From: Spirochaetota bacterium
GTDB taxonomy: Bacteria; Spirochaetota; UBA12135; COTS27
NCBI GenBank assembly: GCA_965249715.1
Contig: CBDFMP010000043.1
Location: forward strand, 2,771 to 66,770
Direction: 5' to 3'
Length of the DNA stretch: 64,000 nucleotides
Shown: positions 1-64,000 of the stretch, piece by piece
How the letters are laid out: every line of letters starts with the position of its first letter
Position numbering within the stretch: the stretch's first letter is position 1
Position numbers and translations under genes: made by a program
The notes under the pieces: generated by a model
The model's input: the letters and a program-made list of their open reading frames with translations, nothing else
The model's database searches: none
Told to the model about the DNA's origin: nothing

Positions 1-556
1 GCTTAAATTCAATAATATTAGACCACACTTCCTTTAAGTTCGTAAGCATCCGCGTAATCACATTTTCCATAACAGACAGTTCTATATCTGTTAATTCACG
101 CGGACGTTTAAGTGTATCATCCCCCTGTCCGCCTAAGAGGCGCTCCAAAATAGCAAAAGTAATAATGGGCGGGATCTCCATAATCGATGATCCCTTAAGC
201 GGATACATATCAATCACCACCAGCAAAGTGGGGTTCATCACCGTCTTAGTGAATTGTTCAAATGAAATTTGATCAACAGAAGCCACGTTCACCACCACCA
301 ACTTACGCAGATATGCAGAAAGTACTGTGGAAATATTACGACTGTAATTATCATAGATCATCTGAATGGTGCGCAGTTGATCCTTGGAGAATTTATCAGG
401 GCTCTTGAAGTCATAAATTTTAACATTCTGACTCTTCTGCTCCGGTAAAATAGTGCTGTCTGCAGTTTCTTCCAGCAGAGTATCCAGTGAATCATCACTG
501 ATATTCAAAGCACCTAATAAGCTATCAATATCTTTTTTTGAAACAAGTTCCGTCAT
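1..556 (-). CDS. fliM: Flagellar motor switch protein FliM, N-terminal part (runs off the window start)
   Basis: Absent from the ORF track because it is truncated by the window edge. My translation from ATG at 556 reads MTELVSKKDIDSLLGALN...KIYDFKSPDKFSKDQLRTIQMIYDNYSRNIS.... This has the N-terminal CheY-binding-type peptide and the YDFxxPDKFSKDQLRT block typical of FliM. It lies directly downstream of fliL. Confidence 0.85.
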   Translation of the reverse strand, partial: MTELVSKKDIDSLLGALNISDDSLDTLLEETADSTILPEQKSQNVKIYDFKSPDKFSKDQLRTIQMIYDNYSRNISTVLSAYLRKLVVVNVASVDQISFEQFTKTVMNPTLLVVIDMYPLKGSSIMEIPPIITFAILERLLGGQGDDTLKRPRELTDIELSVMENVITRMLTNLKEVWSNIIEFK

Positions 557-630
557 TTCAGGTTACCTCAGAATTCCCCAGCTCAGCACCCGCGTGCAGC
601 TTGTTCATCCCGCGCTTAGTTATATTATAA

Positions 631-1194
631 TCAATGGACCGAAAACTCTTTCAAAAAAACATCGATAATCCCGGGTTTTCCAATAATGCGTTGAATACGT
701 GTTTTTAGCTCCTGTGCCAAAATTTTCTGCTGCTCAACGCGCTTAATGCTCAAATAACTCTTTGAGCCAATAATCTCACGCACCTCCGCATGGACCTCGC
801 CACTGCGCTGCTCCAATTCCGAGATCAGCACTGGGTTGGCCGCTTCACAGGAAATCACAATAATTGCCTTGACAAAATGATTATCCAACTCATCAGCGGT
901 ATTAATGATCATTTCTTCCATGGACCATTCTACGCCAAGTGGACGCGTGATAATATTACCGGCTGCATTAGTATCGCCTAATTGTCCGGACTGCTGACCG
1001 ATGGTCGTCACACTGCTGTTGCGCTGGTTCACCAAATAAGCAATAAAAAACGCAACGATAGCAAATATAACAAGCCGCAAGACCTCAGAAATGGCCCGCT
1101 CTAAAAATGCAGCTGAGAAAATACGTCTCAGCAGGGATGGTTTATATTCATCCTCTTCCGTGCCCTCTTCTTCGTCATCCAGTTCTTCTGCCAT
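631..1194 (-). CDS. fliL: Flagellar basal-body-associated protein FliL
   Basis: 187 aa with an acidic N-terminus, one TM helix (VLRLVIFAIVAFFIAYLV) and a periplasmic domain ending ...IIDVFLKEFSVH. Its position between motB and fliM supports the call. Confidence 0.75.
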   Translation of the reverse strand: MAEELDDEEEGTEEDEYKPSLLRRIFSAAFLERAISEVLRLVIFAIVAFFIAYLVNQRNSSVTTIGQQSGQLGDTNAAGNIITRPLGVEWSMEEMIINTADELDNHFVKAIIVISCEAANPVLISELEQRSGEVHAEVREIIGSKSYLSIKRVEQQKILAQELKTRIQRIIGKPGIIDVFLKEFSVH

Positions 1195-1297
1195 ACTAAT
1201 TTCTCTTTATAAAGCTTAATATAAAAGCGGTTAAGACACTATAAGTACGGAACGGCAAGCTCGCAGAGCGCCACTCCAGTATTATTGGACTCAGTTC

Positions 1298-2035
1298 TCA
1301 ATCACGCCTCAAAATGATATCCACACGTCTATTATACGCGCGTCCTTGCGGTGTTGCATTATCTTCAATTGGGCGATGCGGGCCATATCCGTGAACCGAA
1401 ATTCGTGTCTCATTGAGCGGATAAAGTGCATCAACTGTACGAATAGCGTTCATGACTTCCCAGGCACGCGCCGTTGATAATTCAAACAAATCGCGATAAG
1501 CAATCCCCACATACGGTACATTATCCGTATGCCCCTCCATTAAAATATCGCCTGTATATTCCTCGCTGTCCAGTAATAATCTTACATTTTCTAAAACATC
1601 TCTAATCGGCTCTACTGCCAACGCAGCCTCACCGGGGCGAAAAAACACATCCGTAAACAATGATATGACCAAGCCGCGTTCTGTTTCCGTGAGGCGCACA
1701 TATTTTGAGCGTACGTATGGATTTAAAATGGCAGCTGCACGATTGGTGGAAACCTCCAAGCGCGCCTCATCGCGTTTAGACGGCAGTGATTCTATCGATT
1801 GACCAAGTGTTTCAAATTCTTCACTGGATTGCAAAGTCTGTCCGCCAGCTTGCAACCCCAACTGACCACTAAAAGCCGATAAAATAATTTGCGTCCGCAC
1901 CTTCTTAACCTCGCCAAATGACAACAAAATGATGAAAAAAACCATCAGGAGCGTCACCATATCAGAATATGTGGTCATCCACTCCTGTGCCACACGAATG
2001 GGCTTACGCTTAGCTCTCTGAGATTTTATCCTCAT
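1298..2035 (-). CDS. motB: Flagellar stator protein MotB (OmpA-like peptidoglycan-binding C-terminus)
   Basis: 245 aa with an N-terminal TM helix (TLLMVFFIILLSF) and a C-terminal OmpA-family block (GHTDNVP...AYNRRVDIILR). It immediately follows motA. Confidence 0.9.
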   Translation of the reverse strand: MRIKSQRAKRKPIRVAQEWMTTYSDMVTLLMVFFIILLSFGEVKKVRTQIILSAFSGQLGLQAGGQTLQSSEEFETLGQSIESLPSKRDEARLEVSTNRAAAILNPYVRSKYVRLTETERGLVISLFTDVFFRPGEAALAVEPIRDVLENVRLLLDSEEYTGDILMEGHTDNVPYVGIAYRDLFELSTARAWEVMNAIRTVDALYPLNETRISVHGYGPHRPIEDNATPQGRAYNRRVDIILRRD

Positions 2036-2070
2036 GCTAAGTGGCGCTTAAGCGGTGAAACGAACATATA

Positions 2071-2862
2071 CTAAATTCCACCTGCCGACTTTTGCATCTC
2101 GCTTTTTAACTTCGGCGGAAAGTACGACGCCAGCTTCTGCTGCATCATTTTGGGATTATCGCCAAACTGCAAGGAGAGTGTTCCTTCCAATATAATTTCT
2201 TTGTAAAAAACTTCTTCGATTGTCCGTTTTTCCAGTTTATTCGCCACAGGCAGCCATACTCCGTAAGCCAAATAAGCACCATACAGCGTCGTCAATAACG
2301 CAGCAGACATCCCCCTGCCAATCAGCTCAATATTTCCACTTCCAAGCGAAACTAACATTAAAATCAATCCAATCAAGGTCCCGATCAAACCAAAAGTAGG
2401 CGAAAGTGTTGCCAGATCGCTAAACATCTTACGCCCCGTTTCATGACGAATTTCCATAGAATTAATATCACCGCTCAATACCTGCCGCACCATCTCCGGC
2501 TCCGCGCCATCGATGACAAGCTGCAATCCCGTTTGTAAAAACCGATCACCGGACATTTGCTCCAGATCTTCTTCCAATGCCAAAAGTCCCTCGCGCCGTG
2601 CTTTTTCAGAAAAACTCACCATTGTTGCGACAATTTGAAAATAATTAACATTATCGCGTCTAAAAGCAAGACTGAGTACCATAAAAAACGAACGCAGAGT
2701 CTTAGAGTGCTGCATGGTGATCATCGCTCCCATTGACCCTCCTACAGTAATAAAGATTGAAGTGAGGCTAATGTAATTTTCAAGCCCAGCACCTGTTATC
2801 AAGATCCCCGCCGTAACCGTGACAAAACTGCCAACTAAGCCTATAATTGTCATCCAATCCAT
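2071..2862 (-). CDS. motA: Flagellar stator protein MotA (MotA/TolQ/ExbB proton channel family)
   Basis: 263 aa multi-TM protein. The conserved C-terminal channel region is SPTFGLIGTLIGLI...ALLTTLYGAYLAY. It is paired with motB. Confidence 0.9.
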   Translation of the reverse strand: MDWMTIIGLVGSFVTVTAGILITGAGLENYISLTSIFITVGGSMGAMITMQHSKTLRSFFMVLSLAFRRDNVNYFQIVATMVSFSEKARREGLLALEEDLEQMSGDRFLQTGLQLVIDGAEPEMVRQVLSGDINSMEIRHETGRKMFSDLATLSPTFGLIGTLIGLILMLVSLGSGNIELIGRGMSAALLTTLYGAYLAYGVWLPVANKLEKRTIEEVFYKEIILEGTLSLQFGDNPKMMQQKLASYFPPKLKSEMQKSAGGI

Positions 2863-2949
2863 GCTAAGTTTCCTTTCCAGTAGCGAGTTAATGTAATATT
2901 TTTCGCTTAGCTATTAAATTCATTCATAAAATACCAAGCTCTCTCCTTA

Positions 2950-2975
2950 TAATCGGTATAAAAAGAAAGTTTTAA
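2950..2975 (-). promoter_or_regulatory. Candidate sigma-28-like promoter upstream of motA (weak)
   Basis: The minus strand reads TAAA-N13-aCCGATTAT about 85 nt upstream of the motA ATG. It resembles TAAA-N15-GCCGATAA, but the spacer is 2 nt short. Confidence 0.25.
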
Positions 2976-3035
2976 AATGGAATCGCTCAAATAACAATGT
3001 TTGTCGCAAAAACAAACTTATTTTATTGAATAAAC

Positions 3036-3908
3036 CTAAATGTGTGGCTTTTCTGCCATTAAACAGAGGACATCACCAAGGTTGCGCCACTTATAATAAG
3101 CATTATATGTTTTCTGCAACAAATTACGCGGATGCGGATAACCGCCATACGTAAAAATTCGTCTCACTTCAAACCCCGCCGCTTCAACGGCAGCCGCCAG
3201 CGTACGCACCCCAGGCAGCCAGCGATGCGCGCGAATATTGCAACGCCATGCCTTAAAATGCTGCTGCGGATACGCTCCTTCCACATTGGGACAGCTAATG
3301 ATCAATTTTCCGCCCGCGCCTAACCCGTTATAACTTAATTGCAACAGCAAAAGTGGATTTTCAAGATGTTCAATCACATGATATGAATAAATATGTGTCA
3401 GGGATCCCGCACGCACACGCAATTTCTCCAGCGTCGTATTCCATATCGGAACTCGCTTACCACGCAGCATACGAGGTTTAGGTGTTGTAATAGGAAATGT
3501 CTTAGCCGTAAATTCGCTTGGCAGCGCAGCAAGACTTTCACGCGCTATTTTCGCCTCAGTCGGTATAGGTTCTACACCCAAATAAAGCCCCTTGCCCCGC
3601 TTATACAGCTCCGTCAATACATATCCGCGCCCACAGCCTATTTCCAGACATGCAGCAGAACGTTGCAATAAATTATCCCATTCATGCAACTCTTTAAAAT
3701 TACGTTTAATAATCCCTAAGTTGGCAGCATCATCCATCATCGCTGCCCGTGGTGCATTTAACTCCACTAAGGCTTCACGATTAAATGGCAGCTGTGCCTG
3801 CATAAACAAAAGTTCTTGTGAAACAGAACTTTTAATGCTTTGTTTTTCACCGCTTGCCCGCTTGCGCTCAGCAGCAGTATCCGATGATCGAGTTGTTTTA
3901 GCCATCAC
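3036..3908 (-). CDS. Class I SAM-dependent methyltransferase
   Basis: 290 aa with SAM-binding motif I LEIGCGRGYV and a downstream GGKLIISCPN block. Confidence 0.7.
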   Translation of the reverse strand: MMAKTTRSSDTAAERKRASGEKQSIKSSVSQELLFMQAQLPFNREALVELNAPRAAMMDDAANLGIIKRNFKELHEWDNLLQRSAACLEIGCGRGYVLTELYKRGKGLYLGVEPIPTEAKIARESLAALPSEFTAKTFPITTPKPRMLRGKRVPIWNTTLEKLRVRAGSLTHIYSYHVIEHLENPLLLLQLSYNGLGAGGKLIISCPNVEGAYPQQHFKAWRCNIRAHRWLPGVRTLAAAVEAAGFEVRRIFTYGGYPHPRNLLQKTYNAYYKWRNLGDVLCLMAEKPHI

Positions 3909-4051
3909 TCAGAACGCCCTCAGCGTTCACCAGCACTCCCAAGGCACTAAACCCCACCTCAGGTAAATGCAACCTTAATATAAAGTAATGATTATATCAT
4001 TAAAGCAGGTCATCAAACAAAGCTTAGCACACAAGCTCAGCACACACTCAA

Positions 4052-5059
4052 TTGACAATGTTAAACGAACTCCCACTGGAAACAGCACTAACACGCACGT
4101 TTGGTACTGAGCATGCCAAAATTCAAAACAGCCAACCACTAAGTGGCGGCTGTATTCATGCCATTAAAAAACTAACATTGCTGAGCTCTAGCGGACAAAA
4201 AACCAATGTTGTTTTAAAAACAAATTCCAAACCTGAGTTCAAGGTCGCATTGCTGGCTGAAAGCAAGGGGCTTTTGGCATTGCGCGCGGTGCTGCAAGTA
4301 CAGAATATTCGCGGATTGCGTGTGCCCAAACCTTACGCTGTTTCGCAGCAAGACGGGTATTTATTATTGGAATACCTGCCGCCTGCTCGCTCGCAAACTC
4401 CTGCCGCCACCCGGCAAATAGAAATTAACTTAGGACGCGCACTGGCAGAGCTGCATCATTTTACCGATTGGAAAACTCTCAGCAGCACAGAAATCCCCGA
4501 ATTGCCAACAAAAATCCGCCATGCACTGAGCACATTGCAAAAAAATCATTTCGGCTGGTATGAAAACAACTTCCCGGGCACACCACACAAACAAAACTAC
4601 CCGCCATCGCAAAGCTGGCTTACATTTTTCGCGACTAAACGCATTCTCCCATTACTCCAGCTCACCTACAAAAAGGGATTGCTGCCATTAGCCCTGCGCC
4701 GCCAAGGCGACACACTCTTAGAAAAATTGCCGCAGTACCTCAGCGAACCCCGCCATGCCTCGCTGGTACATGGCGACCTATGGTCAGGCAATGTTATGCA
4801 CTTAACGGACGGAAACGCTGCACTTATCGATCCTGCTGTGTACATGGCACATCGTGAGGTGGACATCGCACTCAGTGAGCTGTTTGGCAGACGCCCGCCT
4901 GAGTTTTACAATGCATACAATGAAAGCTTCCCGCTAAGCGCCAATTACAATGAACGCGCGCCGCTTTACAATCTTTACCACTTGCTTAATCATCTCAAGC
5001 TCTTTGGCAGCAGTTATCTCCCAGCCGTCGCCGCCACCATCAGACAATACGCGCGTTAA
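4052..5059 (+). CDS. Fructosamine/ketosamine-3-kinase family protein (aminoglycoside phosphotransferase fold)
   Basis: 335 aa with the catalytic-loop motif LVHGDLWSGNVM and IDPAVYMAHREVDIA, characteristic of the fructosamine kinase family. The true start may be the ATG at 4058. Confidence 0.8.
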   Translation: MTMLNELPLETALTRTFGTEHAKIQNSQPLSGGCIHAIKKLTLLSSSGQKTNVVLKTNSKPEFKVALLAESKGLLALRAVLQVQNIRGLRVPKPYAVSQQDGYLLLEYLPPARSQTPAATRQIEINLGRALAELHHFTDWKTLSSTEIPELPTKIRHALSTLQKNHFGWYENNFPGTPHKQNYPPSQSWLTFFATKRILPLLQLTYKKGLLPLALRRQGDTLLEKLPQYLSEPRHASLVHGDLWSGNVMHLTDGNAALIDPAVYMAHREVDIALSELFGRRPPEFYNAYNESFPLSANYNERAPLYNLYHLLNHLKLFGSSYLPAVAATIRQYAR

Positions 5060-5300
5060 GCGGATTGTTTTCTGGCACCACTTTCATGCTGGATTTCAGC
5101 TTTCGTGATAATCATATTTTTACGCGCCTTTAAGTATTTACCAGCACATTGTAGCCGCCAATGGTGAAGCCCCATCGCCGTCCACAGTTTCAGCACTTCA
5201 CGTCCCATACGGAGTTTAGGCACACCAATCAATCGTGCCTATATGGCTGCCATGAGTACCCTTTATCTTGTCACCCTTGCCTATTAGCCTTATTTTTATT

Positions 5301-5465
5301 TTAGCATTTTCCAGGTTTGCACCATCCAGCTCAGCACCTTGCAGGTCAGCATTTTGCAGCTGAGCCTTTTGCAGATTAGCCATTTGCAGCTGAGCACCTT
5401 GCAGCTGAGCACCTTGCAAGTCTAACTCTCTTAGATTAAGCTCTTGCAGATTAGCTTCCTTCAGT
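5301..5465. repeat. 15-bp in-frame tandem array (about 11 units) inside the pentapeptide pseudogene
   Basis: Consecutive 15-nt units of the type tcagcaccttgcagg / tgagcaccttgcagc, read directly from the sequence. Confidence 0.85.
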
Positions 5466-5565
5466 CTGGCAGTTTTTATATTTTTTGCTAACTTAAAATT
5501 GGTGATATTTTTTAAGTAAGCTGCTGTAAGATCAGCGTCTTGCAGGTCGGTATCCTTATCAAACT

Positions 5566-5715
5566 CAGCACCATGCAGCTGAGCCTTTTGCAGCTGAGCA
5601 CCTTGCAGCTGAGCACCTTGTAGGTCAGCACCTTGTAGGTCAGCACCTTGCAGGTCAGCACCTTGCAGGTCAGCCCTTTGCAGGTTAGCACCTCGCAGAT
5701 TAGTATCTCGCAGAT
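5566..5715. repeat. 15-bp in-frame tandem array, 10 units, several identical
   Basis: Units run 5566-5580, 5581-5595 ... 5701-5715. Examples are gagcaccttgcagct, cagcaccttgtaggt x2 and cagcaccttgcaggt x2. Confidence 0.9.
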
Positions 5716-6949
5716 CTCCCTTTTAGATCAAGCTTTTGCAGCTTAGCTCCCTCCAGTGTGGCAGTTTTTATATTTTTTGCTAACTTAAAATTGATGGTCC
5801 CTGTAAGTCAGCTTCTGTAAGATTCAGCGCCTTGCAGGTCGGTCTGCTTATCAAACTGAGCGCCTTGCAACACTTCGCAGCACCTAACCCTTAGGTCAAG
5901 CCCTTGCAGCTGAGCTCTCTCCAGTGTGGCAGTTTTTATATTTTTTGCTAACTTAAACCCGATAGCCTTTTGTAAATCAGCACTTGTAAGGTCAGCGCCT
6001 TGCAAGTCGGTATCCTTATCAAACTCAGCACCTTGCAGGTTAGCATCTTTTAAAATAACACCTTGCAGCTTAGCTTTTTTTAATGACGCTCCCTCAAGGT
6101 TAGCTCCTGTTAAGTCAAAGCCAGTATTGCTTAAATCAACTTCAGCTAAGTTAAAATTTCTAAGGTTAGCAACATCATTATTTTAGTAATTAGATCACCC
6201 CCGTTAAATATCGTTTTTATTTCTTCCTTATACATACCTTGTCTCTGTAATCGTACAAGTTGAGTAAAAGCAACTGTCCTTTCCTTAAAGTTTTCTTTAT
6301 TAAAAAACGATTTCTTAGCATCAGAGAAAAGTCCCAAATTAATCTGCTCCTGTGTCTTTTGTAATCTGTTCCCGCGTGTCAAGCGTCCTAAAAATCAATC
6401 TGCCCATCCAACACCGGCAATGCTATGAGCACCCCGATTCAATCGCTTGAACCACCACAGCCCCAAAATCTTTACCAGTGCTTAGCCCACAAGTAGCAGC
6501 CCTAAAATAATTGCTATCGCACATTTGTATTATCATGCTATCGGGAAACACCCGCAAATACACTTGTAAGAATCAGCTGCATACCCCCAATCCTATCCCG
6601 AATAACCTCAACAACCTTAAACGCCACCTTTTCGAAATCCACTCTTTTGCTTTGCGTCAACCCCTTCTACTGCCATATTTACTGCCTTTAGTTGTTGCAT
6701 ATCATCATCTCTCCTAAATATAACGCGTCAAGCTTTTCCATCTGTTTGACGGTGTACGCTAAAACCCTAATGGTATTTGTCACATGCTGGATTTCAGTTT
6801 TCGTGATAACCCTATTTTTGCGCGCGAGGATCCTTGGATAATCAATCTTTAATAACTCAAGGTATGTCATCCGACTAGCTTGAGATCTGTCAAGAGACCA
6901 ATTCTTACTCATTTTTTAAGGCAACTATATACATTAGCGGACTTAATTC

Positions 6950-7593
6950 ATCGCCCCATTCGCTATCTATTTGTTCGTGAATGTCGTTAGATGAATTTGT
7001 AATTTGCTCTTTCAACTACTGAGATGTTTCTCTCTTTAGTTTTAATATTATTTACTATTTTCTCTTGTTTATCCATACTTGGCAAAGGTATTTTCATAGT
7101 AGCAAATATATCAAATTTTATGGAAGGTCTAGGAGCGTTTGAATCCTTTTTTTTGCTCTTTGCTTAAAATTCTTTAAATTGTTAGTATCCTGTATAAATA
7201 CTACGTTAGTAATACTTGGTTTTTATCTACTGAAAATACGGGGTATACTGGAGAACATAATATTGGGCGGTTACCTCTGTTATAGTCTATCGTTCCTATG
7301 GCCAATCCCTGTGTAACTCGGTATGCAAATTGTCCAGGATAAACAATTTTGTACTTCTCAGGATTTTTTGAAGTGGTCTGTTTTGATTCCTGTCTGTAAT
7401 AATCAGACTTAGCCATAAAACCCCCTTTATTTGATAGGGTTTTCAATTTATATTTATGATGGTCAGCGCCCACTTTATTATTTTCTTCAAAACATATTTC
7501 TCCTAACGATATTTCATTTTTTATTTTTTGGCTTATGCTTCTAGGGATTAAGTTAAAGTGTTCGTTTTTTATATTTTCAATTAACACTTTCAC
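6950..7593 (-). pseudogene. hsdS: Type I restriction-modification specificity subunit (HsdS) remnant
   Basis: ORF 7201..7593 has TRD-like features (GQFAYRVTQG...LCSPVYPVFSV). Downstream, in another frame, is the conserved HsdS spacer motif KIPLPSMDKQEKIVNNI (about 7060-7110). Confidence 0.55.
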
Positions 7594-7619
7594 GGAATAG
7601 GGTTAAAGGGGGTGTCGCT

Positions 7620-8700
7620 TCCTATAAACAATAAATTTCGCGCAACCCCCAAGTTTTTGCCTCTCTTTAATTTTCGTTCTATTAGACAGTAAAAGAATAG
7701 CCGTCCTCTTCTAAGTTTTCAAAATACCAATAATGCTTTTGGCTTGATTTTTGTTTTTTGTCTACTAAGTGGATAATACTAGTTTTTATCAAGTATCGCT
7801 ATAGAGAGCTTAAATACGCCCGCTGACTTAATGATACAATAGATATTAATAGTTACGTTTTTCATAATGTATTCCCTAGTTACGGTATGTCTTTCTAACT
7901 CCTTGTATGATGATCAGAAAACAATAATTTGATCTACCGCCCTCTTTAAGAGATTTTTTACAGTGCTGAATACGTGTAAATACTATCTCCGCTTTTCTTG
8001 TCAGGAACATGATAGCTTATCGCCATGTGTTGTGCTTTGGCTAAACGGCATATTTGTTATTAACATTACTTTTGATTAACAGGCTCAGATAAACTGTCTT
8101 TATGATTGCAAAATGTTGTTATGCCCATCTCCCATTATAAATCATATTCATGTTTTTTAATTCTAGCATTCTTAGTTTTTTCATTTCCATAGACAGTTTG
8201 CTTTTAGGTAAAAGACTAATGTTTTTCTTACTATGTTGCATGCTTATAAGTTTAGGATGTGCCTAAACGCCTCGATTAACATCCCTCCAGTGCCACAAAA
8301 AGGGTCGTATATTTTTTCGTTTAGTTTTGGGTTTATGAGTGTGACGCACGCTTTTACAATGTGTCGAGTGAAGTATTCCCTTATAAGTCAGAATTGTGCT
8401 TAGTTTTAAGTAGGAAATATTTGCTAAGAAATATTCAAAATGAGCTGTCTCCCTTAATGATCCTGCTTTAGTATCTGTAAGACTTAAGTTTATCAAGCTT
8501 TCTAATAAATTTTTTCCAATGTAGCTGGATTTTCAATTTGTAAAGTTTGAAATCGGGATTAGCAATGCTCTTATTAATCTCTAAATTCTTTCACGGATAA
8601 TGGCTGTATCATTTACACAACTCAAAACGTCTCACCCTGCATCTGCGTATATAAATGATCCCTATCCATCTCTTGTGAATTTGGGTCTTGCCCCTTCTTT
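7620..8700 (-). pseudogene. hsdM: Type I restriction-modification N6-adenine methyltransferase (HsdM) remnant with multiple frameshifts and stops
   Basis: My minus-strand translation gives GEYFTRHIVKACVTLINPKLNEKIYDPFCGTGGMLIEAF. Motif I DPFCGTGGML lies at 8277-8306. It is preceded by an AHFEYFL(A) block and followed by fragments of the C-terminal region, all in different frames. Confidence 0.7.
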
Positions 8701-9925
8701 GTACCATATAAGTTTTCACTAATAATTTAAATATAAGGAGTATATTTGATCATTCGCTAAACCTATCCATTTTTAACCCTTTGCTAATGCCTTCCATTTC
8801 AAAGTAGTTTATTTGCGTTTTCAAAAATACTTATTAATTCTTGCCTAGACTGTATTACCCGTTTTTCTAAAGTGCTAATCTCATTATTGGTAATAAAATT
8901 AATAGCATCTAGTTCGTTAATAAATTCATCAATCTCTTCCCCGTTTTTAAACAGAGGCTTCTCTTTATACAAGTGGTGGGTTTTGATATACACTCCGTCA
9001 GTTGCGCACAAATAGGGGCGTTTAATTTCTTTGCATATTGTTTAGTTTCTGATTAATGGCTTTTTTTATATCTTCATGGGGTTTTTTTGTCTTCAATTAA
9101 GATGTCAAGAGGTTTGCCACAAGTTAGATTAATAAACAAGAGACTTGGGGATATGAGTCTTTTATCTCTTGTGAAGTTCAACCTCTTATTCAGTGTGGCT
9201 AAGAATATAGAATTTGAACATTGCGCAAAGCTATCTGCAAATTCGTTTTGCTTAGTTTCTTTTCCCTTTTAAAAATGGTCATAAATGCATGCAAGCGCGT
9301 TTTTTCCTTTTTATCTTTTTCATCTTCATCAAGAGTTCTATGAGGTACATAACGCTAGCAGGCTGGAAATGCTGCCATGTTCTTCGGGCGTTAAGCTGAC
9401 AGGTGCGGATTTTTTTAGTAAAAAATTGAGTCAGGTTCTTTACACAATTGCATTGTCTACAGTTCAGTTTAAATTTATGAAAGTACATTAGCCTTTTGTG
9501 TTTGGTTAAAACTTTTTCGTGACGCTTCTTTAATTTCTTTTAGATCCAGATCCATTCTAAATAATTTGTCAATCATAGATGTATCAGAAAGTTGGTAATA
9601 TTTTTCAAGCTGGTTTGATTATTTTCTCGGGTTCTCTAGCCAATAACAGTATGTTTTTGCCTGATTAATGGTGAAGTCTGGAGCTACCGTAACCCTTTTT
9701 ATCTCTACGTCCTTCATGAATGATATTTAGACTCCGTTAACCCTCGTTTCTGATCTTATTCATTGAGTAAATTCTCAATGAAGTTCTATCATGAAAGTTT
9801 TCATGTTTTTTCAGCTATGTAGAAAGTGGCTATTAGAAAGATTTTAATGTAAGTTTTAAACTTAGTCCATGCAAGTATATGTACCCTGCCTGTTTTAATG
9901 TGGATGGCGCGAGAAGTCTGCTCGC

Positions 9926-10806
9926 CTAAAGTTGCGACTCTAAAAAGCGCAATGTGCGCTGTGCAGCCAACTCGGCTTCCTCAGCTTTATAAAGCGGATT
10001 GCTGCCCTTACGGCTGGCAAAACCATGTGATGTATTGGGATAAATGTACACTTCATGGTCACCATTGAGTGTTTTCAATGTAACTTGAAACTCCCGTACT
10101 GTGTCCACACTAATACTGCGATCATTGTCAGCAAAATGCCCTAAAATGGTTGTACGCATCTTGGAAAGGTCGTCTTTGGGATTGAAAAATCCGTAATAAA
10201 TAACAGAAGCTTTGACGCCCAGCTGATTACGCGCCATCTGGTATGACCAGCCGCCGCCAAAACACCAGCCAATCGCTGCCAAGCGTTCAGCATCGACACG
10301 CGGGTGATTTTTCAGAAAAACAACAGCTGATTTCAAGTTATTGAATGCAGCGGTGACGTCTTTACGAACAGCGGTCGCCAATTTGCGCGCTTCAGCAGGT
10401 TCAGCGGTTGCTTCACCGTTATAAAGATCGACTGCAAATGCCACATAACCTTGTGCAGCAAAAGCGTCCGCTTGGCGTTTAATGTCATCGTTCAATCCCC
10501 ACCATTCATGAATCAAGATAAGCGCCGGTTGCGGTGTGCGTTTTCAGGCAATGCCAAATAACCCTTAACCGATGATTCACCGGGCACGTACTTCTCCCCT
10601 GTAAAGGTGTAGGGGAGCATTTCACCGTTAAGCGGTACTGCTGCTGCTGCCGGCTCTTGTGCCCATCCGCTTGCTGCCAGCCCTAAGATAAATATAGATA
10701 CCATCGCCCCCAGCTTGCCGCAAGCTGTAAACAATGTCCCCCTAAAATCCATGCAGTTATGCCAAAGCTGCCGTACATTTATAATAACAGACTTAAAAAT
10801 CATCAT
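9926..10806 (-). pseudogene. Secreted dienelactone hydrolase family protein, split by one frameshift
   Basis: ORF 10513..10806 carries a signal peptide and ends ...GYLALPENA. ORF 9926..10516 continues as (TPQPALIL)IHEWWGLNDDIK...GWCFGGGW...HGF. The frames join if one base is restored in T4 run 10541-10544 (minus strand gaaaac). Confidence 0.8.
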
Positions 10807-10881
10807 TAGTTTTCCTTATCAATTCGTTTTCCGTATCGCTCAATTTCAAGTACTCAAGCTATTATTATAATATAATTACCA

Positions 10882-12432
10882 ATGTTAACATACTACAAAA
10901 AGTTATTATTACACATTGCGTTTATGTTGAAATCAAACATCCGCGTCCACTGCTTATGGCTGTTAATTTGCCTTAGCCTCCCGTATTTGCTGCATGCTCA
11001 GTCCAGCGCGCAAACTTCAATAACAACCACTCAGACAGCAGCGGCAGAAGAGCCGCTGCGGCTCATATTTATCAACGATATGAACCTGCTGCTTTATTTT
11101 CATCACAATCAAATTGTGGAGATCACCGGTAATGAACGCACCTTCACCGCAGCTTTCAACCTTGCGTTCACCAGTATTCGTATTGTCAGTCCATCTTGGC
11201 GCATTCGCTTTCGCAGCGATGTAGTGCTTATTGAGCCGCTCTCATTGAAAGGACGGCTTTACGAAAACTTCACACCGCCGCCCTTGCTGTTCAGCGAGCT
11301 TGCTTTAAATATTCAATATATCGCCGATGCCAGCACGCGCGCGGCACTGGCTAAACAAAATTTTCAAACAGCGTTCACATTTGGCATCTTTCGCCCATTG
11401 GTAAAAGTATTTCCCATGAAAAGTTACTTTTACCCGATTGTCTTTAAAACTTCACCCTATGATACCACTACAGGCCTCGATGCAGCGAGCCCCACGCGAA
11501 AAGATTTACGTGAAATAGGTCATTCTTTTGTGACCGGGCATCGCGATGAGCCACTAGGCGCCATCGTGGTCGATCGCTTTGATACAGGTACTCTGTACTC
11601 ACTGCTTGTGCGTAATTTTGCATGGGCACTGGGCGTGAGCAATGGCGAAGAAGGGTTGGATGCCAATTCCGCTAAAACCATCTCCACACGCTTCGCCTTT
11701 TCCAATGCAAAGTGGCATACGGGGGTTAATATGCAAGTGGGGAATATAGGCTCTGTGCCGATAAAAGAAACTAAACACTATTACCAGCTCTTTTTTTACT
11801 GGAACTCAGCGGACTTTCCCAGCAGTATTGCACAAGAGGAGTTGGAGGTCGCCAAGCTGCTGAAAAAACCCGCCAAGCCCAAAAGCTCAGTAAAGGCATT
11901 GCAGTACAGAACGGGTTTTGAGAGTATGCTGCATCTGCACGGTGTGCGTCAGCCTGAGATTCTCAACGCCGATGGTACCATTAAAGAGAACTACACCTAT
12001 CAAGGTTATGATTTTGATACCATCGATGAGCTCTTTGATTTCATGGATGGCTACTTTTCACCATTCACCGTCTTCAATAACGGAAGTTACGATGACAGCT
12101 CGCAAATCAGCCATGATGTCCTTTACGGACTGTCCTATCTACTTTACTTGGAGCTGCGTTATAAGAAATTTCTCTCGTTCACCACGCATTTCAGCGGTTA
12201 CGATCCCAACTTACTCAGTGAAAGTTATGAACCTTATCTCAGGCGTTATCGCGGTTTTGTGCGTTTTGGTTTTCACCTGAAAAACTATCTCAGTTTTTAT
12301 TTCTCCGCCACCTACACACACGATGTGCTGCATTTAAACTGGGATCAGTTTTATGAACGTGAGCCGCGTGATCCGCACTTTATCCGCGACTACAGCCTTT
12401 ATGCTGGCTTAGTGTATTATATTGCGCGTTAA
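10882..12432 (+). CDS. Hypothetical secreted or outer-membrane protein
   Basis: 516 aa with an N-terminal signal peptide (LWLLICLSLPYLLHA/QS) and an aromatic-rich C-terminus (...YAGLVYYIAR) compatible with a beta-barrel. I recognise no family. Confidence 0.5.
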   Translation: MLTYYKKLLLHIAFMLKSNIRVHCLWLLICLSLPYLLHAQSSAQTSITTTQTAAAEEPLRLIFINDMNLLLYFHHNQIVEITGNERTFTAAFNLAFTSIRIVSPSWRIRFRSDVVLIEPLSLKGRLYENFTPPPLLFSELALNIQYIADASTRAALAKQNFQTAFTFGIFRPLVKVFPMKSYFYPIVFKTSPYDTTTGLDAASPTRKDLREIGHSFVTGHRDEPLGAIVVDRFDTGTLYSLLVRNFAWALGVSNGEEGLDANSAKTISTRFAFSNAKWHTGVNMQVGNIGSVPIKETKHYYQLFFYWNSADFPSSIAQEELEVAKLLKKPAKPKSSVKALQYRTGFESMLHLHGVRQPEILNADGTIKENYTYQGYDFDTIDELFDFMDGYFSPFTVFNNGSYDDSSQISHDVLYGLSYLLYLELRYKKFLSFTTHFSGYDPNLLSESYEPYLRRYRGFVRFGFHLKNYLSFYFSATYTHDVLHLNWDQFYEREPRDPHFIRDYSLYAGLVYYIAR

Positions 12433-12446
12433 GAAATGGCAATGGC

Positions 12447-12656
12447 TCAGGGCTGACTTTCAACTTTATCCGCAATGCCGCGGAAAAGTCCTGCCACGCT
12501 GCTTTTCACCAATGCAATGGAATCGGCAAATACGGTCTTAAACGCTGTCCGTCCCTTGGGCGTGAGTTCTATGTATTCCAATTTCACAGTACCATAAAAT
12601 AAGGCTGTGATCACAAAAAATGTAACAATCGCGCGAATAAAGATTTTCAGTATCAT
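12447..12656 (-). CDS. Small membrane protein (hypothetical)
   Basis: 69 aa with one clear TM helix (IVTFFVITALFYGTV). There is no other support. Confidence 0.35.
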   Translation of the reverse strand: MILKIFIRAIVTFFVITALFYGTVKLEYIELTPKGRTAFKTVFADSIALVKSSVAGLFRGIADKVESQP

Positions 12657-12725
12657 CAGCTTTCAATCACTTATCAATGGTTTTACACAGGTTTTATTGT
12701 CGCCGCTGCAAGCACTTAAGTTTCG

Positions 12726-14372
12726 TCACGTTGCGGTAAAAATCTTAAGTAAAACAGGCAATGCCACCCAAGTGCCAATAGCCGACCCCAATGAAACAAA
12801 ACAAAATACAAGTAAAATTTTCGTGAACTGATTTTTCCACCAGGCAGCAAAGGACTTTAGTTTAAGCGGCGCGGTTTCCAGTTCATGCACACTAGGTGGG
12901 CGCCAATAAGCCTCAAACCAAGCCGCTACCAGTCCAGCACCAATGGTGGGATTCAGCGACGTAATGGGCGCCGCACAAAATGCCACCAAGATAGTTAAGG
13001 GATGGGCGCCGGCAATGAGTGCGCCTAAGGCACTTAAAACACCATTGACCATGACCCAGCTCATAAAGGCTTGGCGTCCCGTCTCCCAATCCGCACGATA
13101 AAAGCCCCAGGCAAACAGCATTAAGATCAAACAAGGCAGCGCCCATTTCAAGTACTTCCAAAAGTGACTGGGAGCGGGTGTCACCAATAAACCTGCAAAA
13201 AACCTGCGTGTGCGGGTTAAATTTTCTTGCGACAACAAGCTGGATAACTTTAAGTTCCCCTCTGCTGCATGCTGCAAGCTTGCAGTAGCTTGTGTAGAGG
13301 TTTTTTTTCTGATTTGCTTGTGTGGCAATGTTATGGTCACACCGCCCAAAGCCTGTACAGCCGCTGCATTTGCCTCAGCATTGGCTGCAAATGCAACGGA
13401 CGCGGCGTGCGGAAATAAGTCGCGCAAGCGCGCAGGGGGAGCTGTGTATAAATTTTTTCCTAAACGCTTCCAATAATTCAGCATCCCTTGAACATGTCCC
13501 GCGCCAACAATGACAATGCCTAAAAAGCCGCGCGGCGCGGCAAGCAAGCTGAGGCGAAGATTTTCAGCCATGTAAACATCGCGCTCATCAATGACAACCT
13601 GTTTCAGCGTGGGAAAAGGACGTGCCAACTCCTGCAAGAGACGCGCAAGTTGATCTTTATGTTTAAGCTGCTCAATCAGCTCCACAGTACTGGTGGGGTG
13701 ATTCTTGTTTGGCTTGTGTTCAGTCGCAGTTTCAGGCACCAGTGGCGACCCGAGGCCCCAGCCGCCCAAACAAAATTTAAGCTGCTGCCACAAAGACATC
13801 AAACGCCAGGCACGTTTAAGCGTCAGCTCCGCTGGTCTATCGATGAGCGTGAGCGGAAGGCGATAACGTTTCGCCAGTGCAATCGCGCGTTTAAATTCAG
13901 CACCGGGTTCAGCGCCCACTTCCGCGGCAATGCGGCGCTGCAACAGCGCAAAAAGCAAATAAGCAACAAAAAAGTAGCCTTGTCCTGAGCGCAAAATTTC
14001 GCGAATATTAAGATTTTTAAACGTGCCTTCGGTAAGGGCGGCATAACGTTTGTTATCCAGTTCTAAGAACAGCTGCGGCAGCTGCGTGCCTGCTGCCGTG
14101 CCGCGTTTGGCACGCGTGGCTGGTTGTGCCTGGGAGCCTGCCTTTATAGGCGGCTTAGCCGCCTTAGCTGCATTAGCTTTAGCGCCATATTCATTGATGA
14201 GCTGCGAGACTTGGTCAACAGAAACTTTAGAAACATGGGCAGTACCCACCAACATGAACGTACGCCCGCCACTAAAACGCAGGCGTAAAATATTAGGAGC
14301 AGTCTCGGTAACAGTTTGCAACATCATGCAGTAATAACGGGAGCCAACCACTAAGTCAAAGCCGCGCCGCAC
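12726..14372 (-). CDS. TraB/GumN family protein with C-terminal membrane domain
   Basis: 548 aa with the N-terminal FMLVGTAHVSKVSVDQV motif, a later IVIVGAGHVQGM motif, and several C-terminal TM helices. Confidence 0.7.
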   Translation of the reverse strand: MRRGFDLVVGSRYYCMMLQTVTETAPNILRLRFSGGRTFMLVGTAHVSKVSVDQVSQLINEYGAKANAAKAAKPPIKAGSQAQPATRAKRGTAAGTQLPQLFLELDNKRYAALTEGTFKNLNIREILRSGQGYFFVAYLLFALLQRRIAAEVGAEPGAEFKRAIALAKRYRLPLTLIDRPAELTLKRAWRLMSLWQQLKFCLGGWGLGSPLVPETATEHKPNKNHPTSTVELIEQLKHKDQLARLLQELARPFPTLKQVVIDERDVYMAENLRLSLLAAPRGFLGIVIVGAGHVQGMLNYWKRLGKNLYTAPPARLRDLFPHAASVAFAANAEANAAAVQALGGVTITLPHKQIRKKTSTQATASLQHAAEGNLKLSSLLSQENLTRTRRFFAGLLVTPAPSHFWKYLKWALPCLILMLFAWGFYRADWETGRQAFMSWVMVNGVLSALGALIAGAHPLTILVAFCAAPITSLNPTIGAGLVAAWFEAYWRPPSVHELETAPLKLKSFAAWWKNQFTKILLVFCFVSLGSAIGTWVALPVLLKIFTAT

Positions 14373-14439
14373 CCCTTAATGGTACTATGAAATCACGTAC
14401 TGAAACGCCAAGTTAAGGGCATTATAAACAACTGGCACC

Positions 14440-17004
14440 TCAATAAAAATAACGCAGGCTCAGTTCAATGCTGCGTGCAGGTTCGGTCTCCAGCGCAATG
14501 CGGTTTTCCGTTTCAAAATCATAAACCGTATATTCCAATGTCTCCAATGCAAAATCCAACAGATTATAAACATTAAGATAAATATCCAAAAACCGTGTAT
14601 GCGACAACGACACACGCCATTTAAAGCGCAGATCAAGATTCCAGCGTGCATCTTCACGCGTGCCAAATTCACCATTATACAGCAGAAGGTTATCACCGCT
14701 CACTTCATCGCGCAGCCAGGAAACGTGTGCGCCCGGCCCATCCTGATCCAAAAAGTAATCCCAGGAACCTGCCGGTTGCCCATCGCGATAGGATAAAACA
14801 AAGGCCCCCGTTAAATTCTTTAAAAACTGATAGGATGCAAACACACGCACCAAATATGAACGATCCATATCATAACGTCCCACCGGTTTGAGCAAATTAT
14901 TGGGGTCCGCCATGCTGTATTCAAAAACTCCAAGACTATTATGCACGGGACCATTGCCTTGCCGCGTGATGCCATTTAGCAGATAAGCGGTGAAAGTGAT
15001 CGCAAAAGTGTATCGTTTACCGATGCCATTAAACCCTGTTGTCGCGCCTAAGTACATGGGACTGTTATTGAACCATGTGCGCCCGCTCTCAGGAAAATAT
15101 GAGCTCGGCAAATTACAGAGCTCATATTGTTTTTCCCCATTAGTCTCATAAAAGACATTGGTGCCGTCTTCATCCCTGTATTCGCCATAATTTGTAGCCG
15201 CGCCTTTATAACAAACCCAGGGCATTTGTTTAAAAAGTCTGTAATGCCCGCCTAAGGAAAAAGTCCATGCACGCGCCAATTGCGCAGTGAAGGGAATATC
15301 TAAATAATAATAATGCGGCTGTTTAAAATTATCAGCAAGCGATTGATAGCGCCCACCTGCAGTGCTATAAGTGGCATTGGTATCTGCAGAAGTACTGTCA
15401 GTGGCTACGTAGTTAACAGTATTTTGATAAGAATCGCTTAAGAACTGAGCGTACTCCGTGGTATAAGTAGTATTTTCACGTCCCAGTAAAATTCCCAAGC
15501 TGACCCGGCTTGTCTGCAAGGGTCTGAGTTCCACTCTAAAATAAGGCGTGACTCTGGCAACGGACTCAGCCACTAATAACAGCGCGTCCAAATCAAACCC
15601 CGCCTCCACTTCCCACCAATCTGTTGTGGCATCATTAATGCTAATGCCCAGCTGGTGTGCCAAAAGTCCATAAACCGTGTCTGCTTGCTGCACATGACTC
15701 TGATAAAGCGGAACTGCATTTGTATATTGATCATCGTCTTGAAAATAAACATTGCGCGTGAAGCTCTCTTTGGCTGGACTAATGGCTACAATAGCAAACC
15801 TTGTGGCTTCCACCAGCTTAAGAAATTCGTGACGATAAACATCAAAAGCCCAGCTGAACGTAGTCTGTGGCGTGAATTCTACAATGGTGCCTGGTACATT
15901 GGTGAAAGGATAAAGCCCTTCACCGGAAACACGTAATAGATTATAAGAATTTCCAGCTGGAGCATTGCTGGTTAGCTCATGCAGCCCCAAAGTGAGTGCT
16001 ATTGTTCCGTTAAGCTTACCAGCTCTGCGTTTAGCGTAAGTGGTCACTGCCAATGAGTTAAGCCCCAGCGTCTCCTCTTCACGTAAATGAAACTCAGCTC
16101 CCCAATGCTCACGAGTGAATAAACTTGCCATAAAACCGCCAGTCCAAACATGTGTGTCCGTTGCAGCCAACGGCTGCGTGTAACCGGTTACCGTCAGCGC
16201 CGCTGCGGTTTCTTTAAAAACACTATAACCCTGATTGGCACTTTCGTGGGTAAATTGCAAAAATTGGCGTGTCCCTAGGTGATAAAACAAATCGATCACA
16301 AATGGCTGTGTGGGTTTTAAGTCCGTTTGTAAAAGCGGCTGGAGAACATGGCGTTGAAATCCTTCCAGTCCAGCAATGGCGCCCGGGCGCTCAGTAGGTG
16401 CGGGAATTTCTCTGATCTGTGCCGCACGATGAATATTGGAAAAGGCTTCCGCATAAGGTACCATGGGGCCTACTTGCCCTATGAGAATAGCGGTATAATT
16501 GAAAGCGGATGCGGTCTGTGCTGGTACGTAATTGCGTGTACCCGCTAAACCGTCTATAGCCACATCGTGACCAAGCGGCAACAGACGATACAGTGAACGT
16601 CCTGAGAAATAAGCGCTTGTTGTTTCTATTGTATTTATATAACTGCGGTTCCAAAGCCATGGATGACCATAAAGTGAATAAACTTCACCATCGGCAAAGG
16701 AAAAAGCCCCTGTGCTTTCTAATTGATAAGTGCTTTGTGGAAGTGTATGTGTGAGCAATGCGGAGAGGCGAAATGAGAGATAACGATCTGCAAAAAAGTC
16801 AAGCGGCAGCCACTCGCGCACTGCTACGGGAAGCAAAAGCTGCTGTCTGCTGCCGCGCGTATAATCATCAGCCGCTATTGGTTCACTCAGTGGAAGTGCC
16901 CATAACATGGGGGGCAGCAGGCAGCCCCAGGCTATCCATGCAAACAATGGCATTAAAAAACGCGAACAGCGCCGTAACATAAAAAACAAAAAATACAATA
17001 ACAT
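14440..17004 (-). CDS. Large hypothetical outer-membrane (beta-barrel-like) protein
   Basis: 854 aa with an N-terminal signal sequence (MLLYFLFFMLRRCSRFLMPLFAWIAWGCLLPPMLWALP), aromatic-rich alternating strands and the terminal ...SIELSLRYFY. Its 5' end is part of the tandem repeat at 16812-17901. Confidence 0.55.
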   Translation of the reverse strand: MLLYFLFFMLRRCSRFLMPLFAWIAWGCLLPPMLWALPLSEPIAADDYTRGSRQQLLLPVAVREWLPLDFFADRYLSFRLSALLTHTLPQSTYQLESTGAFSFADGEVYSLYGHPWLWNRSYINTIETTSAYFSGRSLYRLLPLGHDVAIDGLAGTRNYVPAQTASAFNYTAILIGQVGPMVPYAEAFSNIHRAAQIREIPAPTERPGAIAGLEGFQRHVLQPLLQTDLKPTQPFVIDLFYHLGTRQFLQFTHESANQGYSVFKETAAALTVTGYTQPLAATDTHVWTGGFMASLFTREHWGAEFHLREEETLGLNSLAVTTYAKRRAGKLNGTIALTLGLHELTSNAPAGNSYNLLRVSGEGLYPFTNVPGTIVEFTPQTTFSWAFDVYRHEFLKLVEATRFAIVAISPAKESFTRNVYFQDDDQYTNAVPLYQSHVQQADTVYGLLAHQLGISINDATTDWWEVEAGFDLDALLLVAESVARVTPYFRVELRPLQTSRVSLGILLGRENTTYTTEYAQFLSDSYQNTVNYVATDSTSADTNATYSTAGGRYQSLADNFKQPHYYYLDIPFTAQLARAWTFSLGGHYRLFKQMPWVCYKGAATNYGEYRDEDGTNVFYETNGEKQYELCNLPSSYFPESGRTWFNNSPMYLGATTGFNGIGKRYTFAITFTAYLLNGITRQGNGPVHNSLGVFEYSMADPNNLLKPVGRYDMDRSYLVRVFASYQFLKNLTGAFVLSYRDGQPAGSWDYFLDQDGPGAHVSWLRDEVSGDNLLLYNGEFGTREDARWNLDLRFKWRVSLSHTRFLDIYLNVYNLLDFALETLEYTVYDFETENRIALETEPARSIELSLRYFY

Positions 17005-17096
17005 AAATAATAATCCCTATCAGTTTGCCAAACCTTAACGCGAGCGCTGCAACAGCTTGCCAATGAGCGGCGAAGGTTCAAGTTTAAACGTCTTCA

Positions 17097-17357
17097 TTAA
17101 CCGCCGCCCGTCAACCGCCAAGTCTTTAACAGAAAGTGCTGCTGCTTGTTTGATAGCAGCCGCCACTCGCGCACTGCTACGGGAAGCAATAGCTGCTGTC
17201 TGCTGCCGCGCGTATAATCCTCAGCCGCTATTGGTTCACTCAGTGGAAGTGCCCATAACATGGGGGGCAGCAGGCAGCCCCAGGCTATCCATACAAACAA
17301 TGGCATTAAAAAACGCGAACAGCGCCGTAACATAAAAAACAAAAAATACAATAACAT
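17097..17357 (-). pseudogene. Decoy copy of the 854-aa gene 5' end (86-aa ORF)
   Basis: The first 65 aa are nearly identical to the 14440..17004 N-terminus. The ORF then reads into an inverted-frame cca fragment. Confidence 0.85.
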
Positions 17358-17490
17358 AAATAATAATCCCTATCAGTTTGCCAAACCTTAACGCGAGCGC
17401 TGCAAAAAAGCCTCAGCCGCGCGCACTAGCTGTACGCGCGTATTCAAAGCAAACGTCTTCATTAACAGCCGCCCGTCAACCGCCAAGTCT

Positions 17491-17658
17491 TTAACATGAA
17501 GTGCTGCTGCCGCACGTATAATCCTCAGCCGCTATTGGTTCCAGTGGAAGTGCCCATAACATGGGCGGCAGCAGGCAGCCCCAGGCTATCCCTGCAAACA
17601 ATGGCATTAAAGAACGCGAACAGCGCCGTAACATAAAAAACAAAAAATACAATAACAT
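17491..17658 (-). pseudogene. Second decoy copy of the 854-aa gene 5' end (55-aa ORF, below the track cutoff)
   Basis: My translation: MLLYFLFFMLRRCSRSLMPLFAGIAWGCLLPPMLWALPLEPIAAEDYTCGSSTSC*. Confidence 0.8.
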
Positions 17659-17688
17659 AAATGATAATCCCTATCAGTTTGCCAAACC

Positions 17689-19119
17689 TTAACGCGAGCG
17701 CTGCAAAAAAGCCCCAGCCGCGCGCACTAGCTGTACGCGCGTATTTAAAGCAGGAGTTTCCAAAACCATTTCCAACAAATGCCGCAACAGCTTGCCAATG
17801 AGCGGCGAAGGTTCAAGCTTAAACGTCTTTATTAACAGCCGCCCGTCAACCGCCAAGTCTTTAACATGAAGTGCCGCTGCTTGTTCGATGGCAGCCGCCA
17901 CACGCGCCTCAAACCGCAATAGTTCCGTTTCTTCACGTTGCAAAGTACGCGTAACCGCCAAGTGCGATGTCATCCCGCGGCCTTTCCTGTCCGCACGCAC
18001 CAATGCCAATAATAACGAAACATTGGCAAGCCCCACACGGCGCAGCCAGCGGCGTATAGTTGCGTCATTCCAGTTGTCTGTGCTGTAAAGCATATGTTCA
18101 CGTACCAAACGTGTCACACGCGCACTCAGCTTGCTTGCAAAGCGCAAGCGCCGAAGAATTTGCGCCGTCTGCTCAGCCCCTTTAACGTCATGTTGAAAAA
18201 ATGTAGCCTGTCCAGTTTCTGGCAAAACTTTGCGTGTTTGCGGCTTCGCCACATCGTGAAAGAGCGCAGCCAGCGGCAGTTCCAGCGCCTGCCGCAACTC
18301 GTGCTCCGCTGCCAGCTTATGTTGATAATCCGTGACAGCAGCCAACACAGCCAGCGTGTGTTCGTACACATCATAGGCATGAAAGGCATTTTGTGACACA
18401 CCCTGCAGTGTCGTTAGTTCCGGGAGAAATTCCTGTAAAAGACCGCTAACATTAAGGGCGCGCATGCCTGCAACAGCATTCTGCCCGCTAAGCAATTTAC
18501 TCAGCTCATCACGAATGCGCTCTACGGCTATGCGCTTCAACTGCCCGGCCATCGCCTGCATCGCCTGCAAACAAGCTGTTGTCAGTGTAGCATCCAACTG
18601 TGCCACAAAACGACAAGCACGCATCATCCTGAGCGCATCTTCTGTAAACCGTTCTTGGGCATTGCCAATAGTGCGAATACACCGAGCTTGCAGATCTGCA
18701 CGTCCGTTAAAAGCATCGAGCACTTCCTTAGTTTCAGGGTGATAGGCAAAAGCATTAATGGTAAAATCGCGCCGCTTCAGATCTTCAATAAGCCGCCGCG
18801 TAAAAAAAACCTCACTTGGTCTGCGTGCGTCGTGATAAGTCCCCTCTGTGCGATACGTTGTGACCTCATAAGCATCGCCATCCACTAAGAGGGTTAACGT
18901 ACCGTGTGCAATGCCCGTAGGCAGCGCAGCCGGGAACAGCTGCTTCAGCTCCTGAGGCGTGGCACTGGTGGCAAAGTCAATATCACCACCGCGGCGTCCC
19001 AAAAGCTGATCGCGCACAAAGCCGCCCACAACGTACAGCTCATACCCTGCCGCAGCCACCCTGTGGTATAACCGCATGGCACTGGCTTGCAGAGCTATGG
19101 GAAACTTAAATGCTTCCAC
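17689..19119 (-). CDS. cca: CCA-adding tRNA nucleotidyltransferase with HD domain
   Basis: 476 aa with the Pol-beta-type motif GGFVRDQLLGRRGGDIDFAT, RRDFTINA, and an HD region (LFHDVAKP). Confidence 0.85.
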   Translation of the reverse strand: MEAFKFPIALQASAMRLYHRVAAAGYELYVVGGFVRDQLLGRRGGDIDFATSATPQELKQLFPAALPTGIAHGTLTLLVDGDAYEVTTYRTEGTYHDARRPSEVFFTRRLIEDLKRRDFTINAFAYHPETKEVLDAFNGRADLQARCIRTIGNAQERFTEDALRMMRACRFVAQLDATLTTACLQAMQAMAGQLKRIAVERIRDELSKLLSGQNAVAGMRALNVSGLLQEFLPELTTLQGVSQNAFHAYDVYEHTLAVLAAVTDYQHKLAAEHELRQALELPLAALFHDVAKPQTRKVLPETGQATFFQHDVKGAEQTAQILRRLRFASKLSARVTRLVREHMLYSTDNWNDATIRRWLRRVGLANVSLLLALVRADRKGRGMTSHLAVTRTLQREETELLRFEARVAAAIEQAAALHVKDLAVDGRLLIKTFKLEPSPLIGKLLRHLLEMVLETPALNTRVQLVRAAGAFLQRSR

Positions 19120-19212
19120 AATTTTCGCTTAGTATTCGTTAAAATGCTGCTCGGTTACAATCGGCACCCGCTTCACTAATGCGGACTTCACTAAGGCAGA
19201 CTTCATCACATA

Positions 19213-21597
19213 TCACCTTATTCTGTCAAAACGCAGGGATGCCGCTTTATAAAAAATGTAGCGTTTAAGCGCTTTTTTATCGCCAACCGGATCAATTTTT
19301 AAGGATACCATCATCTTATTGTAAAACAGCTCCATATTATCCGGCACAAAGGCATTAACATCAAAACGTTCTGCTAAGGAGGCAATGCGTCTATCAAGAT
19401 TCTCGCGCAGAGTCACACGCGCCTCGCCAATTTTAATATTCCACAAATCATGTTCTTGTTCCAGTTTACGTTTTAATTTAGCAAGATCGCCCAGTTCAGG
19501 GACATTTTTAATAAACAGCTGTTTCTCCTGTTTCCTATCGACGGCACCTTTTTTTGCAGTAGCTGCGGCTGCAGTCACTGCACGCTTGGACTGTTCAGAA
19601 TGTTTGTTAGGGGCTGTTATGCTGCCCGCTGAGCCTTGTGCGCCTTGTACGCTCACTTTTTTCTTGTTATCCAATGTGGGTAATTTATAATAACGCCGCG
19701 CCAGAAACGCCAAATATCCACGATTGCCCTCAAAAAACAGCATCATAGTTGAAAAGAATTCACTAATATTCAAGAAGAAGCGCCGAACAACTCCCATATG
19801 GCTGCTTTTAATTGCCGTGCGCCGCACCACCTGAAATGACAGATCAATAATTTCATGCGCTTGCCGCTGTTTAGCAGTTTTTTCATTGATGACCAGCTCC
19901 ACAAATTTTTCTAAGACCTGCTTTTTTTTATCAAGATCCGCCGCACGATAAAGCAAATCCTGTGTATTCGGCACAATAAAAAGTTTGTCTTTTTCTGAAA
20001 AAAACAATCGCTGGATAAGATACACATAGTCCAAGTTCGAACTCTTGACGGGCGAAGCTTCGAGAACTCTAATCACTAATTGTAAATAATTCTTAAAAAA
20101 AGCACTGATGTATTGAGTTTCCAACTGGTTGATAAACTCCTCCTCCGCATCACGCGAGATAATTTTCGCGGCATCTTGTTTCCAATCCTCAATTATTGCC
20201 AGCTCAACTGTCTCACGCTCATCAGCCAAAACTGAAAGAAAAGAAGTGATCAACCGCACACGATGACAATAGTATTTTACATTGCCTGAAGAAAAAACAA
20301 GAATATTCTCAATAGGCTGTCCTGTGTAGTTTTTCTTTCTGATGAGCTCACGCAACGAGGTATCAGAATAAAGTTCCAAGAGTTTAGCGTCCTTGCTGCC
20401 TGCTTCGCTTGTGAAAACCTGTGTATCCAGCTGCAAAATATTTGAAATGCTAAGCGGAACATAGACCTTGCGCCCGCGTTTCTCTACAAACGTGCTCACC
20501 AACCCTAAGGTAATTGAATTATAATGTTCCTCAACAGTGTCATCACTACGCCTCCTCTCAACCAGTAAATTGCGTTCATTAATGGAAATACGTGAAAGAA
20601 AATATGAAATAAAACACAAATTATAAATTTCTTTATTCTGAAAATTCTGCTGGCTAATCTTAAGCATCACACTCAGCATGATGTTGTAAATTAATTGTAC
20701 AAAAAAAAGAAAGTACGCATCGTCAATAATACCCTCTCTCACAATACGCGACAAACGCTGTGTGTCCAACTTTTGTTCGCGCACTCGCTTAAAAACATGA
20801 TGGCGAATATCTTCGTTCATATCGTCTGTATAGTAGCTGTTAAGAAATTTGATAAACACCTCTATTAGCTGTTTAAGCTTATTCGTAGGCATCAGGACAT
20901 TTTTTACATAATCATTGCCGGAAAAAAGCGTTAACGGACGTTTGGCAACGGATAATTCTACCAATTGTTTAAGCGTCAACTGATTAGTATCCACAGTTTG
21001 CAGCAAGGCATCAAATTGTGCTTCAGAAATGGCCAGCTTTGTTAATGCCTCCTCCTTAGAGAGTAAAGCAGCTGTCCTATCTAAAAACTGACTGTAACTT
21101 TTTTCAAAATTATCCTCAATATAGAGATATAACTGCTCAAGTTCACTGCGTTTCTCTTGCAGGCGAATTTGCGCAGGGTTGCCTTGCTCATCGTGCTCCA
21201 ATACTTCAATAATACCGTAGCCATCCTTGAGCACCATCTTAATAAGGTTGTAAACAGGTGTGAGAAAACTCTGTTTTTGGAAGGCCTTGATGTCCTCTTT
21301 CCCGGCAAGAAAAAATACAAAATTATTAAGCTCAATTAAAGAATCATTATATTGCGGTGCAGCACTATATTGACAAAGCTTCTCAAAAGCTGTTGTCATT
21401 TCTGCCGTAAAATTAAATTCTTTTACAAGCGCCTGCCGCAGTTCTTTATTATACGGATACGCATATTCCGGCAATGAATAAGTAATGCCCTCATTCTCCG
21501 CTTGAACATTACCGCTTGCCTGTTCATTAGCTTGCTCAGGCAAGACACGCTCAGCCTGCTCGCCTTTTTCTGACGAAAGCTCTTCCACTTCAGCCAT
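19213..21597 (-). CDS. Large hypothetical cytoplasmic protein
   Basis: 794-aa uninterrupted ORF with an acidic N-terminus and a Lys-rich segment near aa 640-680. No domain I can name. Confidence 0.55.
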   Translation of the reverse strand: MAEVEELSSEKGEQAERVLPEQANEQASGNVQAENEGITYSLPEYAYPYNKELRQALVKEFNFTAEMTTAFEKLCQYSAAPQYNDSLIELNNFVFFLAGKEDIKAFQKQSFLTPVYNLIKMVLKDGYGIIEVLEHDEQGNPAQIRLQEKRSELEQLYLYIEDNFEKSYSQFLDRTAALLSKEEALTKLAISEAQFDALLQTVDTNQLTLKQLVELSVAKRPLTLFSGNDYVKNVLMPTNKLKQLIEVFIKFLNSYYTDDMNEDIRHHVFKRVREQKLDTQRLSRIVREGIIDDAYFLFFVQLIYNIMLSVMLKISQQNFQNKEIYNLCFISYFLSRISINERNLLVERRRSDDTVEEHYNSITLGLVSTFVEKRGRKVYVPLSISNILQLDTQVFTSEAGSKDAKLLELYSDTSLRELIRKKNYTGQPIENILVFSSGNVKYYCHRVRLITSFLSVLADERETVELAIIEDWKQDAAKIISRDAEEEFINQLETQYISAFFKNYLQLVIRVLEASPVKSSNLDYVYLIQRLFFSEKDKLFIVPNTQDLLYRAADLDKKKQVLEKFVELVINEKTAKQRQAHEIIDLSFQVVRRTAIKSSHMGVVRRFFLNISEFFSTMMLFFEGNRGYLAFLARRYYKLPTLDNKKKVSVQGAQGSAGSITAPNKHSEQSKRAVTAAAATAKKGAVDRKQEKQLFIKNVPELGDLAKLKRKLEQEHDLWNIKIGEARVTLRENLDRRIASLAERFDVNAFVPDNMELFYNKMMVSLKIDPVGDKKALKRYIFYKAASLRFDRIR

Positions 21598-21785
21598 TAT
21601 TGTAGCTCCTTTTTATAAAAATGCGTCCATGACGCTAATTTATTATAAACTCAAATATACTTCTCTAAGTCAATGTAAAAAGAACTTCTTATAATTTTCT
21701 TCGTTTAATGTTAAAATACAATGTTTAGTGTATTTACATACACACAGAGTCGCCGACTAACTGTATGTAAATCGCTCATTCCCAG

Positions 21786-21858
21786 CGGAGCATAGCGCAG
21801 TTGGTAGCGCGCTTGGTTTGGGACCAAGAGGTCACAGGTTCAAATCCTGTTGCTCCGA
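21786..21858 (+). tRNA. tRNA-Pro (anticodon UGG)
   Basis: Hand-folded 73-nt cloverleaf. Acceptor cggagca/tgctccg, D arm gcgc-agttggta-gcgc, anticodon arm cttgg-ttTGGga-ccaag, variable aggtc, T arm acagg-ttcaaat-cctgt, discriminator a. No encoded CCA. Confidence 0.9.
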
Positions 21859-21966
21859 TACCCTATACTGTGGTTTAACAACGTTCCCATGTTTGTGCTG
21901 TCCGGACAGGCACTGTTTTTCAATGCGCTCGCATTGTCCGATTGTTCATTTCATGCCTGAGTTATT

Positions 21967-24228
21967 ATGGGTACCACTACCTTAGATACTATCAATACAC
22001 TTACCTTAGCGCTGGCTGCTGGAATTTTAAGTATTATTGTTGCACGGCGTCTCCAGCTGGTCCCTATTGTCTTACTTCTGGTCACTGGCGTGGTCATTGG
22101 TCCGGAGGGGCTAGGATGGCTGCATCCTAAAAAGCTCGGCGAAACCCTGGAAATTCTCCTGCAAGTAGGAATTGCCATCATCCTTTTTGAAGGCGCCCTC
22201 ACCCTCAACTACAACGAATATAAAAAAGCCGGTAATATCATCTTCAACCTGCTCTCCTTCGGCATCCTGCTCACCTGGCTGTTAAACGCTTTCGCCATCG
22301 TTCTATTTTTTCAGTTTCCGCTTCGTTACGCACTGTTTCTGAGCAGTATCATTGTTGTGACCGGGCCAACCGTTATTATGCCGCTACTCCGCCGCATGAA
22401 TCTTAACCACAATCTCACCCATATTTTGCATTGGGAAGGAATTCTTATCGATCCCATTGGCGTCTTTCTGGCGATCTTTTGTTTTGAGCTGCTCATTAGC
22501 GGCGGCGAAGGTGTTGTGATTGTCAAGCTGTTCACGCGTTTGGGTATTGGCATTATCGTTGGCGCGCTCTTTGGTATGCTGGGCGCTACCGCACTCAATC
22601 GCCGCTGGATTCCGCAAGAACTGCACAATAGCTTCATTCTCATGTGGGCACTGTTAACGTTTGCCAGCTGCAATATCATCCTTTCCGAATCAGGTCTGCT
22701 TGCAGTGGTGGTTGCAGGCATTGTCTTGGGTTATTACAAAAAGGTGTCATTGGAAGAAATTAAAAAATTCAAACTTGATCTGACTGAGATCTTTACTGCC
22801 ATTATCTTCATCCTGCTGTCCGCTGACCTCAGCTTCACCAACATCAAACGTGTCCTTCCGCAGGGCATTTTTTTGATCTGTTTCATCCTGTTTGTCACAC
22901 GTCCGCTCAGTATCTTTATCTGTTCGCTTGGCAGCAAACTCAGCATACGCGATAAACTCTTTCTTTCCTGGGTAGCGCCACGCGGCATCATCGCTGCTTC
23001 CATGGTCACATTATTCTCCTATTCGCTCAATTCTGAAACTGAGCTTGCCCCCGCCATTGCCAAAGAGCTTTATTTTATGGAAACCTTTGTCTTTGCTGTT
23101 ATTGCTGTTACCGTTGTTTTCCAAGGTACGACTGCGCCCTTTGTTGCCAAAGCTCTTGGTGTCAAACGCGATCTGGCGCGCAATTGGGTCATTGTTGGAG
23201 CACACGAACTCAGTGCTACCATTGCAGAATATCTCATGTCCATGGGCAAGGAGGTCATTCTCTTAGACAGCAATAAAACCAAGCTTAATATTTATGCTCA
23301 ACGCGGCATTGTCACCGAACACGGCAATAGTCTTGCCTACGATATTTTCGATCGTGAAAATTTTATCCACACAGGACGTGTTCTTGCCATCACCGATAAC
23401 ATGGAACTCAACGTATTGATCTGCCAGCATTGGAAGAAAGTGGTGCGCCCGGACGGACTTTACAACTGGAGTGGGCCAGCAACAGCCACAGCCAACATCA
23501 ATACCATAGCCTCCACCGCCGTGTGGCAACAGCTAGCCAAACCCAGTATCCTCGAAAGTCAGCTCAGCAACCAAGAACGCTCACTGCTCATCAAGGCACC
23601 GGCAGAACTCAATGCACAGGAGCGCGAGCATGCAGTACCGCTCTTGGCCATCCCCACAAACGGTGATGTGCTGTTTTCACCCGATTTAAACAATAAAACC
23701 CTTGCCCCGCTGCTGACAAACAAATGGCTGCTGCTGGTCAAAGTTAGTTTTTCATTGCAAAGCTTTATCAAAGCCGGTTATCTTGCCGTCCTCAATACTG
23801 CCCCACTCACAAGTGAAATTGTTTATCGGCACGTTTTAACACAAGTTAAAACACCGCTCGGGCTCACCGCAAAGACCAGTCGCGATGACATCCTCCAGCA
23901 TTTACAGGAGCAAGAACAAGTTAAAAGTGTTTGCATAGGCAATCAAGTCGCCATTTTTCCAACATTGCAAAAGGCCTTTACAGAGCCGCTTGTAACCGTA
24001 ATCACCACACGCAGCGGTGTGGACATGCACGCATATGATAAAAAACCTATCCGTATCTGGTTCTTTATTTTTGCACACAATGCCGATTCGCTGCGTTATC
24101 TCTCATTAATTTCTCATATTTCTAAAATTGTGACCGATGAATCAACAAGAAACAAATTGCTTGCTGCTGATACCACCGTTATGCTGGAACAAGCATTATT
24201 TCAAGCATTGGCGCAAAAAAATATTTGA
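21967..24228 (+). CDS. CPA1-family Na+/H+ (cation/proton) antiporter with C-terminal regulatory domains
   Basis: 753 aa with about 12 TM helices in the N-terminal two thirds. These are followed by a TrkA-N/KTN-like segment (WVIVGAHELSATIAEYLMSMGKEVILLDSN) and a PTS-EIIA-2-like tail. The last 227 bp lie in the first 371-bp repeat unit. Confidence 0.8.
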   Translation: MGTTTLDTINTLTLALAAGILSIIVARRLQLVPIVLLLVTGVVIGPEGLGWLHPKKLGETLEILLQVGIAIILFEGALTLNYNEYKKAGNIIFNLLSFGILLTWLLNAFAIVLFFQFPLRYALFLSSIIVVTGPTVIMPLLRRMNLNHNLTHILHWEGILIDPIGVFLAIFCFELLISGGEGVVIVKLFTRLGIGIIVGALFGMLGATALNRRWIPQELHNSFILMWALLTFASCNIILSESGLLAVVVAGIVLGYYKKVSLEEIKKFKLDLTEIFTAIIFILLSADLSFTNIKRVLPQGIFLICFILFVTRPLSIFICSLGSKLSIRDKLFLSWVAPRGIIAASMVTLFSYSLNSETELAPAIAKELYFMETFVFAVIAVTVVFQGTTAPFVAKALGVKRDLARNWVIVGAHELSATIAEYLMSMGKEVILLDSNKTKLNIYAQRGIVTEHGNSLAYDIFDRENFIHTGRVLAITDNMELNVLICQHWKKVVRPDGLYNWSGPATATANINTIASTAVWQQLAKPSILESQLSNQERSLLIKAPAELNAQEREHAVPLLAIPTNGDVLFSPDLNNKTLAPLLTNKWLLLVKVSFSLQSFIKAGYLAVLNTAPLTSEIVYRHVLTQVKTPLGLTAKTSRDDILQHLQEQEQVKSVCIGNQVAIFPTLQKAFTEPLVTVITTRSGVDMHAYDKKPIRIWFFIFAHNADSLRYLSLISHISKIVTDESTRNKLLAADTTVMLEQALFQALAQKNI

Positions 24229-24246
24229 CCCCAAATAACAAAACTT

Positions 24247-24480
24247 GTGATAATCCTGAAAAGTTTACCTGAGCTCGCAAAAATGTGTATTGCCGGTCGG
24301 ATGGCGGCTGAATTACTGGTTTATTTGGGAGAACATGTCAAAGCGGGCATCGCCACTATGGATTTGGAAGTCTCACCACACGCAGCGGTGTGGACATGCA
24401 CGCATATGCTAAAAAACCTATCCGTAGCGGATTTTTTATTTTTACACACAATGCCGCTTCATTGCGTTAGCTCTCACTAA
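24247..24480 (+). pseudogene. Chimeric decoy ORF: first 42 codons of map fused out of frame to an antiporter-tail copy
   Basis: 77 aa reading MIILKSLPELAKMCIAGRMAAELLVYLGEHVKAGIATMDLEV, then unrelated sequence. Confidence 0.85.
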
Positions 24481-24617
24481 TTTCTCATATTTCTAAAATC
24501 GTGACCGATGAATTAACAAGAAACAAATTGCTTGCTGCTGATAGCACTGTTATGCTGGAACAAACATTATTTCAGACATTGGCGCAAAAAAATATTTGAC
24601 CCCAAATAACAAAACTT

Positions 24618-24851
24618 GTGATAATCCTGAAAAGTTCACCTGAGCTCGCTAAAATGCGTATTGCCGGTCGGATGGCGGCTGAATTACTGGTTTATTGGGG
24701 AGAACATGTCAAAGCGGGCATCGCCACTATGGATTTGGAAGTCTCACCACACGCAGCGGTGTGGACATGCACGCATACGCTAAAAAACCTATCCGTATCT
24801 GGTTCTTTATTTTTGCACACAATGCCGCTTCATTGCGTTAGCTCTCACTAA
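24618..24851 (+). pseudogene. Second chimeric decoy ORF (map 5' fragment)
   Basis: 77 aa with the same architecture as 24247..24480, offset by 371 bp. Confidence 0.85.
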
Positions 24852-24988
24852 TTTCTCATATTTCTAAAATCGTGACCGATGAATTAACAAGAAACAAATT
24901 GCTTGCTGCTGATAGCACTGTTATGCTGGAACAAACATTATTTCAGACATTGGCGCAAAAAAATATTTGACCCCAAATAACAAAACTT

Positions 24989-25741
24989 GTGATAATCCTG
25001 AAAAGTTCACCTGAGCTCGCTAAAATGCGTATTGCCGGTCGGATGGCGGCTGAATTGCTGGTTTATTTGGGAGAACATGTCAAAGCGGGCATCGCTACTA
25101 TGGATTTGGAAGTCCTCAGCCGCGCGTGGATTCACAAACACAAAGTGCGCTCGGCTACGCTGAATTATAAAGGCTTCCCCGCCACCATCTGCACTTCCGT
25201 TAACAACGTCGTTTGCCATGGCATCCCCAGTCATACTGCCATTTTAAATAAAGGCGATATTATTAACATTGACGTCACATTGATTGTCAACGGTTACCAT
25301 GGCGACGTTTCACGCACCTTTATCATTCCGCCCGCCCCACCGCACGTTCACGCGCTGGTCACGCGTACCGAACAGGCGCTCATGCACGGCATTAATGCCA
25401 TTACAGCCGGCAAATCGATTAACGTTATTGGCACTGCCATTGAAAAATTTATTAAACCGTTTCACTATGGCATTGTCAGTGCCCTCTGCGGGCATGGCAT
25501 TGGCGAAGCCTTTCACGAAGATCCTTTTGTCATGCACATTAAACAGCGCCGCAAGGGCGCACGGCTGCTCCCGGGGATGACCTTTACTGTGGAACCGATG
25601 ATCAATGCCGGCTCCGCGCAAGTTTATACTTCGGCTGAAGATGGTTGGAGTGTCTTCACACGCGATGACATGTTGTCTGCACAGTTTGAACATACCATTG
25701 CTGTGCTTGAGCAAGGTTGTGAAATTTTAACCGCAAGCTAA
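24989..25741 (+). CDS. map: Methionine aminopeptidase, type I
   Basis: 250 aa with a GTG start. The N-terminus aligns with the E. coli MAP N-terminus. Metal-ligand blocks are present: CHGIP, NIDVT, GYHGD, GHGIG..FHE, FTVEPM, QFEHT. Confidence 0.95.
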   Translation: MIILKSSPELAKMRIAGRMAAELLVYLGEHVKAGIATMDLEVLSRAWIHKHKVRSATLNYKGFPATICTSVNNVVCHGIPSHTAILNKGDIINIDVTLIVNGYHGDVSRTFIIPPAPPHVHALVTRTEQALMHGINAITAGKSINVIGTAIEKFIKPFHYGIVSALCGHGIGEAFHEDPFVMHIKQRRKGARLLPGMTFTVEPMINAGSAQVYTSAEDGWSVFTRDDMLSAQFEHTIAVLEQGCEILTAS

Positions 25742-25769
25742 GCTGCGCGCATTTATCCGCGCGTGCAGG

Positions 25770-26489
25770 TCACTCGTGTTTGGCTTTATACAAATGAAAC
25801 CAATAAATGCCCTCTAAACGATGAACCGGCACTAAGCCAAATGTACGTGAATCCGTAAGGTGATCCCAGCGATCATTGACAACAAAAACATATCCGCCTG
25901 GGATCACCACCTCGGTAACGGTATCGCGTGGACTCATCGCTTCCGGCAGGACACGGACATCTTCAAATTGCACTTCCCAGGGCGGAACAAAAATAGCGCC
26001 ATTTATATAAATGGTTTTATTCACAATATTGATACGCTCGCCGGGCAACGCTAAGACACGCCTAAGCAAGTGCTCGCGCGTATCCAGCTTCCATAGCCCC
26101 AATGTCAATAAAAACACAGGAAGGTCCAGTAACTTTGTCATCACGCTGCTAGGCTGCTTTTCGGGACTCAGCAATGCCACAAGCTCCCCACGCGCCAATG
26201 AATTCCTGTACACAAAGGCCCGCGGCGTTTCATACAAATATGGTTTTTTGAGCCCCAGCCCCAAGCGATCGAATACAAGATAACTCCCCGGCGTGCTAAA
26301 AGGCATCATGCCGCCCTCTTTAAGTTTGACAGGAAAGGCAACATAGGTGACCACCCAGTATAACAACACTAAAGCAATGCCTAAAAGCATCAGCGATAAC
26401 TTAACCTTATGCTGCAAAAGGCGACGGCGATAATAACGGGAAATCCGATCGCCACGGACACGAAACAATTGCTGCAACCAGCTCACCAT
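25770..26489 (-). CDS. Signal peptidase I (S26) homologue with non-canonical dyad residues
   Basis: 239 aa with an N-terminal TM helix. Box B is KEGGMMPFSTPGSYLVFDRL (vs [18 protein letters not shown]). Box D is LLRRVLALPGERI (vs YIKRAVGLPGDKV). Box E is GGYVFVVNDRWDHLTDSRTFG. Confidence 0.75.
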   Translation of the reverse strand: MVSWLQQLFRVRGDRISRYYRRRLLQHKVKLSLMLLGIALVLLYWVVTYVAFPVKLKEGGMMPFSTPGSYLVFDRLGLGLKKPYLYETPRAFVYRNSLARGELVALLSPEKQPSSVMTKLLDLPVFLLTLGLWKLDTREHLLRRVLALPGERINIVNKTIYINGAIFVPPWEVQFEDVRVLPEAMSPRDTVTEVVIPGGYVFVVNDRWDHLTDSRTFGLVPVHRLEGIYWFHLYKAKHE

Positions 26490-26520
26490 ATAAAGAACAT
26501 CCTCAGCTCTGGTATAATCA

Positions 26521-27549
26521 CTAAGACCCTAGATGATAACTAAGGCCAAATTTAAACCGATAAGCGGGTGATGCAAAGTTAGCATAAAGCAGATGCCCCA
26601 TTTGAATGGTTGCCGAGACCCTATTCGTAAACCGATAGTTAAAAACATAATCCAAGTAATAGCGTGCAAGATTATCAATTTCAACGTTGGCCACTGCAAT
26701 GCTCGCATCCGTGTTATCCGCAGCAGGTTCTTCATAACGGTACTGCACCACTGCTGGAAGTGTTGAACTTGTGTAGGTAATGACCAACTTAAATTGTGAA
26801 TAATGCGTGAAATAAATATCCATATTTAAGCCAATACGCTGAAAATGCTCCTTACCAATAGCCCCCGTTGCCTTTGGATCAAAGGCGAATTCATAAAGCG
26901 CGGTGAGCCCCAGTGGAGTCCGCGGAATTTGTGCAACATAAAGCTGAAGATGCGCAGAAACTGCGCGTTCGCCGCGCAAGGACCATAGCTGTTCATCGGC
27001 AAATGCAGTTTGCTCAGAAAATTCTGCATAATAGGAAACGCCTAAGCGCAGCGGCTCATAAGTGACATAGATATGCGGCATCACAACATGTACCGTCCGT
27101 CGCTTGCGCTGCTCCGCATATTCAATATTCAAGGCATTAAAAGACTTGACCAAACGTTCTTCATATTTATAAATAAACAACACCGTCACATACTCATAAT
27201 AATAAGCCGTGCGACTCTCAAATACATAGTCCTGTCCAATCAGCTCCTCACCCGCAAATTCAACAGCATCGTCAAGTTCATAAAACAAATCGCCATCCTG
27301 ATAATAACGCGACTTGGCAACAGAATGAAAATCAAAAAAGAAACCTTGCGAAAACCCGCCCCAGCTGCCAGCTGCCCAATTCTGAAATAATGCCGCAGAC
27401 AATGAAGTGGGCAGGCAAACACTCAAAAGCCACACGCTCAGTACCCACATACCCAAACGCAATCGGCTGCCCGCTAAAAACCAGCTCCACTTAGCTCGTT
27501 GACACACCATGCTTAAATCCCGGATTATCCACCAACCACTAAAATGCAA
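26521..27549 (-). CDS. Hypothetical outer-membrane beta-barrel-like protein
   Basis: 342 aa with a signal peptide (GMWVLSVWLLSVCLPTSLSA) and Tyr/Phe-rich alternating segments. The likely true start is internal (MVCQRAKW...). Confidence 0.45.
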   Translation of the reverse strand: MHFSGWWIIRDLSMVCQRAKWSWFLAGSRLRLGMWVLSVWLLSVCLPTSLSAALFQNWAAGSWGGFSQGFFFDFHSVAKSRYYQDGDLFYELDDAVEFAGEELIGQDYVFESRTAYYYEYVTVLFIYKYEERLVKSFNALNIEYAEQRKRRTVHVVMPHIYVTYEPLRLGVSYYAEFSEQTAFADEQLWSLRGERAVSAHLQLYVAQIPRTPLGLTALYEFAFDPKATGAIGKEHFQRIGLNMDIYFTHYSQFKLVITYTSSTLPAVVQYRYEEPAADNTDASIAVANVEIDNLARYYLDYVFNYRFTNRVSATIQMGHLLYANFASPAYRFKFGLSYHLGS

Positions 27550-27577
27550 CGCTCAGTTTTATCAAAATGTCCCATTA

Positions 27578-28852
27578 TTAATTGCGCTGCATAGCAATAC
27601 CTTGCATATAAGGACGCCGCTCTGCATCCAATGCCACAAATTGCATAAGAATTTTATAACGTTCGTCCACACGCGGCAATAGTTCTTCTACCCTGAAAAA
27701 AACTTCCAATAACTCAACCTGAGCTTCAGCAATAATCATAAACGTTAAAACTACATGATTGCTGCCGGCTGCCATTGCCGCCTTTACAGGTGACGGCATT
27801 TTAGCCTGCAACACAGCATCACCAGGGCTAAGTTTATGCACCGCAGCAACTTTTCCGCTGAATTTCCAATACGTTCCTTCATAGACCGATGCTTCTGTTA
27901 TCATAGTTGCAAAAGAAAGTGTATTTTCAAAGGAAGCAAATTGCGGAACAAGCACAAAAGTTCTTAAAATATTAAATTGCTCAGCAATGACAAGCGGCGG
28001 CACCGCTTGCATGGTTTTGTTATAATGCACAAGTGCTGCATTCACATCGCCGCGTTTAAGTGCTGCTTTCATGGCTGTAAAAGGCTTCTCCCAAGCATCA
28101 GTTGCCTGTTCCGCTCTTGCCTGTTCTGCAGGCAGCGCAATAGCTTCCAGCTGCCTGTTTAGCTCAGCTGCCGGTGGAAGTTGGCGCCAATAAATGGCCT
28201 GCTGCAGCCAGCTCACAGTATCCGCGAAATAACCGCGCAACTCTACCAGCGGACGCCAGCCCCCCAGCCACCCCAAAATCACAATAACGGCAAAACTGCT
28301 CCCCAAACTCCAGCCCCAAGCACTCAGCCAAAATCGCATGCAGCGGCGACCGTAATAATAACAGCCCTCGTCCCAGGATGACTCATAGTGTTTGTAAAAA
28401 AACTTGAATGATTTTGTCAATGTAAGGTGATAGGTGTCCGGGGCCGTTTTGATTGCATTTAAAATACGCTGGACATCCGCTTGAAATTGTTTGTGATGAA
28501 GCAGTCTTGTATAACGAACAAGCGCCTGTTCATGTTCGTTTTCAATCAAATTAACATAGGCATATAACAGCTGTGCACGCGCTTCTTCGCGACTCAAGCT
28601 TAAAATACGGTTTAAATACCGCTTGGCATTCTGCAGCTCTCCTAAAACAGCATAAATAGCTGCAAGCGTAAGTTCAACAAAGAGTGCATCATCCAGTTCT
28701 GCCAAAGCCTTGCGCCAGGGATGGTCACGTTGTGTGAGAATATTACGCAGTGTTTCCCAACGTTTTAATGCAAACATCCGCAAAACGGCATAACGCGCTT
28801 CAGCTCCCGTTACAGGAATGCGGTTTTTCCGTTTTTTTGCAGGTGCGATCAT
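27578..28852 (-). CDS. Hypothetical protein with TPR-like N-terminal helices and one TM segment
   Basis: 424 aa with helical repeat-like sequence (AAIYAVLGELQNAKRYLNRIL...) and a central hydrophobic helix (SSFAVIVILGWLGGW). Confidence 0.45.
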   Translation of the reverse strand: MIAPAKKRKNRIPVTGAEARYAVLRMFALKRWETLRNILTQRDHPWRKALAELDDALFVELTLAAIYAVLGELQNAKRYLNRILSLSREEARAQLLYAYVNLIENEHEQALVRYTRLLHHKQFQADVQRILNAIKTAPDTYHLTLTKSFKFFYKHYESSWDEGCYYYGRRCMRFWLSAWGWSLGSSFAVIVILGWLGGWRPLVELRGYFADTVSWLQQAIYWRQLPPAAELNRQLEAIALPAEQARAEQATDAWEKPFTAMKAALKRGDVNAALVHYNKTMQAVPPLVIAEQFNILRTFVLVPQFASFENTLSFATMITEASVYEGTYWKFSGKVAAVHKLSPGDAVLQAKMPSPVKAAMAAGSNHVVLTFMIIAEAQVELLEVFFRVEELLPRVDERYKILMQFVALDAERRPYMQGIAMQRN

Positions 28853-28951
28853 TGTTTCTTACGATGGCTGCTTACACCGCTTAAGCCCCGCTTTAGCCAT
28901 TGGGCATTGGGGGACATGAAAAGCTTTCAAACAAAGAGCTCAGGCGTCCCG

Positions 28952-30361
28952 CTAACGGGCATCATGGTTCCGTTCAAGAAAAGGGGAAACGTCATGCACA
29001 CGTTTAGGTGCCTGCATCTTAAAATTATCAAGAAAATCAATATTGAATTTTCCTTCACGAAAATGTTTATTGCGCATGATCTGCTCATGAAATGGGATGG
29101 TTGTCGGAATATTCTCAACAACAAATTCAGCAAGCGAACGTTTCATGCGGTTCATCGCCTCTTCACGATCCAATCCCCAAACAATGAGTTTAGCAATCAT
29201 TGAATCATAATTCGGCGGCACCTCGTAACCGCTATAAATATGCGTATCCACGCGCACGCCAAGCCCTTGCGGAAAATGGCAGCGCCCAATTTTTCCCGCC
29301 ACCGGTGCAAAGTCCTTATACACATCCTCTGAATTAATGCGGCATTCAATCACATGTCCGCGAAAGATCAACGTTTCCTGACGATGACTAAGCGACAGCC
29401 CCGCCGCCACGTTAATCTGCTCTTTTACAATATCAATGCCCGTATAAAGTTCGCTAATAGTATGTTCAACCTGAATCCGCGTATTCATCTCCATAAAATA
29501 AAAATTGCGTTTATGGTCCATAAGAAATTCAATTGTTCCGGCACCCATGTAGCCTACTTGCCGTGCAGCCTCAGCTGCTACAGTATTGAGTTTTTTTCGC
29601 GTAACATCGTTTAAAAAAGGCGATGGCGTTTCTTCAATCAATTTCTGCTTGCGGCGTTGAATAGAACAATCGCGTTCACCCAAGTATAAACACTGCTCTG
29701 CATCGGCTAAGATTTGCACTTCAATATGCCGTCCGCTTTCAATAAATTTTTCAAGATAAACTTCGTCATTGCCAAAGCTAACTTGCGCTTCGTGCCGCGT
29801 CACCGCATACGCTGCTTCCAATTCTTTCGCCTTGCGGCACAAACGCATCCCCCTGCCGCCGCCGCCATGGCTTGCTTTTAACATAACAGGATAGCCCAAA
29901 CGTTTGCCTTCCGCCAGCGCCTCCGCCAATGTTCTCAATAACTGCGACCCGGGGATGATCGGCACATTGCAAGCTTCCATCGTCTTGCGTGCTTCCACCT
30001 TGTCGCCCATCTTACGGATCAGCTCCGCCGATGGACCAATAAAAATCAGATTATTCTCACGACAGGCATCGGCAAAGTCAGCATTCTCTGCCAGAAACCC
30101 GTAACCTGGATGAATAGCATCGGCATTGGAAATTTCAGCAGCCGCAATGATCCTCGGAATATTCAAGTATGAATCACTCGGCGGCGCCTCGCCCACACAA
30201 ACACTACTGTCTGCAAAACGGCGATGCAAGGAATTTTCATCGACCTTAGAATAGACAGCAACCGTTTCAATATCAAGTTCTTTACACGCGCGTACCACAC
30301 GCAAAGCGATCTCGCCGCGATTAGCGATGAGGATCTTATTAATACGTTTTTTTGCCATCAC
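28952..30361 (-). CDS. accC: Acetyl-CoA carboxylase biotin carboxylase subunit
   Basis: 469 aa with KILIANRGEIALRV, the ATP-grasp glycine loop HGGGGRGMRL, and EMNTRIQVEHT. Confidence 0.95.
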   Translation of the reverse strand: MMAKKRINKILIANRGEIALRVVRACKELDIETVAVYSKVDENSLHRRFADSSVCVGEAPPSDSYLNIPRIIAAAEISNADAIHPGYGFLAENADFADACRENNLIFIGPSAELIRKMGDKVEARKTMEACNVPIIPGSQLLRTLAEALAEGKRLGYPVMLKASHGGGGRGMRLCRKAKELEAAYAVTRHEAQVSFGNDEVYLEKFIESGRHIEVQILADAEQCLYLGERDCSIQRRKQKLIEETPSPFLNDVTRKKLNTVAAEAARQVGYMGAGTIEFLMDHKRNFYFMEMNTRIQVEHTISELYTGIDIVKEQINVAAGLSLSHRQETLIFRGHVIECRINSEDVYKDFAPVAGKIGRCHFPQGLGVRVDTHIYSGYEVPPNYDSMIAKLIVWGLDREEAMNRMKRSLAEFVVENIPTTIPFHEQIMRNKHFREGKFNIDFLDNFKMQAPKRVHDVSPFLERNHDAR

Positions 30362-30403
30362 ACATCCCGTTATTCACAGTTTTTCAGCACTTACGTGCCC
30401 AAA

Positions 30404-30427
30404 CACAATAGAATTCACAATAGAATT
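30404..30427. repeat. Perfect 12-bp direct repeat x2 (cacaatagaatt) in the accB-accC spacer
   Basis: Read directly. Function unknown. Confidence 0.8.
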
Positions 30428-30457
30428 AATTTTCACCATCATCACTAACCATCATCA

Positions 30458-30931
30458 TTAAGGAAGCAACAGACGCATCAACGGTTGATGGTATTCGACC
30501 GGTTGTCCTTCTTCCACCAAGATTTCAACAATTTTACCGGAATGCTCTGCTACCACATCGTAAATAAGGTGCATAGACTTAATGCAAGCGACAACATCGC
30601 CCTTTTTGACTTGATCGCGTAGTTTAATGTAATGTTTTTTTGTGGAAACATTGTAACGCGAGAAAAAACCTATCTGTGGAGCAAGAATATCAACTTTCTG
30701 TTCACTTGGGGACATTTTTGTCCCAGCTTGCGGTTCCAAATTATGCGGGGCGGGTGCTGCGGAAACCGCGGCAGCTGCAGCCGCTGCATTGGCGTGGGTT
30801 GGAATGATCGCTTGACCGCTGCCAGGTTTCAAGACCATCTGCAAGCGTCTTGATTTAACCTTAATACTGAGCTCACGAACTCCAAGCTTATGCGCTGCCT
30901 CATAAATAGCAGTGAGTTTTTTTATATCCAT
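30458..30931 (-). CDS. accB: Biotin carboxyl carrier protein homologue lacking the canonical biotinyl-lysine
   Basis: The likely start is MDIKKLTAIYEAA at 30931 (the track ORF extends to 31039). It has an Ala/Pro linker and a C-terminal biotinyl-domain fold (GDVVACIKSMHLIYDVVAEHSGKIVEILVEEGQPVEY). It lies upstream of accC. Confidence 0.8.
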   Translation of the reverse strand: MDIKKLTAIYEAAHKLGVRELSIKVKSRRLQMVLKPGSGQAIIPTHANAAAAAAAVSAAPAPHNLEPQAGTKMSPSEQKVDILAPQIGFFSRYNVSTKKHYIKLRDQVKKGDVVACIKSMHLIYDVVAEHSGKIVEILVEEGQPVEYHQPLMRLLLP

Positions 30932-31056
30932 ACTCAAATGTACAAAAATAAGCGGCAAACGAACGTTTGCAAACAAACTTTTAAACCTTACGATAAAACA
31001 ACTTTTACAATGACTGATTAAACTTGGCACTAAACGCACTTATCGCGGTTATTTAT

Positions 31057-31065
31057 ATTATACCA
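31057..31065 (-). promoter_or_regulatory. Extended -10 element (TGGTATAAT) upstream of accB
   Basis: The minus strand reads ctaTGGTATAATat about 125 nt upstream of the proposed accB ATG. It sits upstream of the longer track ORF start at 31039, so it does not discriminate between the two candidate starts. Confidence 0.35.
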
Positions 31066-31242
31066 TAGACTATTTATCATCATATTATTGACACTCGGTC
31101 ACTCCTTAGCTGGATAGCTCTATTAAAAAATAGTGTCTATTAGTAAATCATAGTACAATACTAATCATTTATGCCAAACACATAACTTTCACAACCCAAG
31201 CAGCCGTTAGAACACTTTTGGCACTTTTGTTATTTTGTTATC

Positions 31243-31626
31243 ATGTCATTTTTACAAAGCTTAACAAGTATTTATTGGCTGCCAACACGCAAGCCTTTAT
31301 CCTTAGCACGCAAGTCCTTATCCTTATTACTGTTGTGTCTATTGCTCAGCAATATGTTCATTGCCTGTGGGAAGCCCTATGCGTTATCCACGCGTCTCGG
31401 TGAATTTTCTGAGTTACTTGATACGCCAACGCTTACCGCTTTCCAAAACGGCGAGCTAAGTACAGTCAGCGCTTATCTGACAAACATTGCCGCCAGCGAC
31501 GAAGCTAAGTCCGCACGTCTTAAGGAACTTAAAAAACGTGAAGCCATTTTGCTCTTCTCAGCTACACAAACGGCTGATTATTTTTATACACACTTTTATC
31601 TGCCCACACAAAACACTAAAAAATAA
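31243..31626 (+). CDS. Putative lipoprotein (hypothetical)
   Basis: 127 aa with a signal peptide ending in the lipobox-like NMFIAC/GK. Confidence 0.45.
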   Translation: MSFLQSLTSIYWLPTRKPLSLARKSLSLLLLCLLLSNMFIACGKPYALSTRLGEFSELLDTPTLTAFQNGELSTVSAYLTNIAASDEAKSARLKELKKREAILLFSATQTADYFYTHFYLPTQNTKK

Positions 31627-31672
31627 GGGGGCAGCGGTTATCCCACGCCACTTGCCACACGACTCACCAAGC

Positions 31673-32296
31673 ATGCCCCATTCCCCTAAGGACGCCCCCC
31701 GTAGCGGTGCAGCCGCAAGCAAACCGCAGCAGCGCAGTAGTACCCCACCGCCGCCGCCCAGTCAGGCGTTAAAAACATTGGCAGAAGCCCTGGAAGCCAT
31801 TCTGATCTTAGAATATGGCGTTGTTAAAATCAGCAAGCTAAACAAGCTCTTCAAATTAAAAGACACCACCATGCTTGGTCAAGCCACCGAATTTCTAAAC
31901 ACGCAATTCAAAAATCATGGTTTAGTCACACGCATTGAACAGCTGGCAGAAACATTAGAATTGCGTCCCGCCGCACCCCTGAAAAACGTTTACCTTCAAA
32001 GCTATCTTCACAAAAAACGCAAGTTGCCTGCTCCGTTGATGGAAACCCTTGCCATTATCGCTTACAATCAGCCCGTGACAAAAAGTGCCATTGAGCATAT
32101 CAGAGGCACCAAAAGCGCCAACACGCTTAAAACGCTGTTAGCTTCAGAGCTCATTGAAACCAGCGGGTACAAAGACGCGCCGGGAAAACCGCTGCTGTAT
32201 CGCACAACAACGCGTTTTTTAACATTTTTTGCCGTTAAAAGCCTGCGTGATTTGCCGCCGCTTAAAGAGCTTAAAACGTACAGTTTTCTAAACTAA
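31673..32296 (+). CDS. scpB: Segregation and condensation protein B
   Basis: Conserved ScpB block: LMETLAIIAYNQPVTKSAIEHIRGTKSANTLKTLLASELIETSGYKDAPGKPLLYRTTTRFLTFFAVKSLRDLPPL. The start is set at ATG 31673. The track ORF start at 31487 overlaps the previous gene and is probably not used. Confidence 0.8.
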   Translation: MPHSPKDAPRSGAAASKPQQRSSTPPPPPSQALKTLAEALEAILILEYGVVKISKLNKLFKLKDTTMLGQATEFLNTQFKNHGLVTRIEQLAETLELRPAAPLKNVYLQSYLHKKRKLPAPLMETLAIIAYNQPVTKSAIEHIRGTKSANTLKTLLASELIETSGYKDAPGKPLLYRTTTRFLTFFAVKSLRDLPPLKELKTYSFLN

Positions 32297-32339
32297 CACG
32301 CCCGTGCCTTTTGCTGGGGTTGTGCGCAATAAGCCAGCC

Positions 32340-32546
32340 CTACAGCTCAAATAGTCCCACCACCAGTCCCAACATCAGCAGGATGCCGATGAGGAAATAA
32401 GCTGCCGAACGATTGTCTGCCGCAAGTGCCTTCCGCAGATCATAAGCGAATAAAAACTTTGAGCTGCGCACCACAAGCGCCGCAACCAGAATCACGATTA
32501 TAAGATTAACCAGTAAATTACCTAACTGTAAAAACCAAGTTTGCAT
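32340..32546 (-). CDS. Small two-TM membrane protein (hypothetical)
   Basis: 68 aa with two hydrophobic helices. No other support. Confidence 0.35.
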   Translation of the reverse strand: MQTWFLQLGNLLVNLIIVILVAALVVRSSKFLFAYDLRKALAADNRSAAYFLIGILLMLGLVVGLFEL

Positions 32547-32619
32547 CGTAACCTCATACAGCCATCAGCTGCTTAATTTCAGTTTAAAACCCAACAGTTG
32601 TTTTTCCCTACCATAAAAC

Positions 32620-34068
32620 TCAGGGAGAATTCATTGCCTGCAAAAAGCCGGCATTGGACTTTGTGTTTTTCATTTTTTTCATCACCAGCTCAATAATATC
32701 AAATTCATCGAGCTTTCCCAGGGCATTGCGTAAAGCAAACATTTTTTGCAGGACTTCATCGCTGAGTAGGTATTCCTCACGGCGTGTGCCGCTCTTCTTT
32801 AGATCAACCGCTGGGAAAATGCGGCGCTCGGCAATACGGCGACTCAAGACTAATTCCATATTGCCTGTGCCTTTAAATTCCTCAAAGATCACTTCATCCA
32901 TTTTGCTGCCCGTTTCAACGAGTGCTGTGGCAATAATGGAAAGCGAACCGCCTTCTTCAATGTTGCGCGCGGCGCCAAAAAAGCGCTTAGGTTTATGCAG
33001 AGCATTGGAATCGACACCACCTGAGAGCACCTTGCCTGAGGTGGGCTCTACTTGGTTGTAAGCTCGTGCAAGGCGCGTAAGGCTGTCTAGGAGAATGACA
33101 ACATCGTAACGCTGCTCCACTAGCCGTTTGGCTTTTTCCAAAACAATGCGCGCCACATTCACGTGCCTTAATGCCGGTTCATCGAAGGTGGAAGAAACCA
33201 CTTCTGCGCGTACGTTGCGCTTCATGTCCGTTACTTCCTCCGGGCGTTCGTCAATAAGCAGGACAATGATATAAGCCTCGGGATGATTGGCGATGATAGA
33301 GTTCGCAATATTCTGCAAGAGAATTGTTTTACCGGCTTTGGGGGGTGAAACAATCAGGGCGCGTTGACCTTTGCCTATTGGCGCGAAAAGATCGATCATG
33401 CGCGTGGAAAGATTGCCATTTTCCAAGGTTAAGCGCTCGGTGGCATAAAATGGCGTCAAGCTATCAAAAAAAGCGCGCCCTTTAATGGCCGTTTTACTAC
33501 CGACCTCTTCGTAATTAACTGTATTAATTTTAAGCAGCGCAAAGTATTTTTCACTGGATTTAGGACAACGAATTTGTCCGGAAACGGTATCGCCCGTGCG
33601 CAGCGCAAAGTTGCGCACCTGTGAAGGTGAAACATAAATATCTTCCGGTCCCGGCAAATAATTATATTCTGGTGAGCGCAAGAAGCCATAACCATCAGAC
33701 ATTTTCTCAAAAACACCACCGCCATTGACCAAAACGTTATGGCGCGTGATGGCTTTCTCAATAATATGGTAAATGACACGTTGTTTCGTGATCTCCTCAT
33801 CGTCCAATGATACGCCGTATTGTTTGGCACTGTGAATGAGCCGCTCGATACTCGTGCGGTTCAGTTCTTCCAATTCCAGTTCACGCGCACCTTCCAGCTC
33901 CACAATGCCCTTGTTTTCCTTATATTTATACCGGGGGGGCGTGCTGCTGTGCGGCACTGCACGCGTAGAATTCAGCGGCGACGCACTGTCTTCCACCCTT
34001 TTAAGAATTTTAATTTTTTTAACTTTAAGTCTGTCACCAGACTCAGTTTTCTCTGAAACTTTATCCAT
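32620..34068 (-). CDS. rho: Transcription termination factor Rho with N-terminal basic extension
   Basis: 482 aa with the Walker A motif VSPPKAGKT, the RNA-binding domain (GYGFLR...[16 protein letters not shown]) and a C-terminal RecA-type ATPase. About 60 extra N-terminal residues relative to the 419-aa E. coli protein. Confidence 0.95.
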
Positions 34069-34655
34069 AATATTGATACTAAAAGAAATAGCTAAAATGC
34101 TGAAAGAACGCTCAGCAAGGTTTAACCATTAAATTTGCTGATGAAAACAATCGTCAAACGTACTCAGTGAAACACGACAAGGTAAATTTCCTGTGCCGCA
34201 CCCCAACAAGTTTTAAACGAATACCTGCCTATCATGCAATAACTGCGATAACGCATAGGGTCAGAATTTTGGTCCTGGCCAATAACTGCTTACACTGCAA
34301 CGAATGGCACATTTCAGTACATGAAGAAATGTGAGCTTCAACAGTGCCCATGAGTTAATTCTCGGAAATAATGATATTCTTATAAGTAATTTAAGTTAAG
34401 CCCATAACTGAGTCAGGCAGCTCACAATTAAAATTTTTATATCGCAAAAAATCCCACTCACCCGTGTACTAACACAAGCCTGCCCATCATCCAATTGCTC
34501 CATCAGCTGAAGCTCGTCTTGCTTGATTGGCCCCAACAAAATTGATAACCTAATCAAAGTACGGCGAAAAATAAAACGAATAAGGGAAAAACCTGAACAA
34601 CCATGCAAAGCGTTACAACCCGGCATACACCCGAGACCGCCTTGCAGCATAATAA

Positions 34656-34684
34656 AGTATATCATTAACCGTCAAGCCTGTCAA
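34656..34684 (-). promoter_or_regulatory. Near-consensus sigma-70 promoter for the rho leader
   Basis: The minus strand reads TTGACA-17 nt-TATACT with TG at the extended -10 position (ccTTGACAggcttgacggttaaTGaTATACT). This predicts a 5' leader of about 580 nt. Confidence 0.5.
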
Positions 34685-34727
34685 GGATAATTTTTACCCG
34701 TAAGTACTTGCAAAGAAATTCCTTAAA

Positions 34728-37700
34728 TCAATGAAATGATTTTTTGCGCAAACGCTGCACCACCCACTTGGCACAATCCCGTTCAATCCAATAAACAAGC
34801 GGGATCATACCCAATGAAGCCAGTGTCCCTACAGTAATGCCCCAAAACATCGCCAGTGTCATCGGATAAATGAAGGAATCTGCTGGATTAATAAAGCCAT
34901 AAACTGTCGGCATAATCCCCACAAGCGTGGTGAGTGTGGTGATAAAGATGGGACGAAAGCGACTGCCGGCACCGCTTAGTGCCGCTTGTGTCAACGTTGT
35001 ACGAAAATCCACTGTGGTTGTCTTGACAGTTTGTTGTCCTTGTTTTTTCATCAATCTGTTCATAAATTCAATCATCACCAGAGAGACATTCACAACTACT
35101 CCGCTGGCTCCCAGCAATCCCAACATTGCAAAAACCGAAAATTTAACACCGTGAAAATAAAAGGCTGCCAATGCCCCTAAGATGCTTAATGGAATAGCGG
35201 CCACTGTAATGAGCGGCTGAATAAAATTGTTAAACTGGAAGACTAAGAACAGATAAATAAAGAATGTGGCAGCGATCAAAGAAAAAATAACCGCATTGAG
35301 CGTGGAATAAGATTTTTCACTTTTACCGCTGATCACAAGTTCAAATCCCGGGTGTTCAGTCGCAAAATCACTATATTTTGTTCTGAGCTCCTTGTAAACG
35401 CTATTGGCTGTGGTTAGCTCAGGATCGAAACGTGCATAAATAGTATTCTGTCGTTCGCCATTGTGATGATAAATGGAGACTAAGGCAGTTTGTTCTGATA
35501 AGGTTGCAAGCTCACTCAATTCTACATTCACGCCGCGGCGATCACGAACAAGAATATTAGCCAAAGGATCAGCGGTTACAATGGTGTCCGTATCCAATTT
35601 GACACGAAAATTAGTGTGCGTATCCTGATCGCGCACGCTTGCAACCACCTCACCGCTAAAAGCGCCTCGCAGCGTTGCTCCCAAGGCCTGGGGGTCAATG
35701 CCTGCAAAAGCAATTGTATTTGAAAGCAATTCCACTTTACGATCGGAACGGAAAGCATGTAGATCACTGCGAATTTCTTTAAGGCCAAGCTCCTCCATAT
35801 CCTTAGTAAGCTGAGTCACCAGTTCAGCACGGCGTGTGTCATCTGCACCAATGACAGAAACCTCCACAGGATGTCCATATCGCAAAATCCCATCCGTATC
35901 AATATAATGCGCAAATGTAGCAAAATTCAGCTCACGCTCAGCCACACGGTTAAAAACAAAATCACGCACAGCTAGGATCGTCATATCACGATTTCCAAAG
36001 GCAGTGAGCTGCACCACCAGCCAAAATTTATCCGGTGCGCCGTGTCCTACAATGGCATAATAATTGTTCACCACACCAGGCGGCAACTCTTCAATAATGG
36101 CTTCCAGTTCCGCCACAACGCTGCTAGTTGCAGCAATCGTCGGTGCAGCGGCTACTGCACCTTCAAATTCTATAATGTTCGCCTGTTCCTCTGGAAAAAG
36201 TTCAAAATCGGTATTCAGCAAAAGCCACGTAGCCGCAGGAGCTGCCAAAGTCAAAAACATGCCTAAAACCAGGTAGGGGCGTTTAATTAATTGTTTCAAT
36301 ACTTTCAAATAAACCGCACGCAAAACACCAATCAGCCGCAACTGGCAAAACAATAACAACTTCAATACAAACGACAAACGTTGAAATTCAGCACGGCTGT
36401 GTGTTTCTTCTATTTCATAAACAATTCCATCGGCACTGCCATTTGCCATGGCAGTGGCGGGCGCATGGCTTGCCGCCGCCCGTGCGGGCTGTCTGGTTTT
36501 CCAGCTTGAAATGCCCAAATGCGCCGGCAATAAAATGATGGCATCCAATAAACTTGCTGCTAACATGGAAATGGTCACAATAGGAATTTCACGCGCAAAG
36601 GCGCCCACACTGCCTTCAATCAAAAAAATAGCAGCAAATGCCGCCATAGTGGTGAGCTGCATAATGGCAAGCGGTTTCAACATATTTTCCAACCCCAGCA
36701 GCGCCGCCGTGTTTGCAGGATAACCCGCTTCCTTAAACGAATAAATATTTTCCGAAATAACAATTGCCCCATCCACAATAAGCCCCAGGGAAATAATAAT
36801 ACCGCATAAAGAAATACTATTGAGCGAAATGCCAATTAAATTTAATAAAATAAATGTGATGGCAAGTGATGTCCCAATTCCAACAGTCGTCCAAAATGCC
36901 ACCTTTCTACTCAGGAAGATTAAAAGCACTAAGAGGACAAGGATGGCACCAAGGGCGGCATTTTCATAAACCGTAGTCAAACGCGTGCGCGTTTCTTCTG
37001 AACCATCGAAAACCGTCACCAGCTGCAAATCGGCATTAGCAGAGTCCGCGACATATTCGTCAATGACAGCTTTAACCTCATTGACAGTTGTAATAATGTC
37101 TGCCGAACCTTTCAGAATAACATTTAGACCAAAGCCCGGTGTCCCGTTATAACGATGCACTTCGCGTAGTGTGGGCGCCAATGCCGGCACCACTTTTCCC
37201 AGCTCGCCAAGCCGAACTTCACGAACATTAGTGCCCTCCGGCACTAACCGCAACACTGCATTTTCCAGGTCATCAGGATAAATGGATTTGGTATAAGCGG
37301 TAATCGTGGTGGCATTGTTGGCGGCAGGTTCCGGTATTGGACTGATGAAAAAAGCCTGAGTAGCCGCGCGCACAGCTTGATTGATTTCCAGCAGCGAAAA
37401 GCGCGATTGATAAAGTTTGTCTCTATCTAGCAGAATATGGATTTCCTGGGGCGGGATATTAATTTCATCGACAGTGCCCACATCAGGCAGCATGGCAATT
37501 AATTCTTTGAGTGCCACAGCATGTTCACGTGCACGCAGCAAGTGACCTTGCGTTGAAACAATCCCCAATGAAAGCGCCGGTATATTCTCCGATTTAAGCT
37601 CACGAATAATCAGGCGGCTATTTGTCGAAACAAGCACCGGTACACGTGCAATCGCTGCACGAATATCGTCTTTTACCTCAGGCAAACTAGCGCCATCAGC

Positions 37701-38003
37701 CATAAAAACACGCAAGGTCATAAAATTGTCAAAGGTCTCAGACGTGTAGGAAGCAATGCCCGTAATCTCTTCCAACTCTATTTCCAAGGGCACCGTCACT
37801 TCTGCTTCCAATTCCTGAGCCACCTGTCCGCCCACTGCAACCGAAATTAATAGCTCACGCAAATCCACCTGTGGAAATGCATAACGACGCATGCTTAAAA
37901 CAGACATCACGAAAGCTCCCAGAATTACCAAGAGCAATGCGTATTTAACGTTTTTGTGCTGAATTAAATAGCTAACTAATCTGTGAACAATATCTTTAAT
38001 CAC
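34728..38003 (-). CDS. RND-family efflux transporter, inner-membrane subunit (AcrB/AcrD/AcrF family)
   Basis: 1091 aa with a GTG start. It shows the 12-TM/2-large-loop RND architecture and a conserved TM4 region (GLIVDGAIVISENI). No adjacent MFP or OMF gene is in the window. Confidence 0.85.
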   Translation of the reverse strand: MIKDIVHRLVSYLIQHKNVKYALLLVILGAFVMSVLSMRRYAFPQVDLRELLISVAVGGQVAQELEAEVTVPLEIELEEITGIASYTSETFDNFMTLRVFMADGASLPEVKDDIRAAIARVPVLVSTNSRLIIRELKSENIPALSLGIVSTQGHLLRAREHAVALKELIAMLPDVGTVDEINIPPQEIHILLDRDKLYQSRFSLLEINQAVRAATQAFFISPIPEPAANNATTITAYTKSIYPDDLENAVLRLVPEGTNVREVRLGELGKVVPALAPTLREVHRYNGTPGFGLNVILKGSADIITTVNEVKAVIDEYVADSANADLQLVTVFDGSEETRTRLTTVYENAALGAILVLLVLLIFLSRKVAFWTTVGIGTSLAITFILLNLIGISLNSISLCGIIISLGLIVDGAIVISENIYSFKEAGYPANTAALLGLENMLKPLAIMQLTTMAAFAAIFLIEGSVGAFAREIPIVTISMLAASLLDAIILLPAHLGISSWKTRQPARAAASHAPATAMANGSADGIVYEIEETHSRAEFQRLSFVLKLLLFCQLRLIGVLRAVYLKVLKQLIKRPYLVLGMFLTLAAPAATWLLLNTDFELFPEEQANIIEFEGAVAAAPTIAATSSVVAELEAIIEELPPGVVNNYYAIVGHGAPDKFWLVVQLTAFGNRDMTILAVRDFVFNRVAERELNFATFAHYIDTDGILRYGHPVEVSVIGADDTRRAELVTQLTKDMEELGLKEIRSDLHAFRSDRKVELLSNTIAFAGIDPQALGATLRGAFSGEVVASVRDQDTHTNFRVKLDTDTIVTADPLANILVRDRRGVNVELSELATLSEQTALVSIYHHNGERQNTIYARFDPELTTANSVYKELRTKYSDFATEHPGFELVISGKSEKSYSTLNAVIFSLIAATFFIYLFLVFQFNNFIQPLITVAAIPLSILGALAAFYFHGVKFSVFAMLGLLGASGVVVNVSLVMIEFMNRLMKKQGQQTVKTTTVDFRTTLTQAALSGAGSRFRPIFITTLTTLVGIMPTVYGFINPADSFIYPMTLAMFWGITVGTLASLGMIPLVYWIERDCAKWVVQRLRKKSFH

Positions 38004-38062
38004 AACAGCTACTTCTCACTTAAGCTTAAATGAAATGATACAAAATGTGTACCATAAAGTAT

Positions 38063-38071
38063 ATTATAACA
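38063..38071 (-). promoter_or_regulatory. Extended -10 element (TGTTATAAT) about 60 nt upstream of the RND pump start; duplicated at 38470-38478
   Basis: The minus strand reads gaTGTTATAATat in both repeat copies. Confidence 0.4.
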
Positions 38072-38098
38072 TCGACTGAGTAAGCTTGCTTCAGTTGG

Positions 38099-38353
38099 TT
38101 ATGGTGATGTGAAGTTCAGTGGAAACGGCACACGGCAGCTATTGATAAAATCACGTGCTGTCATCAACCGTCTGCCCGGCTGTTTCAATTGCACTAGCTC
38201 AAGCGGCGGTTCAGCTGCACCCAGCCACTGCATAAAGGGCAACGGACTCAGCAGCTGCAGCTCTGCCAACAAATAAGGCTGTGTTTCGATCCTGCAGACA
38301 ATGCCATTGCCATTGCCATCGTCAAAGGCGCGCAGTTTACATTGCAAGCTCAC
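38099..38353 (-). pseudogene. Truncated duplicate of the fmt C-terminus (84-aa ORF)
   Basis: SLQCKLRAFDDGNG...LSPLPFMQWL|GAAEPPLELVQLKQPGRRLMTARDFINSCRVPFPLNFTSP matches the fmt C-terminus with a 40-aa internal deletion. Confidence 0.9.
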
Positions 38354-38505
38354 TGCCGAATCGTTGACAGCAAACTATGTTGCGCGTGAACTGTACTTGG
38401 ACGAATGAGTGACCGCTGTTTCATCCTTAAGCTTAAATGAAATGATACAAAATCTGCACCATAAAATATATTATAACATCGACTGAGCAAGCTTGCTTCA
38501 GTTGG

Positions 38506-39540
38506 TTATGGTGATGTGAAGTTCAATGGAAACGGCACACGGCAGCTATTGATAAAATCACGTGCTGTCATCAACCGTCTGCCCGGCTGTTTCAATTGCA
38601 CTAGCTCAAGCGGCGGTTCAGCTGCACCCAGCCACAGCAGTAATTTTCGTTCCTTACCGTACGCCCATTTTAAAATACGCGCACCCGCTGCCGCAACGTT
38701 TGTTTGCGGCAGCTGGGCAACCAAGGCCTCAGTGTTATCCTGCTGCTGCAGCCACTGCATAAAGGGCAACGGACTCAGCAGCTGCAGCTTTGCCAACAAA
38801 TAAGGCTGTGCTTCGATCCTGCAGGCAATGCCATTGCCATCGTCAAAGGCACGCAGTTTACATTGCAAGCTCACTGCCGAATCGTTGACAGCAAACTGTG
38901 TTGCGCTTGAACTGTACTTGGGCGAATGAGTGACCGCTGTTTCATCCTGCGGCAAAGCCGTTAAACTTTGCCAGCGTGTGAAAAACGGCACCAATGTTTG
39001 CCGCGTGAGGGCAAGCGCTTGCTGCATACACTCAGTGTAACCCTGCTGCCCCAGCGCCCATTCACGCTGCAAGACAATAGGCCCCGCATCCAAACGCCGA
39101 ACAATTTTCTGAATACTGATACCGCTCTTGGCATCACCGCTTAGGATAGCTGAACGCAAGGGCGCTGCGCCGCGGTGGCGCGGCAAAAGCGAAAAATGAA
39201 CATTGAAACAGCCGCCGTGCGGCACATTAAAAAATGCTTGCGGCAAAAGTTTGCCGTAAGCCACAATGAACCCGAAATCAACGGCATAATGCGCCAACGC
39301 GGAGCAGGCGGCAGCGTCAATATGCTCAGGTTCATGACAAGGAATGTCCAAACGTCGGGCAAGCTGCCCAACAGCCGTAGGAGCAAGCGTACTGCGCCTG
39401 TCGCGCAATGTCCGCCTGCGCAGCGGTGCCGTCCACACAGCACGCACAGTGGCTAAGCGCTGCGTGACAATAAATTCTAAAAGCTCCGCCGCCAGCAGCG
39501 GTGAACCCATATAAACAATTACCGGGCGTCTGGGCAACAT
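38506..39540 (-). CDS. fmt: Methionyl-tRNA formyltransferase
   Basis: 344 aa with an N-terminal formyltransferase fold and the motif FNVHFSLLPRHRGAAPL. The C-terminal domain is somewhat longer than usual. Confidence 0.9.
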   Translation of the reverse strand: MLPRRPVIVYMGSPLLAAELLEFIVTQRLATVRAVWTAPLRRRTLRDRRSTLAPTAVGQLARRLDIPCHEPEHIDAAACSALAHYAVDFGFIVAYGKLLPQAFFNVPHGGCFNVHFSLLPRHRGAAPLRSAILSGDAKSGISIQKIVRRLDAGPIVLQREWALGQQGYTECMQQALALTRQTLVPFFTRWQSLTALPQDETAVTHSPKYSSSATQFAVNDSAVSLQCKLRAFDDGNGIACRIEAQPYLLAKLQLLSPLPFMQWLQQQDNTEALVAQLPQTNVAAAGARILKWAYGKERKLLLWLGAAEPPLELVQLKQPGRRLMTARDFINSCRVPFPLNFTSP

Positions 39541-39566
39541 GCTGCAACCTGCTTAGAACAGCACTT

Positions 39567-40664
39567 TTACAAGGTGACAACTGCCGCGCTGTACGTATAA
39601 CCACCGCCTACCGATGTCAGCAGCGCACGCGTACCGGCACAATATGGCACAGTTTTAAGTTCTCCGCGCAGGAGCTTGTCCAATGTTACTGGAATAGTGG
39701 CACTTGACAAGTTGCCCGTAAAAGCGATTGTATCCAGCAGGCGGAGGTTCGCAACCGCACTGAGTTTTTTTGCCAATGCAGCGGTAATTCTTGCATTGGC
39801 TTGATGGGGAATAACGTAACCTAAGTCATCATAGGTTAAATGGCTGCGTGCCAGCGCTTGCTGACCAATGTTGTACATGGCAAGGACGGCATTACGCTGG
39901 ACAAGGGGTCCCTTCTTAAAAGAAATGGGGCCTGTACGCAACATATTAATCTGTTCGCTATAATCAATAGCGGAGGCAAAACCAAGGACACCGCGTGCGG
40001 CGGCATCGGAGGATTGCTGAGCACTGAGCACACAGGCACCTGCGCCATCGCTAAAAATAATACAAGATGTGGGATCGGTGTAATCCATTTTATCGCTCAT
40101 ATTTTCTGCAGCCACCACTAAGACATGGCGGGCTTGTCCGCTCTGCAAATAAAGCGTGGCATCAATAAAAGCATCTAAAAATCCACTGCAGGCACCGTTT
40201 AACGTGCGGGCACTGACACCGGTAGGTCCCTGACGCAGTTTCAGCATGTTAACCAATGTGGGCGCCGATGCCGGCATCATGCGATTGCTGCTATACGTTG
40301 AAAAAACAACGTGATCAATAGCCGCCGCTTCCAAACCGGCAGCCGCTAACGCACGCTGTGAAGCAATGCGCGCCATGTCTTCGCATACCAACCCTTCTGC
40401 AAACTCACCGGGTTGGATAAACGGACGCTCTTGAATGCCACAGACCTTTTGCACCCATAAATCAAACAGCTCTTCACGTGCAAGTTTTGTATAATCAATA
40501 ACATCGGTACCCTGGTCATTGCTGCGTTTTAAAAAAGCCGTGCGCGCGGCTTCATGATCAAAACCGCTGATGCGCGTTAAGAGTTCCTTATTGGATACTT
40601 TATGTGCTGGCAAACAGGCACCCGTACCAGCAATAACAATGTTTGGTACTGTGGAATTCATCAT
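39567..40664 (-). CDS. fabH: 3-oxoacyl-ACP synthase III (KAS III)
   Basis: 365 aa with active-site Cys (LNGACSGFLDA), His (IPHQAN) and Asn (GNLSSATIP) contexts. Confidence 0.9.
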   Translation of the reverse strand: MMNSTVPNIVIAGTGACLPAHKVSNKELLTRISGFDHEAARTAFLKRSNDQGTDVIDYTKLAREELFDLWVQKVCGIQERPFIQPGEFAEGLVCEDMARIASQRALAAAGLEAAAIDHVVFSTYSSNRMMPASAPTLVNMLKLRQGPTGVSARTLNGACSGFLDAFIDATLYLQSGQARHVLVVAAENMSDKMDYTDPTSCIIFSDGAGACVLSAQQSSDAAARGVLGFASAIDYSEQINMLRTGPISFKKGPLVQRNAVLAMYNIGQQALARSHLTYDDLGYVIPHQANARITAALAKKLSAVANLRLLDTIAFTGNLSSATIPVTLDKLLRGELKTVPYCAGTRALLTSVGGGYTYSAAVVTL

Positions 40665-40792
40665 TTTTATTAAAATCCTAGCTCAATGCAAACTATTTGA
40701 AAGCTTCATTCACTCACGAGCATTATTAATTATAATATACAAGTAAACACATAAACCCGAGCGATCTTCGCCTACTTGCCTATATTGAACAA

Positions 40793-41167
40793 ATGAGTCT
40801 TTCCCGCCGCCTCTTTAAAGTATTAAATGCTTATCTGCATGAAACCTTACAACCCCGCCCGCGTTCCGCTGCTTTCAGCGAAACAGCCCAACAGGAAAAT
40901 AATACTTCAAGCACTGAAGAAAACACCACTTCAACAAAAACCGAAGACCCCACACAAACGGCATTGGCAGAAGCACTAAGCCTCTTTGAGCTCAGTTTTC
41001 CCACCACACTCGCAGAACTCACCGCTAAACGCAATGAGCTCCTGCAAGCTTATCATCCCGATAAATTCGCACAAGCTCCAGAAAAACAGCGCATTGCCAC
41101 TGAGTTCATTCAGCATATCAATGAAGCTTATGAGCGCTTGCGCCGTGTTTTAAACGAAACTTCATAA
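40793..41167 (+). CDS. Small J-domain protein
   Basis: 124 aa with a C-terminal J domain carrying the HPD motif (LLQAYHPDKFAQ). Confidence 0.7.
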   Translation: MSLSRRLFKVLNAYLHETLQPRPRSAAFSETAQQENNTSSTEENTTSTKTEDPTQTALAEALSLFELSFPTTLAELTAKRNELLQAYHPDKFAQAPEKQRIATEFIQHINEAYERLRRVLNETS

Positions 41168-41211
41168 GTATAAATATAGCCACTAAGCGCTGCAGCTGAG
41201 ATAACAAACGT

Positions 41212-41913
41212 TTATAAACGCCAGTCCAGCTCCGCTACTTCCTGTCTGCGCAAATAGGCATTGGTCTGAGAAAAATGGCGACAGCCCCAAAAACCCTGTT
41301 CGGCGGACAGCGGACTGGGATGGGCAGCTTTCAAAATTTTATGTTTACTGGCATCCAGGAGTTTTGCTTTCTCATGGGCAAAGCGCCCCCAAAGTAAAAA
41401 CACCAGCCCCGTCCGTTCCTGATTTAACAATGTGATAACCTTATCGGTAAAACGTTCCCAGCCGCGCTTACGATGTGAAGCCGCTGCTCCTGCACGGACG
41501 GTTAAAACCGTGTTAAGCAAAAAAATTCCCTGCCGTCCCCAAGCTGTCAGCTCGCCGTTAACAGCGGACAGATGGAGCCCTAAATCCGTATTGAGTTCCT
41601 TAAAAATATTCTTCAGCGATGGCGGCGGCGTCACGCCAGCTTTAACCGAAAAACACAAACCGTGTGCCTGTCCTTTGCCATGGTAAGGATCCTGTCCTAA
41701 GATCACCGCTTTAATATCCTGAAAAGGCGTCAGTTGAAAAGCAGTGAAGACTTCCGCCATTGGCGGGTACAGGGTGTTTGTTTTTAATTCCTGAGCCAGA
41801 AATTGCCGCAACTCAGCCATGTATGGCTGAGCAAATTCATCGGCAAGCCGCTCCCACCAGCTGCTGTGCATGGCAGGGATTTTAGAAGCTGCGGACTGCA
41901 CTGCCATTATCAC
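41212..41913 (-). CDS. ung: Uracil-DNA glycosylase (family 1)
   Basis: 233 aa with the motifs LGQDPYHGKGQAHGLCFSV and AAHPSPLSA. Confidence 0.95.
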   Translation of the reverse strand: MIMAVQSAASKIPAMHSSWWERLADEFAQPYMAELRQFLAQELKTNTLYPPMAEVFTAFQLTPFQDIKAVILGQDPYHGKGQAHGLCFSVKAGVTPPPSLKNIFKELNTDLGLHLSAVNGELTAWGRQGIFLLNTVLTVRAGAAASHRKRGWERFTDKVITLLNQERTGLVFLLWGRFAHEKAKLLDASKHKILKAAHPSPLSAEQGFWGCRHFSQTNAYLRRQEVAELDWRL

Positions 41914-41969
41914 CCCAGCTCAACTGTTTGTCCAGGTCACCATCATCCTTTATTCCCACTAGCCAAGCT

Positions 41970-42014
41970 CAGACCCACTCCAATCAGACCAGCTCCGTTC
42001 AGACCCGCTCCGCT
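41970..42014. repeat. Imperfect 15-bp tandem repeat x3 in the ung/amidohydrolase divergent intergenic region
   Basis: cagacccactccaat / cagaccagctccgtt / cagacccgctccgct. Confidence 0.7.
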
Positions 42015-42254
42015 CAGCAACTCATTTGAATCATACATTAAACGCTTGAGTCAAGTTAAAGTCTGCCACCTACGATAGTTTAGCATATAGGCAGAATATT
42101 CACAAAGGAATTTCACAAAAAATAAACTCTAGCAAAAAAGCACTACCAATGTTATCACGCAGCTTAAGCTAAACCAGTAAGTCCTGCAACTCACCGTATT
42201 GTGAGCTCATTGCGTAAGTGTTTAACGATGCTGGCGCCTGCCTAACTACTATTT

Positions 42255-43508
42255 ATGTCATTAACACCCGTTGATTTAGTGCTGGAGGACGTAGCCACCT
42301 GTAATTATGATCGTTTTATGCTCAAGCATACCTTGCGCGTGACCGCTGGTGAATTCAGCTCCAGCGCCAGCACAGCAAACAGACATAACCTAACAGGATA
42401 CATTGTTTACCCCGGCCTCCTCAATGCCCATGATCACCTTTTAGGCAATTATTATCCACGCGTTGGCAATGGCCCTTATTTGTGCTGGAAACCTTGGGAT
42501 ATTGACCTTAAAAACGCCAAGCTTTACGATGAGCGCAATCGCCTGAGTCTCGATCAAATTTACCTACTGAGCTACTACAGACAGATCCTCTCCGGTGTGA
42601 CAACCGTATGCGACCACATCCCGCATCTTATCAATGATAAACAAATCACAACAGCTTACATTCGTATTATTGAACAATATTGCATTGCTCATGAAATTTC
42701 TTCTTACGAACTGACCTGGGGGGAAGCGCACGAAGTAGAAATTCAGAAAGCTAAACGCTACAATATTCCATTTGTGACACATTTAGAAGAAGGTTTTGAT
42801 GAAGAATCGCTGCGTGGCGTGGAACAACTGCACGAAAAAAAAGGGATCTTTAATAATTCTGTCTTAGTGCATTGCATTGGCTGCGATGAAGAAGATATTT
42901 CGCTCATCGCCCAACAGAAAGCTTCCATGGTTTGGTGTCCCAACTCTAATTTTTTCATGTTTGAACGCACTGCCAACATTCGCAGTTTTCTTAAAAATAA
43001 TGTCAATGTCTGCCTTGGTACCGATTCACCAATGTCCGGCGGCATTCACATTCTGGATGAATTGAAAAAAGCACAAAATATTTATCAGAAAATTTACGGA
43101 GAAAAAATTTCCGCGCAACAATTATTCACAATGGTCACAATGAATCCCGCCACAGCATTTAAGCTAGCGCGTCATTTAGGCACGATAACCCCTGGTAAAC
43201 AGGCGGATTTCATTGTTTTAAAAGCTACTTCCCAACAAAGTCCGTATGAACAATTGCTTGCCGCAGAAATAGAGGACATTGAAATAGTGGTGCGCGATGG
43301 AATCCCGCTCTATTTTCACGAAAAACACAAACCGCTCTTTTATAATGAAAAAATTCTTGAAAAACATTATGAACGAGTCCGTGTTTGCGGCAAACGCCAA
43401 TCGCCTATTGCCTATCTCATAGGCAAACCGCTTAAATTGAAGCAACAGATCCAAAAATCCGCAAGATTTAAAAAAGTTTTGGTCTTTTTTCCCATTGAAA
43501 AGCCTTAG
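42255..43508 (+). CDS. Metal-dependent amidohydrolase family protein
   Basis: 417 aa with the N-terminal metal-binding signature PGLLNAHDHL and later HLEE / VHCIG / GTDS blocks typical of the amidohydrolase superfamily (chlorohydrolase/deaminase-like). Confidence 0.7.
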   Translation: MSLTPVDLVLEDVATCNYDRFMLKHTLRVTAGEFSSSASTANRHNLTGYIVYPGLLNAHDHLLGNYYPRVGNGPYLCWKPWDIDLKNAKLYDERNRLSLDQIYLLSYYRQILSGVTTVCDHIPHLINDKQITTAYIRIIEQYCIAHEISSYELTWGEAHEVEIQKAKRYNIPFVTHLEEGFDEESLRGVEQLHEKKGIFNNSVLVHCIGCDEEDISLIAQQKASMVWCPNSNFFMFERTANIRSFLKNNVNVCLGTDSPMSGGIHILDELKKAQNIYQKIYGEKISAQQLFTMVTMNPATAFKLARHLGTITPGKQADFIVLKATSQQSPYEQLLAAEIEDIEIVVRDGIPLYFHEKHKPLFYNEKILEKHYERVRVCGKRQSPIAYLIGKPLKLKQQIQKSARFKKVLVFFPIEKP

Positions 43509-43681
43509 CTTTTCAATTTTCCAACAGCCAGAGCTGGGCGCGTTTCACAAATCGGCATAACCAAAGCTATTTGTATAAAATTAAAAATTAATGCCGCTGA
43601 ATTAATTTACGACACAAACACCTTGAAATAACTTTATAATACTAATGTGAGCCTTACAGCAATCGCTACCTTCTTCAAATT

Positions 43682-44305
43682 GTGTCCAAACTGAGACATG
43701 CCGATATTGTTGGAGTTGTAGGTTATTTTATTAGCGTTGCTAAGTTTAATTGGTGCCGTCTTATGCCCAAAGCACTTAACTATAAAAAGGATTCCATCAT
43801 CTTTTTTGACGGAGAAAAGCGCGATCATACTGTTTATTTGCTTAAATCAGGCTCTCTGGTGCGTACAAAAATATCTGCATTGACAGCATTACCTGAGCGT
43901 ACACGCGTGAATGTAGGCGAGTTTTTTGGCATCAAAGCAGGGTTAGGCAATTTCCCACGCGACGAAACCATTCAAGCGCTTGATGATGCCATTGTTTATG
44001 CTTTCACACCCAGTGAATTCATTGCCATTACCTGTAAACATCTTAAAATTCTTTTTAAAATGCTTACAGCATTTTCTAACGAGTTACGAAAAATCCATCT
44101 CTCAGTTGAACAAAAACTGGGAACCAATGATAAAAGCACTGAACATAAATTCTTAGACATTGCAAAGTATTACAGCAAACATAAAAAATACAACTACGCG
44201 CTTTACGCTTTGAAGAAACATCAGGAGTTATACCCTAAAAGCGAGCTAACCGAAATTGTAAAAGAAAAACTCAGCGAATTGAAAAAAATCTTAGGCATCG
44301 TTTAA
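43682..44305 (+). CDS. Cyclic-nucleotide-binding-domain protein (no obvious HTH)
   Basis: 207 aa with a CAP-effector-like beta-roll (IIFFDGEKRDHTVYLLKSGSL...GEFFG). The true start is probably the internal MPKALNY. Confidence 0.55.
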   Translation: MSKLRHADIVGVVGYFISVAKFNWCRLMPKALNYKKDSIIFFDGEKRDHTVYLLKSGSLVRTKISALTALPERTRVNVGEFFGIKAGLGNFPRDETIQALDDAIVYAFTPSEFIAITCKHLKILFKMLTAFSNELRKIHLSVEQKLGTNDKSTEHKFLDIAKYYSKHKKYNYALYALKKHQELYPKSELTEIVKEKLSELKKILGIV

Positions 44306-44381
44306 GTGCTAAGCTATTTATTTATTTGGCTTCATTTGCCAGTCCATTCAGATTAATAAAAGACACAGCGCACCCTTTCAT

Positions 44382-45017
44382 ATGGCCGAATCACAAACAC
44401 TTGAAAAATACGCTATTACCCAAAAAGCAGAACAAATTTTATTCTGTGAATTTGAGCCTGGTAGTACGTTGTTTTTTTTGCAGGAAGGCAATGTGCGCCT
44501 TGTGAAAATTATCAATGACAAAGAAAAAACGCTCGCGATTATCCGTCCTGGCGATATTTTTGGAGAAATGTCTATTCTGGAAAAACGCCCGCGCTCTGCT
44601 ACGGCAATTGCCGAGACCGACGTCAAGCTCTTAGAGTTGGATAAAGAGAGTTTTCTAACTTTAATTAAAAGTCAACCTGCTATCGGCATTAAACTACTCA
44701 AGATCTTCGCCGCACGAATTATCGATCAAAAACGTAAATTGACAATCATCCATCGTGAAGACAATCGCACAAAAGTCTTAGACACGCTGCTCATGGTGTA
44801 CGAAAAAGGCAACCTGCGTTATGATGCTGACAATGCTCCAATGCTTAAAATCACTGCCAAAGAAATAGGCAGCTGGGCGGGCATTTCTGAGGCTGAAAGT
44901 GCTAAAACAATCGATGCGCTCATGGCTAATAATTACATTGAACATGATGCGAAAAACAACTTGATCACGCTTAAAAATATTGACATCATCCGCTCATTCA
45001 TTGAGCGCAAAAAATAA
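44382..45017 (+). CDS. Crp/Fnr-family transcriptional regulator
   Basis: 211 aa with a cNMP-binding domain (GDIFGEMSILEKRPRSATAIA) followed by a C-terminal wHTH-like segment. Confidence 0.75.
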   Translation: MAESQTLEKYAITQKAEQILFCEFEPGSTLFFLQEGNVRLVKIINDKEKTLAIIRPGDIFGEMSILEKRPRSATAIAETDVKLLELDKESFLTLIKSQPAIGIKLLKIFAARIIDQKRKLTIIHREDNRTKVLDTLLMVYEKGNLRYDADNAPMLKITAKEIGSWAGISEAESAKTIDALMANNYIEHDAKNNLITLKNIDIIRSFIERKK

Positions 45018-45147
45018 TCGCCCAAACTTCGCGTTTTTTCAGTTTTATTCACAGCAACGCTGATCGTCACGCCAGCGAAGTGTTAACAAAAGCTTAGTCC
45101 GGGAATTATTGGCAGCCGGTAATTCCATATTCATCCTTCATTGATCC

Positions 45148-46215
45148 ATGAACGTATTAAAAACCATTTTAACCAAACACAAGGCATTTAAATCCAAGCT
45201 GGCAGAGCCTGCTTTCATGAAAGATCAACAAAGCTATAAAAAGGTGCTTAAAGATTTTCAAAGATTAACGCCTATTGTCACGGCTTATGAAGCACACGAG
45301 CAGGTGCTTACTAAGATTAAGGACTATGAAGCCATGCTGCAAACAGAACAGGATACGGACGTACGTAAGCTGATTGTCATGGAATTGGAAAATGAAAATG
45401 CACAAGCAGAAAAGCTGGCGGAAGCAGTTAAGCTGGCGCTTGTCTCCAGCGAAACAGAGAATTTTGAAAGCCTCATCATGGAGATCCGTGCTGGAACAGG
45501 GGGTGAAGAAGCATCGCTTTTTGCAGCAGACCTTGTCCGCATGTACGCCAAACTTGCCGAACGGCGCAAATGGCAGATGGAGATCTTAAATCAATCGCTA
45601 AGTGGAGTAAAGGGTTATAAAGAAGTGAGTTTCATGATCAAAGGCAAAGAAGCTTATGCAACGCTGAAACATGAAACCGGCACGCATCGCGTGCAACGCG
45701 TGCCTGAAACAGAATCCAGTGGCCGTATCCATACTTCAGCGGTAACCGTAGCGGTCCTGGGTGAAGTGCCCGCAGAAGAATTGGAAGTGCGCATGGAAGA
45801 CCTTAAAATAGACACTTATCGCGCCAGCGGTGCCGGCGGGCAGCACGTGAACACCACCGACTCTGCCATTCGCATCACACACTTGCCTTCCGGCATTGTG
45901 GTCACGTGTCAAGATGAACGCTCTCAGTATAAAAACAAGGAACGGGCGCTAAAAATCCTCCGCGCGCGTCTCTACAACGCTCAGCAAGAAAAGCTTCGCA
46001 GCGAACGCGCAAACGAACGCAAACAACAAGTAGGCTCCGGTGACCGTTCAGAAAAAATTCGTACTTATAATTTCCCACAAGGACGTGTAAGCGACCATCG
46101 CACCCAAGTCACTACTTATAATTTACAAGCGTTTTTAAACGGCGACTTGGACGAGATCATCACGTCGCTCAAAGAGCATGAAAAAACACTTGCGCTTAAG
46201 AATTTTAAATTTTAA
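45148..46215 (+). CDS. prfA: Peptide chain release factor 1
   Basis: 355 aa with the GGQ motif (SGAGGQHVNTT) and an RF1-type PxT tripeptide (PET) in RVQRVPETESSGRIHTS. Confidence 0.95.
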   Translation: MNVLKTILTKHKAFKSKLAEPAFMKDQQSYKKVLKDFQRLTPIVTAYEAHEQVLTKIKDYEAMLQTEQDTDVRKLIVMELENENAQAEKLAEAVKLALVSSETENFESLIMEIRAGTGGEEASLFAADLVRMYAKLAERRKWQMEILNQSLSGVKGYKEVSFMIKGKEAYATLKHETGTHRVQRVPETESSGRIHTSAVTVAVLGEVPAEELEVRMEDLKIDTYRASGAGGQHVNTTDSAIRITHLPSGIVVTCQDERSQYKNKERALKILRARLYNAQQEKLRSERANERKQQVGSGDRSEKIRTYNFPQGRVSDHRTQVTTYNLQAFLNGDLDEIITSLKEHEKTLALKNFKF

Positions 46216-47098
46216 CAGCTGGCAGCCCTAAGCCTTTTCCAATGTTGCAAGAATTTGCAGATAGTTCCTATACCGCTGGTTGTGCAGCTTACCAAGTTCA
46301 ACCGCCGCGCGCACTGCACAATTGGGTTCATGGTCGTGCAGACAATTCCTGTAAGTACAAGCAGCTGCCAAAGCTGTAAATTCCGGATAACAGGTTTTTA
46401 GCTCCTGACGCATAACGTCCGTAAAGGCAAGTTCTTTAAGCCCGCGGGCAGATCAAAAACCTCGCCGCCGTCACCGAGTTCATGCCGATGCACCCGTGTA
46501 GTGGTGTGGTGTCCGCGCCGCGTGAACGTAGAAACCGTTTTCACAAGTCCACGGTATATTTTGGATCAACGCGTCTGAGCAAGCTGTAAATTGCGTAAAG
46601 GCGTCTTGCCCGAGTTCATGCCGATGCACACCAGAATGCCCAACAATAACACTGCGCTTGCACTCAAAAACTTTAGCAGCTGACAGCCCTAAGCCTTTTC
46701 CAATGTTGCAAGAATTTGCAGATAGTTCCTATACCGCTGGTTGTGCAGCTTACCAAGTTCAACCGCCGCGCGCACTGCACAATTGGGTTCATGGTCGTGC
46801 AGACAATTCCTGTAAGTACAAGCAGCTGCCAAAGCTGTAAATTCCGGATAACAGGTTTTTAGATCCTGACGCATAACGTCCGTAAAGGCAAGTTCTTTAA
46901 GCCCGGGCAGATCAAAAACCTCGCCGCCGTCACCGAGTTCATGCCGATGCACCCGTGTAGTGGTGTGGCGTCCGCGCCGCGTGAACATAGAAACCGTTCT
47001 CACAAGTCCACTGTATTTTGGATCAACGCGTCTGAGCAATGCCGTCTTACCCACACCAGAATGCCCAACAATAACACTGCGCTTGCGCTCAAAGACTT
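46211..47098. repeat. Tandem duplication of the prfA-stop / rsgA-3'end region (about 461-bp degenerate copy + about 426-bp intact copy)
   Basis: cagctg(g/a)cagccctaagccttttccaatgttgc... starts at 46216 and 46677 (offset 461). The degenerate copy carries small indels and a patchwork insert at about 46582-46627. Confidence 0.9.
46228..46413 (-). pseudogene. Duplicate fragment of the rsgA 3' end (homology continues to about 46672)
   Basis: The 61-aa ORF is identical in sequence to the RsgA C-terminus (…CTYRNCLHDHEPNCAVRAAVELGKLHNQRYRNYLQILATLEKA). Confidence 0.9.
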
Positions 47099-47540
47099 CA
47101 CGGCGTAATTTAATAAAAACCTTATCGCCACGCCCTAGCGCAGTAGCTTCAGCGGCAAAAATTTTGGCTGGAGGATTGGCGACAACATAAGTTTGGTATG
47201 GCAATCCTGCATAAACAGCTTGTGCCGCTGCAATTGCTTCTGCAGAAACAATATCACGCTTCGTAAAAATGATAACAGCCTGTTTGCCCGACCAATGCGC
47301 AAGCGTCAGAAAGCGATCGATCAGCCCGGTTTTCAGCTCAGGAAGTGCCAATGCTGCAACAATAATAAGTTGATCTACATTTTTAACAAGGAAATTAACA
47401 TAAGCAATTTTTTTGTGCGCAATGCGTAAGCGAAAGTAGGCAGAATCGTGTTTGCGGCCGCCTGTATGCAATTCCTGTGTATCGGTGGCAAATTTAGCAA
47501 TAAATTTTTTTCTCGCACGCATTTTGCAAAGAGACTTCAA
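46689..47540 (-). CDS. rsgA: Ribosome small-subunit-dependent GTPase A (short N-terminus)
   Basis: Circularly permuted GTPase with NVDQLIIVAAL, TKRDIV, GHSGVGKTALL and the C-terminal zinc knuckle CTYRNCLHDHEPNCAV. The likely start is ATG at 47522 (MRARKKF...). Only about 46 aa precede the NVDQ motif, versus roughly 80 in B. subtilis YloQ as I recall it. Confidence 0.85.
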   Translation of the reverse strand: MKSLCKMRARKKFIAKFATDTQELHTGGRKHDSAYFRLRIAHKKIAYVNFLVKNVDQLIIVAALALPELKTGLIDRFLTLAHWSGKQAVIIFTKRDIVSAEAIAAAQAVYAGLPYQTYVVANPPAKIFAAEATALGRGDKVFIKLRREVFERKRSVIVGHSGVGKTALLRRVDPKYSGLVRTVSMFTRRGRHTTTRVHRHELGDGGEVFDLPGLKELAFTDVMRQDLKTCYPEFTALAAACTYRNCLHDHEPNCAVRAAVELGKLHNQRYRNYLQILATLEKA

Positions 47541-47606
47541 TATTTGGCAGCTGGGAGAGACTTCAATACTTGGCAGCTGGGAGAGACTTCAATGTTTGGC
47601 AGCTGG
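47529..47606. repeat. 26-bp tandem repeat x3 covering the stop codon of the heptose-pathway gene and the rsgA upstream region
   Basis: aagagacttcaatatttggcagctgg / gagagacttcaatacttggcagctgg / gagagacttcaatgtttggcagctgg. Confidence 0.95.
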
Positions 47607-48731
47607 TTGTGCAGCAGTTTTAATGATCCATTCAGCCGCCGCCAAACAATCAGCAGCGACAAAAGCTGGTGTAACAGCGTACTTGCCATCCTTGCCGCCC
47701 TTGCCTGTTTGTACAAGGATAGCAGAAATATCCAGACGCCGCGCTGCTTCAATATCCGATGTTTGATCGCCAATAAAAAAACTACGGTTAAGTGCCAAAC
47801 GATGATCGCGTTGTGCGCGCTGCACCAAGGCACCTGCGGGCTTGCGGCAGCTGCAGCCTTGCGCCTGCGTGTGCGGACAAAAATAAATGCCGGTGAGCAG
47901 AATGCCCTCTTTACTGAGGAGTTTTAACATTGCCTTATTGACACGAAAGAATGCTTCTGTGGAGAAGTAGCCCATCCCGATTCCCGGTTGATTCGTGACA
48001 ACCACCAAGGCATAACCGGCTGTCATCAGCAGTTTTAAGCCAGTAATGGCACGCGGCACTAAACGAACATCCTCGGGACGATGCAGGTATTCTGTATCCA
48101 TGACAATGACACCATCGCGATCTAAGAAGACCGCCTGTTTCAGTTGTTGTTCACCTGCGCCAGTTTGGCTGGAAGCCACGGCGGGAAGCTGGACGGGCAT
48201 GATTCCACTCTGCAGGGCTTTGAGAATAATCCCATCAATACGCGCAGTTGTGGAATAGCCTGAGTGTATGGGAAGTGTAAGTGTTTGACCGCCCCAGGCA
48301 GCAAGATATTTTGCCGACTGAAGCTGTGCCGCTGTATAATCGGCTGCTTTAACATAAAAAGCTGGCTGCAAAGCTTGCACATTGGCAGCATTTGTTGTTT
48401 CCGAAAAAATAAATGCTGCATCCACACAAACAAGCGCAGCCACAAGCTCTGCGCGTTCTGTTGCTGGAACAAGCGGTCTAAAATCGCCTTTGAGCGCGCG
48501 GACGGAGGCGTCATCATTGACACCCACAACAAGCCGCGCAGCGCCTGTTTGTGCCTTAATGCTGCTTAAAAAATGCAGATGCCCGCTATGCAGTAAATCA
48601 AAAACGCCAGAAGTGAACGCAACACGTTCGCCGTTTTGTCGCCAGGTTGCGGTAAGCTGGCACACTTCTGCACGCGTGGGAAGCGGCGGTATGCAAGCTG
48701 CTGCAGCGGAGGCATTATTTGCAGAAGGCAT
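47589..48731 (-). CDS. Fusion protein: heptose-1-phosphate adenylyltransferase-like (cytidylyltransferase fold) + D,D-heptose-1,7-bisphosphate phosphatase (GmhB, HAD)
   Basis: 380 aa. The N-terminal half has FTSGVFDLLHSGHLHFL (the HxGH nucleotidyltransferase motif as in HldE domain II / HldC). The C-terminal half has FLDRDGVI, VTNQPGIG and CPH...CSCRKP, typical of GmhB. Confidence 0.8.
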   Translation of the reverse strand: MPSANNASAAAACIPPLPTRAEVCQLTATWRQNGERVAFTSGVFDLLHSGHLHFLSSIKAQTGAARLVVGVNDDASVRALKGDFRPLVPATERAELVAALVCVDAAFIFSETTNAANVQALQPAFYVKAADYTAAQLQSAKYLAAWGGQTLTLPIHSGYSTTARIDGIILKALQSGIMPVQLPAVASSQTGAGEQQLKQAVFLDRDGVIVMDTEYLHRPEDVRLVPRAITGLKLLMTAGYALVVVTNQPGIGMGYFSTEAFFRVNKAMLKLLSKEGILLTGIYFCPHTQAQGCSCRKPAGALVQRAQRDHRLALNRSFFIGDQTSDIEAARRLDISAILVQTGKGGKDGKYAVTPAFVAADCLAAAEWIIKTAAQPAAKH

Positions 48732-48748
48732 TATTTACGGGAGGCAGG

Positions 48749-50236
48749 TTACTCCTTGTCAGTCGGCTGAGCCGTTAAGGCCTGTTTTAACAAGGTATTG
48801 ACCAACTGCGGTTGTGCCTGTCCGCGCGTGGCGCGCATGACCTGTCCTACCAGAAATCCAAACGACTGTTGTTTGCCTGCGCGATAAGCGGCTGCAGCTG
48901 CCGGGTGTTCACTGAGCACCTTGCTGATCAGCTGACTCAACTTTGTTTGATCGGCGACCACCTGATAACCCTGTTTTTTGACAATGGCATCAGGCGCTTC
49001 ACCAGTGCTGAGCATTTCCTTAAACGTCGTCTTAGCCAATTTCCCCGAAAGTGTTCCCCCCTCCACTAAAGCCACCAGTCGACCAATAGCCTCAGCTGGA
49101 ATTTTAAAAGCCTCAATAGTGATGCTTTTTTCATTTAAGACCGAAAGCACTTCTGTTGTCAGCCAGTTGGCAACACGTTTAGCAGCGCCTGACGGCGCTG
49201 CACCCAACGCACGTTCATAATAGGCGGCTAAGGCTTTTGTCTCCGTTAACAGCGCGCTGTCATAAGCTGAGAGACCGTAATCACGCATAAACCGTTTACG
49301 TTTAGCAGCGGGAAGTTCCGGTAAGGCCGTCTTTAACGCTGCAATGTTTTCTGCCGATACCATCACTGGCAGAAGATCTGGATCGGGAAAATAACGATAA
49401 TCGCGCGCTTCACCTTTGGAACGCATGACACGTGTTTGTTTCAATACATTATCAAAGAGCATGGTATCCTGCGTGACAGCAGCACCGCGTTCTAAAACTC
49501 CTATTTGGCGCTTAATTTCATAGTTAATAGCAGCTGCTACGCCCTTAAAGGTATTCATGTTTTTAATTTCTGTGCGCGTGCCCAATGCAGAAGCGCCGCG
49601 CTGACGAATAGAAACATTGGCATCGCACCGTAACGAACCTTCCTGCATATTGCCATCACAAACGGCTAAGTAAAGCAGCAGTGTTCTGAGCGAACGCATA
49701 TATTCAACGGCCTCAGCAGCACTGCGAAGCTCCGGAGCTGAGACAATTTCAATCAGCGGCGTGCTGGTACGATTTAAATCCACATAACTTTCACGTACGC
49801 TTGCATCCTCAGAGTGCATGAGTTTGCCTGCATCTTCCTCCAGCTGAATGCGCTCAATGCCCACAGCGCGCTCAGCCGTAACCGCACCGTGTTGATCCCT
49901 CAGCTCAATGCAAAGCTTGCCGCCCGAACAGATGGGATGCGCCAGCTGGGAAATTTGATAAGCCTTTGGCAGATCGGGATAAAAATAGTTTTTGCGCTCA
50001 AAATAAGACATGGTATTCACTGTACTATTCAGCGCCAACCCCACACAAACAGCCATGCGCACCGCTTCGGCATTCAGCACCGGCAGCGCACCGGGGTAAC
50101 CCAGACAAACAGGGCAGACATTGCTATTGGCATCACCGCCAAACTGCGTGGCACAACGGCAAAAGAGCTTCGTGCGCGTTTTTAACTGCGCATGAACCTC
50201 CAACCCAATGACCGCTTCCCAGTTGTTTTGTTCCAT
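48749..50236 (-). CDS. gatB: Asp/Glu-tRNA amidotransferase subunit B
   Basis: 495 aa with N-terminal WEAVIGLEVHAQL...KLFC and the conserved RCDANVS and FPDPDL motifs. Confidence 0.95.
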   Translation of the reverse strand: MEQNNWEAVIGLEVHAQLKTRTKLFCRCATQFGGDANSNVCPVCLGYPGALPVLNAEAVRMAVCVGLALNSTVNTMSYFERKNYFYPDLPKAYQISQLAHPICSGGKLCIELRDQHGAVTAERAVGIERIQLEEDAGKLMHSEDASVRESYVDLNRTSTPLIEIVSAPELRSAAEAVEYMRSLRTLLLYLAVCDGNMQEGSLRCDANVSIRQRGASALGTRTEIKNMNTFKGVAAAINYEIKRQIGVLERGAAVTQDTMLFDNVLKQTRVMRSKGEARDYRYFPDPDLLPVMVSAENIAALKTALPELPAAKRKRFMRDYGLSAYDSALLTETKALAAYYERALGAAPSGAAKRVANWLTTEVLSVLNEKSITIEAFKIPAEAIGRLVALVEGGTLSGKLAKTTFKEMLSTGEAPDAIVKKQGYQVVADQTKLSQLISKVLSEHPAAAAAYRAGKQQSFGFLVGQVMRATRGQAQPQLVNTLLKQALTAQPTDKE

Positions 50237-50306
50237 TGTCTAAGTTCTGATATGCGTGAGCTGACTTAACAAGCTTGTTGACAAAAGCTTGCTGACAGCC
50301 CCCTGT

Positions 50307-51770
50307 TCAAATTAAAAATTTAACGCGCCGGGCCTGCTCATATAAATGCGAGGCATTGTACAACAATGCCTCTTGAAAGCGCCGCCCCATGAGCTGAAAA
50401 GAAATGGGCAAACCCGCTTCATCTTTTGCACAGGGAACGGAAATTGCCGGAAGTCCCGTTAAATTCGCAGCAATGGTATAAACATCAGAGAGATACATCT
50501 GTACTGGATTTTCATGGCGTTCGCCCAGCTTAAACACACGATAAGGCATGGTTGGCGTGAGTAAAAAGTCGCAAGTCTGCAATGCTGCATGATATTCATT
50601 GTAAAGGCGCCGTCTGACGCGCAATGCTTTCATGTAATACGCATCGAAATAACCCGCCGAGAGCACATAAGCGCCCATGAACATCCGGCGGCGCACCTCG
50701 GGACCAAAACCTTCACTACGTGTTTTAAGAAATAATTCGTGCATATCTTTAGCATTGGGACTGCGGCGCCCATAACGAATGCCGTCAAATCTTGCTAAGT
50801 TTGTACTGGCTTCAGCTGTCGCAAGGATATAATAAATTGACAAACCGCAGCCTGTTGTGGGCAGTGAAAGCTCTTGAAGACTAGCTCCTGCGTCCACATA
50901 AAATTGTTTCACCTCCGCCAATGCAGCCTGAATTTGCGGATGTACATCGGCTGTGTAATACTCCTTGGGAATACCGATCACCTTGCCTTTGAGCGAGGCA
51001 TTCAGTGTGGCAGAATAATCGGCGACGGGAATATTGACACTGGTACTGTCACGCGGGTCATGCCCGGCAATGCTTTGCAAGAGCAGCGCATTATCAGCTA
51101 CTGTGCGCGTGAGCGGACCCAGCTGATCAAATGACGAAGCATGGGCTACCACACCATAACGTGAGACGCGCCCATAAGTGGGTTTCATTCCCACAACACC
51201 GCAACAAGCAGCGGGCTGGCGCACACTGCCGCCTGTATCAGTGCCCAAAGCAGCAAATGCTTCACCGCAGGCAACAGCCGCAGCCGGACCACCCGATGAA
51301 CCACCGGGAATGTAGGCACGATTGATCGGATTATGTACTTTTCCGTAAATGGAATTTTCATTGGCAGAGCCCATCGCAAACTCATCCATATTGAGATTGG
51401 CGAAGATCACGCCGCCATGGCGCTGAAAATTTTCTAAGGCTGTTGCGGTGTACGGTGCCTCATAACCTGCCAGCACCTTAGAACAGCAATCTACGGGAAA
51501 ACCTTGCAGATTGATATTGCGCTTAATGGCAATGGGCGCGCCCGCAAGCAGCGAGGCTTGCCGCGCAGCAACATCCAGCTGCTGCGCCTGCTGCAGTGCC
51601 GCTGCTTCATTGGTATAAAGTATGGCATTAATCGGCTTTGTTTCGTCCGCTGCCGCATTGACCTTAGCGGCGGCGATGTTAGCCTGAATAAGGTCTTTTG
51701 TACTAAGCTCGCCTAACTTAAGCTTAGCAACGGCTTCAGTGAGCGTGAGCTGGGCTAATTCGGGGATCAT
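50307..51770 (-). CDS. gatA: Asp/Glu-tRNA amidotransferase subunit A (amidase signature family)
   Basis: 487 aa with the amidase signature GGSSGGPAAAVA...GTDTGGSVRQPA. Confidence 0.95.
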   Translation of the reverse strand: MIPELAQLTLTEAVAKLKLGELSTKDLIQANIAAAKVNAAADETKPINAILYTNEAAALQQAQQLDVAARQASLLAGAPIAIKRNINLQGFPVDCCSKVLAGYEAPYTATALENFQRHGGVIFANLNMDEFAMGSANENSIYGKVHNPINRAYIPGGSSGGPAAAVACGEAFAALGTDTGGSVRQPAACCGVVGMKPTYGRVSRYGVVAHASSFDQLGPLTRTVADNALLLQSIAGHDPRDSTSVNIPVADYSATLNASLKGKVIGIPKEYYTADVHPQIQAALAEVKQFYVDAGASLQELSLPTTGCGLSIYYILATAEASTNLARFDGIRYGRRSPNAKDMHELFLKTRSEGFGPEVRRRMFMGAYVLSAGYFDAYYMKALRVRRRLYNEYHAALQTCDFLLTPTMPYRVFKLGERHENPVQMYLSDVYTIAANLTGLPAISVPCAKDEAGLPISFQLMGRRFQEALLYNASHLYEQARRVKFLI

Positions 51771-51900
51771 ACAGAATCTTTAAGCTAAAATATTCACCGC
51801 GTAATTAAACAACACCATAACAAATACATGTTTGCATTTAGTCAATATTGTAACATCAGCTGCATAAAACCAATATGAAAAAGTGCTCTAAGTACTACGA

Positions 51901-51930
51901 TTGCAACACCTTGTGCCGTTATGGTATAAT
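51901..51930 (+). promoter_or_regulatory. Sigma-70 promoter with extended -10 for the downstream membrane-protein gene
   Basis: TTGCAA-18 nt-TATAAT with TG (taTGgTATAAT). It lies inside the longer track ORF (start 51875), which argues for the ATG at 51965. Confidence 0.5.
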
Positions 51931-51964
51931 ATTCATTCACAATAGAAGCTTAAGAGTTCTCACC

Positions 51965-53992
51965 ATGCAACGTTTAGTCACCATCGTCTTCACATTATTA
52001 TTCCTGCTGACACTCAGCAACATGCTTGCTGCCTACTACTGGGGACATCCTATTTATAAACTTCTGTTCAATGCAGATGCCGTCTATCTGCCCACCCTGT
52101 TCACCGACATCTTTGCCCGTGACGGGAGCATTGCCGATTGGTACATTACACGCGCGCCCTATTTCTTCCCAGACGTTCCGTTATTCGGGCTTGCTGCTGC
52201 AGTTTCAGCAACCATTACTTCCGCAACAGCAGGCGATACAATTATCATATTTGCGCTTCTGCAACAGCTGCTGACATTCATTGCTATTTATCTACTTATG
52301 CGCATCATCAGTCCCAAACGCGCCTTTGCAGCAAGTGTACTCAGTTTCTGTGCACTCATGGCACTGACGCTTATGAACACGGAATTGCTGGATACAACGG
52401 AATTGCGCGACAACTTCATCACAGCATTTCATTACAGTCTCAGCAGCGTCCATCATTATGGAGCATTTCTGAGCGGACTTGTTTTTGCAGTGTTTTATTT
52501 GCTGGCACATCCAGAACAGACAAAGAGCGAAAGTACAAGGCGACGCTACTGGCGCGGATTATGTTTGCTTGCATTTGTTATGGGCATTTCGGATAAACTT
52601 TTTATTGTCCAGGTCACAGTGCCATTTTTACTTGTTTCATTAGTGATCGAAGCCAAACACAATCGCCTGCAACGGCAAAATTGGCGCCAGCTCCTGTGGC
52701 TGGCAACACCATTTGCTGCAAGCCTACTCGGTGCACTTGCCATCAACCTCATTCCCAATGTCCACAGCTCCGCCTCATTAGGTACGGGATTGGTGGTGCA
52801 AAACATCATAGCTGAAGTGGCTATTTTTAATGCAGCCTTTCGCCACCTTCCACTATACGCCATCTGTTTCTCCCTATACAGCACCATCAGCGCTTATACA
52901 GTTTATCGTTTACTAAAAACACAACGCAGCCAAACTGCCGAAACAGCTACCCCTGCCCTTACAAGCTTGATTATTTATGCTGGTTTTTCCTTATGCGTGA
53001 CGTTTGTGGTTGTAAGCCTCCTCAGTAGCGGCGGTGCCAGAGCGCGCTATTTAATTCCAGTTTTTTCCTGGCCTGTTATTATTTTAAGCGGGTTTCTGGC
53101 TCAAACTACACGCCGCGCGTTTCTACCGATTGCCATCATACTGAGCAGCCTGAGCGTCCTGACGCTGAGCCTTGGCGCATACAAACTTATGCAAAAAAAC
53201 AAAAAACGCGCGCATTTTTATCCGCCCAGCATCGCCTGCATCGATAAAACACTGAGCCCCACAGGACTCACAAATGGCATCACAGAGTACTGGGACGCTA
53301 AGGCTATTCAAATGCTGAGCCAGCTGCCGCTCACCCTCGCCCAACACAGAGCTGTTTCGCCCACACTCATCCGTGAATGGCACACCATCACTTCCAAACA
53401 ATATTTTAAACCCGCTTATGATTTTGCCATTATCAGACGCCAACCCACTGAGCGCCACGACCGCTTCACCCATGCACTCAGTGCATTAAACGGCACACCG
53501 CAACACACACAACAATGCCCAGAGCATACTGTTTATATTTATGGCAAAAATGAATTGCACGTCAAAGCGCCAGGGCGCTTTCATGCAGCCGGCGACAGCC
53601 TCAGCTGGCAGGGCTGCCAGCTGCACACGCGTATTGGCGAGACGACAGGAGACTGTACGCTGACCAAACGAAGTCCCGAGCTCAGCGGTTATCTGACATA
53701 CGGCCCGTATGAAAGACTGCCTGCCGGTGAATATAATTTTACGCTGCGTTACACCAGCAGCGCTGCGCCTGAGCGTACCGTCGGCAGATGGGATGTGATC
53801 ATCCCCATCACAGACAATTACCAAAAACTCACCAAGGGCAAATTGAAAGGTTCGCGCGGGCAGGTGCAAACGCTCTCAGCCAATTTTACGATTGAACCGT
53901 TTTATCATCTGAATGAAGTTGAGATCCGCACGTACGCACGCAGGAACACTGACATCAGCGTCTTAGAGCTTACTATCAGCAAACTACGCTGA
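51965..53992 (+). CDS. Polytopic membrane protein with C-terminal soluble domain (possible GT-C-type glycosyltransferase)
   Basis: About 675 aa from MQRLVTIVFTLLF, with at least 10 predicted TM helices followed by a soluble domain of about 230 aa. The family assignment rests on architecture only. Confidence 0.5.
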   Translation: MQRLVTIVFTLLFLLTLSNMLAAYYWGHPIYKLLFNADAVYLPTLFTDIFARDGSIADWYITRAPYFFPDVPLFGLAAAVSATITSATAGDTIIIFALLQQLLTFIAIYLLMRIISPKRAFAASVLSFCALMALTLMNTELLDTTELRDNFITAFHYSLSSVHHYGAFLSGLVFAVFYLLAHPEQTKSESTRRRYWRGLCLLAFVMGISDKLFIVQVTVPFLLVSLVIEAKHNRLQRQNWRQLLWLATPFAASLLGALAINLIPNVHSSASLGTGLVVQNIIAEVAIFNAAFRHLPLYAICFSLYSTISAYTVYRLLKTQRSQTAETATPALTSLIIYAGFSLCVTFVVVSLLSSGGARARYLIPVFSWPVIILSGFLAQTTRRAFLPIAIILSSLSVLTLSLGAYKLMQKNKKRAHFYPPSIACIDKTLSPTGLTNGITEYWDAKAIQMLSQLPLTLAQHRAVSPTLIREWHTITSKQYFKPAYDFAIIRRQPTERHDRFTHALSALNGTPQHTQQCPEHTVYIYGKNELHVKAPGRFHAAGDSLSWQGCQLHTRIGETTGDCTLTKRSPELSGYLTYGPYERLPAGEYNFTLRYTSSAAPERTVGRWDVIIPITDNYQKLTKGKLKGSRGQVQTLSANFTIEPFYHLNEVEIRTYARRNTDISVLELTISKLR

Positions 53993-54009
53993 ATGCGTTT
54001 CTCTGCTGC

Positions 54010-54860
54010 ATTTCATTCCAAGGTAGCAGTTACTCTTCTTTTTGACGTTTCAATTGCTCCCTTTGAAACATCAATACCAATCCATTGTCTCTACTTAATT
54101 TTTCAGCAACAACAAGGGTTGTGATACCACAAAAAGGATCCATCACTAAGTCATTTTCATTAGTATTAGCTTTAATTACTCGTTCTAATAAATAACTGGT
54201 TTTTACGTTTTATTCGATCAGCTCTTTGGCAGCTCTGCTTTAATATGTCCCATAGCTTCAATCTACGCACTAAATATTTAATTCGCTTAAACCCTCGATG
54301 TCTTATCACCTCCTCTTTTTATTAAAAAAATAAGGTTCGTAATCTTAATCTATTATGCTTTACTTTTCGATCACTTTTGCCATAAACTATCGTGCTTTTT
54401 AGGGAAGTAAATAGTTTCCACCGCCTGTTTTATCTGCCCCGATCTGCTAAAACACTCTTCTGCAAAAATAAAATCTAATAATCTTTATGTAGTGAGACAA
54501 AGTTCCATCACAATGAAAACATAAAATACCAATCTTTTACCTGAATATGCAATTCCTATATAAGTAAGGGTTTTTATATTGATTAAAGAAGAAAGATAAG
54601 AAACAAGTTGAAGAGCATTATCCCTTTTTTCCTCTAACCAATGATCTGTACCATCCGAGTGCTTTTGAAAAAATCTTCATAGCTAGCACCAGCTTTTATT
54701 TCTCCTCCAAAGGATGGAGATACTTTTTCTTTAAATTAAAAAGCGGATCCATATAAATAAGATCTATTGTCTCTGCTCCCATCCCGGACATTTTTCTTAA
54801 GCTTTCATCCCAACACAATTTCCCAGTGACCTATCGTTCCCATTTTCTACAACCTGCAAA
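54010..54860 (-). pseudogene. Heavily decayed beta-class N6/N4 DNA methyltransferase
   Basis: My multi-frame translation recovers IDLIYMDPLFNLKKKY, FHCDGTLSHYIKII and the C-terminal ERVIKANTNENDLVMDPFCGITTLVVAEKLSR, separated by many stops and frameshifts. Confidence 0.6.
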
Positions 54861-54864
54861 CCCC

Positions 54865-55209
54865 TTAGCAAACTTGTTTAAGCCTTATCTTTAAATATTC
54901 CATATCTTTAGACCCCTTTATGTTATTACAACTCCCACAAAGCAATTGCAAATTTTCTAGATTATCTCTTCCGCCTCTTGACTTAGGAATAATATGATCA
55001 ACATGAAAATGACGAAACTCAAACAAGGCACTACATCTACGACATTTGCCTTTTTGCTCACCAAACAATCTTGTTTTAATTTCAACCTTAGTAAATTTGT
55101 TTTTTATAGTATCTGTACGCTCAGGAATGCCACCTTTCTTTATATCCCAATAAATAGTATCATTTCCCCCGGTTTGAGATAATAAAGACTCAGATTCTGC
55201 GTACTTCAC
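54865..55209 (-). CDS. HNH endonuclease-domain protein (possibly once the C-terminal domain of the upstream methyltransferase)
   Basis: 114 aa with a GTG start and the HNH motif FHVDHIIPKSRGGRDNLENLQLLCGSCNNIKG. It begins 3 codons after an in-frame stop that ends the MTase remnant. Confidence 0.65.
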   Translation of the reverse strand: MKYAESESLLSQTGGNDTIYWDIKKGGIPERTDTIKNKFTKVEIKTRLFGEQKGKCRRCSALFEFRHFHVDHIIPKSRGGRDNLENLQLLCGSCNNIKGSKDMEYLKIRLKQVC

Positions 55210-56103
55210 GCTCTGACCTTAGTTCCAAGTAATTCGTATGCTTTGGGAGATATGTCAATACCAATCCAGTGCCTACCTAATTTTTCAGCAGCAATACAAG
55301 TCGTCGCACAGTCCACAAAATGGATCCAAAACTAAATCCCCTTCAGTTGTACTTGCTTGAATAATCACTTTCTAATAACTCAACAGGTTTTTGCGTTGGG
55401 TAACCAACTCTATTCTTAGAACCATTAATAACAGCCTTAATTTCATTATCCCAAACGTCTCTGATATAAACTTGCACAGGATATGTACCATCTTTATTGG
55501 TCACCACATCACCGCTTAAAAAAAATGGTTTATCGTAATTTATAGTTTCTTCTAAGGGAATATGTTTAGTTTGATGACTTTTCCCATAAGCTAAAATAAC
55601 ATCATGTTTTCTAGGAAAGTATCGGCTTACTAATCCCCCCGGTCCTGTACCCCCAAATGATTTCATTTCTAAAGTTACTTTCGCCAAACCTACCATCTAA
55701 GAGTACATTCAAATAATGCGACTATGGTTGGATCGCAATGCAAATAAATACTGCCCGTTGCTTTTACGATGCGATGCATTTCAAGCAAGCGAATTGCCAT
55801 ATAACTAAGATAGTACTTGTTATAACTATAACCTATTTTTGTTACACCATTAAGATAATCAGCTAATGGTTTATTCGTTTCTGAAATAATATCAACCCAT
55901 TCATCTTTGACATGTTCTTTTTTAAAGATGTCTGCAAACATGGTTTTTTCTGGAATGATCCCTCCTAAAGGAGCAATAAAATTTTTATTCTTATTAAACG
56001 GCGGATCTAAGTAAATAAGATCTACAGAAGCCGTATTAATCCCACGCAAAACCTCTAAGTTATCTCCACAAAATATTGTACGGTTTTTAATTAGGTTTTC
56101 CAT
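55210..56103 (-). pseudogene. Beta-class N6/N4 DNA methyltransferase with at least 3 frameshifts
   Basis: ORF 55690..56103 has VDLIYLDPPFNKNKNF and YLHCDP. Other frames continue with SHYLNVLLDGRFGESNFRNEIIWGYRTGG, RYFPRKHDVILAYGKS, GYPTQKPVELLE and DLVLDPFCG...GRHWIGIDISPKAYELL. One shift sits at C6 run 55635-55640. Confidence 0.75.
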
Positions 56104-56215
56104 AATTCCTACTAAAAGTGTAAAAAATCAATTTGGCACACTGCTAGATTGTACAATAGTTTTTCCTAACAGAAGCATAAACCTAAAAACATCGCCAAGC
56201 CGCACAGGCTATCGC

Positions 56216-56623
56216 TTACGCTTTAAGCACCGCTGCGGGTTCGTCGTCACTGACCGCTGCCCGTACAGGTTCGAGCTCTTGTTGCTCTGCTTCCGTAAAA
56301 AGCCGTGAACGTACCAAAAAGCGCAAACCCATCGGAATTTCCAATGAAAAACTGGAGCCGCGCCCTTTTGTAATATCAATCGTCAAATGTGTATGCTTCC
56401 AATATTCAAATTGCTGACGCTCCATGTAAAAATTGCAGCCGTGGATTGTTCCCAGCTGCACATCGCTTGCACCTAGCTTAAAATCGCCTTTTGCAAAACA
56501 CATCGGCTGCGAGCCATCGCAACAGCCGCCGCTTTGGTGGAACATCAGCTCGCCATGGCGTTTACGAATTTCATCAATCACCTTCATCGCCTCAGGGGTG
56601 ACCTCTACGCGTGGACAAACCAT
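56216..56623 (-). CDS. DUF779 family protein
   Basis: 135 aa with the signature MFHQSGGCCDGSQPMC. As is typical for this family, it lies immediately downstream of an aldehyde dehydrogenase gene. Confidence 0.7.
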   Translation of the reverse strand: MVCPRVEVTPEAMKVIDEIRKRHGELMFHQSGGCCDGSQPMCFAKGDFKLGASDVQLGTIHGCNFYMERQQFEYWKHTHLTIDITKGRGSSFSLEIPMGLRFLVRSRLFTEAEQQELEPVRAAVSDDEPAAVLKA

Positions 56624-56700
56624 TATTTGTAAGCTTAAAAAACATTAACCTTGGGGGGGATTCCCCCCAAGGTGTCTGCATTTCCTGCAACAACTGGAGC

Positions 56701-58245
56701 TTAAAAGAAACCCAATTTGTTTTTATCGTAGGAAATGAGCATGTTTTTATTCTGGCGATAGTGATTGAGCATCATGAGATGATTTTCTCTACCAAAGCCT
56801 GATTTTTTGTAGCCGCCAAACGGAGCATGTGCAGGATAATCGTGATAACAATTCACCCATACACGACCCGCTTTAATGGCGCGCGGCACTTGATAAAGCT
56901 CGTGAGCATCACGTGTCCAAACACCAGCGCCTAAGCCGTAAAGCGTATCGTTGGCGATGCTAATGGCTTCATCCACTGTTTTAAAGGTGGTAAGCGATGT
57001 GACCGGTCCAAAAATTTCTTCCTGAAAGATACGCATCTTATTGTCGCCTCTAAAAATGGTGGGACAAATGTAAAAACCACCGCCCAGCTCGCCTTCAAAG
57101 CTCATGGCAGAACCGCCCGTAAGCACTTCCGCGCCCTCTTTTTTGCCGATGTCAATGTAGGAAAGGATTTTTTCGTACTGATCCTGAGAGACCTGCGCGC
57201 CCATCATGGTTTCATTATTAAGCGGGTGCCCCACCTTAATGGCCTGTGTCCGTGCAATGACGCGATCAATGAATTGCTGAGCAATATCCTCATGGACAAG
57301 AATACGCGATGGACAGGTACAAACCTCGCCCTGATTCAATGCAAACATCACTGCACCTTCAATGCACTTATCGAAAAAGGCATCATCTTCATCCAAAACG
57401 GATTTAAAGAAAATATTAGGCGATTTGCCGCCCAGCTCCATTGTGACGGGGTTGAGGTTTTCAGAAGCGTACTGCATGACCAAGCGCCCAGTAGTGGTTT
57501 CACCGGTAAAAGCGACCTTGCTCACACGCGGCGACTGCGCCAATGGCTTGCCTGCCTCAGGACCAAATCCTGTGACAATATTGATGACCCCCGGCGGGAT
57601 GACATCTTTGAGCATATCCATGAGTACCAGGATACTGGCTGGTGTTTGCTCCGCGGGTTTAACGACAACCGTACAGCCTGCAGCTAATGCCGGCGCCATT
57701 TTCCAAGTAGCCATCAGCAATGGGAAATTCCAGGGAATGATCTGCCCAGCAATGCCAAGGGGTTCTTTAATATTGAGCGAGACACGATTAGCGTCCAGTT
57801 CTGTCGCCGAACCTTCTTCTGCACGAATAACCGAACCAAAATAGCGGTAGTGATCGATGCACAGCGGGAGATCGGCATTGAGCGTTTCACGGTAAGCTTT
57901 ACCATTTTCCACCGCTTCAATGCGCGCCAGATAGTCAAGGTTTTTTTCCATGACATCGGCTATTTTATGCAAGACGGCGCTGCGTTCAGCTGCGGAAGTC
58001 TTACTCCAGGTCACAAATGCCTGTTCAGCCGCATCAATGGCTTTATCAATGTCTTTTGCATTGGAACGAGCCGATTTATTGATAGTTTTCCCGTCTAAGG
58101 AGGCGACATTTTCAAAATATTCGCCATCCACTGGGGGAGTCATTTCACCGCCGATGAAATTTTCATATTTCTCAGCAAAGGGAGGACGTTCAAGATTAGC
58201 GGACGTCACCGTTGCTTGATTCAGTGTTGTCGTTTGTGTTGCCAT
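56701..58245 (-). CDS. NAD(P)-dependent aldehyde dehydrogenase
   Basis: 514 aa with IIPWNFP, a catalytic Glu context (ELGGKSP) and a catalytic Cys context (GEVCTCPSR). Confidence 0.95.
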
Positions 58246-58295
58246 GTTTTTTACCTCATATATGGTATTAGAAGATTAGAGTACTTGTCAACCGC

Positions 58296-58301
58296 GCTAA
58301 G
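58296..58301 (-). promoter_or_regulatory. Possible -35 (TTGACA) of the aldehyde dehydrogenase promoter
   Basis: The minus strand reads gcggTTGACAagtactctaatcttcTAATACcatatatGAGGtaaaaaacATG. The -10 is only moderate. Confidence 0.3.
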
Positions 58302-58633
58302 CGGCAAACTGGCATCAAAGGTTGCAAACCTAAGTTTTTTCAGCTTAAGTTACTTAACATACAAGGCCAATAAACCTGACATGCAAAATGCCAAATGACA
58401 TTAGCTACTCGCTGTAAATAACTTAAACGTACTTTCTGCAACCTTATCTGTTCATTTGATTGTAGCATCGCTTCATAGAAAAAAAAAGGTTTCTAAAAAA
58501 AAATAATTGTATTTTTTTAAAGTTATTTTTTTCATCAGAAGCAGTCATCGATGCCGCTTCTCAAAGGTCTTTAACAGGTGAAATAGGTAAAAAGTGATAA
58601 AAAAATAAAAAAAAATTTAAATTGTCACACAAT

Positions 58634-60364
58634 TTAAGGCACTAGCTTAGCCACCATAAAGCCATTATAAACTTCAGCTAAGAACTGATAACCACTAAGA
58701 GCAAGGTCTGGATTGAGAAGCTGTTGCTGCCAACGTTCCCGTGTAACAAAAACGACCTGAGCATCGGCGGCTTCTGCAGTGGGAACAACTGCCAGGCGGT
58801 TTCTAAAATTGATAAAAATACTTAAATTTTCAAGGATTTGGCGTTCTTTGAAAGCGTAAAGCGATGTTTCTAAAAATTCTGGAGGAAAATAGATTTTTAA
58901 ACGCGGCAATGGAATATTGACGCGGCGCTGTACCAAACGTTCCCTTGCTGCGTCCGTTGTCACAAGCGACCATAGTGATTCTTGCCAGACATCCGCTGTA
59001 GTCAATGTTTCGCGCCCACTAAGCGGTGCAGGAAGTGTGCCGCGGGCATTAAGTGTTTCAGCATTGTAAACAATGGCAGTTTCAACCTGCTCAAAAAACA
59101 ACAGCGATGGAATTAACCGATAATCAGTGCCGACATGCGGGTATCTGAAATAATGCGGCAATATCAATGCCAAATAAATAGTATTGCCCACGTAAATAAC
59201 AGCTAACAAACGCAGAACAAGACGTTTAACTGGGGCAAGTTTCTGTTGGACATCCCACCAGCTGATAATGCCGGTGGCTAATACATATACTAAAATGCAC
59301 CAGGTAACATTGAGATAACGCAGTTCATGTGCCTGCAAGGTCAGTAAAAAACTCCCCAGTGTAACAGCGGTATAGATAAATAATTTGCGTTCCGTTCCAC
59401 CAGCTTGCTGCCAGACACAGCGCAGAAATCGGTACCAAGCGCTAAGTGCCAGCAGAAATGATGGCACCATAAACAGCAATGCCAGCCAATAACTGCCATA
59501 ATAACGCTCCAAAAAAGCTGCATAGCTGCGCCAGTTATAGCCCACCAGACGACTCACCTCATGTGAAAGCGCAATGAGATGATTGGATATTACCTTAAGA
59601 GCTTCTGCTTTCCAAGCTGTCACGTCACTTTGGAAATAAGCACGAATAATTTGAAAATTATTTTGGGCATCAAAAATCACAAACGGTACGTAAAAAAACA
59701 ATGCGCAAATTCCCCCTGCACTAAGCAGTGGGATATGCAGACGCAGTGTCTTACGCTGGTACACTAGTAAAACAAACATGCCCAAGCTTGCGAAAATTGC
59801 CATCATATGAAAGAATGGCATTATTGCGCTGAGGAAGATTAACGGAAACAATTCCTTGCTGCGCGGGGTATGGATGACATCATGCAGACAATACAAGGCA
59901 AGTGTCATCAGCAAAATTACAGGATAGGGATTCCAAAAGGTATAGGAAAATTGCAGTCCCCAAGGCGAAACACCCATTAAAAAAGCGCCGCAAAGTCCTA
60001 CACGCGCATCTCCCGACCAACGTCTGAGTGCCAGATAAAGCGCCAAACTGCTTGCCAATCCTCCCAATAACGGAAAGATGTACAACCCTAAGAGCTCAGG
60101 CCTTACAAAATTAAAACTTTTTATGGCTAAAGCGACCAGCACATTCTGCCAGGGGCCTGGTAAAAAACTCTTGCCAATGCGTGCATGTGAATAATAGCGC
60201 AACTGTTCAGCAAATTGATAAGCTTGCAGTTCATCATGAAAAGAAAAATGTCCTGCACCCAGCCCCATTGCCAGCCAATAGCTTCTAAGCGCAGCTACGC
60301 CTAAGAGCAAAATGAGCAATGCTCCACGCGGTGTAAACAAACACGCATAAACGCGTTGCACCAT
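58634..60364 (-). CDS. GT-C-type glycosyltransferase-like polytopic membrane protein (ArnT/PMT_2-like)
   Basis: 576 aa with at least 11 TM helices. The first periplasmic loop has an HDELQAYQFAEQL motif resembling the DExxY loop of ArnT/PMT-family enzymes. Assignment is tentative. Confidence 0.5.
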   Translation of the reverse strand: MVQRVYACLFTPRGALLILLLGVAALRSYWLAMGLGAGHFSFHDELQAYQFAEQLRYYSHARIGKSFLPGPWQNVLVALAIKSFNFVRPELLGLYIFPLLGGLASSLALYLALRRWSGDARVGLCGAFLMGVSPWGLQFSYTFWNPYPVILLMTLALYCLHDVIHTPRSKELFPLIFLSAIMPFFHMMAIFASLGMFVLLVYQRKTLRLHIPLLSAGGICALFFYVPFVIFDAQNNFQIIRAYFQSDVTAWKAEALKVISNHLIALSHEVSRLVGYNWRSYAAFLERYYGSYWLALLFMVPSFLLALSAWYRFLRCVWQQAGGTERKLFIYTAVTLGSFLLTLQAHELRYLNVTWCILVYVLATGIISWWDVQQKLAPVKRLVLRLLAVIYVGNTIYLALILPHYFRYPHVGTDYRLIPSLLFFEQVETAIVYNAETLNARGTLPAPLSGRETLTTADVWQESLWSLVTTDAARERLVQRRVNIPLPRLKIYFPPEFLETSLYAFKERQILENLSIFINFRNRLAVVPTAEAADAQVVFVTRERWQQQLLNPDLALSGYQFLAEVYNGFMVAKLVP

Positions 60365-60514
60365 TATTTATAGTTGAAGAAAAAAATTTAAGCTTGCCAG
60401 CCAAGTGAAAACTTGGGAGCTGGCAGAGAAGCATCTAAGCTAGTAAGGGAAGCGGATCTACTCCTGTGCCGAGGCACAATCTTTCAATCCAAAGAGAAAT
60501 AACCTTATCTCCGT

Positions 60515-62050
<1,536 letters not shown>

Positions 62051-62272
62051 TTGATTTTTAGTTTTTTCTGTGTCGGCAGTAACAGGAACATCCTGCACAC
62101 ACCTTATAAAATAAGGTACATACAAGCTGAACATTACTACTGCCAGCGCAAAGAAATTTCAAACGGTTATGTCTCGTCTTCCCTTACTTGCAAAGATCCA
62201 CACATTGCAACCAGACCAGCAAAAGAACTCCTAAAAGCTCCTCGCCGACACAGCAGGCAATGTGTAACGTAT

Positions 62273-62301
62273 ATTATAAGCTCTTTCATACTTTTTGTCA
62301 A
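62273..62301 (-). promoter_or_regulatory. Consensus sigma-70 promoter upstream of the 16S rRNA gene
   Basis: The minus strand reads TTGACA-17 nt-TATAAT exactly (gataTTGACAaaaagtatgaaagagctTATAATata), about 220 nt upstream of the mature 16S 5' end. Confidence 0.6.
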
Positions 62302-62794
62302 TATCTTAAAGAAATACATCCTTATAAATATGAAAAAAATTAACTTTGCTAAGTTATTTGCTAAAAATTGATAAATGAAATCCATATTGCCTATGCAACG
62401 CGGCAAAAGTAACAAATTTTTCAGCGACAATTTCCAATAAACTGTTGCAACCCTCACCCATAATAAAACTTAGCTGACAGCTTAGCTTGTTGAAAAATCA
62501 TAATTTCGTATAAATCACAATTTCGTGTAAAATTGTTAAACAAGTCTTCCGATACTTAAAATATAAATACCCAATACAATGGTCAACGATGGTCAAAACT
62601 TCGACATTTATAAAAAACTTGTTTGTAATAATAAAATTTTAATGACTAAATTGCATTAACTTTAACCATTCCACGGTATGATCGTGTATAGGTATATTAA
62701 CCCGTATGCAATGACATTCGTATCCTGACTCACTCAGCTAGGGTTATTGATGTCATGCATGGATTGATGATAACTTTTCTAAAGGAACATTTTT

Positions 62795-63700
62795 ATGAAT
62801 ATTTTATTATTACCTCTGGCAACTTTCCTACGCGTTTGTTTATGGACACTTGCTGCATGTTATTTTTCGTTCATCGTAGCCTGTGCCAGCGACAAGTCTT
62901 TAAAGAAGACCTCTACTTCCAAAAAAACCTTAGAAACGATAACTCAGCCCCAAACCACTGTGCGATCGCAGCCCCAACCTGCTGAGCAACCGCCAGCACT
63001 GCAAACAAAAGAAGCGAAAGCCACCGCACCTGCTATCAACAAACAAATTAATTCCGCAACAAAACCCAAGAGCAGAAAACTTGTGACTGGGAATTCAGAC
63101 AGTTCAAAAATTGGACAGGTGCGCGCAGCTTACCAAAACGGAGCTTTCAATGAAGTTCTCTCACTCACAGTAAATTCCACCGACCCTGCCGTGCAATACT
63201 ACCGTGCCATGACACGTTTTGCAATGATGGGCTACAAACATCACTTCGCCAGCAAACAGCTGCACAGCTATCGCGACGAGACCATTGAACTGCTTTCAAG
63301 CGTGATTGATAACCCAAGTACAACAGCGGACCTGCACACGCGCGCACGTCTCTGGTTAGCCGTAGCCTTAGACCTCAACTATACAGCTTGGAAGAACAAA
63401 AACGAAGCACTTGTCATCCTGCGTGAAGTTAAAAACGATAAGCGGACCAAGGCTAATTACTACAACGATGCACTCATGTATGAAGCTGAGCTTTATGCCC
63501 GCATGGGACACTATCCAAAAGCACGCAGATTGTACAAACAACTAGCCAAAACTCCATACACTAACGACCCTGTTTATGACTACGTCCGTAAACGGCACGA
63601 AACCGCAAGTGTTGCAGCAGCTAACGGTTTGACGCGCCTTCAGCGTTACATGGATGGAACACATTCTGAGTACAAAACACAAACAAGCAACGGCGGCTAA
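62795..63700 (+). CDS. Putative lipoprotein with TPR-like helical repeats
   Basis: 301 aa with a signal peptide ending in the lipobox-like FIVAC/ASD, a low-complexity linker, then helical repeat-like sequence (YYNDALMYEAELYARMGHYPKARRLYKQLA). Confidence 0.5.
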   Translation: MNILLLPLATFLRVCLWTLAACYFSFIVACASDKSLKKTSTSKKTLETITQPQTTVRSQPQPAEQPPALQTKEAKATAPAINKQINSATKPKSRKLVTGNSDSSKIGQVRAAYQNGAFNEVLSLTVNSTDPAVQYYRAMTRFAMMGYKHHFASKQLHSYRDETIELLSSVIDNPSTTADLHTRARLWLAVALDLNYTAWKNKNEALVILREVKNDKRTKANYYNDALMYEAELYARMGHYPKARRLYKQLAKTPYTNDPVYDYVRKRHETASVAAANGLTRLQRYMDGTHSEYKTQTSNGG

Positions 63701-63903
63701 AACACACAGCGACGGCTAGGCTGGCTAGGCTGCTAAAATACAGCAACCACAGTGCTCAAGAAGTTCCAGTCTTACTCAACTGATATGGGAACGAGCCTCG
63801 CCAACCGTCGCATAACCCCGTGGGACAATGGGGAAGGGGGCGCGCGCTGCTGCCGCACACGACGTTCAGCGGTTGTTTAGGCTTGCCTGCACTGAAATTG
63901 GGC

Positions 63904-64000
63904 TTATGCAGCGGGTTTCAAGCTGCGAAGATCGCGCACCAACGTCATTAATTTCTGCGTAACCGCTTCTGTAATAACAAGGCCTTTTGCCTTTGAAGCA
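63904..64000 (-). CDS. 3' end of an unidentified gene running off the window end
   Basis: The open minus-strand frame ...ASKAKGLVITEAVTQKLMTLVRDLRSLKPAA* ends at a stop at 63904-63906. It is too short to identify. Confidence 0.3.
   Translation of the reverse strand, partial: ASKAKGLVITEAVTQKLMTLVRDLRSLKPAA

Follow-up and report, generated by a model that had tools for sequence, protein, structure and literature searches.

Old tandem duplications across gene boundaries in a marine spirochaete

Tandem duplication followed by random loss is an established model for animal mitochondrial genomes, and large tandem repeats of Ehrlichia ruminantium were reportedly described by Collins et al. in PNAS in 2005 (102:838) and by Frutos et al. 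in J Bacteriol in 2006 (188:2533). A further paper (PMC3287509) invokes slipped-strand mispairing for the E. ruminantium repeats, gives tandem-repeat contents by TRF of 0.38% for E. coli, 1.6% for wMel and 6.3% for E. ruminantium, and presents VNTR-105 and VNTR-141 of Wolbachia as intergenic arrays with periods of 105-141 bp. In Candidatus Portiera of the Bemisia, Singhiella and Aleurolobus whitefly clade, genome instability has been linked to the loss of dnaQ (PMC7821994).

The 64-kb stretch of DNA analysed here (the window) contains four large head-to-tail duplications (435, 371, 521 and 426 bp; two or three copies) and one array of three 26-bp units, and all five units span a gene boundary at which the ancestral spacer was only 14-95 nt. 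The nearest genome is that of COTS27, a subcuticular symbiont found in crown-of-thorns starfish; it counts 1650 genes over 2.68 Mb and lacks transposable elements (PMC7444263).

Detection and layout of the five loci

A first-pass annotation had reported junction-spanning repeats at five places; TRF, a repeat search and sensitive self-blastn between them recover all five where it had put them, and the five junction strings that it quoted all occur in the sequence. TRF, run with a period limit of 500 bp, returned 24002-25114 (period 371, 3.0 copies, 95% matches), 17200-17752 (period 301) and 47530-47606 (period 26, 3.0 copies), and missed locus 3 because its period of 521 exceeds that limit and locus 4 because its copies differ by indels. 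The repeat search and self-blastn placed all four large loci, at 16802-17907, 24002-25114, 38005-38948 and 46138/46207-47098. Unit sizes, taken from gapped alignments of the copies, are 435 bp in three copies (locus 1), 371 bp in three copies (locus 2), 521 bp with a deleted copy of 407 bp (locus 3), 426 bp with a copy of 461 bp (locus 4) and 26 bp in three copies (locus 5). About 2.3 kb of the window is redundant repeat DNA, close to the 2.4 kb first claimed. The number of repeats is far above chance: the same pipeline, run on 50 kb of E. coli K-12, yielded no self-blast repeat and a single TRF row, compared with 19 and 18 for the window. DNA- and protein-level searches found no further junction duplication, older or younger, elsewhere in the window. 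The proposed architecture recurs at all five places, of which locus 5 belongs to a different size class.

Locus 1 comprises the following features.

14440-17004, minus strand: 854-aa secreted or outer-membrane-like protein, intact (ORF, translation)
16813-17165, minus strand: copy 1, 353 bp (alignment to the reconstructed 435-bp unit, tblastn)
17166-17510, minus strand: copy 2, 345 bp (alignment)
17511-17901, minus strand: copy 3, 391 bp (alignment; TRF period 301 over 17200-17752)
17689-19119, minus strand: CCA-adding enzyme, intact, 476 aa (Pfam PolyA_pol, PolyA_pol_RNAbd, HD)

The 854-aa protein has no Pfam family match and a COTS27 ortholog 51.5% identical over 833 aa, and the ortholog of the CCA-adding enzyme has 478 aa and 53.7% identity. 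In copy 1 the 854-aa gene has its functional 5' end, with the first 64 codons, and a 30-nt spacer separates this from a decoy CCA-enzyme tail from which 81 bp between GCAA repeats have been deleted. In copy 2 the 5' end is a decoy that retains its start codon (65 aa, 97% identical); beside the spacer there is a CCA tail, likewise a decoy, that lacks 69 bp between AAGC repeats. Copy 3 has a decoy 5' end from which the first 41 nt and one codon are missing, the spacer, and the 3' end of the CCA-enzyme gene in functional form. Between copies 2 and 3 the junction, GCTGCTGC followed by CGCACG, has 6-8 nt of microhomology and could equally well be a second event at microhomology or the scar that a 61-bp deletion, bounded by TGCTGC, left across the standard junction.

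At locus 2 the unit is repeated three times without change of length.

21967-24228, plus strand: Na+/H+ exchanger with TrkA-N and PTS EIIA domains, intact, 753 aa (Pfam)
24002-24372, plus strand: copy 1, 371 bp (TRF, alignment)
24373-24743, plus strand: copy 2, 371 bp (TRF, alignment)
24744-25114, plus strand: copy 3, 371 bp (TRF, alignment)
24989-25741, plus strand: methionine aminopeptidase (Map), intact, 250 aa, GTG start (Pfam Peptidase_M24)

The exchanger (COTS27 ortholog 758 aa, 57% identical) has its last 75 codons in copy 1, where this functional tail is followed by an 18-nt spacer and a decoy Map start with S to L and R to C changes. Copy 2 joins a decoy exchanger tail to a decoy Map start, and copy 3 joins a decoy exchanger tail to the functional start of Map, whose 250-aa COTS27 ortholog (67% identical) aligns from residue 1. 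The decoy tails of copies 2 and 3 have two D to A changes and a Y to TAG change in common, at positions where copy 1 and COTS27 have the same residue. Since copies 2 and 3 have decay mutations in common, both descend from one already decayed copy, and their 16 common derived states imply a two-step history.

Locus 3 lies upstream of an AcrB-family transporter gene.

34728-38003, minus strand: AcrB-family transporter, intact (Pfam ACR_tran)
38021-38427, minus strand: copy 1, 407 bp (repeat search, self-blastn, alignment)
38428-38948, minus strand: copy 2, 521 bp, the full unit (alignment)
38506-39540, minus strand: methionyl-tRNA formyltransferase (Fmt), intact, 344 aa (Pfam Formyl_trans_N; COTS27 ortholog)

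Only the upstream spacer of acrB falls within the unit, the coding sequence lying outside it, and the unit starts on the palindrome TTAAGCTTAA. Copy 1 combines the functional AcrB upstream spacer with a decoy Fmt tail (by tblastn with Fmt residues 198-344) that lacks 120 bp between CAGCCAC repeats and shows a 6-bp CATTGC slippage, and copy 2 combines a decoy spacer with the functional Fmt 3' end.

Locus 4 separates two convergent genes, and locus 5 lies at the other end of rsgA.

45148-46215, plus strand: peptide chain release factor 1, intact (Pfam PCRF, RF-1)
46212-46672, minus strand: locus 4 copy 1, 461 bp (self-blastn, alignment; broken frames by tblastn)
46581-46629, minus strand: patchwork segment in copy 1 (exact-match search, alignment)
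46673-47098, minus strand: locus 4 copy 2, 426 bp (alignment)
46689-47522, minus strand: RsgA GTPase, intact, 277 aa from the ATG at 47522 (Pfam RsgA_GTPase)
47530-47606, minus strand: locus 5, 26-bp unit in three copies between rsgA and hldE (TRF)
47589-48731, minus strand: HldE-like cytidylyltransferase fused to a HAD phosphatase, intact, 380 aa (Pfam CTP_transf_like, Hydrolase_like; COTS27 ortholog)

The first 4 nt of the locus 4 unit take in the stop codon of the release factor 1 gene. In copy 1 the RsgA 3' end is a decoy, broken by two +2 frameshifts and containing a patchwork in which 47 nt stand in place of 15 nt, stitched from three nearby pieces; the 12-mer, 9-mer and 20-mer recur about 210, 174 and 136 nt leftward (towards lower plus-strand coordinates), in the same order and orientation as in the insert. 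Copy 2 holds a 16-nt spacer and the functional 3' end of RsgA (COTS27 ortholog 68-70% identical). The third copy at locus 5 provides the last six HldE codons and the stop.

Age of the copies and their setting

Copy-to-copy divergence ranges from 2.0 to 5.9% with transitions predominating, no pair lying below 2% and no event above 6%, and the arrays are therefore old biological tandem duplications of gene-boundary sequence rather than assembly artefacts. The units consist of local gene sequence, each fragment matching the adjoining intact gene and its COTS27 ortholog. In the outer copies both flanking genes are intact and full length relative to COTS27, and the damage is in the inner copies: a premature stop that is shared, frameshifts, and 61-120 bp deletions with direct repeats of 4-7 nt at their ends. 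This contrast is a signature of selection. Two observations of the first-pass annotation are thus borne out: that one intact copy of each gene survives at the outer edges with decayed copies inside, and that the copies, with their private deletions, are old and real.

Comparison of the same loci in the relative, a check that had been proposed, found the orthologous COTS27 junctions to be single-copy, with spacers of 117, 313, 49 and 40 bp. COTS27 spacers are crowded with 10-60-bp arrays, one of which (40 bp, 5.9 copies) takes in the stop codon of Fmt and the 11 codons before it, and about 5% of the 43 kb examined is short tandem array. Such arrays would represent the same tendency, suggesting a clade-level proneness to tandem repeats. 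Gene order follows COTS27 over about 35 kb of the window (two flanked loci), except for an insertion at 51771-56215. Most spacers in the window are tiny (17-130 bp), the organism has about 45% GC, the stretch 5059-9926 is devoid of intact genes, and one methylase is split in two; persistence of the arrays fits a host-associated, pseudogene-bearing lineage.

Permutation gave a chance of 0.0013 that every unit would contain a gene boundary when all five are counted and a modest 0.037 for the four large ones. These values are compatible with the earlier argument that only boundary-straddling events survive, the logic of which is sound given the short ancestral spacers. Two further suggestions fared less well. 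A preferred size of about 0.4 kb would be drawn from four events, and survival by itself gives larger units an advantage, given that a gene boundary falls within about 45% of random 400-bp units as against 3.5% of 26-bp units; no copy pair below 2% divergence supports a duplication process that is unusually active now. Tandem repeats make up 4.3% of the window by TRF and about 8% with the two gapped loci added, and either a high formation rate or weak purging in a degrading host-associated genome may account for this abundance. A single past episode of duplication, or assembly collapse of identical copies, may offer alternative histories.

Junction anatomy and the origin of the duplications

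Exact microhomology at the five primary junctions is 5, 0, 2, 2 and 0 nt. The junctions had been said to share no motif and to show 1-8 bp of microhomology; the first part stands, no shared breakpoint motif being significant (P = 0.43, 0.47 and 0.06 for k = 5, 6 and 7), but the primary junctions span 0-5 nt and 6-8 nt occur only at the second junction of locus 1. Given that the 7-mer TGGCAGC lies near the breakpoints at three of the five loci (the borderline P = 0.06) and that palindromes (TTAAGCTTAA, CAGCTG) occur at three unit starts, some local sequence preference is possible. Deletions in redundant copies are bounded by GCAA, AAGC, TGCTGC and CAGCCAC. As first noted, mobile-element hallmarks are missing: none of the 10 flanking genes tested against Pfam has a transposase or integrase domain, the units have no terminal inverted repeats, and self-blastn found no dispersed copies of them in the window.

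Alignment confirmed both the deletions at short direct repeats and the patchwork insert, which fit slippage or template switching. The duplications are probably (at roughly 0.7) by-products of replication errors, neutral or of slight cost, in a spirochaete genome that is compact and host-associated. Judging from junction anatomy, the polymerase or nascent strand would switch template with 0-5 nt of homology over a distance of about 0.3-0.5 kb, or 26 bp in one case, giving a head-to-tail duplication. Where both breakpoints fall in different genes or spacers, as in the pattern found here, every gene would keep an intact copy, and selection would remove any event lying within a gene; because the ancestral spacers are so short, each surviving unit would carry a gene 3' end, and usually also the 5' end or upstream region of the neighbour. 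Two-copy arrays could then expand to three copies in register, by unequal exchange or slippage between existing copies, a step that is in part evident from the copies. The redundant halves decay through the stop codon, frameshifts and short-repeat-bounded deletions (61-120 bp) that the alignments reveal, with purifying selection holding the outer halves intact. The arrays would last to 2-6% divergence because purging is weak in the lineage, likely reasons being that its effective population is small and, possibly, that recombination or repair is reduced.

In sequence alone, replication slippage and end-joining break repair look alike. That the duplications arose from break repair by end joining is unlikely. 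Two of the five primary junctions have 0 nt and two have 2 nt of microhomology, which is typical of end joining, templated patchwork inserts also arise in break repair, and, of the five deletions in loci 1 and 3, four (81, 69, 120 and 3 bp) have lengths divisible by 3, a bias that in pseudogenes has been ascribed to alternative end joining (PMC6054270). However, every deletion sits between short direct repeats, the 6-bp CATTGC change is classic slippage, and none of the locus 4 indels (+2, +2, +32) is divisible by 3. Serial template switching at a fork fits the patchwork pieces, which run collinear in direct orientation and come from no more than about 210 nt away. The window contains no Ku or LigD gene, which at a scope of 64 kb says little.

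It is less probable still that selection maintains the arrays for the extra promoters or start regions that they provide, or for insulating tightly packed genes from one another. A promoter-like match, TTGACC-18-tGATAAT, is present in all three locus 2 copies within 60 nt of invariant surroundings, the entire 78-nt acrB upstream spacer is duplicated at locus 3, and the decoy starts of the 854-aa gene and Map retain their start codons. However, the -10 hexamer of this match, the only triplicated one, overlaps the GTG start codon of Map and, given that this start aligns with COTS27 residue 1, the match is unlikely to be Map's promoter; the multiplication of promoters or starts floated in the first-pass annotation thus found no positive support. 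Furthermore, promoter-like sites are only mildly commoner than in shuffled sequence, inner copies decay by copy-specific stops, frameshifts and large deletions as unconstrained DNA does, locus 4 lies between convergent genes with a 3' end alone duplicated, and the orthologous COTS27 junctions work as single copies.

False tandem duplication of divergent haplotypes is a known assembler failure and the source is an uncultured-type contig, but metagenomic strain variants laid in tandem, or repeats wrongly expanded, are a very improbable explanation: allelic variants of working genes would each be intact, whereas here the outer halves are full length against COTS27 and the inner copies are broken by frameshifts, by private 61-120 bp deletions and by a shared stop in place of a conserved Tyr, the 16 derived states at locus 2 imply two steps, substitutions are transition-biased, and the same architecture occurs at five independent loci.

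Comparison with known repeat systems

The mitochondrial model shares with the window slippage-type duplication across gene boundaries, followed by decay of one redundant copy of each part. In mitochondria whole genes are duplicated and random loss can alter gene order, whereas in the window only gene ends are duplicated, so that the outer copies alone can stay functional and gene order cannot change.

The Wolbachia VNTRs, as presented in the available part of PMC3287509, resemble the window arrays in their long periods, in internal deletions in some periods and in having their origin ascribed, as a proposal, to slippage; the triggers suggested there are hairpins or palindromes, and the window has TTAAGCTTAA and CAGCTG at three unit starts. 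In that text the Wolbachia periods are 98-99% identical with copy number differing among close strains, pointing to active turnover or concerted evolution, and the units are described as intergenic repeats with hairpins, fragments of flanking genes going unmentioned; the window copies, in contrast, are 2-6% diverged and made of flanking-gene ends.

Portiera is likewise a symbiont lineage with intergenic regions that grow and become filled by direct and tandem repeats, and in both cases purifying selection acts on genes and repeats gather outside intact coding sequence. Portiera, however, has massive rearrangements, mostly microsatellite-type repeats and a genome of about 0.3 Mb that is 40% intergenic (PMC7821994), whereas the window has conserved synteny, most spacers of 17-130 bp and units that are 0.4-kb gene-boundary segments.

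The likeness to E. ruminantium drawn in the first-pass annotation is apt. Both have head-to-tail repeats whose units reach a few hundred bp and lie within intergenic regions or cross them, gene fragments truncated to 5' and 3' pieces with lowered coding density, no involvement of a mobile element, and a comparable tandem-repeat load (6.3% of the E. ruminantium genome in PMC3287509, 4.3-8% of the window). E. ruminantium differs in being an obligate intracellular alphaproteobacterium of 29% GC, whereas the window is spirochaete-like at about 45% GC with an extracellular starfish symbiont as nearest relative. Copy number in E. ruminantium varies within and between isolates and many arrays are larger (mean 4.8, up to 65), unlike the 2-3 copies of the window with their 2-6% divergence and private indels, and the translocations and inversions reported there have no counterpart in the window, where gene order is as in COTS27. 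In summary, the duplication pattern is one already known from E. ruminantium, and this marine spirochaete is a new example of it.

Tandem duplications at gene junctions

All five tandem-repeat loci described in the first-pass annotation were recovered within the window by Tandem Repeats Finder (TRF), a repeat search and sensitive self-blastn, and every junction string it quoted was found in the sequence. Head-to-tail units of 435, 371, 521 and 426 bp, in two or three copies, lie at four gene junctions, a fifth site has a 26-bp unit, and the redundant DNA of the loci totals ~2.3 kb. Loci and copies are numbered from lower to higher coordinates.

Tandem-repeat loci of the window
16802-17907, locus 1, 435-bp unit in three copies
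24002-25114, locus 2, 371 bp, 3.0 copies with 95% matches (TRF)
38005-38948, locus 3, 521-bp unit in two copies
46207-47098, locus 4, 426-bp unit in two copies, between convergent prfA and rsgA
47530-47606, locus 5, 26 bp, 3.0 copies (TRF)

The only further local repeats in the 64 kb are a fragmented pentapeptide-repeat region (5275-6158) and a 59%-identical pair (54071-56024). The identical pipeline, applied as a control to 50 kb of E. coli K-12, returned 0 self-blast repeats and one 48-bp TRF row, compared with 19 self-blast and 18 TRF rows for the window. Among the smaller TRF rows, which are few, three lie wholly within genes and have periods divisible by 3 (21, 21 and 18), and the four with periods not divisible by 3 are all intergenic or at gene ends. 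Tiny tandem repeats also occur at the hldE start/gatB stop (48708-48746, 16 bp x2.4) and at the start of the 10513-10806 ORF (10805-10837, 17 bp x1.9). In the window's other long spacers, blastn and tblastn found no junction duplications that were older and further decayed. Rfam and ARAGORN placed no RNA genes within the arrays; their hits in the window, the 16S rRNA gene and a single tRNA-Pro, lie outside them.

The flanking genes named by Pfam encode a CCA-adding enzyme, a Na+/H+ exchanger with an EIIA domain, methionine aminopeptidase (Map), an AcrB-family transporter, methionyl-tRNA formyltransferase (Fmt), release factor 1 (PrfA), RsgA and an HldE-like bifunctional enzyme; no Pfam family was found for the intact secreted or outer-membrane-like 854-aa gene (14440..17004, minus strand) on the lower-coordinate side of locus 1. 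Before duplication, the spacers of loci 1-5 measured 30, 18, 95, about 15 and about 14 nt. The locus 1 unit comprises the first 64 codons of the 854-aa gene, the 30-nt spacer and the last 71 codons of the CCA enzyme, with the genuine start of the 854-aa gene in copy 1 and the genuine CCA tail in copy 3. The redundant parts between them carry deletions of 81 bp (GCAA repeats), 69 bp (AAGC repeats) and 3 bp, and a further 61 bp are absent between TGCTGC repeats at the junction of copies 2 and 3. Given that this loss spans the boundary of the two copies, the second junction that the first-pass annotation took for a separate event may be a deletion scar rather than another duplication: the string is present as quoted, and the 61-bp deletion would explain it equally well. 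In copy 2, the decoy start of the 854-aa gene opens one chimeric ORF, which keeps a hydrophobic, signal-peptide-like N terminus and beyond it enters the decoy CCA tail out of frame.

17097-17357, minus strand, chimeric 86-aa ORF

Locus 2 consists of three copies of exactly 371 bp, each with the last 75 exchanger codons, the 18-nt spacer and the first 42 Map codons. The locus 3 unit joins 78 nt of the acrB upstream spacer to the last 147 Fmt codons, and in its copy 1, the lower-coordinate one on the acrB side, 120 bp are missing between CAGCCAC repeats and there is a 6-bp CATTGC slippage. At locus 4 the unit is a 16-nt spacer plus the last 136 RsgA codons; the decoy copy has two +2 frameshifts and a 47-nt patch in place of 15 nt, the pieces of which (a 12-mer, a 9-mer and a 20-mer) recur ~210, 174 and 136 nt away in identical order and orientation. 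At locus 5 the last copy of the 26-bp triplet supplies the final six HldE codons and stop. By tblastn, 11 secondary partial matches were found, each adjoining its parent gene, and their translations show decay. Of the five decoy deletions of loci 1 and 3 (17035-17688 and 38021-38427), four have lengths divisible by 3 (81, 69, 120 and 3 bp) and the fifth is of 61 bp. Pseudogene deletions have elsewhere been reported to favour multiples of 3 (PMC6054270); the indels of locus 4 (+2, +2, +32) depart from this pattern, which overall is not significant.

Origin, survival and age of the arrays

Given the low-homology junctions, the deletions between 4-7-nt repeats, the hexamer slippage and the collinear templated patchwork, the tandem units would have arisen by replication template switching or slippage, for which little or no homology is needed, and the repeats themselves would have driven later in-register expansion. 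Break repair by end joining could yield equal products. The exact microhomology amounts to 5, 0, 2, 2 and 0 nt at the five primary junctions, so that the first-pass annotation, which gave 1-8 bp, was right about the scarcity of homology and not about its exact extent; the locus 1 junction has an additional longer imperfect match, GGCAGCC..AC[T/A]CGCGC. As that annotation had also claimed, the junctions share no significant motif: the breakpoints have no more k-mers in common than randomly placed loci do (k = 5, P = 0.43; k = 6, P = 0.47; k = 7, P = 0.06). TGGCAGC lies near breakpoints in three of the five loci, at a borderline P = 0.06. The locus 3 unit starts on a perfect 10-bp palindrome, TTAAGCTTAA (38020-38029 and 38428-38437), and the palindrome CAGCTG occurs near the unit starts of loci 4 (46217-46222 and 46678-46683) and 5 (47547-47552); at these three loci palindromes may be a minor local trigger.

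The junction-spanning layout would require no special targeting, provided that the survivors are those duplications whose two breakpoints fall in different genes or spacers. All genes stay intact only when the breakpoints are so placed, and with spacers of only 14-95 nt every survivor would therefore carry gene ends. The boundary permutation proposed in the first-pass annotation was run on the window only, by placing units of the observed sizes randomly on its collapsed gene map: a gene boundary fell inside ~39-50% of 0.4-kb units and only 3.5% of 26-bp units, and the joint probability that every unit contains a boundary was 0.0013 with all five counted and 0.037 with the four large units alone. 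Given that survival itself favours larger units in this calculation, the apparent 0.4-kb preference is partly an effect of the filter, and the intrinsic size preference put forward earlier is not supported. The earlier reading is supported in its core, namely tandem duplication of the slippage type, filtered by selection and involving no mobile element; its extension to the whole genome is not supported.

An alternative is that the arrays are maintained by selection as they multiply promoters or starts, for which there is no positive evidence. One feature in its favour is a promoter-like match with an extended -10, TTGACC-18-tGATAAT, present in all three locus 2 copies (24225-24254, 24596-24625 and 24967-24996) within a 60-nt stretch that is invariant among them. 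However, the -10 of this match runs over the GTG start of Map, and that start aligns with the first residue of the protein from COTS27 (AP019861), the nearest relative and a crown-of-thorns starfish symbiont, and the 21 promoter-like matches exceed the shuffled counts (12.7 +/- 4.2 and 13.8 +/- 3.9) by only about two standard deviations. Furthermore, the inner copies decay differently from each other, and locus 4 duplicates a 3' end only, between convergent genes. A terminator scan gave counts at the level of shuffled sequence.

Insertion of a mobile element (IS, MITE or REP-like) was rejected, the units being local gene ends orthologous to single-copy COTS27 sequence. The absence of a mobile element claimed earlier was borne out: the units have no terminal inverted repeats, self-blastn found no dispersed copies of them elsewhere in the window, and Pfam detected no transposase or integrase domain in the 10 flanking genes tested. 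Contingency or phase-variation loci were likewise rejected, on account of the unit sizes (371-521 bp), the 2-6% divergence, the private deletions and the housekeeping nature of the flanking genes; the only short unit is that of the 26-bp x3 array of locus 5, which lies between a stop codon and the start of the next gene and whose copies also differ. False duplication by the assembly was ruled out by the shared premature stop, the frameshifts and the 61-120-bp deletions, all confined to redundant halves. Had an assembler lined up strain variants in tandem, each would be an intact allele, whereas the disabling changes occur here only in the redundant halves.

Judged from the sequence, the duplications are real and old rather than artefactual. 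The outer gene copies at every locus are full length relative to their COTS27 orthologs, the orthologous COTS27 junctions are single-copy, and pairwise divergence between copies over all loci is 2.0-5.9%, with transitions in the majority. At locus 2 both decoy exchanger tails carry the same D->A, D->A and Tyr->TAG changes, at residues that are identical in copy 1 and COTS27, and they match COTS27 at 39 and 40 of 75 positions, against 43/75 for copy 1. Given that private differences number 16, 6 and 3 in copies 1, 2 and 3, this array would have been enlarged in two steps, the second of which duplicated an already decayed unit in register. The second step may have been an unequal exchange inside the unit's final 86 nt, since copy 1 there matches the shared state of copies 2 and 3.

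The current high activity proposed in the first-pass annotation is not supported, as no copy pair at any locus is less than 2% divergent. The redundant 2.3 kb holds four deletions of 61-120 bp, and the data fit either an episode in the past or a steady state in which erosion is fairly fast. Young events could also be hidden if the assembly collapsed identical copies. The 2-6% divergence and the private indels argue against rapid turnover of copy number.

The COTS27 relative and the surrounding DNA

In the genome collection the sole relative was 'Spirochaetes bacterium COTS27', at 49% amino acid identity over a lineage-specific 794-aa protein. Two metagenome scans gave no usable relative, the first returning none and the second one 28%-identical EIIA-domain match, and in an RsgA search relatives beyond COTS27 were <=46% identical. 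According to its description, COTS27 represents an order of 'marine spirochetes' and has 1650 genes in 2.68 Mb, with no transposable elements (PMC7444263). Two of its loci (L001 and L002, 43 kb) retain the gene order of the window around all five repeat loci, and order is kept in the window regions overlapping 14-26 kb and 38-60 kb, with the exception of one insertion. The window's duplications are absent from COTS27. Its RsgA (L002 10001-11062, P0003) has 353 aa, compared with 277 aa in the window, the surplus being an 85-aa Ser/Pro-rich low-complexity insertion at residues 122 to 206.

The COTS27 spacers measure 300-1200 bp and are filled with 10-60-bp tandem arrays, which make up ~5% of the 43 kb sampled; one 40-bp x5.9 array (L002 20556-20791) starts within fmt, whose final 11 codons and stop it repeats. 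In the searched passages of the COTS27 paper, tandem repeats are mentioned once, as a cause of assembly gaps in genic regions, and spacer repeats are not mentioned (PMC7444263). Given that the spacers of this relative are also packed with tandem arrays, one of which includes the fmt tail, proneness to tandem duplication looks like a trait of the clade, with unit sizes differing between the two lineages. A further step, which is tentative and on balance rather unlikely, would be that the 'marine spirochete' order shares an inherited state of replication or repair that makes tandem duplication the main route of spacer growth. If so, this state would be visible in COTS27 in the arrays of 10-60-bp units and in the window lineage in the gene-boundary units of 0.4 kb; it would constitute a third phylogenetically independent case beside Ehrlichia and Portiera, and it would offer a natural system for a compact bacterial genome gaining non-coding DNA, decoy starts and chimeric ORFs such as the 86-aa ORF.

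The tandem-repeat load of the window, which covers 64 kb of the genome, is 4.3% by TRF and ~8% with two gapped loci added, against about 0.1% in the E. coli control. In published TRF figures, E. coli stands at 0.38% and Wolbachia wMel at 1.6%, and the 6.3% of E. ruminantium was in 2012 called the highest load reported for bacteria (PMC3287509).

Other parts of the window hold decaying DNA. The ~5 kb from 5059 to 9926 contain no intact gene and have the look of a pseudogene graveyard, or of foreign DNA that has decayed. At 5216-6158 there are fragmented pentapeptide-repeat ORFs whose repeats measure 15 bp and 168 bp, followed by short broken ORFs at 34-36% GC (6-10 kb). The stretch 51771-56215 (34.5% GC) is an insertion relative to COTS27, where gatA and a DUF779 gene adjoin, and is probably a decaying restriction-modification island.

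Features of the insertion at 51771-56215
inside 51771-56215, 705-aa ORF with no Pfam family
54071-54766, decayed 59%-identical second copy
54865-55209, HNH endonuclease
55343-56103, N6/N4 DNA methylase split in two ORFs

Given the region with no intact gene at 5059-9926 and the low-GC restriction-modification remnant with its split methylase at 54-56 kb, the window suggests that purging is weak in this host-associated lineage. Genes for FliL, MotB and MotA lie at 631-2862. A complete 16S rRNA gene (60516-62051, minus strand; Rfam, 1464 bits) has a glycosyltransferase gene directly downstream, and the ORFs 61324-61614 and 61958-62371 were discarded as spurious as they fall inside it. No 23S or 5S rRNA gene was found anywhere in the window; since the 16S gene stands alone, the rRNA genes are unlinked. 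GC skew is negative in every 2-kb bin and the minus strand holds most genes, which together place the window within a single replichore with genes mostly co-oriented.

Significance and comparison with known systems

At each locus the original junction, the junction made by duplication and the decay that followed are all preserved, and hence the events can be ordered and the mechanisms read directly. If the pattern is genome-wide, the lineage offers a clean natural record of the way in which spacer length in a compact bacterial genome is shaped jointly by tandem duplication, by selection against disrupted genes and by deletional decay. A phenomenon known mainly from obligate intracellular Rickettsiales and insect endosymbionts would then reach an under-studied order of marine host-associated spirochaetes. 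In practical terms, such arrays swell the counts of 'hypothetical' ORFs, confuse start-codon annotation, as decoy starts are 90-97% identical to the real ones, and break short-read assemblies; they are also good candidates for strain-typing markers.

The closest known match is provided by the large tandem repeats of E. ruminantium, which reportedly have caused genes to be duplicated and truncated and differ in copy number. The likeness drawn in the first-pass annotation holds for unit size and position and for the truncated fragments of flanking genes: as in E. ruminantium, the window units are roughly in the 100-500-bp range, are arranged head-to-tail at or across intergenic regions, and hold 5' or 3' parts of the flanking genes, leaving truncated fragments beside an intact copy. 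The E. ruminantium arrays are actively variable in copy number, within or between isolates; the window copies are 2-6% diverged with private indels, which speaks against rapid turnover. In Portiera of whiteflies, loss of dnaQ has been linked to expanded, repeat-rich spacers (PMC7821994); this is a looser analogue. Its hallmark rearrangements are absent from the window regions at 14-26 kb and 38-60 kb, where COTS27 order is kept apart from one insertion. The VNTRs of Wolbachia have near-identical periods and, in the available part of their description, no flanking-gene fragments are mentioned (PMC3287509), whereas the window copies have diverged by 2-6%. In summary, the arrays are a fresh example, in an under-studied spirochaete clade, of genome dynamics that are already known.

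Follow-up and report, generated by a model that had tools for sequence, protein, structure and literature searches.

Tandem repeats in the genome of Ehrlichia ruminantium have reportedly been described by the groups of Collins and of Frutos. In Escherichia coli, work by S. Lovett and others is said to have shown that tandem duplications and deletions arise independently of RecA, when replication slips or switches template at short homologies. RecJ belongs to the exonucleases that keep such slippage events in check in that species. Short reading frames ahead of a gene are also familiar as regulators: upstream ORFs and leader peptides, which are conserved and sequence-specific, control downstream genes by attenuation or translational coupling. 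The E. ruminantium repeats have been summarised in a review as tandem repeats of variable copy number accompanied by truncated gene fragments (PMC10710844). For Wolbachia, intergenic VNTR loci have been described (PMC3287509).

Here we describe a junction between cca and an outer-membrane transporter gene that is present in three consecutive copies within a 64,000-nt stretch of a marine spirochaete genome (the window). We consider it likely that this junction is the multi-step scar of a genome-wide tendency toward short (~200–700 bp) tandem duplications and not a dedicated regulatory device.

Structure of the Triplicated Junction

A repeat search located the three copies of the cca/transporter boundary at window positions 17907-16802 on the minus strand, where all features of the locus described below also lie. 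A 251-nt unit occurs as three direct copies (16802-17052, 17155-17405 and 17456-17706) with ungapped identities of 100, 98 and 75%. When the segments were aligned with indels allowed, a check that the earlier note had proposed, identity was 95–99%. A second repeat of 127 nt (17046-17172 and 17781-17907) has 92% identity. Chance cannot be the source of 250-nt repeats at 95–99% identity, and a search of the genome found the junction repeat at this single site only.

A TAA and a 30-nt spacer, alike in all three cases, stand before the ATGs at 17658, 17357 and 17004. The spacers lie at 17659..17688 (copy 3, adjoining live cca), 17358..17387 (copy 2) and 17005..17034 (copy 1, immediately before the live start codon). 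By alignment they are identical but for one base, and in copy 3 a Shine-Dalgarno-like AGGGA motif stands 9 nt ahead of the ATG. The cca stop and the live transporter ATG are now 684 nt apart (17005-17688), the separation given in the earlier note. Its proposal that a single ancestral junction of stop, 30-nt spacer and start now exists three times agrees with both the copies and the mapping of the joints. Its figure of 30 bp for the ancestral spacer fits the identical spacing in the three copies, but it is deduced from internal copies only, and the congeneric genome has a 312-nt cca–transporter gap and a different N-terminus as against the 30-nt spacer here.

Live cca (17689..19119) encodes a CCA tRNA nucleotidyltransferase of 476 aa. 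The identity proposed earlier held up in the profile searches, which matched NCBIfam NF009814 at 311.2 bits against a cut-off of 290 and found the PolyA_pol head, RNA-binding and HD domains (PF01743, PF12627, PF01966, PF13735). The duplicated tail fragments derive from the last ~220 nt of the gene (17907-17689). Mapped onto the reconstructed single junction, the unit 2 fragment (17388..17510) comprises tail positions 51-110, a 68-nt deletion at 17451 (aaagca/aacgtc) and then positions 179-242, with its TAA at 17388-17390. The unit 1 fragment (17035..17172), which adjoins the live transporter gene, comprises positions 24-147 at 92.7% identity to live cca, a 77-nt deletion at 17049-17052 with a 4-nt TTGC overlap, and the last 18 nt. 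Its TAA is at 17035-17037, and it is also open as a 43-aa in-frame cca-tail ORF (17035-17166).

On the other side lies the live 854-aa gene (14440..17004), which has a hydrophobic N-terminal leader and supplied the head copies from its first 203 nt. The protein matched no Pfam or NCBIfam family, including the TonB_dep_Rec and Plug models, at E ≤ 0.01, and a profile search of the PDB matched no transporter by sequence, so we call it transporter-like on fold alone. Its AlphaFold model (pTM 0.77, mean pLDDT 74) had FusA, YddB and PirA as top Foldseek matches (E 3e-19 to 1e-16). With PfeA and BtuB included, E values ranged from 3e-19 to 1e-13 and TM-scores from 0.5 to 0.65. By predicted fold only, the protein is thus a TonB-dependent-transporter-like outer-membrane beta-barrel, in line with the outer-membrane identity first suggested for it, and orthologues were found in related genomes.

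The mapping resolved two different head-to-tail joints and two different internal deletions. At joint J1 (17504..17510), transporter nt ~152-158 are fused to cca-tail position 51 through a 7-nt overlap of GCAGCAG-type microhomology. At J2 (17155..17172), transporter nt ~186-203 are fused to cca-tail position 24 via 18 nt of imperfect homology (GCGCGaGTGGCgGCTGC). The overlaps at the deletions are 1 nt and 4 nt. Since joints and deletions differ between units, several successive events are required. The earlier note had anticipated this, together with the differing deletions of the two internal cca fragments, whose breakpoints hold on the reconstructed junction, and the shorter transporter fragment of the third unit (nt 1-158 at J1 versus nt 1-203 at J2).

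Both ORFs reported earlier with a common hydrophobic leader are present in the ORF list. The 55-aa decoy ORF (17491..17658) consists of transporter nt 1-158 (copy c3, 17504-17658) followed by an out-of-frame cca fragment, and the 86-aa decoy ORF (17097..17357) of transporter nt 1-203 (copy c2, 17155-17357) followed likewise by an out-of-frame cca fragment. Private changes in c3 amount to three non-synonymous substitutions (F16S, W24G and an R-to-C change among them), one synonymous substitution, one 3-nt in-frame deletion and one change in the spacer; c2 has one non-synonymous and one synonymous substitution. Combined, the decoys carry four non-synonymous and two synonymous changes and one deleted codon. 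The copies at this locus are young, and the decoys show no clear constraint.

Tandem Arrays across the Genome and Proposed Origin

After merging, 164 long-period arrays (period at least 100 nt) make up 8.2% of the 2.42 Mb genome, with medians of 274 nt for period, 3 for copy number and 95% for identity. The period is a multiple of 3 in 64 of the 164, which is no bias toward multiples of 3. A single ORF encloses the array in only 9% of cases, compared with 64% expected for random segments (p = 4e-46), while tail-tail sites account for 22% (1% expected) and tail-only sites for 36% (8% expected). Among genes of at least 200 aa, 14.5% have extra nearby copies of their last 120 nt. The corresponding values for heads and middles are 4.5% and 3.4%, the head rate being not significantly above that of gene middles. 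About 40 genes have duplicated heads, most with the start codon retained as a decoy start, some in 7–9 copies. A second triplicated junction (antiporter/map) is found 7 kb away at 24002-25114, with two 77-aa decoy methionine aminopeptidase N-termini, and further duplications in the window lie at 38013-38948 and 46207-47039.

The closest sequenced relative is a same-genus genome, the crown-of-thorns starfish symbiont COTS27. It keeps the order cca then transporter with a single junction, at which there are no relic repeats and no decoy. In 400 kb it has 18 arrays, mostly purely intergenic, whereas 400 kb from a genome in another family of the order contain 2. The coding share, for which ORFs of at least 100 aa are a crude proxy, is ~0.81 here with decoys included, and the same-genus genome gives 0.74 over 400 kb; such values are lower than in typical bacteria.

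Genome-wide, differences among the extra copies follow the codon positions of the parent gene, which weighs against the origin proposed below. In frame, pN/pS is 0.37–0.40, versus 0.7–1.15 out of frame, and third positions change 1.4–1.7 times as often. Simple neutral decay does not predict this pattern, which requires either continuing exchange with the live copy or else that the copies are translated or selected. Also against that origin, the parts of a unit are of uneven age: the cca fragment differs by 7.3% from live cca, and the adjacent heads by 1.2% (Fisher p = 0.004).

The joint sequences suggest microhomology-mediated tandem duplication, then amplification and ~70-nt deletions. In a first step, replication would have slipped or switched template between two short stretches of imperfect homology, the first within the initial ~200 nt of the transporter gene and the second ~220 nt ahead of the cca stop, duplicating a ~430-nt segment across the boundary (J2). 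Unequal exchange or a second slip (J1) may then have brought the array to three units, and the extra cca fragments would have shed 68 and 77 nt by small deletions. As the duplicated segment holds a gene end and a gene start, an intact cca is left at the upstream edge and an intact transporter gene at the downstream edge, and the array persists because nothing essential is broken. Because the gap is only 30 nt, every cca tail copied beyond its stop takes the next gene's ribosome-binding site, start and leader with it, making the 55- and 86-aa ORFs unavoidable by-products. With ~160 similar gene-end duplications in the genome, the junction looks like an ordinary by-product rather than a purpose-built decoy. 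Head duplications are the rarer class, so this locus does not represent the commonest type, and the fact that it persists could signify something beyond neutrality.

An alternative to random duplication filtered by selection is a targeted, lineage-specific process acting at the ends of transcription units, such as slippage triggered by transcription termination or by head-on replication–transcription conflict; the position of this locus at the 3' end of cca would then have made it a target. We regard this as unlikely, though several numbers would suit it: 34 arrays at 237 convergent junctions versus 2 at 231 divergent ones, tails duplicated 3.2 times as often as heads, a narrow range of unit sizes (interquartile 228–354 nt), and three deletions or trimmings at the locus that are all ~70 nt. 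Selection alone would give the same ranking, however, since tail copies are silent and copies of heads or promoters are expressed and costlier. The same-genus arrays, being mostly purely intergenic, also count against targeting. Of five repair genes looked for, none is missing solely from the repeat-rich genomes: mutS, mutL, recA and xseA were all found, and recJ is lacking throughout the order, repeat-poor genomes included. Reverse transcriptase does not track the trait either.

Read Support for the Copy Number

All four joints (J1, J2 and those of the 68- and 77-nt deletions) are spanned by k-mer contigs (31-mers, depth 2–9x) from three runs, X1, X2 and X3, of one sample. J1 is covered by contigs 17481-17571 (X1, X3) and 17475-17555 (X2), and J2 by 17085-17250 (X1), 17053-17191 (X2) and 17085-17191 (X3). 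Contigs 17415-17480 and 17415-17490 cross the joint of the 68-nt deletion, and a 56-nt contig (17023-17078) in X1, X2 and X3 crosses that of the 77-nt deletion. Contig depth over the joints is about that of the unique flanks. The assembly together with this depth parity, from k-mer contigs and not long reads, is the basis for placing all three copies on one molecule.

The copy number could in part be an assembly product, in which two strains or haplotypes, each with two copies (J1 or J2), were chained into three. The assembly is of metagenome type, with 49 contigs and 85% completeness, and 10 of its arrays reach contig ends. Depth is low, the 94-nt stretch common to c1 and c2 is longer than the 31-mers can bridge, and the codon-patterned differences between copies resemble alleles of live genes. 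We nevertheless think such chaining very unlikely. Both head-to-tail joints and both deletion joints occur in reads of all three runs, so a duplication, at least, is real. Copy-specific contigs have flank-like depth and the stretch common to two copies ~1.5–2x, a pattern that fits one genome carrying all copies. At least three distinguishable copies are the norm over the 164 loci, and the closed COTS27 chromosome, assembled independently, also has arrays. The organism was found in one sample only; metagenome contigs and a protein-position index searched for the locus gave no match.

Possible Roles of the Repeat Units

The earlier note implied that the extra ORFs act as decoy translation starts. 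Under a functional reading, the units would serve as decoy starts (uORFs or leader peptides) or as a triple-dose promoter within the cca tails, their copy number tuning transporter expression. Decoys might capture ribosomes or the secretion machinery, with possible switching as units come and go. Each unit does retain the stop, the 30-nt spacer with AGGGA and the ATG, after which the leader stays open for 55 or 86 codons, and genome-wide the start codon is kept in 100 of the 103 head copies in which it is covered. Head copies have an in-frame pN/pS of ~0.4, and E. ruminantium repeats of this kind are reported to vary in copy number (PMC10710844).

The balance of evidence makes such a function most improbable. 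Duplicated tails, which have no start codon, also show a pN/pS of ~0.4, so the signal is not specific to translatable decoys. At 2–5% divergence a 3-nt start would be expected to survive by chance, and mismatched ends are trimmed off by the local alignments. Most of the few decoy substitutions here are non-synonymous, and the orthologous junction of the same-genus genome is single and free of decoys, while the same architecture recurs over 164 arrays and ~40 duplicated heads. The units contained no sigma-70-like promoter and no Rfam family, terminator-like hairpins were at chance level, and the RNA folds no better than shuffled sequence (z = +0.6). We infer that the decoys are by-products of duplication and serve no function.

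A more speculative extension, to which we give little credence, is that in this symbiont lineage of marine spirochaetes an active, continuing process generates tandem copies specifically at transcription-unit ends and keeps them homogeneous, and that arrays containing heads modulate expression as their copy number drifts. If so, exchange of the copies with the live gene would explain both the codon-patterned differences and the uneven ages within a unit. Head-containing arrays would then be a copy-number-based variator of expression, with translatable leaders before the real start, and not junk.

Comparison with Known Systems

Leader peptides share with this locus short ORFs that have their own ribosome-binding sites ahead of the real start on the presumed transcript. 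They differ in that the ORFs here were copied recently from the head of the gene itself, do not occur in the relative and show no locus-specific constraint. Conservation in relatives and purifying selection were looked for and were not found, the same-genus genome being without a decoy and the changes numbering four non-synonymous to two synonymous.

The joints and deletions, with their few to 18 nt of imperfect homology and units of a few hundred bases, resemble slippage events of E. coli, although the mechanism here is inferred from joint sequences only. The absence of recJ would suit such slippage, but it is order-wide and extends to repeat-poor genomes. Long-period intergenic tandem repeats in a host-associated bacterium are also a feature of Wolbachia; there, just a few loci are involved and they serve as typing markers, compared with ~160 arrays here.

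There is also a likeness to E. ruminantium. Both are host-associated and have genomes strewn with tandem repeats, one to a few hundred bases long, between genes, and in both the repeats consist partly of gene ends, widen the intergenic distance and leave intact genes at their edges. The expansion and contraction process of E. ruminantium is targeted at non-coding regions; likewise, the arrays here, which are numerous, have periods of at least 100 nt and are spread chromosome-wide, mostly lie outside gene interiors and include truncated copies of the flanking genes. There are differences. E. ruminantium is an alphaproteobacterium and an intracellular pathogen, whereas the present organism is a spirochaete related to a subcuticular starfish symbiont. 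Variation in copy number between strains is documented in E. ruminantium, while our organism is known from one sample. Arrays make up 8.2% of the genome here, with a proxy coding share of ~81% as against ~64% reported for E. ruminantium. The bias of tails over heads and the codon-patterned divergence are measurements from the present genome. As in E. ruminantium, such arrays would be retained wherever they leave genes unbroken, and duplication at short homologies with later amplification and deletion appears to be the best explanation of the triplicated junction.

Results

The Assembly Carries the cca/Transporter Junction in Three Tandem Copies

Two minus-strand ORFs flank the locus, one of 476 aa at 17689-19119 and one of 854 aa at 14440-17004. 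The upstream gene encodes CCA tRNA nucleotidyltransferase (cca), as identified by its Pfam domains and by an NF009814 score above that model's cut-off. The 854-aa protein matched no Pfam or NCBIfam model, and a PDB profile search likewise returned no sequence-level family. Orthologues of similar length are present in 11 of 40 related genomes, and a structure model was built on an alignment of ten of them. The model (pTM 0.77) has a helix at the N-terminus followed by long antiparallel strands, and Foldseek matched it to TonB-dependent transporters, led by FusA (E = 3e-19) and followed by YddB, PirA, PfeA and BtuB. At the level of the predicted fold, assignment of this product as an outer-membrane protein is supported.

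A repeat search and a three-way alignment showed that the 684 nt separating the two genes consist of repeated copies of their boundary. We mapped the locus onto a reconstructed single junction in which the terminal 242 nt of cca (TAA included) are followed by the 30-nt spacer and by nt 1-245 of the 854-aa gene. Read along the minus strand, the live cca tail, the spacer and transporter-gene nt 1-158 occupy 17930-17504. A head-to-tail joint with a 7-nt overlap (J1, 17504-17510) then returns to cca-tail position 51. Positions 51-110 of the tail follow at 17510-17451, where a 68-nt deletion leads to positions 179-242, the spacer and transporter-gene nt 1-203 (17451-17155). The second joint (J2, 17155-17172), with an imperfect 18-nt overlap, returns to cca-tail position 24; positions 24-147, which are 92.7% identical to the live tail, run from 17172 to 17049. 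After a 77-nt deletion with a TTGC overlap (17049-17052), the sequence from 17052 onwards holds the last 18 nt of cca, then the spacer, then the live ATG (17004).

The three copies of the module "stop, 30 nt, ATG" are alike save for one spacer base in the copy closest to cca. Two decoy ORFs, of 55 aa (17491-17658, minus strand) and 86 aa (17097-17357, minus strand), begin with the leader of the live gene and enter cca sequence out of frame once past the joint. The earlier note had described a triplicated junction with different deletions and joints and two leader-bearing ORFs, and each of these elements was upheld by the repeat search, the three-way alignment and the mapping. Its further point also holds, that a transcript reading through from cca would meet two start sites ahead of the real one; an AGGGA motif lies 9 nt upstream of each. 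No further copy of the repeat was found elsewhere in the genome.

Sequencing Reads Support the Joints

Four public runs, all from one sample, contain the region as k-mer contigs. Separate contigs cross J2 (17085-17250 and 17053-17191) and J1 (17481-17571 and 17475-17555). The joint of the 68-nt deletion is crossed by contigs spanning 17415-17480/17490, and that of the 77-nt deletion by a 56-nt contig (17023-17078) in three runs. At 17052 the loose contig ends continue exactly as predicted from the other two copies. Copy-specific contigs have a depth of 2-8x, like the unique flanks, and where two copies share an identical stretch the depth rises to about 1.5-2 times the copy-specific value. Because contigs cross the joints and the depths match, the joints were not made by the assembler.

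The same reads bear on whether two haplotypes with two junction copies each, rather than one three-copy array, could give this picture. Linkage does not speak against two haplotypes, since a 94-nt stretch that is the same in two copies exceeds the word length of the k-mer contigs and places linkage across it beyond reach. The parity in depth among the copies does speak against them, and we consider this reading unlikely. Searches for the locus in other samples gave no exact match among metagenome contigs, no RNA run containing it and no record of this cca protein elsewhere; a search of genome contigs for cca relatives returned only distant homologues.

Tandem Arrays Are Common and Concentrate at Gene Tails

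TRF run on the whole 2.42-Mb assembly found 224 tandem arrays (period at least 100 nt, at least 85% match), which, once merged, give 164 loci and account for 8.2% of the genome. Their median period is 274 nt, their median copy number 3 and their median identity 95%, and periods that are multiples of three are not in excess. We scored array positions against random segments one period long, with non-overlapping ORFs (at least 100 aa) standing in for the gene set. Only 9% of arrays lie within one ORF (expected 64%, p = 4e-46). Convergent gene ends, tail to tail, hold 22% (expected 1%, p = 5e-35), and a further 36% are at one gene tail only (expected 8%, p = 7e-22). Neither tail-head junctions of the cca/transporter type (14% observed, 10% expected) nor heads only (6% observed, 10% expected) departed significantly from expectation; divergent, head-to-head junctions account for 1% both observed and expected. 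Counted by junction, an array occupies 34 of 237 convergent junctions (14%) and 2 of 231 divergent ones.

A second, independent measure looked for extra nearby copies of 120-nt end pieces or of a mid-gene piece in 1310 ORFs of at least 200 aa. Such copies were found for the last 120 nt in 14.5% of these ORFs, for the first 120 nt in 4.5% and for the mid-gene piece in 3.4%, so that tail duplication is about three times as frequent as head duplication. About 40 genes have head copies bearing a start codon; the decoy ORFs are typically 40-140 codons long, and some genes have seven to nine consecutive copies. The phenomenon is very common; the cca/transporter locus belongs to its rarer class, in which arrays contain gene heads.

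TRF also found a second junction array in the window, at 24002-25118 (371 nt x 3, 95% identical). In its unit, the 3' end of a gene for a 753-aa cation/proton antiporter whose tail is PTS-IIA-like is followed by the start of map, the gene for methionine aminopeptidase. Two 77-aa decoys with the map N-terminus, at 24247-24480 and 24618-24851, precede the live map at 24989-25741.

Other repeats were seen along the way. A duplication at 38013-38948 of the window is at a co-directional junction, between a 344-aa gene ending at 38506 and a 1091-aa gene starting at 38003, and one at 46207-47039 (461-nt period, 97% identical) is at a convergent junction, with genes ending at 46215 and 46689. The repeats at 5319-6074 (15/30/45 nt and 168 nt, 75-87% match) are of a different, short-period kind. 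Elsewhere in the genome, mutS on contig C19 is intact, with three degraded tandem copies of its C-terminal ~80 codons behind it (9191-10004). The extreme decoy heads are at C46:202953-205737, C11:15-1625 and C24:10396-11970, where seven to nine tandem gene starts precede the live gene, every copy having an ATG and a 64-103-codon ORF. The largest array (C48:159751-169478, a 1497-nt unit x 6.5, 95% identity) lies within or beside the very long ORFs 147375-161414 and 162323-165919; it probably represents a repetitive gene for a giant surface protein rather than a gene-end duplication.

The Trait Is Lineage-Bound

The same-genus genome COTS27, from a crown-of-thorns starfish symbiont, is a single contig of 2,684,921 bp with a G+C content of 39.6% in the 400 kb sampled. 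There, an orthologue of the transporter gene (54% identity) lies directly downstream of cca. The junction is single, and its 312-nt gap holds no relic repeat of either gene. The sampled 400 kb of COTS27 contains 18 arrays (2.3%), mostly purely intergenic and of shorter period; a genome representing a different family in the order has 2 (0.6%) in a sample of 400 kb. Among the 18 arrays we saw only a few near-coincidences at junctions orthologous between the two same-genus genomes, and so found no evidence that arrays are inherited. Given these densities and the rarity of common arrays, the trait is lineage-bound, strongest in the genome under study, and turning over.

The Decoys Show No Sequence-Level Sign of Function

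Between 16600 and 18100 we found no sigma-70-like promoter on either strand, and terminator-like hairpins occur only at chance frequency. A riboswitch or other known RNA before the transporter gene was rejected: an Rfam search of the region ahead of it gave no match and there is no excess of structure, the presumed 711-nt leader RNA folding no better than shuffled sequence (z = +0.6).

The head copy in the 55-aa ORF has as private changes F16S, W24G, an R-to-C substitution, one synonymous change and one deleted codon; that in the 86-aa ORF has an A-to-V substitution and one synonymous change. Judged from these mainly non-synonymous changes, whose numbers are too small to prove neutrality, the decoys appear to show no sign of constraint. 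With a spacer of 30 nt, a duplication of the cca tail that runs past the stop must bring the start of the next gene with it, and this obligatory carry-over is enough to account for the decoys.

How the Array May Have Arisen

Homology at the breakpoints is 7 and 18 nt (imperfect) at the joints and 1 and 4 nt at the deletions. These lengths point to slippage or template switching as the probable source, as opposed to site-specific or transposon-mediated events. Two histories are both compatible with the observed structure. Two independent duplications, J2 first and then J1, would have been accompanied by two deletions; alternatively, the J2 duplication would have been amplified by unequal exchange and followed by deletions of 68 and 77 nt and by a third, of ~72 nt, that would have created J1.

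The copies differ in apparent age. Where live cca has ATA (Ile, 17800-17802), both dead fragments have ATG (Met, 17071-17073 and 17468-17470). The COTS27 cca also has Met at this site, so the fragments keep an older, "fossil" state of the gene. Between live cca and its fragment beside the live transporter gene, 9 of 124 sites differ, versus about 3 of 244 between the live transporter head and the head in the 86-aa ORF (Fisher p = 0.004). Such uneven ages inside one unit suggest that the heads may have been homogenised later.

In the search for a genetic cause, none of the genes considered, mutS, mutL, recA, xseA, recJ or a reverse transcriptase, accounted for the high rate of duplication. Loss of recJ was rejected as a specific cause because no homologue was found in any of six genomes of the order (G000, the genome under study; G001, which is COTS27; G002; G003; G007; G008), repeat-poor ones included. 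Loss of the other four DNA-repair genes was rejected because mutS, mutL, recA and xseA are intact in the genome under study; all four were found in 6/6 genomes, the mutS match of G002 falling under the family cut-off and having one internal stop. Copying of mRNA 3' ends by a reverse transcriptase also found no support, as the RT-like gene does not follow the array trait: there is one with an internal stop in the genome under study, none in array-bearing COTS27 and one in a repeat-poor genome.

Dead Copies Retain Codon Periodicity

We pooled all head and tail copies outside ORFs and compared the differences among them. NG86 pN/pS was 0.37-0.40 in frame, versus 0.7-1.15 in the other two frames. 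Whatever the base type, third-position differences were 1.4-1.7 times as frequent as those at the first two codon positions. Even pairs of extra tail copies, which lack a start codon, display the periodicity. Such a pattern is not predicted by pure neutral decay following one duplication. The simplest account would be that the live terminal copy keeps respawning or converting the arrays; the dead copies would in that case receive changes that selection had already screened in the live gene. A rival account of these codon-patterned differences is that some of the "copies" are alleles of co-existing strains. This periodicity leaves the verdict on the cca/transporter locus unchanged and is the most interesting loose end of our analysis.

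Discussion

The locus is a fully resolvable example of a gene boundary that has been multiplied with neither gene broken, and it shows how new short ORFs originate with ready-made start signals and secretion leaders. The locus matters for annotation too: in such genomes, gene callers will list spurious small "signal-peptide proteins" by the dozen. The locus itself is of modest interest, and the genome-wide pattern somewhat more. Avoidance of gene interiors, the bias toward tails, the 14% occupancy of convergent junctions and the codon-patterned divergence could help decide how far tandem duplication in bacteria reflects mutation bias and how far selection.

We best explain the triplicated junction as a side effect of genome dynamics of an already known kind, here in a new lineage. 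Among known cases, Ehrlichia ruminantium comes closest; it has the lowest coding ratio among bacteria owing to its long intergenic regions, and an active process of expansion and contraction at tandem repeats (PMC10710844). Like that type, the genome studied here has many long-period arrays that lie outside gene interiors and are built from gene ends. More widely, the locus has value as one data point on the Ehrlichia ruminantium genome style, of which this is a second case without phylogenetic relation to the first.

Follow-up and report, generated by a model that had tools for sequence, protein, structure and literature searches.

A probably tolerated and decaying three-unit tandem duplication of 371 bp across an antiporter/map gene boundary in a spirochaete related to COTS27

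In E. coli and Salmonella, tandem duplications with short junctions arise independently of RecA and are then expanded by unequal exchange, as developed by Roth, Lovett and colleagues. Long-period repeats were reportedly described in Ehrlichia ruminantium by Collins et al. in PNAS in 2005 and by Frutos et al. in J Bacteriol in 2006, and the hallmark of the Ehrlichia system is active copy-number change. The long-period tandem repeats of this species are accompanied by duplicated and truncated gene fragments (PMC10710844, PMC7343930). Two studies of Drosophila populations describe partial-gene tandem duplications that give rise to chimeric ORFs (PMC4069613, PMC5460883), and a Wolbachia study describes intergenic VNTR loci (PMC3287509). 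The paper on the genome of COTS27, the crown-of-thorns starfish symbiont, refers to tandem repeats solely as a reason for gaps in the assembly.

The array studied here lies in a window of 64,000 nucleotides (the whole stretch of DNA analyzed) from the genome of a relative of COTS27. We read it, with a probability of about 0.8, as a selectively tolerated tandem segmental duplication, i.e. slowly decaying debris and not a device. Tandem Repeats Finder reports one array at 24002–25114, with a period of 371, 3.0 copies, 95% matches, 0% indels, and a score of 2051. Direct comparison resolves it into three head-to-tail units on the forward (+) strand, each of exactly 371 bp (unit 1, 24002–24372; unit 2, 24373–24743; unit 3, 24744–25114). 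The exactly phased 3 × 371-bp repeat at the antiporter/map boundary proposed in the initial annotation is thus base-exact by both methods, and the unit alignment upholds the 371-bp periodicity. The units are joined at GAAGTC/TCACCAC, the same breakpoint as proposed, with 0 bp of microhomology, and the repeat stops at the array edges, where the flanking bases differ (A versus C on the left, C versus T on the right). Across the three units 25 sites are variable. Units 1 and 2 differ by 22 substitutions, units 1 and 3 by 19, and units 2 and 3 by 9, the last two counts coinciding exactly with the approximate manual ones in the annotation; divergence between units is 2.4–6%, or about 5%, and consists of substitutions only, with zero indels and the phase kept, as had also been claimed. 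Three copies of 371 bp at 94–98% identity are not producible by chance. The 2.42-Mb assembly contains no copy of the unit beyond the three tandem ones. A mobile or dispersed element (MITE, REP, or IS fragment) was rejected as the source, since the unit occurs only at this locus, no inverted repeats or hairpin were found at its breakpoints, and no breakpoint motif is shared among 21 clean arrays of the genome.

The array straddles two genes, both on the + strand. The upstream gene encodes an intact CPA1-type Na+/H+ antiporter (21967–24228, 753 aa, from the ORF list and Pfam) with Na_H_Exchanger (5.6e-45), TrkA_N (5e-07), and C-terminal PTS_EIIA_2-like (4.1e-14) domains. Its final 227 bp fall within unit 1, and its tail aligns without gaps to the orthologue in the published COTS27 chromosome (G001). 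The downstream gene, map, encodes an intact methionine aminopeptidase (24989–25741, 250 aa, GTG start; Peptidase_M24, 4.2e-43); its N-terminus aligns from residue 1 with those of G001 and of a second genome (G002), and 41 of 41 relatives have an orthologue. Unit 1 consists of the functional antiporter tail, ending at TGA 24226–24228, then 18 bp of spacer, and then map codons 1–42 in a decaying copy that carries S7L and R14C, the latter at an invariant arginine. Unit 2 has a dead antiporter-tail copy with an in-frame TAG (24468–24470) and a private cluster of five substitutions (24427–24444); beyond the spacer, its map codons 1–42 form a decaying copy with L27W. In unit 3, the antiporter-tail copy is likewise dead (TAG at 24839–24841), and the spacer leads into the functional map codons 1–42. 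A duplication that starts in one gene and ends in the next leaves the upstream gene intact in the first copy and the downstream gene intact in the last, and neither the antiporter nor map is broken here. Two chimeric ORFs of 77 aa and the same architecture, beginning with GTG, occupy 24247–24480 and 24618–24851 (+). Each joins 42 map codons to 35 antiporter-tail codons, which are out of frame because 371 mod 3 = 2. The ORF list agrees with the initial annotation on these two ORFs, on unit 1 as the source of the functional antiporter C-terminus (stop at 24228), and on unit 3 as the source of the functional map start (GTG at 24989). An in-frame protein-coding repeat was rejected on the same arithmetic, and because the array includes the stop codon of one gene, the spacer, and the start codon of the next. 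A contingency (phase-variable) locus, with units of 1–10 bp, was also rejected: the unit is 371 bp, and its gain or loss spares both flanking genes.

The closest genome is G001, of the same genus, in which the junction is single-copy. The order antiporter, map, S26 peptidase, with a single junction, is found both in G001 and in G002, which belongs to the same family; the comparison of orthologous junctions envisaged in the annotation therefore indicates that the duplication is derived. When the polarity of the 25 variable sites is set against G001 as outgroup, at least 8 sites have the G001 base in unit 1 and one and the same derived base in units 2 and 3, which bears out the earlier observation that units 2 and 3 mostly have common derived states in the antiporter tail. 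The derived states include two D to A replacements, in the conserved motifs AYDKKP and HNADSLRYL, and a Y codon changed to the in-frame TAG; unit 1 keeps the ancestral D, D, and Y, where units 2 and 3 have A, A, and stop. The sites private to unit 2 are derived in six of six cases. While the non-functional map fragments of units 1 and 2 carry the replacements given above, unit 3 has two private changes in map, both synonymous. This differential decay fits position, with stops and replacements in the redundant halves and synonymous changes in the map part of unit 3. The copies have diverged, the outer functional halves being under purifying selection and the inner halves having decayed.

The common derived states, at least eight in number, indicate that units 2 and 3 shared a history after the split from unit 1. 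To this extent the two-step amplification suggested in the initial annotation stands, although the clean copying of a derived unit may be only partly right, as unit 2 is unit-1-like at positions 314 and 353 of the unit. A different history, which we consider unlikely, would have the three units arise at once or in quick succession, with units 2 and 3 homogenized afterward by gene conversion over about 37–285, which would produce the same pattern of common derived states, or would make unit 2 an unequal-crossover hybrid, unit-3-like in its 5′ part and unit-1-like in its 3′ part; neither variant involves a clean second duplication of a derived unit. Units 2 and 3 agree at all 16 sites within 37–285, unit 2 agrees with unit 1 at 35, 314, and 353, a single exchange within 286–313 would account for two of these three unit-1-like sites, and the presence of recA is compatible with homologous exchange or conversion. 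A step from two to three units by unequal homologous exchange itself predicts a hybrid middle unit. However, three sites carry the whole hybrid or conversion signal, positions 314 and 353 fall on third codon positions, where the G001 base is uninformative, and, with three sequences, a ((u2,u3),u1) tree accommodates all site patterns free of homoplasy. Over 241 bp (positions 73–313 of the unit) there is no difference between units 2 and 3, so that the linkage of their 5′ and 3′ variants rests on assembly. The sequence comparison supports a real and old duplication, followed by either expansion from two to three units or conversion between units 2 and 3.

It is extremely unlikely, in our judgment, that the array is an assembly artefact in which the assembler concatenated strain variants of a locus present in one or two copies. 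The genome is a metagenome bin of 49 contigs with a completeness of 85%, and 14 contig ends fall in arrays. Four runs of a single sample, in the form of k=31 contigs, supply all the read evidence, at a low coverage of 2–8×, and the unit-2-specific cluster was not recovered in the two 2× runs; this sample is probably the source of the assembly, so the support is not independent of it. Against an artefact, independent contigs from the runs contain the new junction at roughly double the flank depth, with unit-specific words at 1× and shared words at 2×. In one run (X1), contig depth was 8.2 for the left flank, 7.8 for unit-1-specific, and 7–9 for unit-2-specific sequence, compared with 13.5 for sequence shared by units 2 and 3 and 14.6 for the junction-spanning contig, which fits three units and two junctions. 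Moreover, single-copy alleles would not decay by position or carry a stop codon only in redundant copies, and the published COTS27 genome, validated by mate pairs and Sanger sequencing, also has many long-period arrays. A 148-bp run contig that combines the unit 2/unit 3 states at 265–285 with 314A and 325T was dismissed as another allele and attributed to simplification of the k=31 graph. Neither the junction nor the unit was found in other assemblies or metagenome contigs, and two metagenome pattern scans were empty. An exact-protein look-up of map returned no match, and a scan of the genome collection returned distant map homologues only.

A functional array would be kept by selection, with the map-start decoy ORFs or a tripled promoter-like element tuning map expression. 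Each of the two decoys retains an intact GTG start and an intact 18-bp context upstream of it, the units have stayed in perfect register, and a pattern scan predicts in every unit one sigma-70-like site with an extended −10 element (TTGACC-18-TGtGATAAT, 10 of 12 matches); judged from sequence, tripling of this promoter could matter in principle. Intact decoy starts are, however, expected by chance at about 5% divergence, and the predicted −10 element overlaps the conserved map start, so that a transcript initiated from it would lack that start. Nonsense changes and radical replacements pile up in the inner copies, and one junction suffices in G001 and G002. Between the two chimeric ORFs, 7 of 77 residues differ, which argues that they are under no constraint; they have no Pfam match, an exact-protein look-up of the second gave no copy on record elsewhere, and no sign of function was found for either. 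Finally, the same kind of array occurs at about 190 unrelated loci, pointing to a mutational habit rather than a map-specific design. We therefore regard a functional array as very unlikely, and treating the array as a one-off oddity with decoy starts is not borne out. No RNA runs with the array sequence were found. A candidate terminator in unit 2, flagged by the pattern scan where the five clustered substitutions make ATCCG-TAG-CGGAT followed by a T run, was rejected: the hairpin is absent from the minimum-energy RNA fold, with a z-score of −0.9.

Under the preferred reading of a tolerated and decaying duplication, an illegitimate, homology-free event would have duplicated a 371-bp segment reaching from 227 bp before the antiporter stop to map codon 42, with replication slippage, template switching, or the mis-joining of strands as the probable mechanism. 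The third unit, in perfect register, would have come later from slippage or unequal homologous exchange among the units; to the same effect, conversion may have homogenized units 2 and 3. The inner antiporter tails and the two 77-codon map-start chimeras would be pseudogene debris. The array may have persisted because recombinational collapse is expected to be suppressed by about 5% divergence together with intact MutS/MutL; recA, mutS, and mutL are present and open in the genome.

The genome contains 189 arrays with a period of at least 100 bp (median 281 bp), which amount to 226.7 kb or 9.4% of 2.42 Mb. The antiporter/map array is not special but is one instance of a lineage-wide habit. The COTS27 chromosome has 19 arrays in a 400-kb sample, and other families of the order have 0–1 per 160–200 kb. 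Arrays lie mostly at gene 3′ ends, with 144 3′ ends and 34 5′ ends falling within them. Only 22 of 175 scorable arrays lie inside a single ORF, all 22 with a period divisible by 3, and out-of-frame periods are confined to arrays at gene ends or between genes. Convergent 3′–3′ junctions with arrays number 31, against about 1.6 expected under random placement (about 20 times), and 88 of 236 convergent junctions are within 200 bp of an array; co-directional junction arrays like the antiporter/map one are observed at 10.9% versus 9.9% expected under random placement. The 3′:5′ ratio is 22:10 in arrays of at least 97% identity and 122:24 in older ones (p = 0.08), and breakpoint microhomology across arrays ranges from 0 to 9 bp. 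Loss of repair genes was rejected as an explanation. This genome and its relatives have recA, mutS, mutL, and xseA, the whole order lacks recJ, and most of it, including the repeat-free G003 and G007, lacks recQ; none of these genes discriminates between repeat-rich and repeat-free genomes. More speculatively, and with a low probability, a lineage-specific and still-active process may make tandem duplications preferentially at transcription-unit ends, a survival filter alone being insufficient. Supercoiling- or gyrase-linked illegitimate joining and replication–transcription conflict are possible causes. If such a process exists, this genus of uncultured spirochaetes would offer a natural setting in which to study how the raw material of new spacers, terminators, and chimeric ORFs arises in bacteria.

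Taken alone, the array carries little weight; it is a clean example of a two-gene duplication that spares both genes while its redundant halves decay. What gives it value is that it represents, in well-resolved and datable form, the 9.4% genome-wide load in a relative of COTS27, and a second, phylogenetically independent genome resembling that of Ehrlichia ruminantium could help to tell mutational bias and selective filtering apart in the origin of intergenic DNA.

As in the Drosophila studies cited above, a duplication with endpoints in two neighboring genes fuses the 5′ part of the downstream one with the 3′ part of the upstream one; the chimeras described there are eukaryotic, in-frame or exon-shuffled, and sometimes expressed, whereas the present fusion is out of frame and decaying. 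The Wolbachia VNTRs are likewise long-unit tandem repeats in a host-associated bacterium, yet they amount to only a handful of loci, used as typing markers, without a genome-wide load or an evident origin from gene junctions. With the duplications of E. coli and Salmonella, the array shares little or no microhomology, later copy change by homologous exchange in register, genes cut by the endpoints but intact at the outer edges, and one chimeric junction per extra copy. Those laboratory duplications usually range in length from kilobases to hundreds of kilobases, and they are unstable and disappear when selection is absent, whereas the present unit is 371 bp and old enough for 2.4–6% divergence. 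With Ehrlichia ruminantium, the genome has in common numerous repeats arranged head to tail, their unit lengths lying between about 100 and several hundred bp, which make up several percent of a small host-associated chromosome; in both, the repeats lie mostly outside intact CDS, widen intergenic distances, and break short-read assemblies. The units here are at least about 100 bp, and the arrays outside intact CDS hold truncated gene copies, such as the inner antiporter tails with their stops. The present genome differs in belonging to another phylum, as a marine spirochaete of the GTDB genus of COTS27, in its GC content of 47% versus about 28%, and in that its units are demonstrably pieces of the flanking genes, concentrated at 3′ ends and convergent junctions.

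Tandem Repeats Finder (TRF) detected one array at 24002-25114, made up of 3.0 copies of a 371-bp period at 95% matches and without indels. Cutting it at the boundaries proposed in the initial annotation gave three units of exactly 371 bp (unit 1, 24002-24372; unit 2, 24373-24743; unit 3, 24744-25114) and reproduced the junction GAAGTC/TCACCAC. The earlier hand counts of about 19 differences between units 1 and 3 and about 9 between units 2 and 3 proved exact by direct comparison over 371 bp each, with 22 between units 1 and 2; all are substitutions, as had been claimed, and the phase is strictly kept. The repeat is not prolonged by bases on either flank, the junction has no microhomology, and the unit occurs in these three copies only across the 2.42-Mb assembly. 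Upstream lies a 753-aa CPA1-type Na+/H+ exchanger (antiporter; 21967-24228, + strand) with TrkA_N and C-terminal PTS_EIIA_2-like domains, and downstream lies map, assigned by family match to the M24 methionine aminopeptidases (24989-25741, +). A tRNA gene (21786-21858) is located between the antiporter and a 794-aa ORF (19213-21597, -) without a Pfam match. Running from the final 75 codons of the EIIA-like domain through the stop and an 18-bp spacer, the duplicated segment ends with map codons 1-42. The antiporter and map share one common frame, and because 371 mod 3 = 2, the map frame is out of the antiporter-tail frame at each junction. The ORF list agrees with the two 77-aa chimeric ORFs annotated between the intact genes (24247-24480 and 24618-24851, both +). 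These differ from each other at 7/77 residues and have no family matches, on which basis they appear to be free of constraint.

The source organism is an uncultured marine spirochaete of the GTDB genus shared with COTS27, represented by a bin (G000) that is 85% complete in 49 contigs. Its full-length 16S rRNA gene (60516-62051, -) has a 5' region reading GAACGAACGTTAGTGAGATG, which we take to be unusually divergent, as GAACGAACGCTGGCGGCGTG presumably stands at the same place in most bacteria. The single-contig genome of COTS27 (G001), a subcuticular spirochaete from crown-of-thorns starfish (PMC7444263), is the nearest relative among the genomes compared. Comparison of the orthologous junction, suggested in the initial annotation, showed that gene order is conserved in G001 and in G002, a genome of the same family: the antiporter is followed by map and then by an S26 peptidase on the opposite strand, and the junction is single and unrepeated. 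On this comparison, the repeat is a derived state in the window's lineage.

Variable sites were then polarised using G001 as the outgroup. The antiporter tail has 16 sites at which unit 1 stands apart from both of the others; at 8 of these it matches G001, and the derived state is common to units 2 and 3. These shared changes include D>A (AYDKKP), D>A plus Y>TAG (HNADSLRYL) and A>T. The other eight sites are divided between four private to unit 1, three of which fall within the poorly conserved last 30 residues, and four that are uninformative. Within the map portion, unit 1 has S7L and R14C, the latter at an Arg invariant in G001 and G002, and unit 2 carries L27W; both private changes of unit 3, which provides the functional map start, are synonymous. 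This position-dependent decay is what a genuine, old duplication predicts, and neither strain mixing nor mis-assembly would give rise to it. The sequence is present in four runs only, from one sample, as k=31 contigs, and none was found in further assemblies, metagenome contigs or RNA runs. In the deepest run, contig depth is 8.2 for the left flank, 7.8 for unit 1-specific and 7-9 for unit 2-specific sequence, 13.5 for sequence common to units 2 and 3, and 14.6 for a 79-bp contig that spans the novel junction. As evidence not independent of the assembly, these depths fit three units and two junctions.

The claim that units 2 and 3 share derived states in the antiporter tail was borne out, with at least eight common to both; therefore, the rooted tree is ((unit 2, unit 3), unit 1). 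A duplication followed by divergence and further amplification is supported by these substitutions. The two-step amplification originally put forward stands as far as this tree, but its second step is not the only fit. Gene conversion between units 2 and 3 in place of a second duplication would give the same pattern, and under unequal homologous exchange the middle unit would be expected to be a hybrid. Consistent with the latter, unit 2 resembles unit 3 at unit positions 37-285 but unit 1 at 35, 314 and 353; this signal, however, consists of three sites, too few to choose between histories. No difference separates units 2 and 3 across positions 73-313, and how their 5' variants are linked to their 3' variants rests on the assembly. 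Five of the private substitutions of unit 2 lie within 18 bp (24427-24444), with one in the other 353 bp; the cluster is probably a single multi-base mutational event. A terminator (hairpin plus T run) arising from this cluster was considered and was not stable on RNA folding.

Each unit contains one sigma-70-like site, TTGACC-18-TGtGATAAT (10/12, extended -10; 24225-24254, 24596-24625 and 24967-24996), whose -35 overlaps the antiporter stop and whose -10 overlaps the map GTG start. The map start codon aligns with the starts in G001 and G002, and we do not credit the site as a per-unit promoter because its transcript would lack this conserved start; it is probably fortuitous. No signs of selection for the chimeric ORFs or the tripling were seen at the locus.

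The antiporter/map array is real and cleanly interpretable; as one locus, it is ordinary for its genome. Counting periods of 100 bp and above, a scan of the whole assembly identified 189 arrays, covering 9.4% of bases (median period 281 bp, copy number 3, match 94%). Of the arrays that a simple ORF map places within one ORF, every one (22 of 22) has a period that is a multiple of 3, with no such bias elsewhere. Arrays bridging two ORFs number 31 convergent, 19 co-directional (the antiporter/map array among them) and 1 divergent; junctions overall number 236, 1286 and 235, respectively. Random placement of unit-sized segments gives expected shares of 55% in-ORF, 9.9% co-directional, 0.9% convergent and 0.9% divergent, and those observed are 12.6%, 10.9%, 17.7% and 0.6%. 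The co-directional class, including the antiporter/map array, is near chance frequency, and it is the convergent class that stands out strikingly, at ~20 times random expectation (31 versus ~1.6). Arrays contain 144 gene 3' ends versus 34 5' ends, the ratio being 22:10 in the youngest arrays versus 122:24 in the others (p = 0.08); this weaker bias in young arrays leans towards a selective filter, with mutational bias also compatible. Microhomology in clean arrays is 0-9 bp, and a common breakpoint motif was not found among them. TRF also reported arrays in the window at 5723-6037 (168 bp x 1.9) and 17200-17752 (301 bp x 1.8), the latter overlapping the cca/outer-membrane-protein junction. On another contig (C19), decayed copies of the mutS C-terminal domain with stops (9281-10013) lie directly downstream of the intact gene (mutS, 10848-11405) and make up a further gene-tail array (TRF, 9522-10362).

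Such arrays could begin with illegitimate duplication without homology. A selective filter would then leave in-frame or boundary-spanning events as survivors, homologous exchange would enlarge the array in register, and divergence with mismatch repair would suppress recombination and so stabilise it. G000 has recA, mutS, mutL and xseA, all present throughout the order, but mutL is not in the fragmented G004. No recJ homologue was found in the nine genomes of the order, and recQ occurs in G004 and G006 only, missing from G000 and repeat-free genomes. Repair-gene loss was rejected as a cause, since the recJ/recQ absence extends to repeat-free genomes and no loss discriminates.

The array trait is at its strongest in the window's genus: G001 has 19 arrays per 400 kb sampled, intergenic for the most part, and its relatives have 1 per 68 kb (G002), 1 per 200 kb (G003), 0 per 200 kb (G007) and 0 per 160 kb (G005). 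Within the sampled G001 stretches (L032-L051), 11 of 16 scorable arrays are entirely intergenic, with shorter units (100-350 bp), and one array (1842 bp x 5.5) extends past its stretch and may belong to a giant gene. The COTS27 genome paper mentions tandem repeats solely to explain 23 assembly gaps (PMC7444263), and we found no published account of the tandem-array pattern for the window's lineage. Judged from secondary sources, the nearest known parallel is Ehrlichia ruminantium, with its load of long-period tandem repeats and truncated gene copies; in a comparison that leaves active copy-number variation aside, G000 shows three of the four features that define this load.
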